From assembly GCA_964619725.1 (NCBI GenBank), contig CAZUFC010000019.1, positions 19,696 through 83,695 of the forward strand: a stretch of DNA of 64,000 nt. Reading direction: 5' to 3'. Positions 1 to 64,000 of this stretch are shown in pieces. The translations under genes were made by a program, and so were the position numbers. Each line of letters starts with the position of its first letter. The stretch's first letter is position 1. The notes under the pieces were generated by a model. It was given only the letters and a program-made list of their open reading frames with translations, searched no databases and had not been told where the DNA came from. Origin of the DNA: an uncultured bacterium. Its GTDB lineage: Bacteria; CSSED10-310; CAZUFC01.

Positions 1-60
1 GAAAACGCTTATGAAGGAGGCGCCGTCTGGGTTGACAACGACCTTAACGTAAAACAGTAA
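1..60 (+). CDS. 3' end of a gene entering from upstream (partial)
   Basis: Frame 1 is open from base 1 (ENAYEGGAVWVDNDLNVKQ) to TAA at 58-60; too short to identify. Confidence 0.35.
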   Translation, partial: ENAYEGGAVWVDNDLNVKQ

Positions 61-274
61 AATAAGCGCCTGGTCTTAACCGGTCAGACGCTTTAAAAAT
101 GATTATATACCGTAACCGGTTCATGGAACGGAGTTTCCAGTAAAAAAATTGAAAGCGGCGCTGAACTCGGGAATCCATGGATCGGTTTAGGTTTTTTTTG
201 TAAACAGACCTCGCGCCGACCACGACCCTCTCTCCTCTGCATTGATTATTCCATAAGCTTGATTCAATAGATGA

Positions 275-496
275 ATGATTTTCATTGTAAACGGGCAATG
301 GGTAAGATATCCGAGCAGCCTGACCGCTTACGGAAGCAGGAAAGGACTGAGCGTCGTGGACATTGCCGCGGTCCCGGTCAGGACAGTGCAGGAGCAGAAA
401 AAAACACTGGCCGCTCAACGGAAATATTTTGAGGAACGATTGAAGGAGCAACAGCAGGAGATCAATGAGATGAAGGCAATGTTGGGCATTCGGTGA
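275..496 (+). pseudogene. Possible remnant of a peptidase S74 / intramolecular-chaperone C-terminal coiled coil
   Basis: 'SRKGLSVVDIAAVPVRTVQEQKK...EQQQEINEMKAML' resembles the 'RKGLSPMDIVAVLTKVVQEQ'+coiled-coil end of S74-domain proteins; the upstream part of the domain is absent. Confidence 0.35.
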
Positions 497-651
497 ATCG
501 CAATAGGGGTCGGTATCGAATCGAAACAAAATATTACAATCACCTTTCTGCAAAAAAAACGGATGCTTCATCAGGAGCTGCTGAAGCATCGGCCGGGTTT
601 AACTGCAAGGCTGTCGATCGACGGGCATAGATCGCCTTGCTGAACAGCATT
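497..651 (+). repeat. Dispersed ~150-bp repeat, family B, copy 1
   Basis: Aligns by eye to the reverse complement of ~5080-5237 (shared blocks ggggtcggtatcg, aatcgaaacaaaatattac, acggatg, tgaagcat, gtttaac, gacgggcata). Confidence 0.7.
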
Positions 652-771
652 TTCTTGCGTCCTCAGTCATTTGCCGTCGGCATGGCGTAAGCCCCTGACA
701 GCAGAGTTTCTTACCAGAAGAAAAGGCGGGAGGTATTCTTTCTGTGAAATGGCCTGTTTCTTGGCTTGAGA

Positions 772-893
772 GTTTCGATTTCGATACCGATACCGATACC
801 GATTCCGACGCCGATACCGGTTCCGATACCGATCCCGACCCCGATTCCAACGCCGATACCGGTTCCGATACCGATCCCGATACTTATCCCGAT
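772..893 (+). repeat. Tandem hexamer array (CCGATA/CCGATT/CCGACC variants), ~20 units
   Basis: Directly visible: ccgataccgataccgattccgacgccgataccggttccgataccgatcccgacc... Confidence 0.9.
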
Positions 894-896
894 AGA

Positions 897-1100
897 TAGT
901 TTTTGTCCATAAACGGCTAATTTTTCCCAATACTGCGTCAGTCTTCGGATTTGCTCAGTCAAAGTATAAGCGCCGCCCCTGCCTTGCAAATCCTTACTAT
1001 CCTTGTCTTAAGAAAAATTCGCTCGTTTATGGATCAAAAACCGCAGTGACTGTCCAGCATTAAATTTTGAATCGACAATCGAGTTTATGGACAGGCACTA
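897..1100 (+). mobile_element. 204-bp MITE-like element, family A, copy 1
   Basis: Imperfect terminal IRs TAGTTTTTGTCCATAAAC / GTTTATGGACAGGCACTA; nested internal IRs; direct repeat TAGATAG overlapping both ends; about 10 differences from the copy at 4606-4809. Confidence 0.8.
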
Positions 1101-1300
1101 GATAGATTCCAAAGAGAATAAAAGCCGCTCCGACTACTATCAGCCAGTTTTTCCAAAATTTTAATTTTTTATTTTCCGACATAATGATATTCCTTTCTTT
1201 CGATCATCCGCCCATCTTTCGATCATCCTTTCAGCACCATCATAAATATGCCAGAACAAGTTTTCAACAGAGCAGAGCCAGAAACACTCTGGACGCAAGT

Positions 1301-1329
1301 TTGACAATGATCCTGAACAGGACTATACA
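1301..1329 (+). promoter_or_regulatory. Candidate sigma70 promoter for the hydrolase operon
   Basis: TTGACA-N17-TATACA. Confidence 0.3.
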
Positions 1330-1581
1330 TAGGGGATATCAGGCGATTCTCGTCGTTCGGGAATCATTCTGAATTATACGCGCCACGTCGCAATGAGGTA
1401 TTGGAGATTTTTTTTGATGATCAAATCATGCATTTTGCATTAGGAGCCAGACATAATGAAGGACATTTCAATGGTTCCGGTCATGAATTGGTCTCTTTCG
1501 ATTACGGCAGCAGACAATCAAGCGTTTGTTCCGGTGATTGAAAATGTGGAAGAACGCGATAATTTTTTGTTGTAAACCAGG

Positions 1582-2448
1582 ATGAGCAACGAATCAGAAA
1601 AGAGAGTATCGGACAGTATGAACAATGAATTGCCGTATGGCGTTCAAGTTAAGCATATCACTGTAAACGGAACTGACATACGATATCTTGAGATGGATAA
1701 TCCGGCCTGTCAGACGATGATTCTCCTGCATGGACTGGCTTCAAACAGTCACACATGGAAAGATGTGCTGCCTGCCTTAAACGACCATTACAGGATACTG
1801 GCGCCTGATCTTCCTGGTCATGGATATTCCGGCAAGCCTAAAAGAAAATATGATCTGCAATATTATTTAGAAACGGTTACCGGTTTTGCCGACGCATTAA
1901 AAATAAAGAATGCGATATGGATAGGCAATTCCATGGGCGGAACATTAAGCGCCGGAGCGGCCCTGGAAAGGCCTGAGCTGGTAGATAAGCTCATTCTGGT
2001 CGATGCAGCTTTTTTCAAACGGGATCATATGAAAGTTGTGAGGAAGCTGCTGTGGGCTCTGAATCTTCCGGCGAGGCTGATGGTCGGCAAAAGCATCGTC
2101 AAAAGGGCCGTTCGCAATGTGTATTACAATAAACAGGCTGTGGATGATCGTCTGGTAATGGAATATTATGCCCCGCTCAGAGAAAAAGGCGCCAAACGGG
2201 CATTATTTTCCACCATGCGTTATCTGGACTTCGGTAACATAACGGAGAGAATAAGTGAGATTACTCAGGAGACGCTGATCATCTGGGGCGTGCATGATGC
2301 GTGGCTGCCTGCTCAGATGGGCGAATGGGCCAGTCGGCAGATTCCGCATGCATCAATATCCCTGATCGAATTCTCAGGTCATGTTCCTATGGAAGAGCGT
2401 CCTGAGGAATTTCTCAAAGCGGTGTTTAGATTTCTGCAAAAGGGGTAA
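1582..2448 (+). CDS. Alpha/beta-fold hydrolase
   Basis: LLHG oxyanion motif, DLPGHGYS, nucleophile elbow GNSMGG, acid in IIWGVHD, His in SGHVPMEERP. Confidence 0.9.
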   Translation: MSNESEKRVSDSMNNELPYGVQVKHITVNGTDIRYLEMDNPACQTMILLHGLASNSHTWKDVLPALNDHYRILAPDLPGHGYSGKPKRKYDLQYYLETVTGFADALKIKNAIWIGNSMGGTLSAGAALERPELVDKLILVDAAFFKRDHMKVVRKLLWALNLPARLMVGKSIVKRAVRNVYYNKQAVDDRLVMEYYAPLREKGAKRALFSTMRYLDFGNITERISEITQETLIIWGVHDAWLPAQMGEWASRQIPHASISLIEFSGHVPMEERPEEFLKAVFRFLQKG

Positions 2449-2454
2449 CTTAGT

Positions 2455-3036
2455 ATGCTGGCCGTCGGCGATTTAATAGTTAATAAGGGATTAGCTACAG
2501 CCTTTTTTGCATGCCGACTGAGCGTATGCGGAGGAATGTGCTGCGAGGAGGGTGAGTTGGGCGGTCCGGTCAATCAGAATGAGATATTGACGATACAGGA
2601 ATACCTTGAATATGTAGTTTCTTACTTGACTGAAGCGGCAAAGGAATTTCTTCAGTCCAATAGGTTCTGGACCCGAATCGAAAATCAAACTTTTACCTCT
2701 CTGCTCTATCCGAACGGCCCATGCGTTTTTTCATTCAGACAAAAGAACGCAGCCCGTTGCGCGCTGCATGCCGCTTCGGAAAACAACGAGATACCATTTT
2801 TGAAACCCCTGTCCTGCACGTTGTTTCCATTGCGATTAAAGGAAAGAAACGGAATAAGAATATTATCCTACGAGGTAAGAAGCGAATGCCGGAATTGCTG
2901 GGGAGGCGGGGTACCCATGTATGTTTCCATGAAGGAGGAATTGACAAGAGTTTTCGGTGAGAGCTGGTATGAAGAATTAGAGATAAAAATTTCAAATTTG
3001 AACGGAAAAGAGAAATGGAAACAGAAAATAAAATAG
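2455..3036 (+). CDS. Cys-rich DUF3109-like protein (putative Fe-S/Zn binding)
   Basis: FACxLxxCxGMCCxEGxxGxP, CVF, CALH and KPLSCxLFPLR motifs. Confidence 0.75.
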   Translation: MLAVGDLIVNKGLATAFFACRLSVCGGMCCEEGELGGPVNQNEILTIQEYLEYVVSYLTEAAKEFLQSNRFWTRIENQTFTSLLYPNGPCVFSFRQKNAARCALHAASENNEIPFLKPLSCTLFPLRLKERNGIRILSYEVRSECRNCWGGGVPMYVSMKEELTRVFGESWYEELEIKISNLNGKEKWKQKIK

Positions 3037-3629
3037 ATGAAATGGAATTCCAGGAAGAGGGCAAAATAAGCGAAGGAGACCTTGCAAGATATCCCGTGAA
3101 TCCTTTTAAGCTCATCATTATGGTGTATGGAGCGACCGCTTTGATCGCTTTTGTTTTAATGGCTATCATACATGGATTCCGAGGCGCTTTAGATATTATA
3201 GACAGCCCGGACCCGGGCCGGGATATGCTGATCGGGGCGTTTATCGGGATTATCGTTATTTTCGTCAGCGCTGTTCTCGGTCATAAACTGCCGTCCATGA
3301 AAAAACTGGAGACGCTTTTGAAGGACCTCGTTTCTCCTTTTAATCGCCTGGAGCTGTTATGGATGGCGGTATTTTCAGGCTTTGCGGAAGAGATGTTTTT
3401 CCGCGGATTCTTGCAGCCGTTAACGGGTTTGATCATAGCGTCAGTCGTTTTCGGCATTATTCACTGGCCCATGAAGAAAGAATTCCTGGCCTGGCCGGTT
3501 TTCGCAGTTATCATGGGTTTTATACTCGGCACAATGATGATCTGGACAGAAGGTCTGTATGCGCCAATAACCGCTCATTTCCTCATCAACGCGGTCAACT
3601 TGCAACTGCTGAAGAAAAGAAAAGAATAA
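3015..3629 (+). CDS. CPBP (CAAX/Abi) family intramembrane glutamic protease
   Basis: EEMFFRG, FGIIH and AHFLIN motifs; several TM helices. Confidence 0.85.
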   Translation: METENKIDEMEFQEEGKISEGDLARYPVNPFKLIIMVYGATALIAFVLMAIIHGFRGALDIIDSPDPGRDMLIGAFIGIIVIFVSAVLGHKLPSMKKLETLLKDLVSPFNRLELLWMAVFSGFAEEMFFRGFLQPLTGLIIASVVFGIIHWPMKKEFLAWPVFAVIMGFILGTMMIWTEGLYAPITAHFLINAVNLQLLKKRKE

Positions 3630-3715
3630 TAGTGATTTCTGATATGACTTTACTGAAGAATCTTTTTTTTTAGAGCATAAGCGGACATTTTCAAGAGTGT
3701 AACGCCACGCGTCAG

Positions 3716-4480
3716 TCAGAACACCCTTGAATTTATCCCCAGTTGGTCCAGTTTTTGTTTTATTTTATAGAGTTCATACCGTGTAAGGGGCAGGATATCA
3801 CGGCAGGGCGCTTCACGGTCGAGGGAGTATATTTGCACGAATTGTGGAGAGATGTCTTTAATGCATGCCGTCCAGTCGGCGATGTGATCATCCCTGTAAT
3901 TGCCCATAGGACCGCCTGTAAAGAGACTTTGTATGGTCACGTTTTTGAGTTTTTTTATACCGTTTATGATATCCGCCAGGGTGATGCCTGATGCGGGTTT
4001 ATTATACAAATTGAACATGGCTTCGTTGCCGGCGTCGAGCTTCATGATCTTTTCGTCCGCAAGGGAAAGGGCAGCCCGTATGTGTTCTTTCGTTACGTTG
4101 GATGAATTGGAAAGCACAGCGACTTTCGCAGAATCGGTCAGACGGTTCCTGATTTCGACGACTCCATCAACGATTTCGCCGAACCGGGGATGCAGCGTAG
4201 GTTCTCCATTGCCGGCGAAAGTAATGAAATCGGGAAATTCAGGCATGAGTTCGGTCAATGCTTTTTCAACCGCGTCCAGGACCTCTGAAACAAGCGGAAA
4301 CAGTTCTTCGTTCTTCATAGCCCTTGCGGCTTCAGTATCGCCCCAGCCATACTGGCAGTAAAGACAATTAAAAGTGCAGACTTTCTTTTTGTCGGGCATC
4401 AAATTGATGCCCAAAGAATTGCCCAGCCGCCGAGATCGCACCGGACCGTAAATGATGCCTTCCTGAAGCTTGGTCAACAT
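3716..4480 (-). CDS. Radical SAM protein
   Basis: CxxxCxxC (CTFNCLYC), N-terminal YGPVxSRRLGxSLGIN, GNGEPTLHP; RBS GGAGGTG upstream. Confidence 0.9.
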   Translation of the reverse strand: MLTKLQEGIIYGPVRSRRLGNSLGINLMPDKKKVCTFNCLYCQYGWGDTEAARAMKNEELFPLVSEVLDAVEKALTELMPEFPDFITFAGNGEPTLHPRFGEIVDGVVEIRNRLTDSAKVAVLSNSSNVTKEHIRAALSLADEKIMKLDAGNEAMFNLYNKPASGITLADIINGIKKLKNVTIQSLFTGGPMGNYRDDHIADWTACIKDISPQFVQIYSLDREAPCRDILPLTRYELYKIKQKLDQLGINSRVF

Positions 4481-4605
4481 AATGGTTTCACCTCCGAAAG
4501 CGACGCTTCATCGGGAAGATTTCCCTGACAGACTATAACGGTAAATGCGGGAAGTGTAAACCGGTTATCGGGATTGATTGTTGTGATCGGTTTGACCGGG
4601 GTATC

Positions 4606-4809
4606 TAGTTTTTGTCCATAAACGGCGAATTTTTCCCAGTTCTACGTCAGTTTTCGGATTTGCTCAGTCAAAGTATAAGCGCCGCCCCTGCCTTGCAAAT
4701 CATTACCACCCTTGTCTTAAGAAAAATTCGCTCGTTTATGGATCAAAAACCGCAGTGACTGTCCAGCACTAAATTTTGAATCGAGAATCGAGTTTATGGA
4801 CAGGCACTA
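4606..4809 (+). mobile_element. 204-bp MITE-like element, family A, copy 2
   Basis: Same length and TIRs as 897-1100; direct repeat TATCTAG overlapping both ends. Confidence 0.8.
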
Positions 4810-4823
4810 TCTAGTAAATTTCG

Positions 4824-4915
4824 AGGAGGGGGCAGCGTACGGGGCGAACTTTGCGGACATGGCGGACGAAGCGGAGACGGGGAGAGAGGCGGACAGGCGG
4901 AGAGGGTAATGAGAT
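4824..4915 (+). repeat. Purine-rich degenerate short tandem repeat
   Basis: ggcggacg/gcggagac/ggggagag/ggcggaca/ggcggaga units. Confidence 0.45.
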
Positions 4916-5079
4916 ATGGAGGGACATTTGACTGCGTTTGGGTTGAGGGTCCAATTTCAGAATTTTCGAAAATTCATTCCCAGGAATCATCCTTTACAAC
5001 AGGGCAGAGAGGCTTATATCGCGACTAGACGAAGTTCCGATGTAAGCGTGACGGGCGTTGTTTTTCTCACAGCCATTCG

Positions 5080-5237
5080 ATGCTTTTTCGATCGACGATT
5101 TATGCCCGTCTATCGGCTGCAGTGCGGTTAAACGTACGATATGCTTCAACAATTTCAGACAAAACATCCGTGTTTTCTGCACAAAGGCAATGGTAATATT
5201 TTGTTTCGATTGCGATACCGATACCGACCCCGATTAC
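5080..5237 (-). repeat. Dispersed repeat family B, copy 2 (includes hexamer motif gtttcgattgcgataccgataccgaccccgat)
   Basis: Reverse complement aligns to 497-651. Confidence 0.7.
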
Positions 5238-5347
5238 AGACATATATTGAGCTCGCTTAAAAACAGCGTTTAGTTCGTCAAATAAATATATATGGGTAAA
5301 GGGCAGTTCATTGATGGGCGCTTCAGCGCACTGTTTTGATTTTGGTT

Positions 5348-8300
5348 TTATTCTTCATTATTTCCCTCTCCCCCATGCTCATCCTGCGATTTACTCAACA
5401 TATAAACATACGCGTCTTCCAGGTTCGGCTTGATGGTTACGGCGTCATATGCCGGTTTTTGTTCTGCCAGGAGACGGCATTTTATTCCCTCCGGGATTCT
5501 TTTTTTCGTTAATATTCTGTATTGTTTTTTGAACGACTGTATATGTCTGTCGTCTACCGTCACTTCGTAGACTTTACCTTCCGTCATTTTTATCAACCGA
5601 TCTACCGTTCCAGAAAAGACTATTTCTGATTTATTCATTACGGCTACTTTTCTGCATGTTCTCTGCACATCCTCTACAATGTGGGTGGACAGGATAACTG
5701 TGGAATTCCTGGCCATTTCGCCTATCATGTTGCGGAATTTCACTCTTGATTCAGGGTCAAGTCCTACCGTCGGTTCATCAATAATGAGTACCGGCGGCTG
5801 TCTGACCAGGGTCAGGGCTACTCCTAATCTTCTTTTCATGCCGCCGGAGAATCCGTCTACTTTTCTGTCGGCGGCATCGGACAGTTCTACGGCTTTCAGA
5901 ATGTTTCGGATTCTTAGTTTTCTTGTTTCAGGATTGTTTTCACCGTTCATTATGAGCCAGTAATCCAGCAGTTTCTTTGGGGTGAAGCTTTCGTAGAAAT
6001 CGAAGTCCTGAGGAAGGCAGCCTGTCAATCTGCGGGCCGTATAGGGGTATTGTTCCGCCGGCAGGCCGGCTATGCGAACTGTTCCTAGAGTGGGTTTTAT
6101 TTCTCCGGCTATCATTCTCATCAGGGTAGATTTTCCCGCTCCGTTGGGTCCCAGCAGTCCGAGCATGCCGCTTTGGATGCTGATATTTATGTTTGATACT
6201 GCCTGAGTTCCATCAGGATATATTTTCGTCAGGTTCCTCACCTCTATGCCGGCCTTAATTCGGGTCAAATCCTGTTTTCTTTCCTGTTTTCTTCTGGAGA
6301 GGTATTTTTTCAGGTTTTTGATGTCGTCTGCTGCATAGATTATTGCAGGTATAAGAAAGAGTGCTGTAAACGCAGCGGAAAGCATACCGCCAATCAGGGA
6401 TACGGCGAACGGTCGCCATATGCTTTTCTGGAACAATAAGGGGAAGACGGCAAGCATGGTGGTACCCGACATCAGCAGTATGGGTTTGATACGGTCCCTT
6501 GCAGCATAAAGCAGCGCTGACGCCCTGCCGCTTCCTCTGGACATATTCAGCCTCATGCGGTCCAGCATAACTATGCTGTTGTTGACGGTTATCCCCAGCA
6601 ACAGGTAAAAACTTAAATAGGTAATCTCATTCAGCGGCATCATGGTCAAAACCAGGCTCCAGACGGCCCCGGCCAGGGCAGCGGGAATAATAAGCATGAC
6701 CAGCAGGGGCCATGACGCAGATTCATAAGCGGAAGCCAGAATAATATAAATCAGAACGGCGGCAGCGAGGATTACTTTCAACATATCGATATTCTGTTTT
6801 CTTGTTTTCTGTTTCTGTTCTTCTCTTGTTTCGATCAGTTCCGCCGAGCTGCCCGGCGCGTAGAAACAATCCAGCGTTTTTCTGACTTTCTTCAGGAAAA
6901 GGTCCTTGCGATGTTTTTCCAGGCCGTTCAATGAAGCCCCTGTGGGAAGAGAAGCGGGCGGGAAAACTATGGGAATTTCCAGGCGTCTGATGCCGTTGAA
7001 ATGATAAATATTCGACGACATGGTTTCCCTGGTCAGATAACCTGTCCTGTTGAGGTCTATTCTGCGTCCTTTATAGACTACGACAGGGGCTTGCATTGCT
7101 TCTGCAGCGGATAGGCTTTCATGTTTCGAGTCCCGACTGACCATTCTCAGGGGCAGTATCTCGGTCCCGTCCGGCGATTCCAGCCTGCACACTAACAAGC
7201 CATCTTTCTGATGAAACTTTATGTCTTCGTTCAACTGTTTTAAGTCGATATTGCTGCCGAGGATTTTTTCCGGGTCCAGAGAAAGGACGAAAAATTCTTT
7301 TTCCTTGTCGACGGGAAATGTGGGTTTGTAATTGGACAGCATGGTTCTGAAGATTTTGATGAGCTCCGTCATATCCTTACCGGGATAACCGCTTATTCTC
7401 AGTTTGAATGGGTAGAAAGAGTCGTAGCCGTTCTCATTTTGATTCGGGGGATTGAGCATCAGTTTAATGCCTGGAGTTTGGCGCGGCAGTTCGGTTATCA
7501 TTTCTCTCAACTCAATCAATTTTTCCGGATTCTGATATTTTTCAGCAATACGCAGAATTAAGTCGAATCGACCCGGGAAGACTACGGTTCTGACTGATTC
7601 AATTTCTTTTTTATCGAGGAGGAGCTCTTCGGTTTGAGCAGCGTAGCGTTCTGATGCGATGAGGTCGGCATCGGAGAATGTTTCGAAGGATGCCGTTATT
7701 TCATTTTTTCTTTGAGTTCTGAGGATTGAAAGCTGCAGATGTGGGAGGAGGAGCACGGTGAGCGCGATGAAAATGAAAACGGCTGACAGGATGAAAATGT
7801 GCCGGTTACGGATAATACTTGTGAGACGGCGGATATACTTTTTGTCCAGTCCGGCGGCATCGAATGCTGTTTTTTTGTAGGCTTTGAATTGAAAGCGGCA
7901 GAAATAGAGATAAACGACAGTTAATGAAATGGGGAGAGAAACGATGAGCAGTGCTGCGACGGTATAGAGAGCCGGTTTGAGTAAAATGTGAGTGGATTTC
8001 CGTGACATGAGGAGGGGAATGAAAACGATCAGGGTGGTGAGGTTTGAGGCTGTGAGCGGTCTGATTATTCCTGAGAATGTTTCCAGGAAGGATTGGGACC
8101 GTCGTTTTAATTCAGAGATTTTACGGCGATTGAGCAGGTTATCTAGAATAATGACGGCGTTATCTATCAGGAGACCCAATCCTACGGCGGTTCCGCATAA
8201 AGTGAGCACATTGAAGGAGAGCCCGGTGAGATACATGATATTGAAAAGGGTCATCAGGCTGATGAGTATGATTGAGACGAGCATGAGTGCGGTTATCATG

Positions 8301-9382
8301 CTTTTAAAGAAGAGTCTGAAAAGCAGGAGGACGAGTAAGATGCCGACAATGTTGGCTGCGGCCAGGTATTTGACGGCAGAATAGAGTTCGTCGGCGGCAT
8401 CGAAATAGAAATCGATCTCCATTGGCTTGCCGGCGCTTTTCTTATTGATTTCCTCCAGGATAGAGGGGAGTGCGTTTTTGAGGTTAAGCGCTGTTTTTCT
8501 GAGGTCGGCGTCATTTTTTCTATGTATGTCCAGGTAGATGAATCTTTTGCCGTCGATACGGTTGATGGATTCGGCATCGAAGTTAATTTTTTCAATATTT
8601 CCCAGTTGTTGCAGGGGTATGAAGTTATGTGGAGCATAGTGAATGTGTGTATTTTCCACATTATCCGCGTGGACTGAAGGAATAATCCATTTAGCGGGTA
8701 TAAGGAGGTCACCGGATTCTACGTTGCCGATGGAATGAGGTCTGCGTCCGGCATAACGGCGCAGCAGGGCGGCCAGTTCATGCGGCGAAAGATTAAGGCT
8801 TTGGATTTTGATGGGGTCAGGAGAGAACTCCACGCCGACTTTCTGTCCTCCGTAGACGGTTATTTGGCCAATACCGTGTATTTTTTCCAGATGAGGAGTC
8901 AGTAATGCGTCGACGACGTTTCTGAGGCGATGGCGGTCCATGTCGCTTTTAATGATGAGTTCCGCCAGTATGGTATCCTGGTAAGCGATGTTTCTGATGG
9001 AATAATTGATGTCCTGCCAATCGGATTTATCGGCGATCAATTTTCTGACCTGGTAGGTAAGTTTATGGTAGAACAGATTACGGTCGGTTTTTCGATTAAG
9101 TTCAATGCGCGTCCAGAGGCTCAGCCGGTCGATAAAAGTTTCCGCTTTTTCGACGCCGGGCATGCGCAGCAGCATTTTATCGACGTCTTCGGCGAGATTT
9201 CTTTCGATCAGTTCCGGGGGATGCGGCTCCGGCAGTGAAATGCTAAGGAAAAACAGGGGCAGTGATGCATCGGGCAGAAACTCAACAGGCAATCTGCCCA
9301 GGGCGGCGGCGCCGAGAATGATCAGGGCAAGTATGATGACGATTCCTGCAACGGGACGCCCCATGTGACTTTTTTCAATCAT
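5348..9382 (-). CDS. AcrB/RND-family permease fused to a C-terminal ABC ATPase domain
   Basis: RND motifs (LPVEFLPD, GLLIDNAVII, LASAYES, GITVNNSIV, RIKPILL) over ~1020 aa, then Walker A GPNGAGKST, signature FSGGMKRR, Walker B LIIDEP, H-loop STH, all in one ORF. Confidence 0.88.
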   Translation of the reverse strand: MIEKSHMGRPVAGIVIILALIILGAAALGRLPVEFLPDASLPLFFLSISLPEPHPPELIERNLAEDVDKMLLRMPGVEKAETFIDRLSLWTRIELNRKTDRNLFYHKLTYQVRKLIADKSDWQDINYSIRNIAYQDTILAELIIKSDMDRHRLRNVVDALLTPHLEKIHGIGQITVYGGQKVGVEFSPDPIKIQSLNLSPHELAALLRRYAGRRPHSIGNVESGDLLIPAKWIIPSVHADNVENTHIHYAPHNFIPLQQLGNIEKINFDAESINRIDGKRFIYLDIHRKNDADLRKTALNLKNALPSILEEINKKSAGKPMEIDFYFDAADELYSAVKYLAAANIVGILLVLLLFRLFFKSMITALMLVSIILISLMTLFNIMYLTGLSFNVLTLCGTAVGLGLLIDNAVIILDNLLNRRKISELKRRSQSFLETFSGIIRPLTASNLTTLIVFIPLLMSRKSTHILLKPALYTVAALLIVSLPISLTVVYLYFCRFQFKAYKKTAFDAAGLDKKYIRRLTSIIRNRHIFILSAVFIFIALTVLLLPHLQLSILRTQRKNEITASFETFSDADLIASERYAAQTEELLLDKKEIESVRTVVFPGRFDLILRIAEKYQNPEKLIELREMITELPRQTPGIKLMLNPPNQNENGYDSFYPFKLRISGYPGKDMTELIKIFRTMLSNYKPTFPVDKEKEFFVLSLDPEKILGSNIDLKQLNEDIKFHQKDGLLVCRLESPDGTEILPLRMVSRDSKHESLSAAEAMQAPVVVYKGRRIDLNRTGYLTRETMSSNIYHFNGIRRLEIPIVFPPASLPTGASLNGLEKHRKDLFLKKVRKTLDCFYAPGSSAELIETREEQKQKTRKQNIDMLKVILAAAVLIYIILASAYESASWPLLVMLIIPAALAGAVWSLVLTMMPLNEITYLSFYLLLGITVNNSIVMLDRMRLNMSRGSGRASALLYAARDRIKPILLMSGTTMLAVFPLLFQKSIWRPFAVSLIGGMLSAAFTALFLIPAIIYAADDIKNLKKYLSRRKQERKQDLTRIKAGIEVRNLTKIYPDGTQAVSNINISIQSGMLGLLGPNGAGKSTLMRMIAGEIKPTLGTVRIAGLPAEQYPYTARRLTGCLPQDFDFYESFTPKKLLDYWLIMNGENNPETRKLRIRNILKAVELSDAADRKVDGFSGGMKRRLGVALTLVRQPPVLIIDEPTVGLDPESRVKFRNMIGEMARNSTVILSTHIVEDVQRTCRKVAVMNKSEIVFSGTVDRLIKMTEGKVYEVTVDDRHIQSFKKQYRILTKKRIPEGIKCRLLAEQKPAYDAVTIKPNLEDAYVYMLSKSQDEHGGEGNNEE

Positions 9383-12300
9383 TTTTTTTCTTAAGCATCA
9401 TGGAGTAGGCGACGGGTATTACGAACAGGGTGAAAACAGCGGAAGCAGTGAGACCGCCTATAATGGGCAGAGCTATGGGGGCGCGTAGCTCCCCGCCCTG
9501 ACCGAGACCGAGCGACATGGGAAGGAGTGCAAGTATTGTGGTGGCTGTAGTCATAAGGACGGGTCTGAGTCTTTCGGCGGCGGCTTCTATGCCCCTGTGG
9601 TCCCAGGACGTTCCGGTGTTTTTATTCAGATTATCGAGCAGAACGATGGCGTTATTGACGACGATGCCCAGAAGGACTATGGAGCCGATTAGGGTAAGAA
9701 TGTTTATTGACGAGCCGGATATCAGCAGAAGGGGAATAATGCCGATGCCTGCAGGCGGAATGGACAGCAGCATAATGAACGGCAACTTGAAAGATTCGAA
9801 AAGAGCGGCCAGAGTCATATAGACCAGCATGAGGGAGAGTATGCCGGCGTATAGCAGGTTTTTAAAGGAATTGCGCATTTGCTCGCCTTCGCCTCGAATG
9901 ACGGCTGCACTTTCCGGCGGACGAGGCATATCACTTAGTGTTCGTTCGACGAGATTTATCGCCTTATCGAGCGACAGAGCCGTTTCTGCGGTGATTTCTT
10001 CGATACGTTTGCCGTCGCGTCGAACGATTGCTGTTTTTCTTTCGACCATGTTGATGTCGGCAATATGTTTGAGCTTGACGTGAACGCCTTGCTTCAGAGT
10101 CACCGGCGCTTCCCTGAGTCCTTGGATGTCGTAAAGGTTTGTTGAAGAGAGAACAAGTGAGATGTCCAACGGCTTTTCGTCAAGGAAAAGTGTTTGGACT
10201 TTCACGGGTTCCACGATTCCGGTCAGCGAATCCAGCGCTTCTTCATATTCAAGCGCCCATCTGGATTGAGCATCCTGACGAAGATTCAATTCGATGAATG
10301 GGCTCATGTCGGACTGGGAGCTCGATACATTCAAAAACTGCCCCGTCGCCTTCAATTCGTTCTCAAGGCGTATCGCCCAGTCGCTCAAAGCTTCAAGATT
10401 CTCTCCCCTCAGTTCAACGGCAACGGATGCGGCCTGTTCACCGGGCAGGAAGGGCAGAATTTCCGATTTTTGGTATATTTTAAACTGAGAGCCGGGAATC
10501 AGAGCTGCCGTATTTTTCAGACGATTCGTCAGGCTGCGTATTTTTTCACCTCCGGCCGGTTTAAGCTGCACCAGCAAAACAGCCTGTCGACCGCCGCTGG
10601 TTGTCTCTTGAGACTGAACCATTCCGCCGGGCATATCGCCTATCAGGGTCGTATATGCTTCAACGCCAGGGTCGCCGGATACGATTTTTTCCAGCGGATC
10701 GACCGCCCGGTTTGTGGAGTCGATATTCGTGCCTGGAGGCATGTTCAGAACGGCGGAGAACCTGGTCAGTGCGCAGTCGGGTATGAATTCTTTGCGGAGC
10801 AGGGGAAACATTGCGACGGCAAGAAGTATGGCGGCAATTGAAAATAGAATTACAGAACGGGGATGCCGTATGCAGAAGAGCAATGATTTTTCATAATTCC
10901 GGCGCAAGGGGCCATGTTTCTGTTTGAGCGAAGCGTAACCAACGGTAGAAATAATCTTGTAAGCTGCCGTGGGGATAAGTATCAGGGAAACGAGCAGGGA
11001 GATGGCCAGGGAAAAGGATACGGTGAGCGCCTGATGTCCGAAGAAGCGGGCAGCAGGGCCGCTGATGTATATAATGGGCAGGAAGATAATAAGAGTGGTG
11101 ACGGTAGAGGCTATAATGGGCACGGCGACTTTTCCTGTTCCTGCGATGTGAGGTTGTTTCAGTTTCTTTTCCCGTGAGCTCTGGATGCTTTCCATAACCA
11201 CGATAGCGTTGTCCACGAGCATGCCGGCGCCTAAAGCCAGGCCGCCCAGTGTCATCAGATTGAGGGTCAATCCGGTGAACCGCAGGAGGATAAAGGTGGA
11301 TATGATGGATACGGGTATGGACAGAGCAATGATGACGGTGGGCAGAAGTCCTCGCAGGAACATCCATACGACTGCAGCAGCCAGCAGGCAGCCGATAATA
11401 GTGACCGACCGGAGCTGCTCCATGGCGGACCTTATAAAAGAAGCCCTGTTGTATACTATTGCCAGTTCGGCATCAGCAGGAATAACGCTTTTTAATTCCT
11501 CCAGGTTTGCTTTAATGACTTTTTCAACCTGAAGAGCATTGGCTGAGGCGGTCCTGTCCACGGCGAGAATGACTGCGGGCCGGCCGTCAGAGCGACAAAT
11601 GGCTGCCGGTTTTTTGTATTCTCTGGTGATTTCGCCGATTTCCTTAAGATACAGCGGTTTTCTGTTCGAGCCGAACGTCACGGGGATATTTTTAATTCCT
11701 TCAATACTGTGTTCCGTAAGCCGGAGTCTTAAGGGCAGCCTAGTGTCCTCAATATCGAAAGAACCTGCTGGAATATCGTTTTTGAATAGTTTGAGGGCTT
11801 TCGTAACGTCGCTCATTTTTAAATGGAACTCTTCCAGTTTATAAGGATCGATGCGAATAAGAATTTCTTCTTCAATTCCACCCAGCACATTAACTGCCGC
11901 CACGCCGCCTAAACTCATTAGGGACGGAACCATAACCTCTTGAGCAATATAGGTCAACGTTGCCGGTTCAGGTCCCGTCAAGGCGATGTAAAGCACGGGC
12001 AGGCTGTTGGCCTGATGTTGATGTATCTGCATTTTTGAAAAAAGTGCGGGATAGGCATCGCTGATGCTTTTTACGACGTCGAGCATAGCTGCATCGGTAT
12101 TTTTGCCTTCTCGCATTTTAAGTATGACGGTCGCCCGGTCCATTCTGCATATGGAGCGAACTTCTGTGACGCCCTGGATACGGGAGCAAGCTGCTTCTAT
12201 CGGCCGTATGCTCTCCTCGACCTGTTCCGGCGTCTGGCCCTGGAAGTCGAACATGAGGGTCAATTCAGGGAGCTGTATTTCCGGCAGCAGTTCCACGGGA

Positions 12301-12395
12301 ATCTGTCGCCAGGCGGCGATACCCGCCAGCATCAATCCGGCGAAAACCATAAAAACGGTTACCGGCCTTTTGTATATGAAGCTCCAATGGCTCAT
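9375..12395 (-). CDS. AcrB/AcrD/AcrF family RND permease
   Basis: RPV N-terminus, IPVELLP, GMLVDNAIVV, LAALFES, GIVVNNAIVL, RLRPVLMTT; 1006 aa. Confidence 0.93.
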   Translation of the reverse strand: MSHWSFIYKRPVTVFMVFAGLMLAGIAAWRQIPVELLPEIQLPELTLMFDFQGQTPEQVEESIRPIEAACSRIQGVTEVRSICRMDRATVILKMREGKNTDAAMLDVVKSISDAYPALFSKMQIHQHQANSLPVLYIALTGPEPATLTYIAQEVMVPSLMSLGGVAAVNVLGGIEEEILIRIDPYKLEEFHLKMSDVTKALKLFKNDIPAGSFDIEDTRLPLRLRLTEHSIEGIKNIPVTFGSNRKPLYLKEIGEITREYKKPAAICRSDGRPAVILAVDRTASANALQVEKVIKANLEELKSVIPADAELAIVYNRASFIRSAMEQLRSVTIIGCLLAAAVVWMFLRGLLPTVIIALSIPVSIISTFILLRFTGLTLNLMTLGGLALGAGMLVDNAIVVMESIQSSREKKLKQPHIAGTGKVAVPIIASTVTTLIIFLPIIYISGPAARFFGHQALTVSFSLAISLLVSLILIPTAAYKIISTVGYASLKQKHGPLRRNYEKSLLFCIRHPRSVILFSIAAILLAVAMFPLLRKEFIPDCALTRFSAVLNMPPGTNIDSTNRAVDPLEKIVSGDPGVEAYTTLIGDMPGGMVQSQETTSGGRQAVLLVQLKPAGGEKIRSLTNRLKNTAALIPGSQFKIYQKSEILPFLPGEQAASVAVELRGENLEALSDWAIRLENELKATGQFLNVSSSQSDMSPFIELNLRQDAQSRWALEYEEALDSLTGIVEPVKVQTLFLDEKPLDISLVLSSTNLYDIQGLREAPVTLKQGVHVKLKHIADINMVERKTAIVRRDGKRIEEITAETALSLDKAINLVERTLSDMPRPPESAAVIRGEGEQMRNSFKNLLYAGILSLMLVYMTLAALFESFKLPFIMLLSIPPAGIGIIPLLLISGSSINILTLIGSIVLLGIVVNNAIVLLDNLNKNTGTSWDHRGIEAAAERLRPVLMTTATTILALLPMSLGLGQGGELRAPIALPIIGGLTASAVFTLFVIPVAYSMMLKKKND

Positions 12396-13462
12396 TGTTC
12401 GATGACCTTGACGGGCGAATGATTTTCCAGCGACTGGACGGACGAGACGATAAGCGTTTCCCCTGTTTTCAAGCCTGCCGCCGCTTCGATTTGATCCTTA
12501 TTTTCGTAACCCGTCTGTATTTCTCTGAGCTTGGCCACGGGATGCTCCAGGTATGATTCTTCAACGACGAATACATAAGTTTTGTCGTCGATCTCCCTTA
12601 CCGCTCTCCGGGGAACCGTTATGATTCCGCTTAGCTGCTTTACTATAATGGATGCTCTGGCGAAAACCCCCGACATAATTTCCTGTCCTAGAGGCTGCGT
12701 TTTAATTTTTATTTTTACTGTCCTGTCCCGGTCATCCACGGTCATACCCACTTCATCAACCTCGCCCATCAGGATTTTCCCGGGAGGCGATTCAAGCTCT
12801 ATTTCCACAGCCTGGCCCGGCTGAACGCTTGCAACGTCATCCAGCGGAATAGATGTTTTCATCACATATTCATCTCTGTCTTCAATTCTTGCGATTTCAA
12901 CGCCTTTTTCAATCCGTGCTCCGGGAATAAAGTCGCCTATGTTGGTAATAACGCCGTCAAAAGGACTGACCAGTTTCGATTTCTGAAGCTCAAGCTTCGA
13001 TAAATCGTAATCGATCCTGGCCAGTTGATAATCATATTCCGCCTGCTCCAATTCAGACCTGGGTATTATACGGCTTTGACTCGCCTCCAGTTTAAGCTCG
13101 TAATCCTTCTTCTTGCGTTTGTAATCCAATTCCGCATATTGAGCCTTCAGGCGTTTCGTTTCATTGTCCACCGTAGCTATAACCTGGTTTTTACTCACGG
13201 GCATGCCGATTTTCATACCTTCCAGGACTGTTTCCAGACGCCCCTCGAAAGGCGTCTTTATAACAGCATTTTTACATGATTCCAGGTTGCCGCTGCATTC
13301 CACACGGATGTCCATGCCACTCAGCTCAGTCTGAGAAGTCAAGACAGGATATAACATATACGATGCCCTGGCCTGTTTATAATCGCTGTCGCCGGAGTAA
13401 CCGCAGGCTGTGAGTAAACTAAGGAGACCCAGTAAAATTACGTTGCACTTTTTTTTGATCAT
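12392..13462 (-). CDS. RND periplasmic adaptor (membrane fusion protein), lipoprotein
   Basis: Lipobox LTAC; lipoyl/hairpin motifs (SPFDGVI, ITVPRRAV, GLKTGE); directly upstream of the RND genes. Confidence 0.88.
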   Translation of the reverse strand: MIKKKCNVILLGLLSLLTACGYSGDSDYKQARASYMLYPVLTSQTELSGMDIRVECSGNLESCKNAVIKTPFEGRLETVLEGMKIGMPVSKNQVIATVDNETKRLKAQYAELDYKRKKKDYELKLEASQSRIIPRSELEQAEYDYQLARIDYDLSKLELQKSKLVSPFDGVITNIGDFIPGARIEKGVEIARIEDRDEYVMKTSIPLDDVASVQPGQAVEIELESPPGKILMGEVDEVGMTVDDRDRTVKIKIKTQPLGQEIMSGVFARASIIVKQLSGIITVPRRAVREIDDKTYVFVVEESYLEHPVAKLREIQTGYENKDQIEAAAGLKTGETLIVSSVQSLENHSPVKVIEQ

Positions 13463-13469
13463 AATGCAA

Positions 13470-14216
13470 TCACCTTTGAAGTAAATATTTTTCCGTATTT
13501 TGTAATCTTATAATCGTCAAAAGCATGAGTGCTGCTGCTGCGCCCATCAGGACGAGCCTGTTTTGGAGGACTATAATGGTCCAGTTAAAAGGCATTCTGA
13601 AAGAACGGGGCAGAACAGCCCAGAAAAAGGGGTCGGCGTTATCTGTAAATTTTGAGCATATTGTCAGGCATATAGCAGCAGCGAACAGCGTTTTCGTTCC
13701 GCTGCGGAAGATGCTGCCCAGGAACAGGCATACTGTTTGAATAAAAAAGAGAGGGGGCAGAACATGCACCCAGAACTTCGGCAAATCCAGAAGAATTTCC
13801 TCCAGTTCCGAATGTCGAAAAGTAGATGTGGGGGACAACAGAGCGGCTGCTTTCATTATAAGAAGATGTCCCGGTACGATGCTTAAAGCGATGACTGCTG
13901 CGATCGCGGCCAGGAACAAAAACAATGCGATTGATTTGGACAGAATTACACCGGAGAAACCCCTGTCGGATGTGAATATAAATTCATGGGTCTGGTTGCG
14001 AAATTCCGAAGCGATCAAATTGGAGCTGAGGAGGAGAGTGATGACGCCTAGAGTAAGAGCATAAAGAATGAATATCGTTTCAAATAGATTCAGGGAGCTC
14101 AGGAGGACCAAAGCCAGGATGAACCAGTCGCTGTTTTTTCCCATACATTGTCTGGCGACGTATCTTCCGTAACGCAGAAAAAGGGCGAATTTATGAATAA
14201 TGCGGGAAATGTTCAT
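13470..14216 (-). CDS. ABC-2 type transporter permease
   Basis: About 6 hydrophobic segments and 'IASEFRNQTHEFIFT' (E-xx-xG/T ABC-2 loop); overlaps the ABC ATPase stop. Confidence 0.65.
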   Translation of the reverse strand: MNISRIIHKFALFLRYGRYVARQCMGKNSDWFILALVLLSSLNLFETIFILYALTLGVITLLLSSNLIASEFRNQTHEFIFTSDRGFSGVILSKSIALFLFLAAIAAVIALSIVPGHLLIMKAAALLSPTSTFRHSELEEILLDLPKFWVHVLPPLFFIQTVCLFLGSIFRSGTKTLFAAAICLTICSKFTDNADPFFWAVLPRSFRMPFNWTIIVLQNRLVLMGAAAALMLLTIIRLQNTEKYLLQR

Positions 14217-15127
14217 AAGCTTTTTTCGATGCTGCGCCTCCGCAGCCAGGCTATATAAACGTCTTCAAAAATGGGAAGGGTTTTTTCGTATCCCGGCGGT
14301 TGACTCAGCGACAATTTTTTAAAGATACGGTATGGGCCGTCCTGTCTGATGGAAATGATCCGTTCATCGGTGGTTTCCGTGGCGTCGTCGCGGATACTGC
14401 CTTTCTCCCAGATAAAAGGCATCATTTCCTGGAAAAGGTCAGCCGGCGTTCCCAGGAATCCTATTCTTCCCTTCTCCATAATTGCGAGCTTGTTGCAGGT
14501 TATTTCAATATCCTCGACAATATGAGTCGACAGTATGATCAAGCGGTCTCCGGGCAGGTCCGATAAAATATTGCGGAAGGAAATGCGCTCTTCAGGGTCC
14601 AGTCCGGCGGTGGGTTCATCGACAATCAGAAAAACAGGATCGTTCAGGAGGGCCTGAGCGATACCCAGCCGCCTTTTCATCCCCCCGGAATAGGACGTCA
14701 AAGCTGTGTTGCGGTATTCCCACAGTCCTACCAGCTCCAGCAGCTTGCGGGACCGTTTTTTTATGATGTGATGGTAATCCGAATAAAAGTGTGCCATAAA
14801 ATTGAGGAATTCCAGGGCATTGATGCGGGGCGGTACGCCGAAAGTCTGGGGGAGGTAACCGATTTTTGACAGGACAGCACGCCTTTTTTTGGGATGAAAC
14901 ATATCAGAATCGCCGATAGTCACCTGGCCTGCATCGGGAAAGGAAAGCCCGGTCAGAATGCGGATGAACGTCGTTTTGCCGGCCCCGTTAGGTCCCAGCA
15001 ATCCCAGAATGCCTTCCTCGATTTCCAGATTCAATCCGCATAATGCATTCACCTCACCAAAACTTTTGTGGATATTTTCCGCTTTAATTTTCAAAGCCGG
15101 TTCTCCTTTTACCGGAATCGCCGTCAA
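14213..15127 (-). CDS. ABC transporter ATP-binding protein
   Basis: GPNGAGKTT, YSGGMKRRLGIA, LIVDEPTAGLDP, STH. Confidence 0.95.
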   Translation of the reverse strand: MTAIPVKGEPALKIKAENIHKSFGEVNALCGLNLEIEEGILGLLGPNGAGKTTFIRILTGLSFPDAGQVTIGDSDMFHPKKRRAVLSKIGYLPQTFGVPPRINALEFLNFMAHFYSDYHHIIKKRSRKLLELVGLWEYRNTALTSYSGGMKRRLGIAQALLNDPVFLIVDEPTAGLDPEERISFRNILSDLPGDRLIILSTHIVEDIEITCNKLAIMEKGRIGFLGTPADLFQEMMPFIWEKGSIRDDATETTDERIISIRQDGPYRIFKKLSLSQPPGYEKTLPIFEDVYIAWLRRRSIEKSL

Positions 15128-15243
15128 TGTGAGATTTTTTATGGCTTTCCAGCGGTTCCGGCTGTCCCGATTTAACGCTTTTTCTCATGCTGCTTTTTTT
15201 TCCATGCGAAAGTTCAACAAACTTATGTTTAATCCGAGGATTT

Positions 15244-17970
15244 TCAATCAGTCAACTCCACATTAGCCGTAAAATAATGGGAAAAATTCATGGTCCTGTT
15301 TTTTGGGTCCAGAGTAACGGTTTTGGGTTTGGAGCGTGTTTTCAATTCGAGTTGGAGAATTTGATCCTGGGGTAGTGCGACGTTGACGGTTTTTTTCTCA
15401 CTCAAGCTTTCCAGCGTCAAAGGAACCGGAGATTTAAAGTCTCCTTCATTTTTCACCGTAATGTGGGTAATATATCCGTCGAGGGTCTTTTCAGCACGGC
15501 ATTTTTTAACGGCGTAAGAAAGCGAGCCTGCCTGGGTCAGGAACATCGCCACGGCATCATGCACGACGGGATCATCTGCCTGCTTCTTGAGGTATTCAAT
15601 GAAATCCCAGATTTCTGCGGACTGATACAAGTATTTTTTCCAGAAGGCTTGTATCAGTTCGATATAGCGGTCTCTGCCGATGAGATAGTCCATAGTCGCG
15701 TGAAACTGGACGCATTTTTTCTGATATATGCCCAGCATATCGGGATTCTGTGAATCGAACTCAGTGAGTATCATGGAATTCCAGATGGTCATTTCACTTT
15801 CTCTTTTATATGTGAAGTAGAATCCGAGTGAAGAAGTAAGGGAGTTCATGTATCGAATGAGCGCTCTTGTGAGTATCTCCTGAGCTGGACCTGTAATTCT
15901 GACGTTATGGTACCATGCGGTATTGAGTATGGGTCGGACGATAAAATCATAAGCCCAGTCTGTTTTTTTGCCGCTGTAAACAGACTTGTCCCAGTTCATG
16001 CGGAAGGAAGTTTCGGAGAGCGTAATCGGCGGAGTTTTTCTGTATGTAAGCATTCCATTCCATTCTATTATCATCGCTGCATCCAGGTTGGGCGGACCGG
16101 GTAAGACTTCATCCGGTTTGTATTGAGGTCCCAGGTGATCATTAATGCGTTGCAGCCGGTCACGGTGTTCCGGCAGATGGAGCATAAGAACGGGTAAGGC
16201 GCCGAGCATGAAACGGGTTTCCTCGAATGGTCCCCAGACGAGATATATTTCCCGAATTGGACGAGTCGTTTTCCAAGTTATGAAATCAGAATGGGATTCA
16301 AGTTCCGACTTTTCTCCGACAGTCCAATAGGGAATATCGCAACGGGGAACATGAATTGCGGCCTGAAAGAAACCCGGATGATGCCGGCTGAGTTTGTGGT
16401 CTTCGAAATCGTATGCCGGAATGGGATACCAGTTGTCTTCCAATAACAAGAATCCGCGTTCGGTGAAAGCGTCATAACGGGCCCCCCTGTCGGGCTCGTA
16501 ATAATTGAATTCAAAAAGCTGAGCTCTTGTGATTATTTTTTTTCCGAGCGAACCCAGGAAAGAATTGAGATTCTCATATTTAAAATTCAGCTCAGCTCCC
16601 GCAGGAATTATTCCTGTCCAGGCATCAGAATAATGTAGTTTTATAATGGTTGAATCGCCCGGCGGCAGGGGGGATTCCGGTTTTATTTTCAGGAGGGAAT
16701 GCATCCTGAAGAAGGAGAGAGCAACGTTGGAGCTGTTGTCGGTGATTTTTTGGATGAAGTATCGGGGATTCAGCATGAGGTCGATGGACTTCAGATTTTG
16801 ATTTCCCTGGTTTTTCAAGGTCATTTCGGCCTGGATTTGCATTTTACCCGTATGAGGTCCGACCAGTATGCGAATATCATAGCGGGATATGTGCAGATGC
16901 TGATAATCGGCGATCATATGTGAAGCCGACAGCCTTTCCAGCTCCTCCGTATTTTTCAATTGAGCGACGGCATCCTGTCGAAGCCATAATTCCCGGAAGA
17001 TCAGTATAGCCAGGGTAAGGAAAAGGAGGAAAAGAGACAACCTCAGCGGGCGTTTGGGTTTTATTTTTTTGAGTTTCGGTTTTCCAGGTTTGAAAAGAGT
17101 GAGCAGTGACCGGAACTTTGAGGCGACGTCTTCGATGAGGTCTTTTTTATGGCGAAAAAGCAGGGATGATTTATTTTGAATAGTTATAAACAGGAATAAT
17201 GGGATGAGAAAAACCTGCGCCAACCTTCTGTATATAAAAGGAGCTATACCGGCGGGAAAGCCGAGGGTCTGGGTGAATTCGGTCTGAAGAAGTGTAAGTC
17301 CCATCAGATCGGAAAGAGCATAGGAGCAGGTAATCAAAAATTCTGAAATCACTAGAAAAAACATGGAGAGGACGAGGGGAATGAATGCGGACTGAAAACA
17401 TGAGCTGACGGCCAGGGCAAGAGAAACGGCAATAAAAATGGAAACCGTCGCAGATAAAAAATAAAATAAATAAAGCCAGGGAATCGGCGCTTCCGCGGCT
17501 GCGATCAATTCAGTAAAGAATCCTATAGAGCCGCTTAAGAAGAGGCCCAGGCATGCCGGCGCCGTCAGAATGAGGAATATACCCAGGGTCTGCTCCAGCG
17601 CCGAATAGGGTTTGACTCTGAGCATTTCTTCCATCTTATGCTTAATGTTTCGGTGCCAGGATTCAGGGACGGCCAGGATGGAAAGCAGCATAACCGGAAC
17701 GGAGGGACAGAGTATCGAAAGAGACGCTGCAAACCCCGACCAGCAATTTTCTCCAGTCAGGGAAGCAATACCGTAAACAGAGGCCAGTCTATAGGCTTTC
17801 GTTCCCAGATACCCCAGGTTGCGGAGATCAATCTGCAGGACCGTAAGAATGCAGATGGGCAATGTCAAAAATGATGGCAACAGCAGCAAAAACCAGAAAA
17901 GGTATCCTCTTTTCTGGTAAAGCAGTTCAAATCCGGCGAATCCGGAAATTCTTCTTAATGATTCAATCAT
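15244..17970 (-). CDS. ABC-2 permease fused to an M1 aminopeptidase-like domain lacking the zinc motif
   Basis: N-terminal TM permease; then M1-like segments (YDIRI..AEMTLKN..LNP, WYP, YLIGRDRYIELIQAFWKKY, LDP C-terminus); no HExxH anywhere. Confidence 0.65.
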   Translation of the reverse strand: MIESLRRISGFAGFELLYQKRGYLFWFLLLLPSFLTLPICILTVLQIDLRNLGYLGTKAYRLASVYGIASLTGENCWSGFAASLSILCPSVPVMLLSILAVPESWHRNIKHKMEEMLRVKPYSALEQTLGIFLILTAPACLGLFLSGSIGFFTELIAAAEAPIPWLYLFYFLSATVSIFIAVSLALAVSSCFQSAFIPLVLSMFFLVISEFLITCSYALSDLMGLTLLQTEFTQTLGFPAGIAPFIYRRLAQVFLIPLFLFITIQNKSSLLFRHKKDLIEDVASKFRSLLTLFKPGKPKLKKIKPKRPLRLSLFLLFLTLAILIFRELWLRQDAVAQLKNTEELERLSASHMIADYQHLHISRYDIRILVGPHTGKMQIQAEMTLKNQGNQNLKSIDLMLNPRYFIQKITDNSSNVALSFFRMHSLLKIKPESPLPPGDSTIIKLHYSDAWTGIIPAGAELNFKYENLNSFLGSLGKKIITRAQLFEFNYYEPDRGARYDAFTERGFLLLEDNWYPIPAYDFEDHKLSRHHPGFFQAAIHVPRCDIPYWTVGEKSELESHSDFITWKTTRPIREIYLVWGPFEETRFMLGALPVLMLHLPEHRDRLQRINDHLGPQYKPDEVLPGPPNLDAAMIIEWNGMLTYRKTPPITLSETSFRMNWDKSVYSGKKTDWAYDFIVRPILNTAWYHNVRITGPAQEILTRALIRYMNSLTSSLGFYFTYKRESEMTIWNSMILTEFDSQNPDMLGIYQKKCVQFHATMDYLIGRDRYIELIQAFWKKYLYQSAEIWDFIEYLKKQADDPVVHDAVAMFLTQAGSLSYAVKKCRAEKTLDGYITHITVKNEGDFKSPVPLTLESLSEKKTVNVALPQDQILQLELKTRSKPKTVTLDPKNRTMNFSHYFTANVELTD

Positions 17971-18670
17971 TTTTTTTCAAGGATTCGGGTTCCAATTGAG
18001 CCTGCAGGTTAAGAAGGGCGATTCGTGATGCCAGAAAATCGCCGTCGATTTTCAGCGCTTTCAAAAAGCATTCCTGAGCCTTATTATGCTGATCTTCATA
18101 CCATTCTATCAGCCCCTTCAGATGATAGGCCTGAGGAAGCTCCTTACTGACAGCGATAGAACTTTCAATATCCCTTCTCGCTCCGGCTATGTCGTTCACC
18201 TTGAGTCGTCTTCCTGCTATTTCGAGCAGGTAATGAGCCGTTTTATTCTTGAACCCGGTTTCGCGATCATTGCGGGCAACTGTGGTAAGGAGCTCAGGAA
18301 CGACTTCTGAAAGAAGTGAAATTTGATCTTCTAGTGACTGGGAACCCATTGCCTCCAATCGGGAATCCATGCATTCCGATGCGGCCCTGACCCCCAGCGA
18401 CCGAAATACCGGCAAAAAAGTCCACCAGCCTGGAGCGTCCGATCTCATTAATTTAAAATATATCCTGTCTGCGCCGGCCCTGTCGCCGCGTTGAACCAGT
18501 TTATGCGCTTTTTTAAGCTCCCCGGAAGGCATACAACCTCCGGCGAAAATCACGATTATTACGATCAAGGCTGATAAATCGAACTTCGGGACCGCTAGGC
18601 TGCGTCTTCTTTCCACCCTCCGTGTTCGTATGACTGATGCCCTTGAATTCATGACCCCATTACTCTCCAA
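17963..18670 (-). CDS. TPR-containing putative lipoprotein (true start possibly downstream)
   Basis: Hydrophobic stretch ending FAGGC; C-terminal TPRs (AYHLKGLIEW..AQECFLKALKID). Confidence 0.65.
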   Translation of the reverse strand: MESNGVMNSRASVIRTRRVERRRSLAVPKFDLSALIVIIVIFAGGCMPSGELKKAHKLVQRGDRAGADRIYFKLMRSDAPGWWTFLPVFRSLGVRAASECMDSRLEAMGSQSLEDQISLLSEVVPELLTTVARNDRETGFKNKTAHYLLEIAGRRLKVNDIAGARRDIESSIAVSKELPQAYHLKGLIEWYEDQHNKAQECFLKALKIDGDFLASRIALLNLQAQLEPESLKKND

Positions 18671-18929
18671 ATGTCCTCTTGGCTTTCATCCATCTATATT
18701 CCTTGATCGACCGGCGGCTTTCGTCGAACAATTCATGCTTATTTCTCATACCATGCCGTTAACTCTGAATTGCAGCTCTGACGTTCGAGCAACCCTAAAA
18801 AACCGAATTTACGCGTCACCGTTTGCTGGGAATAAAAAAAAATTGCCCGGATTTGAATCTTTGATTGAAAGAAAAATACCTCGTTTCCATTGCTCTGGCT
18901 CAATCTGCCGAAACTTGAAAATCATTTAA

Positions 18930-18958
18930 AATATAGGAACAAATAATCAAAAAGTCAA
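18930..18958 (-). promoter_or_regulatory. Sigma70-type promoter for the RND/ABC operon
   Basis: Minus strand TTGACT-N17-TATATT. Confidence 0.55.
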
Positions 18959-18982
18959 AGAGTGTTGTAGGCGTGAAAAGGT

Positions 18983-19011
18983 TTGACTTTTTTTTATCAG
19001 GGATATAAATT
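18983..19011 (+). promoter_or_regulatory. Sigma70-type promoter for the 19110 gene (divergent)
   Basis: TTGACT-N17-TAAATT. Confidence 0.45.
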
Positions 19012-19109
19012 GAAAATATATTCTCCTTTACGGAAATTGGGCTAGTTGAGGAAATCAGCGATCAGAACATGAATTCGATATTTTTTTTGATTATTTAAGG
19101 ATTGAAAAG

Positions 19110-22100
19110 ATGAAACTTTTTAGGATGGCGAGAGTCTTGATTGTTTTTTTTGTTTTAATTTCAATAAGTTGTTCAGCCCTGGGTCATTATGGAGGATTTT
19201 ACGGATCAGACATGACCGGTTCGAAGGGATGGAGCGATGATCCGGCGGTGAATATACGCGTAAGTGCATCGCAGGGTGATCAGGCGAACCAGAGAGTAAT
19301 TTCTGACGGTCAGGGGGGTTTCATCACGGCCTGGGAGAGGTTGGGGGATATATTTGTACAGCGGCTGGACGAATATGGCGAGCGCGACTGGGGAACCGAG
19401 GGAGTGACGGTATGCGGTGATGCTTCATTACAGGAGATGTCGGGTATATGTCGTGACGGTTCGGGAGGCGCCATAATAGTATGGAGGGATGCTCGGAACG
19501 GGGTTATGGGAATCTGGGGACAGCGAATCGGAGCATCCGGGAGTCCCATGTGGACCATTGACGGCGTGCAGGTATCGGGAAGCGGCGATTATACGGGAGG
19601 TCAGGCGATATCGGATGATGCCGGCGGGGTTTATGTTGTGTATGAGGGATCAGAGAGCGGAGTTTTTTGTACGAGGTTAGACGGGATGGACGGAAGCGAA
19701 ATTTGGACCATTCAAACCGATGCATCCGGTATGCTGTGCAGTGGAACTGCGGCAGCGGAAGACGGAACGGGCGGAGTTTTGCTGGGATGGGAGAGGAGAA
19801 GCGTGCTGTTTTATGGAAAATTCGTGATGAGCATGGGAGGAGGAGCCAGGGACGACGGTTCGATATATTTAAAGGATACTATAGGGCAATCATCGCCTCC
19901 TGGAGAATCAAGCGATGAGAATTACAGTGTGAAAGGTGGATTCTGGAAGCCTACGCATGCGAATTTGCCGATAAGCGAAAGCGATATATATGTGCAGAGA
20001 CTTGATTCCGCCGGGACCGAATTATGGGGAGCCGGCGGCATATGTTTGTATGATACGTCTGAAGCGCAGAAAAATCCTCGAGCGGCATCAGACGGAAGCG
20101 GGTGCGGATTTTTCGTTTGGGAGGATATGAGGTCTCCGAGCAACACCAGGAGTCTGTATATACAAAAGATCGACAGTGGAGGTTCAATCGTATGGCGAGC
20201 TGACGGCGTTCAGGTATATGCCGGAGGAGCGAGCGAGTATGAGCTTATGAGTCATGCTGTAGTATCGGATTCTGAAGGCGGAGCGGTCATAACCTGGTGT
20301 GCTGGGAATCGTGATGTTTATGCAACCCGAATAGACTCAAACGGAGATAATGCCTGGGGGGGAGAGGTCGCTCTAACGGATCACGAAGAGACGTCGGGTG
20401 TATCGGATTATCCCTATCAATCGGTATCGGACGGACTGGGCGGAGCGTTTACGGTATTTTCACGCCGGAACGAGCCGGCAAACAGTTATGAGATAGTATG
20501 TCAGAGCGTCGCGTATAATGGAAGTTTACCCTGGGGAATAAACGGAGAAGCGGTATGCATTTATGCTCAGGGAGAGCGGTATAACGCATTGGTTGCGAAA
20601 TGCGACGGGAACATGACCGGCGCTCTATGTTGCTGGATTGACGAAAGGACAGTCGATTCGGAGGCCCTTTACGTAATGGGAATAAACCTCTACGGCGAAC
20701 TCGGCGATCCCTGTTCGACGCTTCCTACAATAACGCCCACATTGACGCCTGTTCCGCCTACGCCGACTCCTGAGCCGCCCACACTTACTCCGACTATTCC
20801 TCCGCCTCCGGCAGTCGTCTGGATCGACGATGACTTTAACGATTCGACTCCGGGCTGGGGTTACGATCATTTTTCAGTCATTCAGGCCGGCTTGGATGCC
20901 GTGGCTGACGGCGGCGATATATATGTTGCTTCCGGTCTTTACAATGAAACAATCGGCTTCGATTCATCATTTAATAAAAACAATATTTCCTTTTTCGGCG
21001 AATCCGGCGACAGACCGACGGTAGCAGGCGGCATGCATTTCGACAACGACGCAGCGATCTTAAATATTAACTTTGAAAACATGTATTTCAAAGGAGATGC
21101 CGGAGGTAATAATGCCGTAATAGGAATGACCAATTTGGGAGCTGTCCAGAATTTCAGCATGAAAAACTGCGTTATAGACGGAGAAAACGCAATCGACAGG
21201 CATGGATTGGCCGGTAAAAACTTTGAGGGTTCTTTTTCCGTCACGGATACGGAGTTCAAGAACATTTTGGGCTGGGCTGCAATGGATATGAACATCGACA
21301 GCCCGGATGGAGCGAATGAGCTGCCCATAAATTCGATCACATTCACAGGCAATTACATCCATGATTCAAACGGGGTAACCGCTTTAAGGGGAAATGAAAT
21401 CACGCGAAGCATCCTGGTTAATGTTGCCGATAATTCCTGGGACAACATCGGAGGAAACGGAGGAGCTGCAGGGGGACATTGGACGGCTCTGGAGGTCAAC
21501 CATTCTGCAGAAGTAAACATCTACGGCAATGCGATCAACGATGTCAGCCAGGGGCAGAATTCTGAAGGCAAAGCGATTATCGTGTGGGATATTGTAGAGC
21601 TCATCTGCCGTTGCAATGATATAACGAACAATTATGAGGGCATATACGTTTACGGGGGCGGCGGCGTTTATGGCGGTCCTTATGCCGTGCCTTTCGGATA
21701 TGTCGCATACAATAATATCATGAACAATTCCGAGTATGGTCTGACTGTCGATGATTATGCAACGGGGGACCCTCTAAGGGCCGACTTCAATTACTGGAAT
21801 GCGGCTGACGGTCCGGGAGGCGATGCCGAGGGAAGCGGGGATGCTGTTTACGGTAATGCCGTGTGGGAGCCCTGGCTGAATGCAGTGCAGGAGCCGCCTT
21901 GTCCGCCTCCCTGTTACAATGACGGCGATGTCGACAATAACGGGAGTTTAACCCCGAATGACGGCATGATGACATTCAGGATATACATCGGATACATTTC
22001 ATATCCGACTTACGAAGAGGAGTGTTCTTCAGATTGTGACGGAAACGGTTATATATCACCTGGAGATGGACAATGTATCTTCTGGAGTTATTTGGAGATG

Positions 22101-22736
22101 GGGTGCGAATGCGCTCAACCTGTGCAGAATTCCGTTCCGATGAACTATCCAGGTGAACAAAGAGAAAAGAAGAGCGACTCGCCGGATGCAATCAAACCGG
22201 AATATGGTAACCGGAAGATAATTGTCGGCTCTGCGCAGGGGTGCCGGAACGAAATCGTTTCCATACCCATTATCATGGATAGTGCGGATGCCCCTGTCGC
22301 TTCCTTCGGATTAACTCTTCAATACGACGGCAATATTCTGGAGTTCGTAGATGTCGATCACGGAGAATTAACGGAAGAATGGTTCCTTCTCGATGCTTAT
22401 CCTCAAAAACCCGGAATGCTCAAAGTGGGGGGATTCGATCTTTACTCTGAAATCCCCTCCAGAACCCGGGGCGCCCTTGCATATCTGAATTTTAGAGTCG
22501 TCTGCGAGGAATGCGGAAACGGAGAACAAAGCGAATGCCGGATAACGGACCTGCTGGATGATATTAAACATTTTGAAGCGAAAGACGGCCGGTTTACTTA
22601 TAACTGCATTTACCAGACCCCAACTGGAGTATTTCAGGAGATTCCCGCAATCATGCCCGGAGGATTAATACTGCTTACCGGTTTAATTTCAGCGATATTT
22701 CTTTTTTCGATTTGCAGTATTAGAAGGCGAAAATGA
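19110..22736 (+). CDS. Secreted modular surface protein: propeller-like repeats, P/T linker, beta-helix, dockerin-like, cohesin-like, IPTL-CTERM-like anchor
   Basis: Signal peptide; repeats DGxGG...W...D/IxxQR; PTPTP linker; parallel beta-helix; paired DxDxNG Ca-loops; cohesin-like IVSIPI..FGLTLQYD..LEF; tail IPAIMPGG-TM-RRRK. Confidence 0.8.
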   Translation: MKLFRMARVLIVFFVLISISCSALGHYGGFYGSDMTGSKGWSDDPAVNIRVSASQGDQANQRVISDGQGGFITAWERLGDIFVQRLDEYGERDWGTEGVTVCGDASLQEMSGICRDGSGGAIIVWRDARNGVMGIWGQRIGASGSPMWTIDGVQVSGSGDYTGGQAISDDAGGVYVVYEGSESGVFCTRLDGMDGSEIWTIQTDASGMLCSGTAAAEDGTGGVLLGWERRSVLFYGKFVMSMGGGARDDGSIYLKDTIGQSSPPGESSDENYSVKGGFWKPTHANLPISESDIYVQRLDSAGTELWGAGGICLYDTSEAQKNPRAASDGSGCGFFVWEDMRSPSNTRSLYIQKIDSGGSIVWRADGVQVYAGGASEYELMSHAVVSDSEGGAVITWCAGNRDVYATRIDSNGDNAWGGEVALTDHEETSGVSDYPYQSVSDGLGGAFTVFSRRNEPANSYEIVCQSVAYNGSLPWGINGEAVCIYAQGERYNALVAKCDGNMTGALCCWIDERTVDSEALYVMGINLYGELGDPCSTLPTITPTLTPVPPTPTPEPPTLTPTIPPPPAVVWIDDDFNDSTPGWGYDHFSVIQAGLDAVADGGDIYVASGLYNETIGFDSSFNKNNISFFGESGDRPTVAGGMHFDNDAAILNINFENMYFKGDAGGNNAVIGMTNLGAVQNFSMKNCVIDGENAIDRHGLAGKNFEGSFSVTDTEFKNILGWAAMDMNIDSPDGANELPINSITFTGNYIHDSNGVTALRGNEITRSILVNVADNSWDNIGGNGGAAGGHWTALEVNHSAEVNIYGNAINDVSQGQNSEGKAIIVWDIVELICRCNDITNNYEGIYVYGGGGVYGGPYAVPFGYVAYNNIMNNSEYGLTVDDYATGDPLRADFNYWNAADGPGGDAEGSGDAVYGNAVWEPWLNAVQEPPCPPPCYNDGDVDNNGSLTPNDGMMTFRIYIGYISYPTYEEECSSDCDGNGYISPGDGQCIFWSYLEMGCECAQPVQNSVPMNYPGEQREKKSDSPDAIKPEYGNRKIIVGSAQGCRNEIVSIPIIMDSADAPVASFGLTLQYDGNILEFVDVDHGELTEEWFLLDAYPQKPGMLKVGGFDLYSEIPSRTRGALAYLNFRVVCEECGNGEQSECRITDLLDDIKHFEAKDGRFTYNCIYQTPTGVFQEIPAIMPGGLILLTGLISAIFLFSICSIRRRK

Positions 22737-22795
22737 GTTTTCGCAGCCTTAAAATTCGTGTAAAGCATAAACACATCTCCTCGCAATTATTAATT

Positions 22796-22827
22796 CCGAT
22801 TGCGATACTGACCCCGATAACCGAAAC
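22796..22827 (+). repeat. Hexamer-repeat motif (cgattgcgatactgaccccgat)
   Basis: Same motif as 5203-5237 and 57197-57237. Confidence 0.55.
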
Positions 22828-22953
22828 GAACGGTCCTCAATGAAAAAGAACCGCCCTGATTCAGTCAAATAGATATTTGGGGCAGATATCAGCTTTAGTA
22901 TGAGGGATTTCAATATGCTCCGACATTTTCATGTCGGCAACTGAAAAGGAAGC

Positions 22954-22998
22954 GCAACGCAACAGCAATGCGCCTGAAGGGCTTTGCTGTTGCGTTGC
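22954..22998. terminator. Perfect 15-bp inverted repeat between convergent genes (bidirectional terminator or REP-like)
   Basis: GCAACGCAACAGCAA-N15-TTGCTGTTGCGTTGC; a second small hairpin CCGACAT-TTTC-ATGTCGG at 22920-22937. Confidence 0.6.
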
Positions 22999-23046
22999 AT
23001 GGTTGGTCCGTCGCTCCAGCAGCGAGCGGATACATTTATAAACGAA

Positions 23047-26000
23047 TCAATCGTTTCTTTTGCTGCCTATCTTCCTGGTAAGGAAACCCATAGTGAGAAT
23101 AAGGGTAATGATGCCGAACACAGAAAGAGCCGGGATGTCTCTGAAGCATGATTTTGAGGCTTGCTCGGTATTTCCGTAAGCGCCCATGTTGATGATGTCT
23201 CCATGCGGCGGGGGTTCACAATCACAAAGGTCTACTGGGTCTCCTGCGTCGATGCAAGGGGAACAGCTTTCATCCTCTCCCCAGGCGCCGTTATGATAGC
23301 TGCCGACGGTTGACTGGAGGTGGAAATCGCTGTTGTCCGGGTCTACGAATAAGGGGTCCTGATTCATATTGCCTTCGCCTTCGAATCCGCCTTGCACGTT
23401 AGAGTAAGTCATATCGATGACGGATAAACCGGAAGTTCCAATTTCATTGGGGAAATTATTCCAGAAAATGCAATTTTTAATGGTGGGTGAAGAATTCATG
23501 CAATGCAGGGCGCCGGCGTTCATTTGTGCGGAATTTTCGCTGAAGGTGCAATTCAGAAAAGTGGGAGAGGAATACCAGCATTCGACGCCGCCTCCGTAAT
23601 TTTGAGTTTCGTTGCCGATGATGAGGCAATTTTTAATGAGGACTTCGGGGTTGTCGCTGATGATGTGCAATCCTCCGCCCTGATCAACGGAAGAATTGTG
23701 AGCAATGGTGCAGTTTTCAAGAATGCAGCCAGAACCGATGTCAAAAAAGATTCCTCCGTTATGAACGCCGAAGTTGTCGCTTATGTTGCAGCCGATAAAG
23801 TGCGGCGAGGCGCTGTAGCTTTCGACGGCGCCGCCGAAATCAGCGGAGTTTGAGGTTATATCGGTGTTCGTAATAGTCGGATTAGAGAAATCCCTGCAGT
23901 AGAGCCCTCCGCCCATGCCGCCGGCGGAATTTCCGGTGATGATGCAATCGGTGATGACAGGCGAGGATGTGCTGGTGCAATAGACTCCGCCGCCGTCGGA
24001 AGCGGAAACGCATGATTCGACAAAGCAATCCAGTATAGCGGGCGAGGAATTCTGAATGTAAATGCCGGCGCCGTAAGTGGCGTTGCAGTTGCGGACCGTG
24101 AACCCGCTGACGATTGTATCATTGCCTTCTCCCCGGAAAACAATGAAACCTCTGCCGTCGTTTTCGCAGTCTATAATGCTGTTTTCGGGTCCATTGACCG
24201 ATGCGACAGTGATCGCCTTACCCATAAGATCGAGGTTTTTATTTCTATCGCCTGCGTATGTTCCTTCGTCGACGAGGACTGTATCGCAGTCAACCGCTGC
24301 ATCAATGGCTTCCTGTATCGTCTGAAAATCCTGGGGCACCAGAATAGTCGTACAGACATGAGTAGGGGTGCTGGTGGGCGTAAGGACTTGAGTCGGGGTT
24401 AATGTCGGTGTGGGGGAGTATGGTTGACAGTTTTCATAGGTCAACTGGTAATTGAAATATCCGCAACTTTCATAGGAATCAACGACTGCATAGTAAGTTC
24501 CGGGTTCGAGAGCGGTAAGCATTATGGTTTCGCCCTGGGCATCGCCGTTTTCATCTGCGTAGATGAAGCAGTCTTGCGGTTCCGGTCCATCCATAATGAG
24601 CAGAATGGGATCGTAGTCTCCGGGCGTGACGTTATCGATCTGAATCGTAACGTCGCAGTATTGGTTGTTAATGAAGACTATACCCAGGTCTTCCCCATTG
24701 AGCCCGGAAATACCGCATCCGTAATCCTGGTAATCGTCGAACCATCCGCAGTTGGTTTGAGGATTCGGAGTGGGGGTGTTGGGAGGGGTAGGAGATGGCG
24801 TGGATGTCAGGCAATTGTCGAGCGAATAGGAGAGGTTCCAGTATCCGCAACTTTCTTCAGCATCCACGACTGCGTAGTAGTTGCCGGGTTCCATGGCTGG
24901 GACGGTGATGCTTTCGCCGAGTCCTGCTCCGTTATCGTCGGCATAAGCGAAGCAATAGAGCGGATCAGGACCGTCAAGCAGCAGCAGAACGGGATCGTAA
25001 TCGCCGGGAGTGACGCTATCGATGGCGATGGTTACGTCGCATACCTGCTGAACGACGAAGAAGGTAACGAAATCCTCACCGAAAAGATCATACATTCCGC
25101 AGGCGTAATTCTGCCAGTCGTCGTACCATCCGCAATTGGTTTGCGGTATAGGGGTTTCGGTCGGTATAGGCGTCGGGGTCAGGCAATTGTCCATGGTTAT
25201 CGAAATGTTCCAGAATCCGCAATCCTGATAAGAATCGACCGTTGCGTAGTATGTCCCCGGCTCCATGGCCGTTATAGTTATGCTTTCGCCTTCCGCTGCA
25301 CCGTAATCGTCGGCGTAGGCAAAGCAATATTGCGGACCGGGGCCGTCCAGCAGAAGCAGAACAGGATCATAGTTTTCCGGAGTGATATTATCGATTGAAA
25401 TAGTGACGTCGCAAGTCTGTTGCACTACAAAAAAGGTGATGAAGTCTTCACCGGCGAGACCGGTCGGTCCGCAGGCGTAGTCCTCGAAGTCATTAAACCA
25501 TCCGCAGTTGGTCTGGGGGATGGGCGTATTAGTCGGGATGGCCGTGAAAGTGGGAGTATTCGTTGCGAACAGGGTTGGTGTGGGCGTAGGCGAATGAGAA
25601 TTGTTCAGCATGAATGACAGGTCCCAGTACCCGCATGATTCATACGAATCGACCACTGCATAATAATTTCCGGGCGCCATGGAATTGACCGTGATGGTTT
25701 CTCCCATTCCGGCCCCGTTGTCATCGGCATAGATAAAGCAGCTCTGAGGGTCAGCTTCGTTCAACAGCAGAAAGACAGGATCGTAATCTCCCGGAGTGAC
25801 GCCGGTGACAGTGAGGGTAACGTCGCATACTTCCTGGACCGTAAAGAAGGTTATGAAGTCTTCTCCATTCAGCCCGGTCAGCCCGCATGCGTAGTCCTGC
25901 CAGTCGTCGTACCACCCGCAGTTAGTTTGAGGAATAGGCGTTCGAGTAGGAATAGGCGTCGGGGTCAGGCAATCATCTATGGAGAGCGTAAGATTCCAGT

Positions 26001-29000
26001 AACCGCATGATTCAAAAGAGTCAACAGCGGCGAAATAAGTTCCGGGAGCGAGAGACGGCATGGTCAACGTTTCGCCCTGGCCCTGACCGTTGTCGTCGGC
26101 ATAAGCGATGCACTGGCCGGGCGAAGGTCCGCTCAGTAAAAGCAGGATGGGGTCGTAATCCCCCGGGGTAACGCCGTCAATGGAAATCGTAACGTCGCAG
26201 GTCTGATGCACCACGAAAAAGGTGATGAAGTCTTCGCCGAACAGGTCCGTCAGACCGCAGGCATAGTCCTGCCAGTCGTCGTATCCGCCGCAGTTGGTTT
26301 GAGGAATAGGCGTTTCTGTCGGGATGGCGGTAGGCGTGAATGTGATAGTAGGAGACTGCTCTGTCGTCGGCGTCCAGGTTGGAGTAGAGGAAGGCGTATC
26401 GGTTGGAGGAATTGTCGGCGTTTGAGTCGGCGTTCTGGTAGGCGTATTGGTCGCTGATGAACCCTCACAATTGACCGTAAGCGTGTAAGCGCCGGAGTTG
26501 CCCAGAATGCCGTCGACCACGACATAATAGGTCCCTGCAGGCTGATCGGTCAATGTCGTCGACGTATATCCCCATCCGATGCATGAATATTCGCTGCAGT
26601 CTGTAAGGACCAGAAAACCCAGCGGCGCAGAGGTGTTCAGTATAACCTCCAGATCGCTGACGCCAGTCGTCGTTACGGCATGAACTATTTCAGGTCCTGA
26701 GAATGTAAACTCCGGTGCGCAATTGTATATCTCAACATTGGAATTTCCGCCTGTCGTATCGCCCGTATAAGGTTGATTGCAGAATATCGTCACCGCGCCT
26801 GAACAGTCAAGTTCGGGTAAAGGCGTTGCCGTCGCTTCCGGGGTCGGCGTAAATGTAGGCGTGAATGTCGATTGCGCACAAACCACCGTCAGGTTGAAGT
26901 AAACAGGAGAATCCGGGCTGTCGACCACAATGTAATAGCGTCCCGGTGGGGTCTGGGCTATTATTGCCGCATCGTCTCCGTAAGCCATACAATCCTCTTC
27001 ATTGCATGAACCCAGGATGAAAATGTCCGGGTCCGTATTGAACAGAGGCTCCACGTAAGCCTGCAGGCTGGCGGTTGAAGAGGTATCGACATAGTATACT
27101 CTTTCGTTGCCGCTTTCATTCAAAAACGGATTGCAACCGTATACGTCAACATTGTCTTCGCCTGTCTGCGTCGATTGCATACTGAGCGTCTGACCGCAGG
27201 ATATCTCGACCGCGCTGTCGCAATTAAGCAATCCCGTAGGATATATTTCCTGTTCCCAGTCGGAATAGTCCACATATTCGCTGATCTCATCTCCGTCGCC
27301 GGGATTAATATTATCGCAATAACCGGCTCCTGATTCTTCATCGAAAGGTCCCGTGTTAAAGCCCCACCAGCAATGGGAGGCATCAACGCAGGGAGGTCCG
27401 TCGCAACGTACGCCGTAATAGGCATTCCCGTAGATATTGTTGTAATGAATATCGAATGCTCCGTGTTCGCCGTAAACATCCACTCCATAACCGTTGTCGA
27501 TGATCGTATTAAGCCTCACAGTCGATAAACCGTCCACCTGGGTGATCCTTAAGCCAGTTCCTGTCGCGCCTACATCAATGTAATTGTAAAGTATATCGGC
27601 TGTCGTATCGTAGGCTGCAGCGCCGGCGAAAATAATGCCGTATGCTCCGCCTTCAAATGTATTATGGAAAACCGTCGCCGCAGAAGGTCCGGTCTGATCC
27701 GCAGAATAATAGAGTCCCACGTGGTAAGTGTTTTTGAACTTGCAATTCATCACCGGTATCGTGACTTGGCGGACAGCGACCGTCATCCACCAGTTGCCGT
27801 GAGGATCGCCGTAGCCTCCATAGCGGAATTCCGTATTTTGAAGAGAGTTCAATTCTGAAGTGTAAGAAAGAACGCCCCAGTCTCCGGCTCCGGGCAAGGT
27901 AGCATCGCCGTCGCCGTTGGAGTCGCCGCCCAGCGTATCATCGCGCTCGGAGGTGAAATATACCAGGTTCCAGGGTTGACCCTGCAGGTCCAGGGTACCG
28001 TTTACTGAAAACCAGCGTCGCACTCCTGCCTGCATTTTAACCACTATTCCTGCGTTAATGTGCAAAGTCGCTCCTGCTGCAACAACCATATCGGCATCAT
28101 AAACGTGATACGGCAAACCCATATTCTGAACGTCCAGCCAGGTACCCTCACCGGTAATGGTTCCGTGAACTTTTATCGCCTGATTATAGTTGTCGGCTAT
28201 AGCATTGCCGCTGTATGTCGGGAAACTGTTTTCAGCCTGAACCAGGGGAAATCTCGTGCAGTTCACCAGGGAATTGTCGGTAATTGAAGGAGACCCGTTG
28301 GAAATATAAATGCCGTTTTGAACAAAATCGACGGTATTCCCGGAAATAGTGGAAGCAGAAGCAGGCCAGTAGAACTGCATTCCGTTTCCTGTTCCAGCCG
28401 GACTGGTAATTAAATTACCTGTGATGGTCAGATTCGGCTTTGACAGTTCGATACCCTGAATGTAAATGCCCCAACCGCTGCAGTTTATGTCGTTGCCGGA
28501 AATATAAGGTGAAGTGATGAAAGAGCCGCTCGGATTTACCTGAATCCCATACGTTCCGTCCAGAAATGAACAGGCTGTAATGGAAGGCGATGTCGCTGCT
28601 CCGGTTTTGGCGTTGTATCGTAAACCCAGATGATACACTCCGCTGAAGGTGCAGTTGTTTATCGTCGTATTGACCTGTTCGATATGAACCATTGTCCACC
28701 AGTTTCCATGAGGATCGCCATAGCCTCCATACCGGATGTCCATGTTTCTCAGAATATTACCGTCGGACGTAGCGTAATAGAGCACTCCCCAATCGGCTGC
28801 TCCGGGAGTCGTCCCGGTTCCGTCGCCGTTGGAATCACCCCAGGCCGTGTCGTCCCGGTCGGACGTCAGTATCACCGGATCACCCACTGCGGGGAGATTC
28901 AACGTTCCATGCACCGAGAACCAGCGACGGGCGCCCGTTTCCATTTTTACCACGACACCCGGATCGATAGTCAATTCAGCCCCATCCGCTATCGTCATAT

Positions 29001-30981
29001 CATAATCTTCAACATGATAGGGCAAATGCAGACCCTGTACGTCGATCCAGTCGCCGCTTCCGGTTATCGTTCCGTAAACCCGGATAGCCTGTTTGTAATT
29101 GTCGATAATAGTGTTGCCGCTGTAGACAGGGAAGGAGTTGTTCGCCTGAGAAAGAGGAAATTCCGTAGAATCCGTAATCGTGTTATTGGTAATGGAGGGC
29201 GAACCTTGATCAATGAATATTCCGTCATGAAGTCCCGTTATGTTATTATTGTTTATTGAAGTTGAGGTTGCCGGATAATCCAGCCAAACGCCTGTTCCGC
29301 CGCCGTCCGGACTGTTCAGGGAATTCCCCTGACATGTGGTTACAGGCCGGGCGCTTTCCGTTCCATGCACACGGAAACAATAATTGTTGCAGTTAAAAGT
29401 GTTGTTGTTTACCGTCGGCGACGTTACGTAAGAACTGCTGGGCAAGAGATACATGCCGTACGCGCCGTTTTGAAACTCGCAATTCGTAATCGAAGGGGAT
29501 GAAACCGCATTGGATACCGCCCTGTACCTGACGGCCATCTGATAGTAATTTCTGAAGATACAATCAGTTATGGTCAGATTCACATATTCCGCATTAACCA
29601 TCACGAACCAGTTCCCGTGAGGGTCTCCGTATCCTCCGTATCGCATATCGACATTTCGCAGAATATTGCCGTGAGTAGTCGCATAATACAGCGTGCCCCA
29701 GTTGCCGGCGCCGGGAGTCGTGCCGGAGCCGTCGCCGTTTGAATCGCCCCAGGCCGTGTCGTCATATTCGGACGTTAAAATTACTTTCGGTCCGGATGCA
29801 GGAAGATTCAAGTTTCCATGAACGCTGAACCAGCGCCGGGACCCCGACTGCATCTTGACCACTACGCCGCTGTTTACAGTCAGAGTCGTTCCCGCCTCTA
29901 CCACCATGTCTCCATCTTCAACATGATAAGGAAGCTGCAGACCCTGAACATTGTGCCAGGTTCCCGAAGATTCCAACGTTCCGTAAACCCGGATAGCCTG
30001 TTTCACATTTCCCGTTATCGTATTGCCGGAATAGGTGGGAAAACATGTGTTTATTTGAGACAGAGGAAATTCCGTGCAGTCGTTTATCGTATTATTCGAC
30101 ACCGTCGGAGACCCGCCGTCGATGACCAGGCCATACTGAACCTCTGCTATTACATTGTTGGAAATCAATGAAGCATTATCGGGATGCTCCAGCCAGACGC
30201 CCGTACCCGTTCCGCCGCTGCTGGTCACTGTATTGCCGGTAATAGTCAAATGGGGCCGCAGTATCTCGTAACCGACCACACGAATGCCGTAATTCGTCGC
30301 TTCAATGATGTTGTCGGTTATACTCGCAGAAGTTAAAAACGAATCGCTTGCAGTCATATATATTCCGTAGGGAACGTTTTCGAATGTACAATTCGTAATG
30401 ACGGGCGATGCTGCAGACGTATCGCATGCCGTGTAGGACACCGCAACATTATAGATGCTTTTGAAAGTCACGTTGTCCAGCTCCGTATCGACTCCGTTCA
30501 CTTTAACCGCCATCCACCAACTGCCGTGAGGGTCTCCGTATCCCGCATACCTTATTTCCACATTTTCAAGAGTATTGCCGTTGCAGGCATAATAAATCAA
30601 ACCCCAATTGCCGGGACCGGGAACCGTGGTCGAACCGTCGCCGTTCGTGTCTCCGCCCAACGTGTCATCATAATCTGATGTGAAATAAACCGGATTGGAC
30701 GGAGTTCCCATAAGCAACAAAGTTCCGTCGGTAACGCTGAACCATCTTCTGTACCCGGACTGCATCTTGATTATCACTCCAGCTTCCACTGTTAATGTCG
30801 CTCCATTCGAAATGGAAATATCGGCCTTAACCCAGTAAGGACTGCCGGCCAGAGTCCAGTCCGTATCCGTTGTTATGCTTCCATTGGTTATCTCAGTATA
30901 AGCAAACGCCTGACCGCCGGTCAGCAGGAAGCAAATCCCAAAGAACAACAGGCATACCGCGCTCCTTCGATATCTTTTCAT
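23047..30981 (-). CDS. Giant secreted surface protein: 4 beta-helix repeats, 2+5 PPC-like Cys-rich domains, C-terminal beta-helix, IPTL-CTERM-like anchor
   Basis: Start moved to ATG 30981 (RBS GAGGAGG); signal peptide ending AFA; 4x TSxxDDTxxGDxNGDG..WG..Y..Y[AG]GYGDPHG[SN]W; 5x PQTNCG repeats; tail IPALSVFG-TM-RKIGSKR. Confidence 0.85.
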   Translation of the reverse strand: MKRYRRSAVCLLFFGICFLLTGGQAFAYTEITNGSITTDTDWTLAGSPYWVKADISISNGATLTVEAGVIIKMQSGYRRWFSVTDGTLLLMGTPSNPVYFTSDYDDTLGGDTNGDGSTTVPGPGNWGLIYYACNGNTLENVEIRYAGYGDPHGSWWMAVKVNGVDTELDNVTFKSIYNVAVSYTACDTSAASPVITNCTFENVPYGIYMTASDSFLTSASITDNIIEATNYGIRVVGYEILRPHLTITGNTVTSSGGTGTGVWLEHPDNASLISNNVIAEVQYGLVIDGGSPTVSNNTINDCTEFPLSQINTCFPTYSGNTITGNVKQAIRVYGTLESSGTWHNVQGLQLPYHVEDGDMVVEAGTTLTVNSGVVVKMQSGSRRWFSVHGNLNLPASGPKVILTSEYDDTAWGDSNGDGSGTTPGAGNWGTLYYATTHGNILRNVDMRYGGYGDPHGNWFVMVNAEYVNLTITDCIFRNYYQMAVRYRAVSNAVSSPSITNCEFQNGAYGMYLLPSSSYVTSPTVNNNTFNCNNYCFRVHGTESARPVTTCQGNSLNSPDGGGTGVWLDYPATSTSINNNNITGLHDGIFIDQGSPSITNNTITDSTEFPLSQANNSFPVYSGNTIIDNYKQAIRVYGTITGSGDWIDVQGLHLPYHVEDYDMTIADGAELTIDPGVVVKMETGARRWFSVHGTLNLPAVGDPVILTSDRDDTAWGDSNGDGTGTTPGAADWGVLYYATSDGNILRNMDIRYGGYGDPHGNWWTMVHIEQVNTTINNCTFSGVYHLGLRYNAKTGAATSPSITACSFLDGTYGIQVNPSGSFITSPYISGNDINCSGWGIYIQGIELSKPNLTITGNLITSPAGTGNGMQFYWPASASTISGNTVDFVQNGIYISNGSPSITDNSLVNCTRFPLVQAENSFPTYSGNAIADNYNQAIKVHGTITGEGTWLDVQNMGLPYHVYDADMVVAAGATLHINAGIVVKMQAGVRRWFSVNGTLDLQGQPWNLVYFTSERDDTLGGDSNGDGDATLPGAGDWGVLSYTSELNSLQNTEFRYGGYGDPHGNWWMTVAVRQVTIPVMNCKFKNTYHVGLYYSADQTGPSAATVFHNTFEGGAYGIIFAGAAAYDTTADILYNYIDVGATGTGLRITQVDGLSTVRLNTIIDNGYGVDVYGEHGAFDIHYNNIYGNAYYGVRCDGPPCVDASHCWWGFNTGPFDEESGAGYCDNINPGDGDEISEYVDYSDWEQEIYPTGLLNCDSAVEISCGQTLSMQSTQTGEDNVDVYGCNPFLNESGNERVYYVDTSSTASLQAYVEPLFNTDPDIFILGSCNEEDCMAYGDDAAIIAQTPPGRYYIVVDSPDSPVYFNLTVVCAQSTFTPTFTPTPEATATPLPELDCSGAVTIFCNQPYTGDTTGGNSNVEIYNCAPEFTFSGPEIVHAVTTTGVSDLEVILNTSAPLGFLVLTDCSEYSCIGWGYTSTTLTDQPAGTYYVVVDGILGNSGAYTLTVNCEGSSATNTPTRTPTQTPTIPPTDTPSSTPTWTPTTEQSPTITFTPTAIPTETPIPQTNCGGYDDWQDYACGLTDLFGEDFITFFVVHQTCDVTISIDGVTPGDYDPILLLLSGPSPGQCIAYADDNGQGQGETLTMPSLAPGTYFAAVDSFESCGYWNLTLSIDDCLTPTPIPTRTPIPQTNCGWYDDWQDYACGLTGLNGEDFITFFTVQEVCDVTLTVTGVTPGDYDPVFLLLNEADPQSCFIYADDNGAGMGETITVNSMAPGNYYAVVDSYESCGYWDLSFMLNNSHSPTPTPTLFATNTPTFTAIPTNTPIPQTNCGWFNDFEDYACGPTGLAGEDFITFFVVQQTCDVTISIDNITPENYDPVLLLLDGPGPQYCFAYADDYGAAEGESITITAMEPGTYYATVDSYQDCGFWNISITMDNCLTPTPIPTETPIPQTNCGWYDDWQNYACGMYDLFGEDFVTFFVVQQVCDVTIAIDSVTPGDYDPVLLLLDGPDPLYCFAYADDNGAGLGESITVPAMEPGNYYAVVDAEESCGYWNLSYSLDNCLTSTPSPTPPNTPTPNPQTNCGWFDDYQDYGCGISGLNGEDLGIVFINNQYCDVTIQIDNVTPGDYDPILLIMDGPEPQDCFIYADENGDAQGETIMLTALEPGTYYAVVDSYESCGYFNYQLTYENCQPYSPTPTLTPTQVLTPTSTPTHVCTTILVPQDFQTIQEAIDAAVDCDTVLVDEGTYAGDRNKNLDLMGKAITVASVNGPENSIIDCENDGRGFIVFRGEGNDTIVSGFTVRNCNATYGAGIYIQNSSPAILDCFVESCVSASDGGGVYCTSTSSPVITDCIITGNSAGGMGGGLYCRDFSNPTITNTDITSNSADFGGAVESYSASPHFIGCNISDNFGVHNGGIFFDIGSGCILENCTIAHNSSVDQGGGLHIISDNPEVLIKNCLIIGNETQNYGGGVECWYSSPTFLNCTFSENSAQMNAGALHCMNSSPTIKNCIFWNNFPNEIGTSGLSVIDMTYSNVQGGFEGEGNMNQDPLFVDPDNSDFHLQSTVGSYHNGAWGEDESCSPCIDAGDPVDLCDCEPPPHGDIINMGAYGNTEQASKSCFRDIPALSVFGIITLILTMGFLTRKIGSKRND

Positions 30982-31202
30982 AAATGAATTCCTCCTCCTC
31001 AATTCGCCGTTCAATCAATGCACGACGAATAATTGAACATAAAAGATTAAATTAATTCATTAAGCTGTTTCTTTTTCGATTCAAAACTATGAAGCTAACG
31101 CCGGAAACCTTCCCCTGTCAGGATTAACATGTTTCAATATACAACCAGGTCAAGCCTTCCGGCGCATCGCTTGAAATTAAACCGGTGAGAGATGATAATT
31201 GA

Positions 31203-34200
31203 TTATAAAATGTCGGTTCGTTTTTTCTTCGCTCCTTTCAGGGCAAGACATCCTAAAGAAAGGATCAGGAGTATTATCCCCGTGACTGAGAAGGCGGGAA
31301 TAGGCGCATAGCAAGATTTGGATGCCTGGTCCGTATTGCCGTAGGCTCCCATATTGATTTTGTTGCCGTGGGGCATAGGTTCGCAGTCGCAAGCATCGGC
31401 GGGATCGCCGGCATCGATGCAGGGGGAGCAGTTTTCATCCGCCCCCCAGGCGCCGTTGTGGTAGCTTCCGATAGTAGACTGCAGATGAAAATCGCCGTTG
31501 CCCGGGTCGACGAACAGCGGGTCCTGATCCATATTGCCTTCGCCTTCGAATCCGCCTTGCACGTTAGAGTAAGTCATATAAATGACGGATAGGCCGGAAC
31601 TTACGATTTCATTGGGCAAATTGTTCCAGAAAATGCAATTCTTGACGACCGGGGCAGCATTCAGACAATGGATGGCCCCGCCGTTCATTACTGCGGAATT
31701 CTCGCTGAATGTGCAATTCAGGAAAGTCGGACTAGAATACCAGCATTCGACGCCGCCTCCGTAGTTTTGCGTTTCATTTCCGATGATGAGGCAATTTTTT
31801 ATGAGAGCATCGGGATTATCGCTGATGATGTGCAATCCTCCGCCCTGATCCACTGAAGAATTGTAAGCGATAGTGCAATTTTCCAGCACGCAGGCCGACC
31901 CGATGTCGAAAAAGACTCCGCCGTTGTGAACGCCATAGTTTTCGCTAATATTGCAGCCGATAAGATGGGGTGAAGCGCTGTAACTTTCGATTCCTCCGCC
32001 GAATTGAGCTGTATTTGCTGTTATGTCTGTGTTGGTGATGACGGGGTTGGAGAAATCCCGGCAGTATAATCCGCCGCCCATGCCGCCGGAAGTATTTTCC
32101 GTGATTATGCAATCGGTTACATTGGGTGAGGAAGTGCTGGAGCAGTAGAGTCCGGCGCCGTCGGAATCGGAAATGCACGATTTCACAGTACATTCCAGGA
32201 GTGTCGGAGAAGAATTCTGGATGTATATTCCCGCTCCGTATGTTGCGTTGGCGTTGCGGACCGTAAGGCCGCTGATGACTGAGCCGCTTCCTTCTCCTCT
32301 GAATATGATGAAACCTCTGCCGTCGTCTTCGCAATCTATTATACTGTAATCCGGTCCGTTGACTGAGGTAACGGTAATCGCCTTGCCTTTCATATCGAGA
32401 TTCTTGTTTCGGTCTCCGGTATAGGTTCCATCGTCGATCAGTACCGTATCGCAGTCAATCGCCGCATCAATGGCGTGCTGTATCGTTGTATAGTCTTGAG
32501 GCACCTGAATGACGGTGCAGACATGGGTCGGCGTGCTGGAGGGCGTGATGGCTTCCGTCGGCGTATAGGTCGGAGTGGGTGAATTCGACTGGCAGTTTTC
32601 AAAGGCTTGCTGGAAATTGAAGTAACCGCAGCTTTCGTAAGAATCGACGACCGCATAATAGTTTCCGGGCGGAAGCGCCGGCATGGTGATGGATTCTCCT
32701 TCTCCGGCCCCGTAGTCATCAGCGAAAATAAAGCAGGTTTCGGGTTCGGGTCCGCTCATGATGAGCAGCACGGGGTCATATTCCGGGGTGACGTTGCTGA
32801 TGGTGATGGTAACGTCGCAGTATTCATGGTTCATGAAGAATATGCCGAGGTCTTCCCCGTTAAGGCCGGAAATTCCGCATCCGTATTCCTGGTAATCGTC
32901 GTACCAACCGCAGTTGGTTTGAGGATAAGGCGTAGGCGTGTCGGTGGGCGTGGGCAGTGGAGTCGATGTTTGACAGTTGTCGAGGGAATAGATGAGGTTC
33001 CAGTAACCGCAATCCTCGTAAGAATCGACCACCGCATAATAGTTTCCCGGTTCCAGGGCTGCTATGGTGATGGTTTCTCCCTGTCCCGTTCCGTTATCAT
33101 CTGCATAGGCGAAGCAGTACATAGGCCCGGGTCCGTCAAGAAGCAGGAGGATCGGATCATAGTCGCCTGGAGTTATATTGTCGATGGAGAGCGTGACGTC
33201 GCAGACCTGGTTGACGACGAAGAAGGTGATGAAATCTTCACCGTACAGATCGCTTAATCCGCAGGCGTAATCCTGCCAGTCGTCGTACCATCCGCAGTTG
33301 GTTTGAGGAATAGGCGTTTCAGTAGGAATGGGAGTCGGAGTGATGCAATTATCCATGGAGAGCGTAATATTCCAGAAACCGCAATCTTCGTAAGAATCGA
33401 CCACAGCATAATATGTGCCGGGTTCCATTCCGGGTATGGTTATGCTTTCGCCTTCTGCCGCGCCGCCGTCGTCGGCATAAATGAAGCAATTTTCAGGACC
33501 CGGACCGTCCAGAAGCAGCAGCACAGGATCGTAATTGGCCGGCGTCACGGTGTCGATACTGATGGTGACGTCGCAATGCTGATGAACGACGAAAAATGTG
33601 GCGAAATCTTCACCGTTAAGGCCTGTTATGCCGCATCCGTAATCCTGCCAGTCGTCGTACCACCCGCAGTTGGTCTGGGGAATAGGCGTATTGGTGGGAA
33701 TAGCAGTGATTGTGGGCGTATTGGTTGCGAATATGGTGGGCGTCGGAGTCGGGGAATGACAATTGTTGAGTGAGAAGGTGAGGTCCCAGTAGCCGCAGGA
33801 TTCATACGAATCGATGACGGCATAGTAATTGCCCGGAGCCAGTTGACTGACGTTTATGGTTTCGCCCTGTCCAGCTCCGTTATCGTCCGCATAAGCGAAA
33901 CAGTTTGCGGGGTCCGGTTCGTCCAAAAGCAGTATGATCGGATCGTAATCCCCGGGCGTTATGTTGTTTATAGACAGCGTAACGTCGCATACTTCATGAA
34001 CTGTAAAGAATGTGATGAAATCTTCACCGTCAAGGCCTGAGAGCCCGCATCCGTAATCCTGCCAGTCGTCGTACCATCCGCAGTTGGTCTGAGGCAAAGG
34101 CGTTCCTGTAGGAATGGGAGTAGGCGTCAGGCATTCGTCTATCGAAAGCGTCAAGTTCCAGTAACCGCAGGATTCAAAGGAGTCGACTGCAATGTAGTAA

Positions 34201-36605
34201 GCTCCCGGAGCCAATGATGTAACCGTCAGAGTTTCTCCCTGCCCCTGGCCGTTGTCGTCGGCATAGGTTATGCAATGATCGGGGCCCGGACCGTCGAGCA
34301 GTATGAGTATCGGATCATACTCGCCCGGAGTCACGTTGTCCATGGCTATAGTGACGTCGCAGGTCTGATGCAGCATGAAAAAGGAGATGAAATCCTCTCC
34401 ATTCAGGCCGGTGAGTCCGCTGCATGAGTAATCCTGCCAGTCGTCGAACCAGCCGCAGTTGGTCTGAGGAATGGGCGTGTTGGTCGGTATGACGGTCGGG
34501 GTCAGCGTCAACGTCGGCGTTGGAGACGCGCAATTGCTGAGGTTGTAGGTTATGTCCCAGTAACCGCAGTCGGCATAGGAATCTACGACGACATAATAGT
34601 AACCGGGCGCCATGGAATTGAGAGATAACGTTTCGCCCTGCCCGGCTCCGTTATCGTCGACGTACCCTATGCAATGATCGGGGCCCGGACCGTCCAGGAT
34701 AAGCAGTATGGGATCGTAAGCGCCCGGAGTGATGTTGTCTATGGTTAGAGTTACGTCGCATACTTCAGGTACAGATATGAAAGTGGCGAAATCTTCGCCT
34801 TCCAGTCCCGTAAGGCCGCAGGCGTAATCCTGCCAGTCGTCGAACCAGCCGCAGTTGGTTTGAGGAATAGGCGTTCCGGTGGGTATGGGCGTTGGCGTCT
34901 GACAGTTTTCTATCATGAGAGTGAAGTCCCAGTAACCGCAACTTTCATAAGAGTCTACGACGGCATAATAGTATCCCGGCTGCAGAGCCTGCAAGGTAAC
35001 GCTTTCGCCCTGTCCGTCTCCGTTGTCGTCGGCGTAGGCAATGCAATGTTCGGGTCCCGGTCCGTCCAGGATAAGCAGTATGGGATCGTAATCGCCGGGT
35101 GTGACGTTATCGATAGTCAAGGTCACGTCGCATACCCCGTTCACAACGAAAAATGTTATGAAATCTTCTCCCGCCAGTCCCGTAAGGCCTCCACAGGCGT
35201 AATCTTCCCAATCATTGCCGTATCCGCAGTTGGTCTGGGGAATAGGCGTTCCGGTCGGCACAGGAGTCGGCGTAAGAGTGTTAGAAGGGGTACGTGTAGC
35301 GGTCCTGGTGGGCGATAAAGTAACCGTCGGCGTCCAGGTAGGCGTCCAGCTCGGCGGAGGCGTCATCGTCCAGGTGGCGGTCGGCGTCATTGTCGGCGTA
35401 TTCGACGGCCCGTACAACGTGGTCGGGGTCCTCGTAGCCGTAGGCGTTCGCGTCGCCGGCTCAGGCGTTTCCGTCGTGCATGATTCAATGGTGAATTCGG
35501 CATAATCTACCTGGCCCGTTACATCCCCCAGGCTGGTCCTGAATCCTATGAAACCGGCCGCAAATTCCAGCCTGCTTGTTCCCAGTACAGCATTTTCCTT
35601 TACATGCATCATTATGTAGTAAACATTCGTTGCATTATCTCCAATGGTCCAGCCAGGATACGGATCAGGAGCGGATTTAGAATAATGAAATCCATTGGGG
35701 TATCCAGGCCAGTCGTTGCCGTACGATGAATCTTCCATGGCGGAAGGCGGAACGAAATCCGTGTGCAATACCGGCGGACTGAAAACCAGCGGATCATAAG
35801 TAAACGCGGCATCAATGCCTTCAATCGTTACCTGACTAATGTTAGGATCGAAACGGATCGCCATTGGGAAAGTAGAGCCTCGACATTGAGTCCCCGAGGA
35901 AGGAAAGAAAAATACGTGACCTACCGCCAGAGGCGTCTCCGTCGGAACGGGAGTGCAAGGTGTAGGAGACGGAAGGCCGACGATGGTATAAGTCCCGCTG
36001 CCGATTGTTCCCAGTAGCGGACCGCTCTCGGCGCTGAATCCTATGAACCCGTCAGCGAAATCGATGGTGGTCGGACCCGCCGGAGCATACTGCTTGATGG
36101 GGAACATTAATGTATGTACGTTATTATCCCCATCCGTTACAGTCCACCCAGGCTGTTCCGCGAGTTTCACCCTGGCGTAATGATAGCCGTCCGGGTCAAT
36201 AGGCCAGTTGTTTCCCAGTGATGTATCGGTCATTTCTGAATCAGAAATGTAATCCGTAGTCAATATCGGATCATCAAATACGGCTGGATCAAAGGTTATC
36301 GCGGCGTCCAATCCGGCAACCGTGGCCGAAGCCAGGTTAGGATCGAAAACAATAGTAACCGTCAATGAATCTCCGGGATAAAACGTACCGGTATCGGGAC
36401 TCAAGGCTACGCTTCCCGGCCCAGGCGTTGGAGTAGATTTCGGACCGTCTGCTGTTGCCTGTTGAGGAATCATTGAGGTAAAAACAACACCTGTTAAAAG
36501 AGCGATCATGAGCGTTCTCACGATGCTCACTCTTAATCCTGACCACGATGATATGACAGGAAATTTTCCCCTCTGAGGGGAGAGAATTTTTTGCAGAGTT
36601 TTCAT
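31203..36605 (-). CDS. Secreted scaffoldin-like protein: 2 cohesin-like domains, 7 PPC-like repeats, beta-helix, IPTL-CTERM-like anchor
   Basis: Signal peptide; two similar domains (VxxxPxxGT..G..FDPN..GxDAAxxxDPxVF..); P/T linkers; 7x PQTNCG; tail IPAFSVTG-TM-KGAKKKR; RBS GGAGG. Confidence 0.85.
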   Translation of the reverse strand: MKTLQKILSPQRGKFPVISSWSGLRVSIVRTLMIALLTGVVFTSMIPQQATADGPKSTPTPGPGSVALSPDTGTFYPGDSLTVTIVFDPNLASATVAGLDAAITFDPAVFDDPILTTDYISDSEMTDTSLGNNWPIDPDGYHYARVKLAEQPGWTVTDGDNNVHTLMFPIKQYAPAGPTTIDFADGFIGFSAESGPLLGTIGSGTYTIVGLPSPTPCTPVPTETPLAVGHVFFFPSSGTQCRGSTFPMAIRFDPNISQVTIEGIDAAFTYDPLVFSPPVLHTDFVPPSAMEDSSYGNDWPGYPNGFHYSKSAPDPYPGWTIGDNATNVYYIMMHVKENAVLGTSRLEFAAGFIGFRTSLGDVTGQVDYAEFTIESCTTETPEPATRTPTATRTPTTLYGPSNTPTMTPTATWTMTPPPSWTPTWTPTVTLSPTRTATRTPSNTLTPTPVPTGTPIPQTNCGYGNDWEDYACGGLTGLAGEDFITFFVVNGVCDVTLTIDNVTPGDYDPILLILDGPGPEHCIAYADDNGDGQGESVTLQALQPGYYYAVVDSYESCGYWDFTLMIENCQTPTPIPTGTPIPQTNCGWFDDWQDYACGLTGLEGEDFATFISVPEVCDVTLTIDNITPGAYDPILLILDGPGPDHCIGYVDDNGAGQGETLSLNSMAPGYYYVVVDSYADCGYWDITYNLSNCASPTPTLTLTPTVIPTNTPIPQTNCGWFDDWQDYSCSGLTGLNGEDFISFFMLHQTCDVTIAMDNVTPGEYDPILILLDGPGPDHCITYADDNGQGQGETLTVTSLAPGAYYIAVDSFESCGYWNLTLSIDECLTPTPIPTGTPLPQTNCGWYDDWQDYGCGLSGLDGEDFITFFTVHEVCDVTLSINNITPGDYDPIILLLDEPDPANCFAYADDNGAGQGETINVSQLAPGNYYAVIDSYESCGYWDLTFSLNNCHSPTPTPTIFATNTPTITAIPTNTPIPQTNCGWYDDWQDYGCGITGLNGEDFATFFVVHQHCDVTISIDTVTPANYDPVLLLLDGPGPENCFIYADDGGAAEGESITIPGMEPGTYYAVVDSYEDCGFWNITLSMDNCITPTPIPTETPIPQTNCGWYDDWQDYACGLSDLYGEDFITFFVVNQVCDVTLSIDNITPGDYDPILLLLDGPGPMYCFAYADDNGTGQGETITIAALEPGNYYAVVDSYEDCGYWNLIYSLDNCQTSTPLPTPTDTPTPYPQTNCGWYDDYQEYGCGISGLNGEDLGIFFMNHEYCDVTITISNVTPEYDPVLLIMSGPEPETCFIFADDYGAGEGESITMPALPPGNYYAVVDSYESCGYFNFQQAFENCQSNSPTPTYTPTEAITPSSTPTHVCTVIQVPQDYTTIQHAIDAAIDCDTVLIDDGTYTGDRNKNLDMKGKAITVTSVNGPDYSIIDCEDDGRGFIIFRGEGSGSVISGLTVRNANATYGAGIYIQNSSPTLLECTVKSCISDSDGAGLYCSSTSSPNVTDCIITENTSGGMGGGLYCRDFSNPVITNTDITANTAQFGGGIESYSASPHLIGCNISENYGVHNGGVFFDIGSACVLENCTIAYNSSVDQGGGLHIISDNPDALIKNCLIIGNETQNYGGGVECWYSSPTFLNCTFSENSAVMNGGAIHCLNAAPVVKNCIFWNNLPNEIVSSGLSVIYMTYSNVQGGFEGEGNMDQDPLFVDPGNGDFHLQSTIGSYHNGAWGADENCSPCIDAGDPADACDCEPMPHGNKINMGAYGNTDQASKSCYAPIPAFSVTGIILLILSLGCLALKGAKKKRTDIL

Positions 36606-36624
36606 TTCTGTTTCCCCTCCCCTT

Positions 36625-39600
36625 TCAGTTAGATGTCCCGGTGATTTTTTGCTCTGTTCCTCTGATTTCCGCTGCAGTTTGTTTACTGGCTCCTTTATTC
36701 ATTTCCAACAGGAGCGTTTTATCCAGGGCAACGCCGTAAAAGCCCGGAACGAGATCGAGCTTTGATTCGTATTCAGGGCCGGAAAAACCGACGGAAGTTC
36801 GGAGCGGGAACCTCAAACGGTAGAGAATATTGGCGCCGGCGGGCACTTTTATGCCGGTTTGCCCCGGTAATGCCCCTTTGCTGTAATGGTAGACATCAGG
36901 CAAGTCTGGAGCTCCGAGCCCCTTCGAGAAATCGGTCATGCCTTTCGTCAAAAAGTCTGCCGTCATTTGAGGTTTTCCGAGAAATGCCGGATCATAAGCT
37001 ATGGCGGCATCGACGGCGATTAGAGTATCCGGGGATTCAGCGTTGTAAATGACGTCAACTTCTATGTAAGGCCAATCAGCGACGCCTGTCTCCCTTACTT
37101 TCAGTTCAAATTCTCCTGAATCGGTTTTTTCTGAAGCCATGTCTTTTGCCGGGAATCCCGGTGCGAAAGAGACCCGTCCGTTCTGATTCAACCATTCGGA
37201 ATAGTCCGCTGAATTGACTGCAGAGTCGCCGTTGAAGTCCGCTCTTTCATCCCAGTTTCCTGATCCGGGCGTACTGCCGTTGGCGAGCAGCCAGATAATG
37301 AAATCGATCGATGCGTTAACGTAAGCATCTCCGTTGGCATTGCCGCCCCGCAATGAAATCATTCCGTCAACTTCATCGCCCAGAGGATCAATACCGTAGC
37401 ATGGCTCGAACGTCAGATCGTCTTCGTCAGAAAGGTTAATGTTGGCCGTCGTTCCGTAATTCACGTTGACCATGTTCTCGGTGATTACTTTCAGGTGATT
37501 CAGATGAGAAACAGTCAAAAAGAGATCGCCGCCGGGACAACCCGTCAAATCGATATTCCCGGTCTGCCCATTCGCATTCAGCGGTATGTCTTCATAAGAA
37601 GCCACAACTGTATCAGCCGTCTCAGGCGTGGTTCCGAAACGAAACTCTATATCGATCGTGGTGGGCCGCTGGCTTCCCACAAGATAAAAACCATCCAGGT
37701 ATGCCGTCAGATTGAAAGTCGGCGGTCCTGCATATTCGTCAGCGCCTATGTCGTAGAAGAAGAAGCGGTCGTTTCCATCGTAGTCGTAAAGAGTCGTCGA
37801 GGGTTCGGCGACATTAGAACCGAAATCTATGCATGGTGAAAGCATCTGTATGTGGTAATCGCCTTGGCCTACGAATAAGGGATCGGCAGAAATATTTCCT
37901 ATGCCGGCATCCCCGTCCTGTATGTCGCTGTAAGTCGCTGAAACGCCTTCGATATCGTCGCTGTGGTCCCAGACGATGCAGTTGATGATGTTCAGGGAGC
38001 CTGCATTCTTGTATATGCCGTAATTACCGTTGCTGACTATCGTGTTGTTGACGATATCGACGTTGGGCCCTCCCGTATGCCAGTATATGCCATGTCCGCC
38101 GTTATTAGTGATGAATGAGTTGGTCAGTATGACCGTGTCGTCTGAATAACTGTATATTCCGTCGCCGCCCGACCAATTGTTGGGAATTGCTGTGGAATCG
38201 TTGCCGTCGATATTAAGTCTGTCAAGAGTCACCGATGATACGTCGTCGTTTATGTATATTCCTGCACCGTAGCCGTATCCATAATCATATGAGCTGTAAC
38301 CTGATCCCTGACCCTTGGCGACATTATCATAAATCAGAGTATTCTCAATTACCTCAACCTTGGCATCAGTGTTGATGAAAATACCGCCGGCATACCCGTA
38401 ACCGTAACCTCGACCGTTATATGCCGTGTTATGACCATAGGCGTAGGAGGTGTTTTCCTTTATGATGCAATGACTGATAGTCATCGTTTCAGCCGTTGAA
38501 TTACAGAAGAGCGCTGCGCCGTAAGAATATCCGTACGAATATCGCCCTTGATTGCTGTTTGAGACATAACTGTAAGCCCAGTTCCCTGTGAAGTAATTAG
38601 CGTCAATATCAGGGGCTCCTTCAAGTCCAATGTAAACAGCGCCTCCGTAGCTATAACCGTAGATGTGTCCGCCGTAGTTCTGGGAGATATAACAACGAGC
38701 CTGGTTGGCGGTAAATGTGTTTCCGTATACCTGTGAATCGCCGTTCATGCAGATCGCTCCGCCCCTGCCGCTGGAATTGCGACCGGTTGAATAAGCCCAG
38801 TTGCCGTCGAATTCATTGTTTAGAATCTGAGGTGAGGCCGTATCGGAACAGAAGAGCCCCCCGCCGTATACGATTGATGACGTGAAGGCATTGCTAGCCA
38901 TATTCCCTGAAAAGGCATTGCCGGAAATGATCACTGTATCGTCTACATCGATGCAGGCTAATCCGCCGCCGACGAAGGAAGAGGTATTTTCCAGGAAAAG
39001 GTTATCCTCAACCGCGCCCAAAGCCGACGTTTCAATAAATAATCCGCCGCCGTATCCTGCTTCAGTCCCAACGACGCTGTTGTACATAAAGCTGCAATCG
39101 TGTACCCAGAATGCGTAACAACGACCGAAATACGCTCCGCCTCCTCTTACGTAATTGCCGCTTTCGCCGCCGATATTGGTCTCAAAAACGCAATTCCTCA
39201 CGATAACATGTTCGCAGTCGTAAACGAATAATCCAGCTCCCGCATTTTCTTCACCATGTCTGACGGTAAATCCGTCAAAAATGACGTCGGCGGCGCCCTG
39301 GATCATTACGACTGAATTCCTGTAACCGCCGTCTATCAGAGTTATATTTGCATGGGGATCGCGTTCTCCGCCGCCTATGGGATAACCGCCCAGAACCGTG
39401 GTGTCGCTGCCGATCTCAATATTTTCATGGTAGACCGCACGAGCCACATGAATAAAGGAATCAGGACCGGCGATGCTTAAGGCGCCGTTAATGCTCGCCT
39501 TGGCCGTCGCCCAACTGAGGCCGTTATTACTGTCGTTGCCGTTAACTTTGTCCACATAGAAATTTGCCGCCGGCGTTGCCGTATATGTTCCGACAGGCGT

Positions 39601-42600
39601 CGGAGTGTTCGGCGTTACGCTCGGTTGCGGCGTCGGATTGATCGACTGGGTCTCATCCGCTCCGATATCGACGATAAGACCGTTGTATGGGCGCGTATCT
39701 CCGTCATAATCGGTCAATGGCGCCAGGGTGTTTAGCCCCCGATCCACGCAGCAGGAGCTCGGCAAGATGTGATAGTCGTCAATGCCGACGAATTCAGGAT
39801 TGCAAGGCGGCGTCAGGTTTCCCTGTCCCGGATCGCCGCCCTGAATATTGCTGTAGGTCGCTGTTACAGCTTCCAGGTCATCGTTGTTCCCCCAGAGGAT
39901 GCAATTCCGAATCGTGGGAACCGCTCCTTCCGTCCCTCTTATGCCGTATCCGGGATTGTAAGCGATAGTGTCGTTAACGAATTCAGGCGTGCCTCCGTAA
40001 AGGTATATGCCGGTGCCCGCATTTTCGACCACAAATGTGTTGTATACTCTGGCTGATGACTCCTGAATGTAAAGGCCGTATCCAGTAGAAGCGTTATTCG
40101 GAGAAGCGCTTAAATTATTGTTTTTTATCAGCGCCCCGTCAAACTCTACATCGTTTAACCCCCCATTGATGTAGACTCCGCCTCCGCGGGCATATGCATA
40201 ATCATAGGAACCGTATCCTGCGCCTGAAGCTGTACAAAGACTGCCTTCAATCCTCGTGCTTCCGCCGATAAACGCTACTGTTTCGTCGGTGATGTAAATG
40301 CCGCCGCCGTATGCGTAGCCCCTGCCGCGACCATTGTAAGACGTATTCTGTCCGTAGGCTTGAGCTGTACTGCTTCTTATAATATCGCCTTTCATCTCCA
40401 GATCGCATCCTGCATCGCAAAATACTGTACCGCCGTAAGCAATTCCCTGACCGTAATACCCCTGGGAAGTGTTCCTGGCATCAGCATGCGCCTTGTTATT
40501 CTCATAGACATTTCCCCAGGATTTCACCGTGCAACCGTCCGCACAGTACAATGCTCCGCCGTAAGCATACTCCGTGAGCGTAGAGCCATATCCGCCGCTA
40601 TAATACGTATAAGCCAGGTTGTCGGAAATGGTGTTGGACTGGAGCGTTAATTCTCCGTCGCAATAAATGCCGCCGCCTCTCGTAGTTCTGCCTTGAGCAT
40701 TAAGTATTTGAATCGTGTTGTTGGAAATCGAGTTACCTTCAGCGTAACAGGAGCCTGCAGAGTGTACGTAAAGACCGCCGCCGCGATTGCTGGTGGAGCC
40801 CCCGTAACAGAGGTTGTTCTCGATTGTATTGTCTTCCAGATGAACCGTCGAATCCGCTGCGTGCACCGATACTCCGCCGCCGGCGTGACCTGATGTGTTG
40901 GCGAGTATCTCGTTACCGCTAATGACGATTTTATATCCGCCGCCGCAGTAAATTCCGGCTCCGTATGCTGCATCACCCTCAGCTATGTTGTTCTCGATCA
41001 GATTGTCGCCTACGAATATATTAACGCCCTCAAGATAAAGGCCGCCGCCGCATGCCAGATTACGGGCGCCGGGACTGCCGTAAGTGACGTTTTCCTGGAT
41101 TTTATTATTGGTGATGTTGACGTTTTCAGAACGGCTTACAGTAATGCCTGCTCCATAATCTCCAACGCCGTTCGTGACCATAAAGCCGTCTATTTCAACA
41201 TTTTTAACCTCCGATACCGTCATCACGGGATCATAAGCATCGCCGTCGACTACCGAAGGATAAACGTCAGGATTCCTAATTCCTCCGCCCGGGGGATACC
41301 CGCCCCATAAATAGAGGTTATCCGTGCACACCAGGTTTTCCACGTAAACATGCCCCGTCACATGGACGTAAGCGCCGCCGGCCGCTTCAGCCAGTTCAAT
41401 CGCCGCGGTTATGCTCGCCTTGGCCGTTCCCCAGCTTAATCCGTCATTCAAATCGTCGCCGTATAATCCGTCAACGTAATAATGGTCCGAAGGCGTCGGT
41501 TCAGGCGTCGGCGTTACGGCCGGCGTTGCGTAGGCCGTCGGTGAGGGATTGATGACGTCGACTTCATCCGCCCCCAGATCGGGAATGCCTCCTGCATAGG
41601 GACGAGGATCGTCGTCGAAATCATGATCGCGAATGTCGTCGTAACTCCCCCTGTCGACACAACAGGATTGCGGCTGCAAATGATAGTCTCCGCCGCCGAC
41701 GAACAGAGGATCGCATGGCGGACTTAAGTTGCCTTCGCCGGGATCCTTGCCCTGTATATTGCTGTATGTGGCGGAAACGCCTTCCAGATCATCGAGATTG
41801 CCCCACAATATGCAATTTCGTATCACTGGAGCGCTTCCTTCTGTTCCATAGATTCCGTAACCGTCGTTATAGACTATAGTATCGTTGATGATCATCGAAT
41901 TGCTCGAATAAAGATAAACCGCCGTATCAGGATGTTCTGCGATGATCGAATTGTAAATATCTACGCTGACATCCGATATGTACAGGCCGTAGCCGCGAAG
42001 CTGCGTGGCAGGACTGGCCGTAATATTGTTGCCGCGGATTACGGCGCTGTCGATATCCACATCACAATCCGGTCCGTAAACCGCTATGCCGCCGCCCCGG
42101 GAATAAGCATAATCATAGCTGCTGTACCCTGCGCCCGCAGCCTGACACCGGTTGTCTTCAACTATGGATTTTAAATTGATGTTGACGGTCGATAAGTCGG
42201 CACAGTGGACGCCTCCGCCGTATGCATAACCGGAACCGCGACCGTTGTAGGCCGTATTCACCCCGTAAGCGTAACAGGTGTTCGCCGACAGCGTATCGCC
42301 GCTTAACGTCACATCTCCGCCGCCTTCGCAGAATACCGCGCCTCCGTAGGCGAAACCCTGTCCGTAATAACCCTGACTGCTGTTGCGCCCTTCAGCGTGT
42401 GCAAGATTTTCATTATAAATGTTGCCGATGGAATGAACTATACCGCCGTCAGCGCAATATAGCGCGCCGCCGTAAGAACACTCTGTCAAAGTGGCGCCGT
42501 AACCTCCGTTGAAATAATTATAAGCCAGATTCCGCTCAATGACGCCGTTCACCATCGTTAAATTTCCGCTGCAGTAGACGGCCCCTCCCCTGACGGTTTT

Positions 42601-45270
42601 GTTGGTCGAGTTGATGCTCTGGATGGTATTGTCTGAGATAACATTACCGATCATATAGACCGTGGACATCGAGCCTACGAGAATTCCGCCGCCGATAGCA
42701 TTAACAGAGGAACATAAATTAAATTCCACGACATTATTCTCAAACATTACCGTTGAATCGGGATTGCCGAATGCTGCACCGCCTCCGGCAAAGGATGAAG
42801 TATTGTGTCCGATAGTGTTTCCGCCGATGTAATGGCTGTATCCGGCTCCGCAATACAATCCGGCCCCGTAGGACGTGCTTCCCGTCGCCAGGTTATAGTC
42901 AATATCGTTGTCGGTGACTTGTATATCTGCACCTGAAATGTAAATTCCGCCTCCCAGCGCCAGATTAGGCAAAACCGGGCTGCCGTATGCCGTATTTTCG
43001 GTGATCCAGTTGTTGTTTATAGTGACGTTCTGCGAACGGCTGACATGAATGCCGCCGCCGTAATCGCCGCGTCCGTTTTTGACGTTGAATCCGTCTACAA
43101 CAACGTTGGATACTTCACTGATCCTTATCACAGGCAGTAATGCAGACCCGTCGATGATAGTTAAATAAACGTCCGGGTTCCTCTCGAGGCCGCTCTGCGA
43201 ATAACCGCCCAGCAATACCATGTTGTTTCCCAAAACCAGATTCTCCACATAGGTTGCGGTCGCTACATGAATGTTGCCGTTGCCCGCAGCAGCCGCCATT
43301 TCCACTGCAGCCGAAATGCTCGCCTTTGCCGTTCCCCAGCTTAAACCGTTGTTCGAATCATCTCCGGTCTGACCGTTTACGTAAAAGTCATTGGCCGGCG
43401 TCGGCACGGGAGTATATGTTCCCGCCGGAGTAATGTAAACAGTCGGCGTTGGATTCAGATTCGTCGTCTCATCAGCGCCGATGTCGGGTATGCCGAAATT
43501 ATACGGCCGGCTCTCGCCGTCGAAATCATGGTCCCATATCAGGTCCGAAGTGCCCCTGTCCACGCAGCAGGAATTCGGGTAAATATGGTAATCGCCGTCG
43601 CCTATGAATAAAGGATCGCACGGCGGATTAAGATTGCCTTCGCCCGGATCAGCGTCCTGAATGTTGCTGTAAGTCGCCGTTACATCATATAAATCGTCTG
43701 CATTGCCCCAGAGAATACAGTTTCTTATCGTCGGCGTTCCGCCGTAACCCCGAATTCCTATTCCCCCATTGTAAGAGATCGTGTCATTCATCATTACAGT
43801 ATTCGAATCCTGAAGATAAACGCCTTCCCCATAGTTTTCCACGATAATGGAATTATATATATTTGCCGGAGCGTCAAGAATATAAATGCCCTCGCCGCAT
43901 GAAGCATTGTTGGGACTTGCCGTAATTTTATTGAAACGCACATAAACGCCGTCTATGTCAATGTCTGAACCGGCGCCCCAAGCTGCAATTCCTCCGCCGT
44001 AAGCATACGCATAATCATAAGAACTGTAGCCGGCGCCGACGGCATAAGCATGATTGCTGACAACTTCAACTCCCAGGCCTATGCTGACGACGGAATTACT
44101 TTTACATGCTATCGCTCCGCCATATGCGTACCCGTATCCCCGGCCGTTATACGCCGTATCCTGTCCATACGCATAAGCTAAATTGCCTTCCAGATGGTCG
44201 TTGTTGAAATCCGTCACGCTGCCGTCATCACAATAAACGCCTCCGCCGTATCCATAACCGTATGTGTATCGCTGCTGACTATTGTTTCGATTGTCCGCAT
44301 ACGCCGTGTTGTTGTTTATCATGTTGCCGGATAACAGAACATCGCTCCCGCTTGAACAAAAAATAGCTCCCCCAAACGCATACTTCTGCTTCGTACCGTT
44401 ATAATTGGCGCTGCTATAAGAATAAACCCAGTTGCCTGTAAACGTGTTGTTGATCAGGGTCGTTTCACAGACTGTGTACAGGCCTCCGCCCTCTGCATAA
44501 GTTCCGTGGCCGCCGGTCGAATATGCCGTGTTGTTCGATATCGTGTTGTTCGTCATCGGCAATTCGCTGGTTGCATCGGCGTAAATGCCCCCTCCGTAAG
44601 CGTTCGAAGCCGTGTTTATGTTGCCGCTTATTACGTTGTCCGTCATCGTTACGGTCGAATTCAACAGTATTATGCCCGCTCCGCCTGATGTACCCGAACA
44701 CGTGTTGTTTAAAACTTCATTATTCGTGAATGTCGCGGTCGAATCCTGAAAAGCCGCTCCGCCGCCTGAAGTCGTCGCCGCATTCTCCTCGATGATGCAA
44801 TCGTTTATCACGGCAGAGACGCCGGATGTGCATAATAATCCCGCACCCGTCGCCGCAGCGCCCGCTCGGATAGTGAATCCGTCCACTTCGACGTTGGATG
44901 CCGAAGATATCGTCAGGGTCGTTCCGCCGCTCGATCCGTCTATTCCTGTTTCATAGATCGCCGGATTGCGCGTGCCGCCGCCGTTCGGATACCCGCCCAA
45001 CAAGACGATGCCGTCAATATCAAGCGTCAGCCTCTCATAATAATATCCCTCGGCAACATGAACCGTGCAGGCCGACGAAATCAACGTCAACGCCGCTCCT
45101 ATCGTCGCCTTCGCATTTCCCCAGCTCAATCCGTCGTTGCCGTCGTCCCCGAACTCCTGATCAACGTAATAATTGCATTGAGCATCCGCCGAATTCATCG
45201 GGACTATCAGAAACAATACCCCCAATGCCAATAAAAAAATTTGATACGGGCTCACTCCTCTTTTCTCCAT
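36625..45270 (-). CDS. Giant secreted protein: 4 tandem beta-helix modules (Pmp-like GGA/GGG repeats), then dockerin-like and cohesin-like domains; no TM anchor
   Basis: Signal peptide ending ADA; 4x [YF]YV[DN]xxxGxDxNxGLSWxxAKA[TS]I ... D[IL]GADE; GNANGD..ADFNGDSAVNSADY; C-terminal domain similar to the cohesin-like domains of 31203-36605. Confidence 0.85.
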   Translation of the reverse strand: MEKRGVSPYQIFLLALGVLFLIVPMNSADAQCNYYVDQEFGDDGNDGLSWGNAKATIGAALTLISSACTVHVAEGYYYERLTLDIDGIVLLGGYPNGGGTRNPAIYETGIDGSSGGTTLTISSASNVEVDGFTIRAGAAATGAGLLCTSGVSAVINDCIIEENAATTSGGGAAFQDSTATFTNNEVLNNTCSGTSGGAGIILLNSTVTMTDNVISGNINTASNAYGGGIYADATSELPMTNNTISNNTAYSTGGHGTYAEGGGLYTVCETTLINNTFTGNWVYSYSSANYNGTKQKYAFGGAIFCSSGSDVLLSGNMINNNTAYADNRNNSQQRYTYGYGYGGGVYCDDGSVTDFNNDHLEGNLAYAYGQDTAYNGRGYGYAYGGAIACKSNSVVSIGLGVEVVSNHAYAVGAGYSSYDYAYAYGGGIAAWGAGSDIDIDGVYVRFNKITASPNNASCGEGIYILDAPANIYNSIIVENYGEGVYLQDSNTVMMNDTISYNGGIGIRGYGGTPTIRNCILWGNADDLYDVTATYSNIQDADPGEGNLNPPCDPLFIGDGDYHIYPNSCCVDRGTSDLIWDHDFDGESRPYNFGIPDIGADETTNLNPTPTVYITPAGTYTPVPTPANDFYVNGQTGDDSNNGLSWGTAKASISAAVEMAAAAGNGNIHVATATYVENLVLGNNMVLLGGYSQSGLERNPDVYLTIIDGSALLPVIRISEVSNVVVDGFNVKNGRGDYGGGIHVSRSQNVTINNNWITENTAYGSPVLPNLALGGGIYISGADIQVTDNDIDYNLATGSTSYGAGLYCGAGYSHYIGGNTIGHNTSSFAGGGAAFGNPDSTVMFENNVVEFNLCSSVNAIGGGILVGSMSTVYMIGNVISDNTIQSINSTNKTVRGGAVYCSGNLTMVNGVIERNLAYNYFNGGYGATLTECSYGGALYCADGGIVHSIGNIYNENLAHAEGRNSSQGYYGQGFAYGGAVFCEGGGDVTLSGDTLSANTCYAYGVNTAYNGRGSGYAYGGGVHCADLSTVNINLKSIVEDNRCQAAGAGYSSYDYAYSRGGGIAVYGPDCDVDIDSAVIRGNNITASPATQLRGYGLYISDVSVDIYNSIIAEHPDTAVYLYSSNSMIINDTIVYNDGYGIYGTEGSAPVIRNCILWGNLDDLEGVSATYSNIQGKDPGEGNLSPPCDPLFVGGGDYHLQPQSCCVDRGSYDDIRDHDFDDDPRPYAGGIPDLGADEVDVINPSPTAYATPAVTPTPEPTPSDHYYVDGLYGDDLNDGLSWGTAKASITAAIELAEAAGGAYVHVTGHVYVENLVCTDNLYLWGGYPPGGGIRNPDVYPSVVDGDAYDPVMTVSEVKNVEIDGFMVTNGVGDYGAGITVSRSENVNITNNKIQENVTYGSPGARNLACGGGLYLEGVNIFVGDNLIENNIAEGDAAYGAGIYCGGGYKIVISGNEILANTSGHAGGGVSVHAADSTVHLEDNTIENNLCYGGSTSNRGGGLYVHSAGSCYAEGNSISNNTIQILNAQGRTTRGGGIYCDGELTLQSNTISDNLAYTYYSGGYGSTLTEYAYGGALYCADGCTVKSWGNVYENNKAHADARNTSQGYYGQGIAYGGTVFCDAGCDLEMKGDIIRSSTAQAYGQNTSYNGRGRGYAYGGGIYITDETVAFIGGSTRIEGSLCTASGAGYGSYDYAYARGGGVYINGGLNDVEFDGALIKNNNLSASPNNASTGYGLYIQESSARVYNTFVVENAGTGIYLYGGTPEFVNDTIAYNPGYGIRGTEGAVPTIRNCILWGNNDDLEAVTATYSNIQGGDPGQGNLTPPCNPEFVGIDDYHILPSSCCVDRGLNTLAPLTDYDGDTRPYNGLIVDIGADETQSINPTPQPSVTPNTPTPVGTYTATPAANFYVDKVNGNDSNNGLSWATAKASINGALSIAGPDSFIHVARAVYHENIEIGSDTTVLGGYPIGGGERDPHANITLIDGGYRNSVVMIQGAADVIFDGFTVRHGEENAGAGLFVYDCEHVIVRNCVFETNIGGESGNYVRGGGAYFGRCYAFWVHDCSFMYNSVVGTEAGYGGGLFIETSALGAVEDNLFLENTSSFVGGGLACIDVDDTVIISGNAFSGNMASNAFTSSIVYGGGLFCSDTASPQILNNEFDGNWAYSTGRNSSGRGGAICMNGDSQVYGNTFTANQARCYISQNYGGHIYGYSYGGAVYIGLEGAPDIDANYFTGNWAYSYVSNSNQGRYSYGYSYGAALFCNSTAETMTISHCIIKENTSYAYGHNTAYNGRGYGYGYAGGIFINTDAKVEVIENTLIYDNVAKGQGSGYSSYDYGYGYGAGIYINDDVSSVTLDRLNIDGNDSTAIPNNWSGGDGIYSYSDDTVILTNSFITNNGGHGIYWHTGGPNVDIVNNTIVSNGNYGIYKNAGSLNIINCIVWDHSDDIEGVSATYSDIQDGDAGIGNISADPLFVGQGDYHIQMLSPCIDFGSNVAEPSTTLYDYDGNDRFFFYDIGADEYAGPPTFNLTAYLDGFYLVGSQRPTTIDIEFRFGTTPETADTVVASYEDIPLNANGQTGNIDLTGCPGGDLFLTVSHLNHLKVITENMVNVNYGTTANINLSDEDDLTFEPCYGIDPLGDEVDGMISLRGGNANGDAYVNASIDFIIWLLANGSTPGSGNWDERADFNGDSAVNSADYSEWLNQNGRVSFAPGFPAKDMASEKTDSGEFELKVRETGVADWPYIEVDVIYNAESPDTLIAVDAAIAYDPAFLGKPQMTADFLTKGMTDFSKGLGAPDLPDVYHYSKGALPGQTGIKVPAGANILYRLRFPLRTSVGFSGPEYESKLDLVPGFYGVALDKTLLLEMNKGASKQTAAEIRGTEQKITGTSN

Positions 45271-45323
45271 CTCGTATCCTCCTCCATTTCTTGAATGTTT
45301 AAAATTTGATTAGCCATATCCTT

Positions 45324-45357
45324 AAAATATAAAGAATCCGGGGCTTAACCGGATTCT
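45324..45357 (-). terminator. Intrinsic-terminator-like hairpin inside the 5' leader of the giant-protein operon
   Basis: Minus strand AGAATCCGG-TTAAGCC-CCGGATTCT followed by TTATATTTT. Confidence 0.55.
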
Positions 45358-45581
45358 CTACCTCCTTCGCTGACTCGATGCCAAAACGGAAAAAGCTCCA
45401 CCATTGCGAAACTTGTTCATGAAAGACTCATCCCTCTCTGTCGCCCTGTTCGCAGGCGCTTCATGCACAATGTCGATCACTTGAATTCCGTCCATCATTC
45501 CGAACTCAAAAAGCCTTTCCAGCTTTTGAATGAATCGATATCAACCTGATTTCGGTTCATTTAAAATGTATTGACGATTTC

Positions 45582-45611
45582 ATTATACACCGGCTTTTTT
45601 GCATAAGTCAA
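45582..45611 (-). promoter_or_regulatory. Near-consensus sigma70 promoter
   Basis: Minus strand TTGACT-N18-TATAAT. Confidence 0.6.
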
Positions 45612-45962
45612 TAGCAAATGTAAAAAAATGAACGGCTGTCGGGAAAATGGATGGAGGATTGGATGTTTGGAGGAATGAGGGGCGGCAGTTCGGCAAATTG
45701 TGAAAATTGGAGTGAAGAGACTATTGTCGGTTGGACGGATGGACGGCTTCGGCGGAGCCCTTCTCATCCTTAAATATTTTCAGCAACAGCGTTGTTTCGG
45801 TATAGATCGAAAATGTCGGCGTTGATCAAAAACAAATAATTCTGGCTTACACGTTCAGCTCACAGAGGTTCTATTTCGTACCCGATGCAGCGCTCTACCG
45901 GTTCCATAGAGCTTCAGCCTTCCAATCGCCTTAAAATATGTCGTATTAAATGACGCGGGAGA

Positions 45963-48872
45963 CTATTTCCGATCAACGGCGGATCGAATGATCGAGAACA
46001 ATGTGAGGGACATGAAAACCATGAGGAGCATGGAGCCTGCGGGTGATGATGCGGGGATATTTAATGCAGTGGGAGTTGCTGAAGGGGAGGGAGTTTGGGG
46101 CGTCGGGGCCGGCGTTCCTGCTGTGGGCGAAGCCAGGGGAAAAAGGAAGCTGGTGTAGCTGCTGCCGTCGCATACGAAATCGATTTTGCCCTGTGAATTG
46201 ATGTAGTCGTATTCGTATAGTCCCGAATGGACGATGTAACTGAGAGCGTCGAAGTTTAACGGCCCGTCGAAATCGAAGCATGATACAGCGTTAATATCGC
46301 CGAAGAATTCAGCATCCAGGAAAACCGTGTCTCCGAATAACCCTTCGAGCAGGCCATGAGTGATTACATAGGGCAGTTCATGAAGGAATGTCAAAGCATC
46401 GCCGTAGCTTTCGATCAGATCGGCGTTGTCATCGAACACCGGGTAGTCGGAATTTACTTTTTTTTCATACGCTTTCCTGAAGCATTCAGAAACGGAAGCC
46501 AGTCCGTCGCCGTCCAGATCAAGCCCCAGTTCGATACCGTCGTATAAGCTGCTTTCGCAGTCATAACCGGGATATGCGGTCGAAGAGCCGAATTGCTCGC
46601 ATCCCTGATTCAAAGCCATGAAGAAATGCCTGATGAAATAATTTCCTGAAGATGTGTCATCTTCTTCCGCAGCGCCCATGGAAACCACGTAAGCGTTCGA
46701 TAAATCCCTCATGAATCCGCCCCCGAAACAGCTTTCCGTGAAGAAAATTTTAACGGCTTCCGGGTTTATCATGGCGAAAAGATCGGCCATTTCATCGTCG
46801 GTTATGGAGCCGGCGAAGCTCAGCGTTTCGTCGAAAGAGAGGTAGTCCGACCAGTCGCCGTCCAGGTTGTAGTCCATGTTGTCGGAGTATCCGTCATTGT
46901 CGGTATCAGTCGCTGAGGGGATGAGGTCTTCGGGATCGGCCGTCTGCGCCAGACAGGCGAGATAGAGCGGATCGGAATCGGAATCGAAACCGATCATATC
47001 GAGCGTGTCGTCAAGGGCCTTGTCCACCAGACAATAATACTTTCCGTTGACCGCGTAGTATGGGTGATATCCCTGTTCCAGGCTGTATGCATCGAACCAG
47101 TCGTCTTCGTCGAACGCCCAGGGCGACGAGGACATCAAAACGTCTCCGTCATCGTCCCAATCGCACAGATCGACTTCATCCTCCTCGATTATCGTGTTGC
47201 GGTTCAAATCGCATTGAGCGTAACTGATTATTTTTTCAATGTAAATATCGCTGTCCGATGCCGTGCCGCCGCCGATCAGAGGCAAATCGACGAAATGACT
47301 GACCAGCTTGAAGCGATAATAAGAATCACCGGCGCTGATGGCGAAAGGATAATATGTAAAACAGGGAACGAAAGTCTCCATACCTTTCGGTACGTAATCA
47401 TATTTAACGCAGTTTACCTGTCCGCTTTCGATGAATTCCGTCTTGAATTCGTCTTCCCGGTAGTCCGGATCGTCATATTGCTCCTCATCTATGGGCCCCT
47501 CATAAACCGCATCAGGCGATTTGCCGTTCCAGTAGGGTCGTCTGGTCCTGGGCCCGTAATAACCGCTTCCATGTCCGTCGAAAACGAATAAAAGTAAATC
47601 ATCATCGTCAATTTCCGAAGCCAGACCCGCAAACGTGTTCTCCAGCGTCGTTAAATCGCTCGTTCCGTCTATCCAGGACGGATCGAACTGAGTCAAACTG
47701 CCCGGTACATTCGTATCAGGCGTCAGCAATATGATCTCGGCATCCGTGAATCCATATTTATCCTGCAGCACGTGATACGCAAGATTAATGTCGATCCAGA
47801 ACCGCTCTTCCGCGCTGCCCAGAAAAAGAACAGCTCTGCGGTCTCTTATACCGTCTCCCTTGCCTGATTTCCCGCTCGATTTCGGCCTCCCCTTTCTATC
47901 GCTCCCATAAAGAAATGGATATATCTCCTTCCTGACCTCTTCAGGAGTCATTATCCTGTCCGTCACGTAAATATCAATCAAACTTTCCGTTTTCCCGTAA
48001 GCGTCTTCGACCAATATACCTGTGGGATGATTCCCGTAATCGCCGGCAATCCCTTCAATGAAAAAAGAATCCTTTTCCGGCTCTCCCGAAATTTCATACC
48101 TCCCGTCCCCGTCCATATCCAGATGATATACTCTTCCTTCTGCCGGACAGTCGCAAAAATCGATGTGTATCTCCTCTTTGAAATACTCTCCGGGTCTGAC
48201 GGCCAGAGACGATCTGTGATGCAAAAAAGGCTCCCTTTCCCGGCAAATCGCTCCCTGGACCGCTCTCGAAATGCCCGCTTCATGGAAAAATCGGCCGAAC
48301 GATTCCTGCAGCGATGAATAACGGCCATTCCCGTCCATACTGGAATATTCGATGATACGTCGGCCGTTGACGATGAAAAAGTGAGGCGCCCGCTCTACTC
48401 CGAACATATCGGCAACAGCCCCTTCGGGATCGACATATCTTTTGAATGCTGCATTCTCCGCCGGAAATGATTTTCTTAATTGCTCTGCAGAGTCTCCCAC
48501 AGCCACGAAGATAACTTCTGCACCTTCCGGTTCCTCAAACTCCTTCGAGGATATCCGGCTCAGCGCCTTTATTCCGGCAAGACAGCCAGGGCACCGAACA
48601 GAACCGAAAAACAAGAGCGTACGGGAATGAAACATTTCATCCGAAAAAACTTCTTCGCCGTTTAAATCTGTGAGCCGAAAACTTGGAATCGCTGCGCCTG
48701 CCTGCAGGGCCGCTTTATGCCCAATTTCGGCTGCTTTCCCCATCTCGCAATGCCGATATCCTGCTTCCGATGCAACCTCAAAAAGAATCCCCGCAATTAA
48801 ACAAAAGCAGAAACAAAAAATGCGAAACCTTGAAAAATAATGGGATGACTTCGGATTCATCATTCTTTTCAT
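45963..48872 (-). CDS. Surface-anchored thioredoxin-like (CPGC) + clan CD (C13/legumain-like) cysteine peptidase with IPTL-CTERM-like anchor
   Basis: Likely start at M47 (48872); TlpA/redoxin fold PSFRLTDLNG..RCPGC..APHFFIVN; dyad motifs FVFDGHG and FFTESCFGGGF; P/T linker; tail IPASSPAG-TM-RSAVDRK. Confidence 0.75.
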   Translation of the reverse strand: MKRMMNPKSSHYFSRFRIFCFCFCLIAGILFEVASEAGYRHCEMGKAAEIGHKAALQAGAAIPSFRLTDLNGEEVFSDEMFHSRTLLFFGSVRCPGCLAGIKALSRISSKEFEEPEGAEVIFVAVGDSAEQLRKSFPAENAAFKRYVDPEGAVADMFGVERAPHFFIVNGRRIIEYSSMDGNGRYSSLQESFGRFFHEAGISRAVQGAICREREPFLHHRSSLAVRPGEYFKEEIHIDFCDCPAEGRVYHLDMDGDGRYEISGEPEKDSFFIEGIAGDYGNHPTGILVEDAYGKTESLIDIYVTDRIMTPEEVRKEIYPFLYGSDRKGRPKSSGKSGKGDGIRDRRAVLFLGSAEERFWIDINLAYHVLQDKYGFTDAEIILLTPDTNVPGSLTQFDPSWIDGTSDLTTLENTFAGLASEIDDDDLLLFVFDGHGSGYYGPRTRRPYWNGKSPDAVYEGPIDEEQYDDPDYREDEFKTEFIESGQVNCVKYDYVPKGMETFVPCFTYYPFAISAGDSYYRFKLVSHFVDLPLIGGGTASDSDIYIEKIISYAQCDLNRNTIIEEDEVDLCDWDDDGDVLMSSSPWAFDEDDWFDAYSLEQGYHPYYAVNGKYYCLVDKALDDTLDMIGFDSDSDPLYLACLAQTADPEDLIPSATDTDNDGYSDNMDYNLDGDWSDYLSFDETLSFAGSITDDEMADLFAMINPEAVKIFFTESCFGGGFMRDLSNAYVVSMGAAEEDDTSSGNYFIRHFFMALNQGCEQFGSSTAYPGYDCESSLYDGIELGLDLDGDGLASVSECFRKAYEKKVNSDYPVFDDNADLIESYGDALTFLHELPYVITHGLLEGLFGDTVFLDAEFFGDINAVSCFDFDGPLNFDALSYIVHSGLYEYDYINSQGKIDFVCDGSSYTSFLFPLASPTAGTPAPTPQTPSPSATPTALNIPASSPAGSMLLMVFMSLTLFSIIRSAVDRK

Positions 48873-48986
48873 AATTTTCTTACTCTCTTCCTGGCTGATG
48901 ATTTTAATCGTCGTTGACACAGTCCATATACTATTATTTAAGGAAAATATTTGTAAAAAACAAGGATTACTTGCGAAAAAGCGCCT

Positions 48987-49015
48987 TTGACATTTCATGG
49001 AATGATTCATAATTT
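48987..49015 (+). promoter_or_regulatory. Candidate sigma70 promoter for the iron ABC operon
   Basis: TTGACA-N17-TAATTT. Confidence 0.35.
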
Positions 49016-49110
49016 TATGAGGAGAAATTTCGTTTTTGGATCGGCGAATTTTCGGTTTAAATTGAACGAACCGATTACACGAAAAAACTTTTAAAGGGAG
49101 GTCAAGAAGT

Positions 49111-50151
49111 ATGAAAACGAAAAAACCGGTCAGTTTTTATTTCGCATTGATTACCGTGACGGCGCTGTTTCTTGTGATTTTTTCATGTTCGACGTCGAAG
49201 CAGCCGGAGCAGGAAGAAGTGGTTGTTTACACGTCAGTGGACCAGATATTTTCCGAGCCGATATTGAAGGAATTTGAGCAGAAAACGGGAATAAAAATGC
49301 ATCCTGTGTTCGATACGGAAGCCTCGAAGACGACAGGACTGGTGAACCGTTTAATAGCGGAAAAGTCGAATCCCCAGGCTGACGTATTCTGGAACAGCGA
49401 GATAACCCGAACATTGACGTTGAAGAAGAAGGGCGTATTGGCTCCGTACAGTTCGCCTGCGGCTGCCGATCTGCCGAAATCTTTCGTCGATCCTGAAGGG
49501 TATTGGGCCGGTTTCGCGACCAGGGCCCGCGTCATTATTTACAACACGGATTTAATGAAGGAGATGGAACCGCCTCAGTCCATCCTGGACCTCACGGACC
49601 CCAAATGGAAAGGGAAGGCGGTCATGGCGACGCCTTTATTCGGGACCACCGCAACGCATGCCGCTGTTCTGTTCGCGGAATGGGGAGCGGAAAAAGCGAA
49701 GGATTACTTTTTAAAAGTCAAGGAAAACGACGTCGGCATGCTTCCCGGAAACTCAAACGTCAGGGACCGCGTGGCTGCCGGACAGGCGGCATTCGGAATG
49801 ACCGATACCGACGATGTGAACGTGGCTTTTGAAAAAGACCTGCCGGTAGAATGGGTCTTTCCCGATCAGGAAGGCATGGGAACGCTCGTTATTCCCAATA
49901 CCGTGGCCCTTATTAAAGGCGCTCCGCACCCGGAAACCGCAAAGAAAGTGATCGATTATCTCCTGAGTCCTGAAGTGGAAGCGAAACTCGCTCAGTCAGA
50001 ATCAGTAAATATTCCACTGCGTCCGGAAGTAAAGCCGCCGGAAAGGGTTCCCGATCTGAATACTCTTAAGCTGATGGAAGTCGATTTTGAGAAGGCCGCG
50101 GAAAAAATGGACGAAACGGCGGAATTCATCAGGGATACTTTTTTAGATTAA
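49111..50151 (+). CDS. Fe3+-type (FbpA/AfuA-like) ABC transporter substrate-binding lipoprotein
   Basis: Lipobox IFSC; VVVYTS, FEQKTGI, RLIAEKSNPQADVFW, RARVIIYN motifs. Confidence 0.85.
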   Translation: MKTKKPVSFYFALITVTALFLVIFSCSTSKQPEQEEVVVYTSVDQIFSEPILKEFEQKTGIKMHPVFDTEASKTTGLVNRLIAEKSNPQADVFWNSEITRTLTLKKKGVLAPYSSPAAADLPKSFVDPEGYWAGFATRARVIIYNTDLMKEMEPPQSILDLTDPKWKGKAVMATPLFGTTATHAAVLFAEWGAEKAKDYFLKVKENDVGMLPGNSNVRDRVAAGQAAFGMTDTDDVNVAFEKDLPVEWVFPDQEGMGTLVIPNTVALIKGAPHPETAKKVIDYLLSPEVEAKLAQSESVNIPLRPEVKPPERVPDLNTLKLMEVDFEKAAEKMDETAEFIRDTFLD

Positions 50152-50244
50152 TGTGCGGCCTCAAGCAACGCGTCAGCGAGCAGCGAAGCTTAAAAGCGAC
50201 AGAATACGGATGGAAACAGGATTGATTACAGCGAGCATCGTAAT

Positions 50245-51840
50245 TTGACCAGGACGACAGCGAAAAAAATAAATATTGCCGTTCTTGTGCTTATTCTGGG
50301 AATCATCGTCATATTGCCCCTGTTCATTATGGTCTTTAGGACCCTGCTGACTCCGGGGGGACTCGAAGCTTTTCTGGAACTTTTCCATACTAAAAGGCCC
50401 TGGAGGCTTTTCCTGAGAAGCCTCATCCTTTCCGTATCAGCAGGCGTTGCCGCTGTAGTCGCCGGGCTTTTTACCGCGTTTTTCATAGAATTGTCGGATT
50501 CCCGCGCCGCCAGAATATGTTCGGTCCTGAGCTGGTTTCCGCTGCTCATTCCTCCCTACCTGCACGCCATAGCCTGGATCACCGTTCTGGGAGGAGGACT
50601 CTTCAGACCGACCGATATGAAAGACGTTTCGACTCTGTCAGGCAATTTTTTTTCTATCTACGGTCTGGGCGGCGTCATTTTCGTCATGACCCTGGCGTTT
50701 TATCCTGTCGCCACGGAAATTATCCGGGCCGGCTTAAGGTCCATCAATTCCTCTCTGTGGGAATCGGCTCTGCTGCAGCAATCGCCTTTCAAAGTATTAC
50801 GGCATATTGTCCTGGCACTCCTGAAACCCTTTCTTTTCGGCGCCGGACTCATTATTTTCATCCTTTCGCTGGGCGAATACGGGGTCCCCTCATTGTTGTC
50901 GGTCAATACCTATCCGGTTGAAATATTCAGCCGCTTCAGCGCGTTCTACGACGAACAGGCCGCTGTGAACGCTTCACTGCCGTTGACTTTTACGGGAGTC
51001 GCCGCGGTGGTCTTCCTTTATCTTCTGATGAAAAACAGGTCCTACTTCACGTTTCAAAGGAATCCAGGCAGCTTGAAAAGGCTGCCTTCGCCATTACCCA
51101 GGGCCGTTCTGGGAATAGTCGCTTTCGCATTGACAGGCGCTGGAGCGGTCGTTCCCCTGATCTCCCTGATCGCAGAAGCCGCTCAATCCTCCGACCTCAT
51201 CGCCGGCATTAATGCCGCCCGAAAAGCGCTTGTTTATACCTTTCAGGTTTCCTTGCCCGCCTCCGTCTTCATCGTTATTCTCGCGCTTTTTACCGGTTAT
51301 ACGCTCTCCTTCGCTCAAGGATTCCGCCTTAATGCGCTCAAACTCATGTCCGTCCTTCCCCTGGCCTTCCCTGGTACGGCCTTCGGCATCGGCCTGATCT
51401 ACGCCTGGAACAATCCCGTCACCAATCCCGTATACGCAAGCTCGTTCATACTCCTCATCCTCTATGCCGGCAGATTCTTCCCCTTCGTCTTCCTTATCCT
51501 CTCCGCCGCATTCAGACAAATCAACAGACATCTCCTGGATGCCGCCCATCTCCACTCACCCTCCGCTTTCACCAGAATAAGAAAAATCGTCGTCCCTCTC
51601 ACACGAAGAGGCATAGTTACAGCCTTCATCACGGCCTGGATACTCTGCTTCAGAGAACTGAGCGGAACTCTGCTGGTCATACCTCCGGGTAATGAAACCG
51701 TCTCGATTCGTATTTATTCCCTCATGCATTACGGAGCATCCGAAATGGTCTCCATGCTAGGCATAGTTCAAATGCTCGTCATGCTCCTCCCTATAGCGGC
51801 CGCCATGCTGTTTCTCCGCTTCAGCCAACTTAAAACGTAA
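50245..51840 (+). CDS. Fe3+-type ABC transporter permease (FbpB-like, two EAA repeats)
   Basis: LLIPPYL, SLWESA, EYGVPSLL, HLLDAA, RELSGTLLV; duplicated TM architecture. Confidence 0.85.
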   Translation: MTRTTAKKINIAVLVLILGIIVILPLFIMVFRTLLTPGGLEAFLELFHTKRPWRLFLRSLILSVSAGVAAVVAGLFTAFFIELSDSRAARICSVLSWFPLLIPPYLHAIAWITVLGGGLFRPTDMKDVSTLSGNFFSIYGLGGVIFVMTLAFYPVATEIIRAGLRSINSSLWESALLQQSPFKVLRHIVLALLKPFLFGAGLIIFILSLGEYGVPSLLSVNTYPVEIFSRFSAFYDEQAAVNASLPLTFTGVAAVVFLYLLMKNRSYFTFQRNPGSLKRLPSPLPRAVLGIVAFALTGAGAVVPLISLIAEAAQSSDLIAGINAARKALVYTFQVSLPASVFIVILALFTGYTLSFAQGFRLNALKLMSVLPLAFPGTAFGIGLIYAWNNPVTNPVYASSFILLILYAGRFFPFVFLILSAAFRQINRHLLDAAHLHSPSAFTRIRKIVVPLTRRGIVTAFITAWILCFRELSGTLLVIPPGNETVSIRIYSLMHYGASEMVSMLGIVQMLVMLLPIAAAMLFLRFSQLKT

Positions 51841-51854
51841 AAACGGACAGCAAA

Positions 51855-52568
51855 ATGATTCAATTGCAGAATATCAGCAAATCTTACGGAAAAAAAACGA
51901 TATTGAATAACCTCAACCTCACGGTCAACCCAGGTGAACTGACCGTCCTTTTCGGTCCTTCGGGCAGCGGAAAAAGCACGTTGCTCATGATCATCGCCGG
52001 TCTCCTCGAACCCGACCGGGGAAGCGTCGTCATCAACGATAAGACATGCACCGACGGAAACTTCAGCATACCGCCCTACGAAAGAAAAATAGGCATGGTC
52101 TTTCAGGACCTCGCCCTCTGGCCTCACATGACCGCAAAAGAGAATATACGCTTCGGCCTGCGAAAGAAACATTGGGATCGAAACCGGCAGCAAGAACGCA
52201 TCGAAGAAGTCCTTGACGCGGTTAAGCTGAATCCCGGCAAACGGTATCCCGATCAGTTGTCAGGAGGTGAACAACAACGCCTGGCCATAGCAAGAGCCCT
52301 GGCGCCCAAACCACGGATGCTTCTCCTGGACGAACCCCTGGCCAACCTGGACCACAGACTCATACGATCACTCACTCCCCTGATCAGAACCCTGACGAAA
52401 AAAGAAGGCGTCACGGCAGTTTACGTCACGCACCACCCCAATGAAGCGGAAGCCCTCGCCGATAACGTTGCCGTAATATATGACGGAACCATACACCAGT
52501 CAGGACCGCTCGATGAACTCAAAACAAATCCGGCCACGGACTTCGTTGCTGAATACATGAGGTTTTGA
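51855..52568 (+). CDS. ABC transporter ATP-binding protein (FbpC/PotA-like)
   Basis: GPSGSGKST, VFQDLALWPHMT, LSGGEQQR, LLLDEP. Confidence 0.93.
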   Translation: MIQLQNISKSYGKKTILNNLNLTVNPGELTVLFGPSGSGKSTLLMIIAGLLEPDRGSVVINDKTCTDGNFSIPPYERKIGMVFQDLALWPHMTAKENIRFGLRKKHWDRNRQQERIEEVLDAVKLNPGKRYPDQLSGGEQQRLAIARALAPKPRMLLLDEPLANLDHRLIRSLTPLIRTLTKKEGVTAVYVTHHPNEAEALADNVAVIYDGTIHQSGPLDELKTNPATDFVAEYMRF

Positions 52569-52675
52569 AGAAGGGGAGGAGGGAAGATTGGAAGAATGGA
52601 AGGATGGAAGGATTGGAAGATTGGATGGGTGGAAGAAGGGAAGAATGTGAGAAGTGAAAGAATGGGAGGACGGTT
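52568..52675 (+). repeat. Purine-rich ~8-mer tandem repeat (GGAAGAAT/GGAAGGAT/GGAAGATT)
   Basis: Directly visible; a similar degenerate tract lies at ~45645-45750. Confidence 0.7.
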
Positions 52676-52800
52676 GGTAGTTTGGTAGATCGACAGGAGG
52701 TTTTTATTATGATTCAGCAAACTCCTTTTCTGTGCAACCCCTTGACTGCATCCTTAAGTTTGCAGCCCCTGCGCCTGCTTCAATTTTCCACGTCCAGGAC

Positions 52801-53089
52801 GTGATCTATGTTTCATTTCACCTGTGTCTGTCACCAATTTCCACGTCCCGCCCGTGCTCCATGTTTTCATTCCCCCCGTGTGTTTCGCAAGTTTCCCGTT
52901 CCAGCGCGTGCTCCATGTTTTCATTCCCTCCGTGTGTTTCGCAAGTTTCCCGTTCCAGCGCGTGCTCCATGTTTTCAATCCCTCCGTGTGTTTCGCAAGT
53001 TTCCACGTTCCGCGCCTATCCCATGTTTCCATCCCCCCGCGCGTGTCCTATCTTTCCATCCCCCCGCTTGCGGGGGGACAAAGGGGGGG
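52801..53089 (+). repeat. 54-bp tandem repeat (3 near-perfect units plus degenerate flanks) ending in a REP-like hairpin
   Basis: Units start at 52853, 52907, 52961 (cgtgctccatgttttca.tccc.ccgtgtgtttcgcaagtttcc..); hairpin CCCCCCGC-TT-GCGGGGGG at 53060-53077. Confidence 0.85.
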
Positions 53090-53227
53090 CCTTCATATCA
53101 TTCAGAAAATCTTTCCCATCACTTTTACACTGAATTTTCAGCTTTCGATGACGAAATCTTCACTTATATATTTACAAATTTAGGTCAGCGAACTCTTGTC
53201 AGGAACAATGATTTAAACTAAGCATAT

Positions 53228-55159
53228 ATGATGAACAAAATCGAAGAAAAACATCAGTTAAGCCCCAGGCAGAGAGCGCTTGCCTGCTCGCTTGTTTTTT
53301 TATCTGTTTTTTTCATTTATGTGGTCTGCTGCACGCCTGATCTTTCCCTGGGAGACGGCGGCGAACTGACGGCTGCAGCCTGGAGCCTGGGGAGCGCACA
53401 TCCGCCGGGTTATCCCGGATGGTGTTTGGCGACGCGAGCTTTCACATTTCTGCCGTTCGCTAATGCGGCTCATCGTGCCGCCCTGGGTTCTGCATTCTTC
53501 GCTGCGCTTGCCGTCAGCATCCTGTTTTTAATCTTCTCAAATTACTGTTTTCATTGGGCGCCGGCGCTGGGGGCAGCGCTTCTGATAGCCGCAGACCGGG
53601 TTTTCTGGTCCCAGGCCGTTATAATTGAAGTATACGCCTTAAATGCCTCCTTGACCGTTCTTCTGATTCTGCTGCTTTTTAACTGGGAAAGGAGCCGGGA
53701 TGCCCGCTACGGATACGCCGCCGCTTTTCTGTTCGGACTGGGGTTGACCAATCATCAGACCTTACTCGTTTTTTTATTTTCAGTGATCGTCCTGGTCGTT
53801 TTTGAATTTTTCAAACGAAGGATAAGGTTCGTTCCCTCGAAGTTTTTAATCCTTTTTCTGTTTTTCCTGGCCGGTTTTTCCATATACCTCTTCCTACCGA
53901 TAAGAGCGGCACGAGCCCCCGCCATGAACTGGGGCATACCTGACAATGCAGCAGCGTTCGTCAAGCATGTCACTCGTTCTCAGTACGGCGGGTTCTATCT
54001 CCGGCGCATGAAGCAATTGCTGAAAACTGGTCCGGAATTCCTTACCGTCGTCCGCAATCAATTTCCTTTTTTTCTCTTTCTATTGCCGCTATATGGTTTT
54101 TTAGTTGCTCCGGCTCAAAACAGGCGAATGTCTCACCGCTTTTTTACCGCTTTTATCATACTGGGACCATTTTATCTGCTGGCATTAACCGGTCTTCTTT
54201 TCGGAGAACAACTGCTGGAAATAGACGTTTACTTCATCCCGTCATTCATCTGTTTTGCCGCGGGTATTCTGGTCGCTTTCAACCGTTTCACCTTCTACCC
54301 CGATAAAATAAAAAAATGGGCGCTGCCCCTTTTAAGCCTCTGGCTCGCATTCGGTATCGGTTACAACCTGGTCTGGGGTCTTCAACACGTTAATGAAAGC
54401 AAAAATTACCTCACCCCGGACTACGGCAAGGAGATGCTGCGCGAACTGAATCGCAATTCAGCGGTATATGCCCAGGGCGATTACGAATTTTTCTCTGCAG
54501 CCTACCTCCAGTCAATCGAAAACTACAGAACGGACGTTATTGTAATGGATGCCAATGTGCCTGAAGGTCCGGACATTTTCGGATATGTCAGAGACATCCC
54601 GGCCGGCGTTACGCTCTACGCAACGAACAAACTTTCTTCTCTAGGACAATACGCCTATACGCCGGAGATGTTCTCCTATCACATCGACGGCCCGCCCTCC
54701 TTCGATATCGGTTCATTCTGGGAATATTTAAGGTCCCGGCTGATCCAACCTCATGAAAAAGCGACCGATCACTATTTTGAAAAAATGATATGGAGCAATG
54801 TTTTCTTTTTTAAAGCCGCCAGACTGCTCTACCTGGGAAAACAGGACGGCCTGAAGGATGCCCTCAAGGGCGTTGAAGTTTCTCAGGATATACCTCAAAC
54901 CCTGAACAACTTCGCCAGTATGCTTGCGGAGCATGATTTTCTGGATCATGCCGTCGCCGCATGGCGTCAGGCCGTGGAAATAGACCCCCATTACGTTAAA
55001 GCGCTGAATAATCTCGGTATCGTCATGAAAAAACAGGGCGAAAGAATTCGATCCGTCGAATACTGGGAAAGATCGCTTTTGATTGAACCCGGTCAGATCA
55101 GGGTCAGAAACTGGATCATTAAAACCCTGACGCAACCCACCGAGGAGCTGACGGAATGA
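53228..55159 (+). CDS. DUF2723/TMEM260-like GT-C glycosyltransferase with C-terminal TPRs
   Basis: GDGGELTAAAWSLGSAHPPGYP, FWSQAVIIEVYAL, GLTNHQT, YLFLPIRA, NWG; TPR tail. Confidence 0.85.
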   Translation: MMNKIEEKHQLSPRQRALACSLVFLSVFFIYVVCCTPDLSLGDGGELTAAAWSLGSAHPPGYPGWCLATRAFTFLPFANAAHRAALGSAFFAALAVSILFLIFSNYCFHWAPALGAALLIAADRVFWSQAVIIEVYALNASLTVLLILLLFNWERSRDARYGYAAAFLFGLGLTNHQTLLVFLFSVIVLVVFEFFKRRIRFVPSKFLILFLFFLAGFSIYLFLPIRAARAPAMNWGIPDNAAAFVKHVTRSQYGGFYLRRMKQLLKTGPEFLTVVRNQFPFFLFLLPLYGFLVAPAQNRRMSHRFFTAFIILGPFYLLALTGLLFGEQLLEIDVYFIPSFICFAAGILVAFNRFTFYPDKIKKWALPLLSLWLAFGIGYNLVWGLQHVNESKNYLTPDYGKEMLRELNRNSAVYAQGDYEFFSAAYLQSIENYRTDVIVMDANVPEGPDIFGYVRDIPAGVTLYATNKLSSLGQYAYTPEMFSYHIDGPPSFDIGSFWEYLRSRLIQPHEKATDHYFEKMIWSNVFFFKAARLLYLGKQDGLKDALKGVEVSQDIPQTLNNFASMLAEHDFLDHAVAAWRQAVEIDPHYVKALNNLGIVMKKQGERIRSVEYWERSLLIEPGQIRVRNWIIKTLTQPTEELTE

Positions 55160-57096
55160 AAACCTCTCTCAATATGGCGGTCGCTTTTCTGATTTTACTC
55201 GTCATATCCGTCATTATATCCAAGCCCACCGCCGTATCGCCCGACTCAGCCGAATACGCCGCCTACATCATTTCAGCCGTTCGTGACGGCAACCTTTATT
55301 TCGGAGACGAATTCGAGGCGTGGGAAGTTCCTCCCTTCTGGAATCATCCCGTGAAAAATAATATCGAGTATATCGTTAATTCCATTGCCGTCGGTCCCGC
55401 CATTCTCTGGTCGCCCTTTTACCTGTTCACCCTCCTGGCCGGAGAAGACCCCATGATTTTAGAAATGGGCTCGGTTTTATGGATACATCTATCCACACTG
55501 CTGTTCGGCGCACTCATGTTCGCCGTCATTATACGCTTCCTCAAAAGAAACCTCCCCAACGGCAAACCCTATCTAACCATAATAACCCTCATCGCAGGAA
55601 CCCCGCTGATCTTTTACCTCTTCACCGAAACGATAAATTCCCATGTCTTGTCCGGTCTCGCCGTAGCGCTCTTCGTCGACCTGTGGGACAGAATTAAAGA
55701 TAAAAACAATCCCCGTAAATGGTTCCTGCTGGGCTTCGCCGGCGGACTCGCCGCCCTTATCCGGTGGCAGGAACTGATCATCCTCGTCATACCTGTCGCC
55801 TCCTTCATCAAAAAAAGACCGCCCTTGAAAAAAGCGGCGGTTTATGCCGGAGGAGCATTCATAGCCCTGCTTCCCCAACTGATGGTCTGGACCACACTTT
55901 ATAACTCGCCGTTTCTTAAACCGCAACAGAAACCCATTTACTGGCTCAATCCCGACTTCTTCGCCACCCTTGTCTCCTCCCATCACGGACTGCTGTTCTG
56001 GACGCCCCTCTACTCCCTCATATTCATCGGCCTCATAATTTTCTGCATCAAAAAACCAGCCGTCGGCATTCCGCTTACCCTGTTCCTCACTTTCCAGATA
56101 TACGTCAATTCCGCGTTCAATCCCCACGGAGGCCGATCCTTCGGCATAAGGCGCCTGACAGACTGCTCCGTCATCTCAGCCGCCGCCCTGAGCGCCCTGT
56201 TCGCCTGCTGCTCCAAAGCAAGGTCATGGTTCGTCATGAAGATCGTGTACCTGATCGCTGCAGCCTGTTCCATCTGGACCCTTATTCTGATGCTCGCTTT
56301 TCGCATTAACCTCGTTCCAGGCGAAACTTACGTCACCTACGGCGAAGTATTCGATGCCGTCAGAAAATGCGCCGGCAACCTGAATCATGCCCTGGACATC
56401 ATACTTAAACAGGGTCTGCTCAATACCCGGGGTCCCGAACTGACCATTCCTATAATCGTCTTCCTGATAATCATCGCCGCCGGCGCCCTGATCCAGCCGT
56501 ACTTCAAAAAACTAGAAGACTTCAATGAATCGACCACAGCCCTCGTACCCCTATTCCTGATCGGAACCCTCATCATAGCCAAAGCAGCAGTTCTTCCCGC
56601 CAACCCCGCCGCAGACTGGACCGAAAATCATAAAAGAATCGCAGAAAATCTGGAAAAAATCGAAACAGCATTGAAACAAAATCCTGATAGCATCACAGCC
56701 ATTATGGAAAAGGAATTGCTGTATTTCAACATGGGCAATTACGAAGCTGCCCTGGATTCCATAGAAAATCGCCTGAAAAACGCACCGGCTTCCATCGAGG
56801 ACATCAACGCAAAAGCAGCATGCCTGATGTACCTGGACCGCTTCGATGAAGCAGAAACCATGCTCAGACAAAAAATAAAAGAATTCCCCGACTACGACCG
56901 ATTCCGCCATTACCTCGGCGTCGTTCAATACCAGACGGGGAGATTAATGCAGGCCAAGGAAACCTTCCTCGACCTCTGGACCTACGGAAATCGCGACAGA
57001 AAATCAGTGCAATACCTGGCCGACTGCTATCGCCGCCTGAAATATCACTACCTCCAGGACTACTTCCAGGCCTATATTGATAACGTCTATAAATGA
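55156..57096 (+). CDS. GT-C superfamily membrane glycosyltransferase with C-terminal TPRs
   Basis: DxxxY..S..DGxLxF, GPAILWSPFY, SSHHGLLFWTP, SFGIRR; many TMs; TPR tail. Confidence 0.75.
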   Translation: MKTSLNMAVAFLILLVISVIISKPTAVSPDSAEYAAYIISAVRDGNLYFGDEFEAWEVPPFWNHPVKNNIEYIVNSIAVGPAILWSPFYLFTLLAGEDPMILEMGSVLWIHLSTLLFGALMFAVIIRFLKRNLPNGKPYLTIITLIAGTPLIFYLFTETINSHVLSGLAVALFVDLWDRIKDKNNPRKWFLLGFAGGLAALIRWQELIILVIPVASFIKKRPPLKKAAVYAGGAFIALLPQLMVWTTLYNSPFLKPQQKPIYWLNPDFFATLVSSHHGLLFWTPLYSLIFIGLIIFCIKKPAVGIPLTLFLTFQIYVNSAFNPHGGRSFGIRRLTDCSVISAAALSALFACCSKARSWFVMKIVYLIAAACSIWTLILMLAFRINLVPGETYVTYGEVFDAVRKCAGNLNHALDIILKQGLLNTRGPELTIPIIVFLIIIAAGALIQPYFKKLEDFNESTTALVPLFLIGTLIIAKAAVLPANPAADWTENHKRIAENLEKIETALKQNPDSITAIMEKELLYFNMGNYEAALDSIENRLKNAPASIEDINAKAACLMYLDRFDEAETMLRQKIKEFPDYDRFRHYLGVVQYQTGRLMQAKETFLDLWTYGNRDRKSVQYLADCYRRLKYHYLQDYFQAYIDNVYK

Positions 57097-57196
57097 GACG
57101 CCTCCATCGCAGCCTTGAAAATCTTATAAGAGAAAAGACGGCATTGATCAAAAATGGGTCTTTTGAGGTTACAATTATTCCGAATTTCCCCCTTTA

Positions 57197-57237
57197 GTTT
57201 CGATTGCGATTGCGATACCGACCCCGATCCCGATTAC
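57197..57237 (+). repeat. Hexamer-repeat motif (gtttcgattgcgattgcgataccgaccccgatcccgattac)
   Basis: Same motif as 5203-5237. Confidence 0.75.
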
Positions 57238-57399
57238 TGAAACAAACTGTCGAAAGTTTTGAAAGAAGTGCTGCCACTGTTTGATCAGTCCCTAAAAATA
57301 GAGTTAATATTTAACACGTAATCCGCCATTTTCCGAACATTTGTGCTTTGTCTTTTTTTTTATTATAATTTGTTCGTTACTGAATTGAAAGGAGAAGAA

Positions 57400-57966
57400 A
57401 TGAGAGAATTCAAGTTTGGTAAGAAATTTGGTTTAGCATTATTGGTTATAACTCTATTGATCGGTTCCGGGGCGGCATCGGCCCAGGATTATAGGCACAG
57501 CATAGGTTTCGGAGCGCATTATTTTTATGCTCTGGGCGAAATCGAAGAAGACTGGGAATTTGAAGACGCCGGTCTGGGTTACAATGTTTCCTATCGTTTC
57601 AGCCCGCAAGGACCGCTTGCTTTTGAATTTATGGCGCAGGCCTATCCGGCCGGATTCTACCTGGCTGAAAAAGCTTATGCCCCTAAACTCTTTGTGCTGC
57701 TGGGACGCCCCTTTTATATCGGCCTGGGATTCCTTTTCTATCATTATACCTGGAACGAAGACGGCAAGAGAATTTTCGACAATTCTTCGGAATGGTCCGA
57801 CCTTTCCTATCAGGCAAGAGCGGGATTGATATTTCCTATTTTCGGCAGGAACCTGAAATTGGACATCAATGCCAATTACCACTTTAATACCTGGGATTGG
57901 GATGAAGTAGAAGATTTCGACGAGGACAGCCTGGAATTCGGAGCAGGGCTCAGACTTTATTTCTGA
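57400..57966 (+). CDS. Small outer-membrane beta-barrel protein
   Basis: Start moved to ATG 57400 (RBS AAGGAG); signal peptide ending ASA; alternating aromatic strands; C-terminal GAGLRLYF. Confidence 0.75.
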   Translation: MREFKFGKKFGLALLVITLLIGSGAASAQDYRHSIGFGAHYFYALGEIEEDWEFEDAGLGYNVSYRFSPQGPLAFEFMAQAYPAGFYLAEKAYAPKLFVLLGRPFYIGLGFLFYHYTWNEDGKRIFDNSSEWSDLSYQARAGLIFPIFGRNLKLDINANYHFNTWDWDEVEDFDEDSLEFGAGLRLYF

Positions 57967-57981
57967 TCGGGGATCACCTCT

Positions 57982-59436
57982 TTATATGTCATAGTACAAT
58001 TCAAATTCATAGGGAGTAGGACGCATCCTCATTTGCCGGACTTCTCTATTCCGTTTTTCTTTGATCCAGTTTTCAATTAATCGTTTGGGAAAGACGCCGT
58101 CCCTGAGCAGGAAGTCGTGATCCCGCTCGAGTGAGTCCAGGGCTCTTTCCAGGTCTTCGGGGACGGGTTTGACGGCATCTCTTATTTCAGGGTCGAGTTC
58201 CCTGATGGAAATATCGAAAGGTCCCATATTATTTTTTTCCGGCTCTATTTTCCCGGCGATTCCGTCGATGCCGGCCATGAGCATTGCGGCGAAAGCCAGG
58301 AAAGGATTACAGGAAGCGTCGGGCGTTCTGAATTCGAGTCTTTTCTTCTGAGGTTTGACGGCATATTTAGGAATTCGGATGGCTGAGGCCCGGTTTCCCA
58401 GGGAATAAAACAGCAGCGTGGGCGCTTCGTATCCCGGCACGAGTCTTTTATAAGAATTGGTGGAAGGATTGGTCAGTCCGCACAGGGCCCGTCCGTGTTT
58501 CAGGATGCCGGCGATATAATGCGAAGCTGTGCGGCTCAAGCCGGCATATCCTTTTTCATCATGAAAAATGGGTTCGTCATTCGGACCCAGCAGAAGCTGA
58601 TGGACGTGCATGCCGTTACCCGCTTCCTCGAAAAGGGGTTTAGGCATGAAAGTGGCCGAGAGTCCAAATCGCCGGGAAACGTTCTTAATGACGTATTTCA
58701 TCCACATAACGGCATCCGCGGATTTTACCAGCGTATCGAAGAACATCTCTATCTCCATCTGCGAAGGACCGCCGACTTCATGATGATGATACTTTATCTT
58801 TACGCCGCCTTCCTCTATGATCCGAACGAACTCAGCTCGCAAGTTGAAATACAGATCGCGGGGAGGAGCAGCGTGATAACCCTGTTTTAAGCCGATGTGA
58901 GCCCCCTGGAGAGAAGCGTCGGGCTCCCCGGAATTCCAGAAGGCTTCCTCCGAGTTGACCGAATAAAAAGATGCGTTCAGGCGGTTGTCATACGCTACCT
59001 GATGGAATAAATGAAATTCCAGTTCGGGACCGAACAACGCTTTTTCCGCCAAACCCATTTTTTTCACCAGGTTCTCGGCTTTGCGCGCTATCTCTCTGGA
59101 ATCTGCAGCGAAAGCTTTCTTGGTATCGGCTTCCACTATTCTGCAGTTGAAACTTAAAGTGGGGTAATCCCAAAACGGGTCAAGTATGACGAAATCCAGA
59201 TCAGGTAATAAGCACATGTCGCCTGATTCCACCCGTCGAAAACTGCTCACCGATGAACCGTCAAATCCGATGCCCTCATTGATCGTCCCTTCGTCGAACG
59301 CAGAAACAGGCATCGTGACGTGACGCCATCTACCGCTGAAATCCGTAAACTTTAAATCGATCGATTGTATGCCCTCTTGCTCGATTATTTCCGCCGCATC
59401 CTGCCAATCCCGAGGATAAAACCTTTTCGATAACAA
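57982..59436 (-). CDS. glnA: Glutamine synthetase type I
   Basis: GFDGSS, GPELEF, HHHEVG, ATFMPKP, GNGMHVH, NSYKRLVPGYEAP, NRxxAIRIP, RLEFRTPD; RBS GGAGGTG. Confidence 0.97.
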   Translation of the reverse strand: MLSKRFYPRDWQDAAEIIEQEGIQSIDLKFTDFSGRWRHVTMPVSAFDEGTINEGIGFDGSSVSSFRRVESGDMCLLPDLDFVILDPFWDYPTLSFNCRIVEADTKKAFAADSREIARKAENLVKKMGLAEKALFGPELEFHLFHQVAYDNRLNASFYSVNSEEAFWNSGEPDASLQGAHIGLKQGYHAAPPRDLYFNLRAEFVRIIEEGGVKIKYHHHEVGGPSQMEIEMFFDTLVKSADAVMWMKYVIKNVSRRFGLSATFMPKPLFEEAGNGMHVHQLLLGPNDEPIFHDEKGYAGLSRTASHYIAGILKHGRALCGLTNPSTNSYKRLVPGYEAPTLLFYSLGNRASAIRIPKYAVKPQKKRLEFRTPDASCNPFLAFAAMLMAGIDGIAGKIEPEKNNMGPFDISIRELDPEIRDAVKPVPEDLERALDSLERDHDFLLRDGVFPKRLIENWIKEKRNREVRQMRMRPTPYEFELYYDI

Positions 59437-59518
59437 AATTCACCTCCGCCGTCGAATTTTTAATCCGAAAAAAAAATTCCGGACGAATTTTACAATTTCT
59501 TTGAAAAAATATGAAGCT

Positions 59519-59929
59519 TCAATTTGCACTATCCTCCGATCCACCCGCATCACGGCTTTCCAGTATGACCACTGCAGCCGCGCTTCCAGCATCATGCGTT
59601 ATGCTTAAATGCGTTCGGACAATTTTCAATTCCTGCACCTTCTCAAGCGCTTTTCCGTGATACCGGATCGACGGACAACCCGCAGCATCTTTTATCACCT
59701 CAATGTCCTTCCATCCTATGCCTCTGCCGAATCCGCTTCCTAAAGCCTTAGCGGCAGACTCCTTCGCTGCCCATCGTCCCGCCAGCCAATTCGCATAATC
59801 ACGCCGGCCCTGACCCGTTTCAGCTTCCCTCTCCGTCATAATGCGTCCGGCAAACCGGTCTCCGAATCTCTTTACGCTCCTTTTTATACGTTCCACAGAC
59901 ACGATATCTATGCCGATTCCCTTTATCAT
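59519..59929 (-). CDS. acpS: Holo-[acyl-carrier-protein] synthase
   Basis: GIGIDIV, LAGRWAAKESAAKALG, HLSITHD. Confidence 0.96.
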   Translation of the reverse strand: MIKGIGIDIVSVERIKRSVKRFGDRFAGRIMTEREAETGQGRRDYANWLAGRWAAKESAAKALGSGFGRGIGWKDIEVIKDAAGCPSIRYHGKALEKVQELKIVRTHLSITHDAGSAAAVVILESRDAGGSEDSAN

Positions 59930-60128
59930 AATTACTTCCTTTTCCCCTATTATTCTATACTAGCGACCGGCCGCAAAATCAATTCAAACTCGGCATGCCT
60001 GGGCGGAAAGACCACTGCTGCTTGCTTGCAGAAACTGTAACTTTTTAAATTCGACAGCTTGCAGCCTGTTTGATTAATCGGAATGAGACTGTTATAATGA
60101 TTTTTGGATGGATTTTGGAGGAACGACC

Positions 60129-60773
60129 ATGAAAAATTTTTTGATCATAATTATTGCTGCGGCAACGGCGATGAGTATTATACCCAGCGCCGGAGCATCC
60201 CAGGAGACGGAAACGGAACGGCAGAACACGACGATTTATGTGCTCGAAATGAGCAACGACAGGAACCTTTACGTCTCTTCCTACTCCTTTGTAGAGCAAC
60301 CCCCGGCCATTACAGTTAGAACACTAGGCAGCGGAATGAAAATAACCTTCCCGCTGGAACGTTTGGATAGAATAGTCGAAGCGACCCTTGACGGAACTCA
60401 GAAAGTAGCCTATGAAAACATCGAAAGATCAATCATATTTGAGAATGCCGGTTCGATAAGCAATATCCCCGAAGATGACGGCATTGCCGTTAATTTCTTC
60501 GTGGGCAACGTCACCACCGTAGGAATTTCTTCCAGGGGCGGATCGTCAGGATGGGGCAACAGAGGATACACGGGAAGCTCGTTTGAACGAGGAAGGTCCG
60601 ACAATAGTTCCCTGGGTTCCGGCAGCAGCTCGCTCGGCGGAGGTTCCAGTTCCAGCAGGAGTTCGTACGGTTATTCGAACCGTTCAAGCCGCGGATCAGG
60701 CTCAAGTTCTTCGTCTTCATCTTCATCCTCAAACCCTTTTGAGGACATTTTCAAGCGGATGAGAGGGAATTGA
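60129..60773 (+). CDS. Secreted hypothetical protein with Ser/Gly-rich disordered tail
   Basis: ATG 60129 after GGAGG; signal peptide; poly-Ser tail ending NPFEDIFKRMRGN. Confidence 0.65.
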   Translation: MKNFLIIIIAAATAMSIIPSAGASQETETERQNTTIYVLEMSNDRNLYVSSYSFVEQPPAITVRTLGSGMKITFPLERLDRIVEATLDGTQKVAYENIERSIIFENAGSISNIPEDDGIAVNFFVGNVTTVGISSRGGSSGWGNRGYTGSSFERGRSDNSSLGSGSSSLGGGSSSSRSSYGYSNRSSRGSGSSSSSSSSSSNPFEDIFKRMRGN

Positions 60774-61081
60774 AAAAGAAGAAGAAGATCATCCCCAACG
60801 GCGCGGTTAAACGCATAGTAACCGGAATTCCCCCAAAACATAAACACATCAGAACCGTTGTTGAACTGGAAGACGAAACCCTCATACTCCAGGAAGCGAC
60901 GATAGCCAATCTCTTGCGCGCTTACATAAATATTAAAACTCATCCCCGGCGCCTGGCCTGCGAATTGATGCAAACCGAAACCTCACCGGCGAAAAAAGGA
61001 TACGCCGAAACTCAACTCCTGGAAACTGAAACGCCGGAAAAGAAACTCCTGGAGGAACTGCATCAAATCATTAACGAATAA
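60770..61081 (+). CDS. Hypothetical protein
   Basis: 103 aa ORF overlapping the upstream stop; globular-looking GHxH-like 'KHKHIRT..LQEATIANLLRAY..THP'. Confidence 0.6.
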   Translation: MKKKKKIIPNGAVKRIVTGIPPKHKHIRTVVELEDETLILQEATIANLLRAYINIKTHPRRLACELMQTETSPAKKGYAETQLLETETPEKKLLEELHQIINE

Positions 61082-61113
61082 AATCGACAAAATCAGTTCC
61101 CTTTTTCTTAGTC

Positions 61114-61200
61114 AGAGACTCTCTAAAAACTCGATTCCCAATTAAAATTTTACGGATGGACAGACGCTGCTGTTTTGATCCATCAACGAGCAATGCTTTT
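61114..61200 (-). mobile_element. Degenerate right half of MITE family A
   Basis: Reverse complement gctcgttgatggatcaaaacagcagcgtctgtcca..aaatttt..aatcgagttt matches ~1021-1100. Confidence 0.55.
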
Positions 61201-61345
61201 TTCCGGATGAGAAGAATCCGGTTTTGTTGCATTTATTCGTATTATGCTGCATGGACATTTAAGGATTTTCACGTTATTTTTATGCGACGTTGCCGAGGCT
61301 ATCGAAACATCTTTTAAATCCCTATGCAGACAGGAGAAATAAATC

Positions 61346-62173
61346 ATGAAACTTTCAAAACCTGACGTCACCCTATTCTACAAACTGATGAACGCTATCC
61401 AGTCTTTCGTCAACAAAAAATACCAGGTAATGCCGGAAATCGATTCGCTTCCCGAATATCTTGAACTAACGACGGACGAGAAAAGAAAAGTTCGCGACAA
61501 ATTGTATGAAAAAATCGAGATAATTGATGATTTTGTCCGAGAGAATCCTTATAACCTCCCACAGCAGGAATTGAACATCGTCAAGGGTTGGAAAAATTAC
61601 GTTTCGGGATCATTCTACATTGAAAGATATTTAAAGAAATACACGGTTTTGCTTTCTGAGGATTCCAAGGTCTACGGAGTATTAGCTTTGACCGAGTCTT
61701 TTGAAGAAATGCTTGAGTTCTTGTCCCCGCCCATCCTGATAAAAACCGTTCTCTTGCCGTTCAAGGGCAAAGTAATCTATGACGGGTTATTCAACTTTTA
61801 CAACGTATATTTCGGCGGCGGACTCAGGAGACATTTGAAAGAAATCTACATGAAAGCCAAGTATCAGGACAAAATTATAGAAACTTTCGACAAGAAAACT
61901 GCTGGTTCCGCAAAAGTCAAACCGAAAAAGCCCTCTGTCGACTATGCGCCCGAGCTGAAAAAAATGGCGAAGGCGGCAAAAAAAATGAAAGGAGGCGGCG
62001 GTCAACCGCCGATCGTTTCTCCAGCTTTCAGTTTGCTCAAAGCCAGTATAGAGCTTGCTGAAACCTCGGTGAGCAATCCTGATGATCACGCACGTCTGGA
62101 TAACTGTTTAATGAAAATAAGAAGGGCGTTTACAACTTTCTCCCGCACGTTTTCCCGATATGAGGATTATTGA
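61346..62173 (+). CDS. Hypothetical protein
   Basis: 275 aa, RBS AGGAG; natural-looking composition (FYIERYLKKY, LLPFKGKVIYDG, FGGG). Confidence 0.75.
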   Translation: MKLSKPDVTLFYKLMNAIQSFVNKKYQVMPEIDSLPEYLELTTDEKRKVRDKLYEKIEIIDDFVRENPYNLPQQELNIVKGWKNYVSGSFYIERYLKKYTVLLSEDSKVYGVLALTESFEEMLEFLSPPILIKTVLLPFKGKVIYDGLFNFYNVYFGGGLRRHLKEIYMKAKYQDKIIETFDKKTAGSAKVKPKKPSVDYAPELKKMAKAAKKMKGGGGQPPIVSPAFSLLKASIELAETSVSNPDDHARLDNCLMKIRRAFTTFSRTFSRYEDY

Positions 62174-62320
62174 ATTTCCATGATACTGCGTCTGGCTGCG
62201 GATTTTCTCAGACAACGTTCAAGCAATACGCTACCTTCACAAATCCTTGCCTTCCCTGTTTTGAGAAATTTCGCCCGATTATGGATCAAAAACTCGCAGC
62301 GCTAGTCCAGCATAATATTC
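62171..62320 (+). mobile_element. Degenerate internal copy of MITE family A
   Basis: atactgcgtc..cggatttt..caaatcctt..tttatggatcaaaaac..gcag..gtccagcat aligns with ~918-1068. Confidence 0.6.
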
Positions 62321-62438
62321 TATCTGCTGAACGAGTTTGCTGCCGGACGCCGTCTTGTTCATTTCATTTTGAGTCATTACAATTGAAAAGACAAAGATCG
62401 TCGCAATCCTCGTTACCATTATCGGGAGAAATTACACG

Positions 62439-63668
62439 TTGAAAGATACGAAATATTTTTCATTCTCCGCGTACGGCGTCGCTTTCTCAGTCGAAACGGA
62501 GCTGCCGGGAATTATGGAGCTTATCGAAGAGACCTTTCCAACCAATCAGGAACCTGTAGTTAGAGATAATCCGTTGATTTTGTCATTCAGGCTTATTGAT
62601 TCGCCTCATTCCTCCTTTGGCTCGCGCGATCATGACTACCGGATTGAAGACAGCCGGTTTATTCTTCGCGTTTTTGACGAAGATACGGTCGAAGTTGATG
62701 AAAAAAACGGCAAGGCGGTTATAAGACTTGACCCGCGATGGATTTCAAGCTCCCCTATGTTCGTAAAATCTCTTTTTATTGAAGCGCCGTCGCTTGTACT
62801 GATCTCCTGGCTGAAAATGCCTTATATTCATGCAGCCGCTGTCGCTTATGACGGCCGGGGCATAGTCCTGACCGGTCAGAGCGGTTCGGGAAAAAGCGCA
62901 CTGGCCTATGCCTGCATCAAGCTGGGTTTTGACTATCTGGTGAGATACGGCGCCGGATTGATGGGCGTTTTTTTCCTTTTTTATCTCGGTTCCTACATTG
63001 AAACAAAACCCCTTTCCGGTAAGACAGACTATTTTTCCTATACCCTGGTCGGTTTTACGTTGTCTCATTATCTCAGCATGATCCTGGTCGCTCTTTCGCG
63101 CACTTTAAGGGACGATCAACTGATCGGAACCGTCGAACCGGTGATGAGCAGTCCCGTTTCACCCGTCTGGATTGCAACAGGGGCATCTCTGTTTCCGCTC
63201 ATCGAAAGCACCACGATAGCCTGCCTGCAATTGGGCCTGGGATATTTTTTTCTGGGCGCTGATTTTCAAAACGCCAACTGGACCGGTTTCATCGTTATAG
63301 CCTTTGTTTCCATATTTTGCATGCAAGCCCTGGCTTTCCTGTCAGCGACTTTCGTCATCATCTTTAAAAAAGGCGATCCCATCACCCCTTTCCTCGCCGC
63401 ATCAGCCTTCGTCTTCACAGGCGCCTTCTTTCCTTTTGAAAGACTGCCCTGGGTTTTTCGCTGGCTATCCTATTGCATTCCAACCACATATTTCTTAAAA
63501 GGCGCCCGAATGTACATTTTTCAGGGCCTTGAATTATTCAATCCCACCGCCTGGATAAACATTAAAATCCTGATAATATTCGCTGCGGCAGCCGTGCCTG
63601 CTGCAGCCGGAGCATTCGCCGGCGCAGTAAGATACGCCAGAAAACAAGGCACGCTATGCCACTACTGA
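62439..63668 (+). CDS. Chimeric ORF: truncated HPr-kinase-like P-loop domain fused to an ABC-2 permease
   Basis: IHAAAVAYDGRGIVLTGQSGSGKSALAYAC..GFDYL, then directly permease motifs (GTVEPVMSSP, FKKGDP, FTGAFFP, PTTY, ARKQGTL). Confidence 0.65.
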   Translation: MKDTKYFSFSAYGVAFSVETELPGIMELIEETFPTNQEPVVRDNPLILSFRLIDSPHSSFGSRDHDYRIEDSRFILRVFDEDTVEVDEKNGKAVIRLDPRWISSSPMFVKSLFIEAPSLVLISWLKMPYIHAAAVAYDGRGIVLTGQSGSGKSALAYACIKLGFDYLVRYGAGLMGVFFLFYLGSYIETKPLSGKTDYFSYTLVGFTLSHYLSMILVALSRTLRDDQLIGTVEPVMSSPVSPVWIATGASLFPLIESTTIACLQLGLGYFFLGADFQNANWTGFIVIAFVSIFCMQALAFLSATFVIIFKKGDPITPFLAASAFVFTGAFFPFERLPWVFRWLSYCIPTTYFLKGARMYIFQGLELFNPTAWINIKILIIFAAAAVPAAAGAFAGAVRYARKQGTLCHY

Positions 63669-63760
63669 AGCGGGAGTAAAAGAGGTAGAGTGAAGCGGCT
63701 TGACTATGGTGAAGGAAACCTGTTGGTAATCAACCACGAATCTCTCGAATCCAGCGAGAA

Positions 63761-63840
63761 CCTGTCCACAAACTCAAATCTCGATTCAAAATTTAATGCT
63801 GGATAGTCACTTTGGTTTTTGATCCATAAACGAATGAATT
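63761..63840 (-). mobile_element. Right half of MITE family A
   Basis: Reverse complement tcgtttatggatcaaaaacc..agtgact.tccagcattaaattttgaatcgaga.t.gagtttgtggacagg. Confidence 0.7.
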
Positions 63841-63844
63841 ATGT

Positions 63845-63996
63845 TGTCCTTTCGGTCCCTTTGGTCCCTTTGGTCTCTTTGGTCCCTTCCGTACCTTGTC
63901 AGGAGCGATTACGATTTGATTGAATTTGGTAAGGGCCTTGATACAAAAGGACAAAGGGACCAAGGGACCTAAGGGACCTAAGGGACCTAAGGGACA
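63845..63996. repeat. Inverted pair of 9-mer tandem arrays
   Basis: (GGTCCCTTT)n at ~63846-63898 facing (AAGGGACC[T/A])n at ~63946-63996. Confidence 0.8.
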
Positions 63997-64000
63997 GAAG

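Follow-up and report, generated by a model that had tools for sequence, protein, structure and literature searches.

A candidate cohesin-dockerin unit for surface display of giant beta-helix proteins in an uncultured diderm bacterium

Introduction

How might a bacterium with two membranes hold very large beta-helix proteins at its surface, and could cohesin and dockerin modules serve this purpose outside the cellulosome? These questions arise from a 64,000-nt stretch of DNA, referred to here as the window, from an uncultured bacterium of a microbial mat (GTDB lineage Bacteria; CSSED10-310; CAZUFC01; assembly GCA_964619725.1, contig CAZUFC010000019.1, positions 19,696-83,695, forward). The contig belongs to a genome bin whose contamination is 6.5%; because this genome encodes six Omp85 proteins and one LpxC we regard the organism as a diderm. 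An original prediction proposed that five adjacent genes in the window encode a cellulosome-style complex anchored by exosortase-type tails. The observations on which it was built are confirmed by our analysis, and its interpretation is partly supported. We consider it probable, with ample room for doubt, that the locus encodes a non-cellulosomal cohesin-dockerin surface-display unit in which the giant protein P0004 is the cargo and its neighbor P0003 the stalk. If this is true, a diderm displays giant beta-helix proteins by using plug-and-socket modules of the clostridial cellulosome type.

Results and Discussion

Cohesin and dockerin relatives in the window

All five genes (Table 1) are open frames with a hydrophobic, signal-like N-terminal segment, and their products have the predicted sizes of 1015-2881 aa. 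P0003 starts 19 nt past the stop of P0004, and this junction is spanned by contigs from two samples. As predicted, P0004, the largest of the five, is alone in having no C-terminal membrane tail (it ends ...ITGTSN). Its beta-helix units match Beta_helix (188.8 bits in 8 stretches), NosD (55.3 bits) and choice_anch_Q (4 stretches).

Table 1. Positions of the genes and modules discussed, numbered from the first letter of the window.
Feature	Position	Strand	Description
P0001	19110..22736	+	1208 aa, self-anchored; repeat region and beta-helix-like middle
P0001 dockerin (type A)	21900-22145	+	weak EF-hand matches only
P0001 cohesin (type A)	22209-22637	+	Cohesin 37.3 bits at 22218-22499
P0001 tail	22638-22733	+	EIPAIMPGG..
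P0002	23047..31014	-	2655 aa; P0003-like stalk and anchor, beta-helix units replacing cohesins
P0003	31203..36605	-	1800 aa; candidate anchoring scaffoldin
P0003 C-terminal sorting/anchor tail	31206..31310	-	PIPAFS..G, TM, KKKR
P0003 membrane-proximal beta-helix and Disaggr_assoc region	31386..32483	-	Beta_helix 62.1, Disaggr_assoc 28.9 bits
P0003 stalk	32586..35240	-	seven PPC/DVUA0089-type repeats, Pro/Thr linkers between
P0003 cohesin 2 (scaffold-type, class B)	35466..35921	-	41% identical to cohesin 1, E 1e-40
P0003 cohesin 1 (scaffold-type, class B)	35931..36425	-	Cohesin 24.2 bits
P0004	36625..45270	-	2881-aa secreted cargo; four long right-handed beta-helix units
P0004 terminal cohesin-fold domain (cargo-type, class B)	36628..37137	-	after dockerin
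P0004 dockerin (type B)	37138..37374	-	two Ca-loop and helix repeats
P0004 all-beta module, residues 2517-2632	37375..37722	-	precedes dockerin; X-module-like position
P0005	45963..49010	-	1015 aa; thioredoxin-like (AhpC/TSA) and legumain/metacaspase-fold domain (46521-47903), common tail

Dockerin Ca-loops carry Asp or Asn at positions 1, 3, 5, 9 and 12, and a helix follows each loop. A paired Ca-loop segment lies in P0004 where it had been placed, its loops starting at 37344 (loop 1) and 37242 (loop 2); loop 2 fits the 12-residue pattern, and loop 1 has one extra residue ahead of its last Asp. Both loops of the corresponding P0001 segment fit as well. The AF2 model of P0004, which is of low overall confidence (mean pLDDT 58), places two helices in the dockerin (137-147 and 171-180) at a pLDDT of only 49-70, and this model, together with our reading of the loops, supports two tandem Ca-loop/helix repeats in the window dockerins. 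The all-beta module ahead of the P0004 dockerin (AF2 strands E5-110, pLDDT 35-69) is kept in eight paralogues and matched no Pfam family.

The original prediction had named Pfam searches among its checks, and these bore out the cohesins (Cohesin, PF00963, cut-off 24.1 bits) and left both window dockerins short of Dockerin_1 (PF00404, cut-off 22.9 bits). The P0001 cohesin passes clearly, at 37.3 bits as a fragment and 33.3 as a whole protein. The two cohesin-like domains proposed for the N-terminal part of P0003 are also borne out, the first by a borderline pass (24.2 bits as a fragment, 22.4 as a whole protein) and the second, which has no Pfam match of its own, by homology. Homology also ties cohesin 2 and the terminal domain of P0004 to paralogues above the cut-off (C106 sites, 29.8, 30.1 and 25.0 bits) and to outside proteins that exceed it, among them P0032 at 30.1 bits. 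The P0004 dockerin reaches 19.0 bits (E 0.0017), and 12 of 35 tested outside phmmer matches to the segment carry Dockerin_1 above the cut-off. The P0001 dockerin-like segment has no Dockerin_1 match, only an EF-hand match at E 0.028; it has 23 paralogues in the genome, and 9 of the 24 members of this family overlap Dockerin_1 matches at E <= 0.01, each of the 9 above the cut-off. Thus the prediction for P0001 stands for its cohesin and tail, and its sub-threshold dockerin draws support from paralogues.

P0004 also ends in a cohesin-fold domain behind its dockerin, which had been missed in the original prediction. This domain has no Pfam match and shares 35% identity with P0003 cohesin 1 (E 4e-16). 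Its AF2 model (pLDDT 72-87) shows a flattened beta-sandwich of the jelly-roll type, and a Foldseek search of the PDB, which covered this domain, put cohesins on top (5k39_A, E 3.5e-4, TM 0.44; 6kge_A, TM 0.51; probability 1.0). The matches listed down to rank 14 are cohesin chains save three GH9 endoglucanase entries (ranks 5, 6 and 12), and CBM3-type sandwiches also occur lower down. By sequence, the class-B profile matches solved cohesins weakly (E 0.041 and 0.31). Compared profile against profile, class A and class B modules matched each other (E 0.049 and 0.022) no better than cross-controls did (E 0.093 and 0.056). Taken together, Pfam scores, phmmer matches and Foldseek identify the modules as relatives of cohesin and dockerin, as had been claimed.

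The makeup of the P0003 stalk, seven PPC/DVUA0089-type repeats and a beta-helix, had likewise been overlooked. It matches PPC (66.1 bits) and NF038127 (80.7 bits in 6 stretches), with seven PQTNCG repeat starts.

A possible pairing of cargo and stalk

In the arrangement we favor, P0004 would be exported by Sec as four beta-helix units followed by a calcium-type dockerin and a divergent cohesin, and its dockerin would plug into a cohesin of P0003. The two same-class cohesins of P0003 would be placed at the far end of a long stalk held in the membrane by its tail, so that the beta-helix heads would be displayed at the stalk end.

A complex prediction with P0003 cohesin 1, the P0004 dockerin and two Ca weakly favors this pairing. 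Three runs scored 0.45, 0.67 and 0.42 (median 0.45) and the best of three controls 0.00, with at least 94% contact agreement among runs, a partner pLDDT of at least 76 and a pLDDT of 93 for the cohesin. In calibration, 116 of 157 solved complexes and 2 of 215 mismatches attained the mark, but only 18 of those complexes did so with a score of 0.60 or less, as did both passing mismatches; our run differs from that calibration in its custom alignments and riding ligand. Because solved cohesin-dockerin complexes exist, the pass may reflect likeness only.

Alternatively, the modules may be beta-sandwich and Ca-binding spacers that have lost mutual binding, so that the locus encodes five independent tail-anchored or released adhesins, matrix proteins or S-layer-like proteins, adjacent through co-regulation and duplication. 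Such a loss would be in keeping with the window's Pfam scores at or below threshold, the weak complex support and the accounts in PMC5244752 and PMC9012536 of widespread non-cellulosomal cohesins and dockerins whose function is unknown. We consider it quite improbable, because eight giant P0004 paralogues that are otherwise 44-51% identical have kept the Ca-ligand positions and the helix residues of their dockerins almost unchanged, and because plug and socket are strictly divided between untailed and tailed partners in the 13 gene pairs described below. P0002 also argues against spacers. Its C-terminal part is 67% identical to that of P0003 over 1346 aa and ends in a similar tail (DIPALS..), with beta-helix units (Beta_helix 189.4 bits, NosD 110.8 bits) ahead of it. 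P0002 is a fusion analogue of the P0003/P0004 unit, in which the same stalk and anchor carry the heads directly. P0001, in turn, is self-anchored, with plug and socket of a second class (A).

Recurrence of the gene pair

By our count the genome encodes 68 cohesins and 32 dockerins, distributed over 47 ORFs. Of the 15 ORFs whose only such modules are cohesins, 13 immediately follow, on the same strand, an ORF that contains a dockerin. All 15 end in the tail described below, with one to five cohesin copies in those that belong to pairs, and none of the cargo ORFs paired with them has this tail. The layout of cargo plus anchored scaffoldin read from the window thus occurs 13 times in the genome, and module class agrees in 13 of 13 pairs (11 A-A, 2 B-B), although matched classes in neighboring genes are not independent evidence of binding because duplication of whole pairs would also yield matches. 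Two further genomes from this phylum contain the cargo/scaffold pair, and cohesin is present in 14 of 14.

Since P0004 carries its own terminal cohesin, self-capping and chaining enter as further alternatives: the dockerin could be taken up by the adjoining cohesin in cis, or else by a second cargo molecule. The tandem at the cargo end may then act mainly on itself, by capping in cis or by head-to-tail chaining into a coat or matrix, and the stalk cohesins might only start a chain or bind something else. Consistent with this idea, a cohesin directly follows the dockerin in 28 of the 32 dockerin-bearing ORFs, and in class B the cargo-terminal cohesins form a divergent clade of their own with support 100; in class A they largely do so too, suggesting a distinct conserved role. 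The representative library includes a protein of Bacteroidota type, P0013, in which the same dockerin-cohesin order precedes a T9SS tail. We nonetheless hold this explanation to be rather unlikely, as it does not account for the 13 of 15 cohesin-only anchored proteins encoded directly after a cargo gene.

The absence of a recognizable glycoside hydrolase, also part of the original prediction, extends beyond the window. The five proteins match no glycoside hydrolase or CBM family at E <= 0.1, and 19 other dockerin proteins show no GH catalytic family and one CBM_4_9 at E <= 1e-6. Beta-helix cargo predominates, with Beta_helix/NosD in 13 of these 19. Beta-helix folds can conceal lyases or hydrolases, so the cargo may still have enzyme activity, and the heads might act as adhesins or as polysaccharide-active enzymes. 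On these searches of the five window proteins and 19 other dockerin proteins, the system does not qualify as a cellulosome proper, which would comprise dockerin proteins bearing glycoside hydrolases and a scaffoldin bearing a CBM.

C-terminal tails and a single exosortase

In four of the five window proteins the C-terminus consists of [IV]PA.., some 20 hydrophobic residues and a basic cluster. Genome-wide, the pattern [IV]P[AST]…G, membrane helix and basic tail is found at 191 of 8185 ORF C-termini and in 0 and 1 of 4398 internal windows, and thus does not arise by chance. Gly lies at +7 in 141 of the 191 tails and a basic cluster behind the helix, whereas the invariance of Pro is set by the search pattern itself. 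A motif at a fixed distance before a helix is typical of PEP-CTERM-type sorting signals rather than plain anchors. The genome has one exosortase-family gene, located on G000:C134, with a small product of 190 aa, which belongs to the family by TIGR04178 (65.7 bits, cut-off 23) and PF09721 (37.5 bits, cut-off 25.7). It is nearest to XrtH and ArtB and falls under both specific cut-offs (76.6 vs 86 and 78.2 vs 150 bits). Each of the 14 genomes available for the phylum has one orthologue.

Exosortase H pairs with IPTL-CTERM and archaeosortase B with VPXXXP-CTERM (NCBIfam models TIGR04177, TIGR04174, TIGR04144 and TIGR04143). The system described here resembles these two in its small enzyme, single per genome, and in its many tails with a Pro motif, TM helix and basic cluster; it differs in the sub-threshold scores of the enzyme and in that IPTL_CTERM passes at 2 sites in the genome and VPxxxP at none. 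The four window tails gave no match at E <= 10 to the IPTL-CTERM model (TIGR04174, cut-off 20.5 bits), whose nine genomic sites at E <= 1, including the two above cut-off, all lie outside the window. The anchors had been called IPTL-CTERM-like; given these tail searches and an exosortase below the XrtH and ArtB cut-offs, that term can stand for a resemblance but not for membership.

The tails could instead be plain inner-membrane anchors that are not exosortase substrates, leaving the complex periplasmic or bound to the inner membrane. Against NCBIfam sorting-signal models at E <= 10, the window tails yield only a hint, a weak match of the P0003 tail to the midcut-by-XrtH model at E 0.091; this, the exosortase's scores under every specific cut-off, and the lack of a known route over the outer membrane for a tail-anchored protein in a diderm all accord with plain anchors. 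The spacing of the motif ahead of the helix, with its Gly and basic cluster, and the retention of one exosortase per genome throughout the phylum speak for sorting, and we judge plain anchoring unlikely, if worth serious attention. In the surface-display arrangement, the P0003 tail might be recognized and cut by the single small XrtH/ArtB-like exosortase and transferred to some acceptor.

Comparison with known systems

The anchoring scaffoldins of Bacillota cellulosomes, as outlined in PMC9012536, bear cohesins and are held by SLH domains or sortase. P0003 is like them in being a cell-anchored tandem-cohesin protein and a candidate receiver of a dockerin partner encoded nearby, and the P0004 dockerin, with its two Ca-loop/helix repeats behind an extra module, is like the type II X-dockerins. 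Measured against that outline, the present unit differs in its diderm host, in its [IV]PA..G, TM and basic tail with an exosortase-family enzyme in place of SLH or LPXTG, in a scaffold with no match to a glycoside hydrolase or CBM family at E <= 0.1, in a cargo with its own cohesin, and in having one scaffold gene per cargo gene rather than one scaffold for many enzymes.

A cellulosome-like complex was proposed from genomes only for Ca. Stygibacter (Cloacimonadota), with a scaffold bearing a T9SS C-terminal domain and CBM2/CBM3 and with GH18, GH57 and peptidases as cargo (PMC8542988). Our unit is also deduced from a genome alone; compared with the complex as described there, it has an exosortase-type anchor, beta-helix cargo and many cargo-scaffold gene pairs. 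ANME archaea are described as having many cohesin/dockerin proteins unrelated to cellulose, including scaffoldin-like proteins with up to five cohesins, for which a cell-surface role has been proposed and whose cargo is mainly substrate-binding and S-layer proteins (PMC9012536, PMC5244752). The bacterium studied here shares with them the abundance of such non-cellulose proteins, the limit of five cohesins and the proposed surface role, whereas paired cargo-scaffold operons and exosortase-type anchoring of cohesins do not figure in the accounts of these archaea in PMC9012536 and PMC5244752.

A neighboring caspase-fold protein

P0005 contains neither cohesin nor dockerin. Its thioredoxin-like domain matches AhpC-TSA at 44.1 bits. 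Its other domain has no Pfam C13 or C14 match at E <= 0.1, and by structure it aligns with legumain (5obt_B, VIA-align Z 16.2, rmsd 2.8, 172 aligned), a metacaspase (6w8r_A, Z 15.3) and GPI transamidase (7w72_K, Z 14.9). The domain has the caspase-haemoglobinase fold of peptidases C13/C14, with a putative His...Cys dyad after consecutive beta-strands; across 13 sequences, conservation of both residues is 90% or higher.

Cohesin and dockerin modules in the five-gene cluster

Five large adjoining open frames, P0001 to P0005 (see the table), were taken by the original prediction to encode secreted proteins of which only the largest lacks a C-terminal membrane tail, and this is borne out. Each of the five opens with a hydrophobic stretch resembling a signal peptide. 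In P0001, P0002, P0003 and P0005 the C-terminus is formed by an [IV]PA.. motif, a run of about 20 hydrophobic residues and a basic cluster; such a tail is missing from P0004 alone. Pfam identifies Beta_helix/NosD regions in P0002, P0003 and P0004 and PPC repeats in P0002 and P0003, while NCBIfam models pick out repeats of the DVUA0089 family in P0003 and, in P0004, four stretches of the choice-of-anchor Q type. The first 560 residues of P0001 carry repeats of ~50-60 residues (…SDGxGG…W…D…Y.QR.D..G…W…GV.V) that match nothing in Pfam or NCBIfam and look like beta-propeller blades. A known defence or toxin system was considered and dropped for lack of a match, with PADLOC, for defence, returning 0 matches across the five proteins.

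Features of the window and of related loci
Feature	Location	Strand	Description
Large RND-type frame	5348-9382	-	1344 aa
P0001	19110-22736	+	1208 aa, open frame
P0001 N-terminal repeats	19110-20800	+	560 residues
P0002	23047-31014	-	2655 aa, open frame
P0003	31203-36605	-	1800 aa, open frame
P0004	36625-45270	-	2881 aa, open frame
P0005	45963-49010	-	1015 aa, open frame
P0005 second domain	46521-47903	-	legumain/metacaspase/GPI-transamidase fold
PMT_2/TMEM260-like proteins	53228-57096	+	two adjoining, 640 aa each
Class-B pair 1	window		P0004/P0003
Class-B pair 2	contig C106		2906-aa giant, then 1103-aa protein with three cohesins and tail
Exosortase-family gene	G000:C134:12958-13527 (L001:1453-2025)	-	190 aa
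Membrane ORF	L001:837-1481		214 aa
Self-anchored giant	G000:C34:1691-37966	+	12,092 aa, open frame
G005 cargo and multi-cohesin protein	L041:3659-12157 (G005:C25)		2005-aa cargo, then three-cohesin protein

The predicted cohesins, or sockets, are recovered to differing degrees. Against the Pfam Cohesin cut-off of 24.1 bits, P0001 scores 33.3 as a whole protein and 37.3 as an isolated fragment, and the first cohesin of P0003 moves from a sub-threshold 22.4 to 24.2, just at the cut-off. Neither the isolated second cohesin of P0003 nor the last 170 residues of P0004 has a Pfam match, and both are recognized by homology to P0003 cohesin 1 in BLASTP (41% identity, E 1e-40, and 35% identity, E 4e-16, respectively). 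The predicted dockerins, or plugs, stay below the Pfam cut-off as window fragments: the P0004 segment reaches 19.0 bits on Dockerin_1 (E 0.0017, cut-off 22.9), and the P0001 segment has weak EF-hand matches only. The P0001 cohesin has no BLASTP-detectable similarity to those of P0003 and P0004, and because BLASTP links only the modules of the latter two, we assign P0001 to class A and P0003 and P0004 to class B. Comparison of the two classes by hhalign is not informative (dockerins E 0.049, cohesins E 0.022; cross-controls 0.093 and 0.056).

The best single argument for a docking model, in which the P0004 plug would enter a P0003 socket, is provided by P0002. This protein shares 67% identity with P0003 across 1346 aa spanning stalk, beta-helix and tail, and has beta-helix units at the position of the P0003 cohesins. 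Such identity implies one chassis, apparently equipped either with heads fused on (P0002) or with sockets for a head that has its own gene (P0003 with P0004).

Candidate cargo-scaffold pairs across the genome

The genome-wide module count that the original prediction proposed as a check gave 68 cohesins and 32 dockerins in 47 ORFs of the genome bin, G000. Pfam by itself finds 34 Cohesin sites at E <= 0.01, of which 31 are over the cut-off (two of these only together with neighbours), and 13 Dockerin_1 sites, 11 of them over the cut-off. When the four modules of the window serve as seeds for iterated searching of the full set of 8185 stop-to-stop ORFs (minimum length 150 aa), class A comes out with 54 cohesins and 24 dockerins and class B with 14 cohesins and 8 dockerins. 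These sets overlap 31/34 Pfam cohesin sites and 9/13 Pfam dockerin sites, and none of those 13 is a class-B dockerin.

The modules are arranged in a recurrent pattern. Fifteen ORFs carry cohesins only, in one to five copies, and every one ends in a tail; a cohesin directly follows the dockerin in 28 of the 32 dockerin ORFs. In 13 cases the cohesin-only ORF is immediately preceded on its own strand by an ORF with a dockerin, and module class agrees within all 13 pairs (11 A-A, 2 B-B). Six more giants of 2889-3514 aa terminate in a class-B dockerin-cohesin unit, several of them at contig ends with their neighbours beyond the assembly. In a quick tree search, the cargo-terminal class-B cohesins form a clade separate from the stalk cohesins (support 100), and subgroups of class-A cargo cohesins mirror those of their own scaffolds. 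This mirroring fits duplication of whole pairs and is no independent proof of binding. The 12,092-aa frame of contig C34 belongs to the same system as a self-anchored giant, its C-terminal end being made up of a class-A dockerin, a cohesin and a sorting tail.

In agreement with the expected lack of recognizable glycoside hydrolases, no catalytic family of this kind was found in the 19 other dockerin-bearing ORFs (E <= 1e-6). Thirteen of these encode Beta_helix/NosD proteins, and the rest contain Laminin_G_3, PLD-like plus TIG, CARDB/CarboxypepD_reg, FG-GAP_2 or CBM_4_9 domains, apart from one with a cohesin match only and one with no match whatever. Because the first beta-helix unit of P0004 has 0 matches among PDB sequences at E <= 0.01, there is no clue as to whether its heads act as enzymes or adhesins.

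Outside support for class B and predicted binding

Searching 1.84 billion library representatives with the 257-aa end of P0004 (phmmer) retrieves 88 proteins (E <= 0.001), and only 3 of these match over dockerin and cohesin together. Among the best 35 of the 88, Dockerin_1 is over the Pfam cut-off in 12, in favour of the dockerin assignment, and below it in three more; Cohesin is over the cut-off in three, including P0032, a library protein with 43% identity to P0003 cohesin 1. The cargo C-terminal alignment finds only 3 loci in species-representative genomes (one Saprospiraceae and two Pirellulales MAGs), which match mainly the dockerin region, and against 41 relatives its profile finds only G000 and one other genome, the latter scan matching in the dockerin part only. 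Given this nearly empty scan and the 3/88 library matches covering both parts, the class-B dockerin-cohesin end is rare outside G000.

For P0004 residues 2517-2881, an AlphaFold2 model built from a 10-row alignment has low overall confidence (mean pLDDT 58), with a terminal domain at pLDDT 72-87 and a dockerin segment containing two helices. Foldseek PDB matches to the terminal domain, listed to rank 14, are cohesin chains except for ranks 5, 6 and 12, which are GH9 endoglucanase entries; among the values obtained are E 3.5e-4 for 5k39_A and TM 0.51 for 6kge_A. A class-B cohesin profile has weak matches only among PDB sequences (ScaC cohesin 5lxv_A, E 0.041; 3ul4_A, E 0.31).

Complex modelling, a further check proposed with the original prediction, covered one pair: P0003 cohesin 1 and the P0004 dockerin with two Ca. 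The median score is 0.45 (runs 0.45, 0.67 and 0.42), against 0.00 for the best of three controls, and the runs share at least 94% of contacts, with pLDDT of at least 76 for the partner and 93 for the cohesin. In calibration the mark was met by 116/157 solved complexes and 2/215 mismatches; at scores <= 0.60 it was met by only 18/157 solved complexes and by both passing mismatches, and our own alignments and the riding ligand put this prediction outside the calibration conditions. Furthermore, because cohesin-dockerin complexes have already been solved, a pass may mirror likeness only. The predicted complex lends weak support, as a small increment and not as evidence that this pair binds.

Putative sorting tails and a single exosortase-family gene

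The tail pattern ([IV]P[ATSV] x2-8 [GAS], a hydrophobic run and a basic residue) occurs at 191/8185 ORF ends, compared with 0/4398 and 1/4398 internal windows and 4/8185 N-side windows. Its Gly lies seven residues past the Ile/Val in 141 of the 191, and Pro/Thr-rich linkers precede the motif. The genome has a single gene of the exosortase family, with a family-signature score of 65.7 bits (cut-off 23). The specific types to which it comes nearest are archaeosortase B (78.2 vs 150) and exosortase H (76.6 vs 86), and it stays below both cut-offs. A 214-aa membrane ORF with no family match overlaps the end of this gene.

Compared with NCBIfam sorting-signal models, the four window tails give no match beyond one hint at E 0.091. 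The IPTL_CTERM model has two sites over the cut-off in G000, none of them in the window, and VPxxxP_CTERM has none over the cut-off genome-wide. The anchors described as IPTL-CTERM-like therefore resemble that family in layout only, and since the window tails miss its model they fall outside it. The tails may instead constitute a candidate exosortase-type sorting signal covered by no curated NCBIfam model.

In P0005, a thioredoxin-like AhpC/TSA domain (Pfam) is joined to a domain of legumain/metacaspase/GPI-transamidase fold with a conserved His...Cys pair and a low-confidence insert of ~170 residues, and the protein ends in the same tail as its neighbours. Its homologues, at 47-71% identity, bear varied extra domains. 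P0005 might be a putative surface-sorted transpeptidase-like enzyme with the neighbouring giant sorted proteins as its substrates.

The observation behind the original prediction is confirmed and extended, and its interpretation appears largely right in outline. Still, sub-threshold window dockerins and a tail outside the curated signal families weigh against taking the predicted docking as settled.

Distribution in the phylum and relation to known systems

The closest species-representative genomes, 13 in number, all belong to the same phylum. Pfam Cohesin is over the cut-off in 14/14 phylum genomes including G000, with 1-25 sites each (E <= 1e-4), and all 14 have an exosortase orthologue (38-58% identity), with one match per genome in 13 of them and two in the remaining one. 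Cargo-scaffold pairs are present in two of four inspected stretches of relatives. In G005, from another family of the phylum, the gene after a dockerin-cohesin cargo encodes a three-cohesin protein that ends in a dockerin, not a tail; this adaptor-scaffoldin-like layout implies a possible hierarchical assembly. In G011, a dockerin-ended 1158-aa protein precedes a three-cohesin ORF broken off by the contig end. The six Omp85 matches and LpxC in G000 indicate a diderm organism, as originally proposed.

Cohesin-dockerin assembly is understood almost solely in Gram-positive cellulose degraders; elsewhere the modules are common, and their partners and purpose are open. Non-cellulosomal modules have long been described, with their function open, and ANME archaea are rich in them, some of their proteins bearing as many as five cohesins (PMC9012536, PMC5244752). 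For Ca. Stygibacter, of a diderm candidate phylum, the proposal is a cellulosome-like complex with a T9SS C-terminal domain anchor and GH and peptidase cargo (PMC8542988), whereas here the tail is of exosortase type and the cargo mostly beta-helix. A giant-gene preprint reports dockerin-rich giant proteins in Omnitrophota. In literature searches on cohesin and dockerin together with exosortase or PEP-CTERM, we found no printed description of exosortase-anchored cohesins; where one paper takes up both cohesin/dockerin and exosortase, its passages on them stand apart and draw no link. Relative to this literature, the new elements are a dockerin-cohesin tandem on nearly every cargo, an operon design of the one-cargo/one-scaffold kind that recurs 13 times and spans three classes, presence across the phylum and, probably, the exosortase-type anchoring of cohesins.

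It is possible, if rather doubtful, that docking serves this small, poorly sampled diderm phylum as a general means of cell-surface construction. Each giant beta-helix head would have a multi-cohesin stalk of its own encoded alongside it, sorting of the stalk would rely on a new exosortase signal (the [IV]PA..G tail), and the cargo-end cohesin would dock further cargos, giving branched, class-specific (A1, A2, B) assemblies or a coat. If true, this would be a protein-only cellulosome analogue, for adhesion or for work on microbial-mat polymers. The 13 candidate pairs of G000, in three specificity classes with the plug on an untailed cargo and the socket on a tailed stalk, make it possible to test directly who binds whom using small recombinant modules, and P0002 is a natural fusion control. 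The link to an exosortase-type sorting signal also bears on the role of exosortase substrates on diderm surfaces, and orthogonal pairs of non-clostridial origin could become protein-assembly parts.

Assembly and genomic setting

G000 comprises 9.17 Mb in 344 contigs (completeness 90.9%, contamination 6.5%). Four DNA runs, all from one study and labelled microbial mat metagenome, contain the stretch, and no RNA run is listed for it. A repeat-caused assembly artefact at the P0004/P0003 junction was rejected, as contigs from two samples bridge the junction with zero differences. Contigs of several samples diverge from the window at 37269, in the conserved dockerin, and at 42883 and 33756, at repeat borders, as expected where paralogues have near-identical stretches in common. 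Because of these shared stretches, assemblies of such giant genes need careful reading.

A tRNA scan of the window found none. Around the five frames lie genes for RND/HlyD efflux components, ABC transporters and glutamine synthetase, together with two for PMT/TMEM260-like glycosyltransferases. These two proteins adjoin each other and combine TPR repeats with PMT_2/TMEM260-like protein O-mannosyltransferase regions, and the Pro/Thr-rich linkers, abundant in the neighbouring surface proteins, might be their glycosylation targets. Next to a normal 1006-aa AcrB and an HlyD-type adaptor, the 1344-aa frame contains AcrB/MMPL-type RND transporter regions and, at its C-terminus, an ABC ATPase domain (ABC_tran 91 bits), and is either an unusual fusion or two genes run together in one frame.
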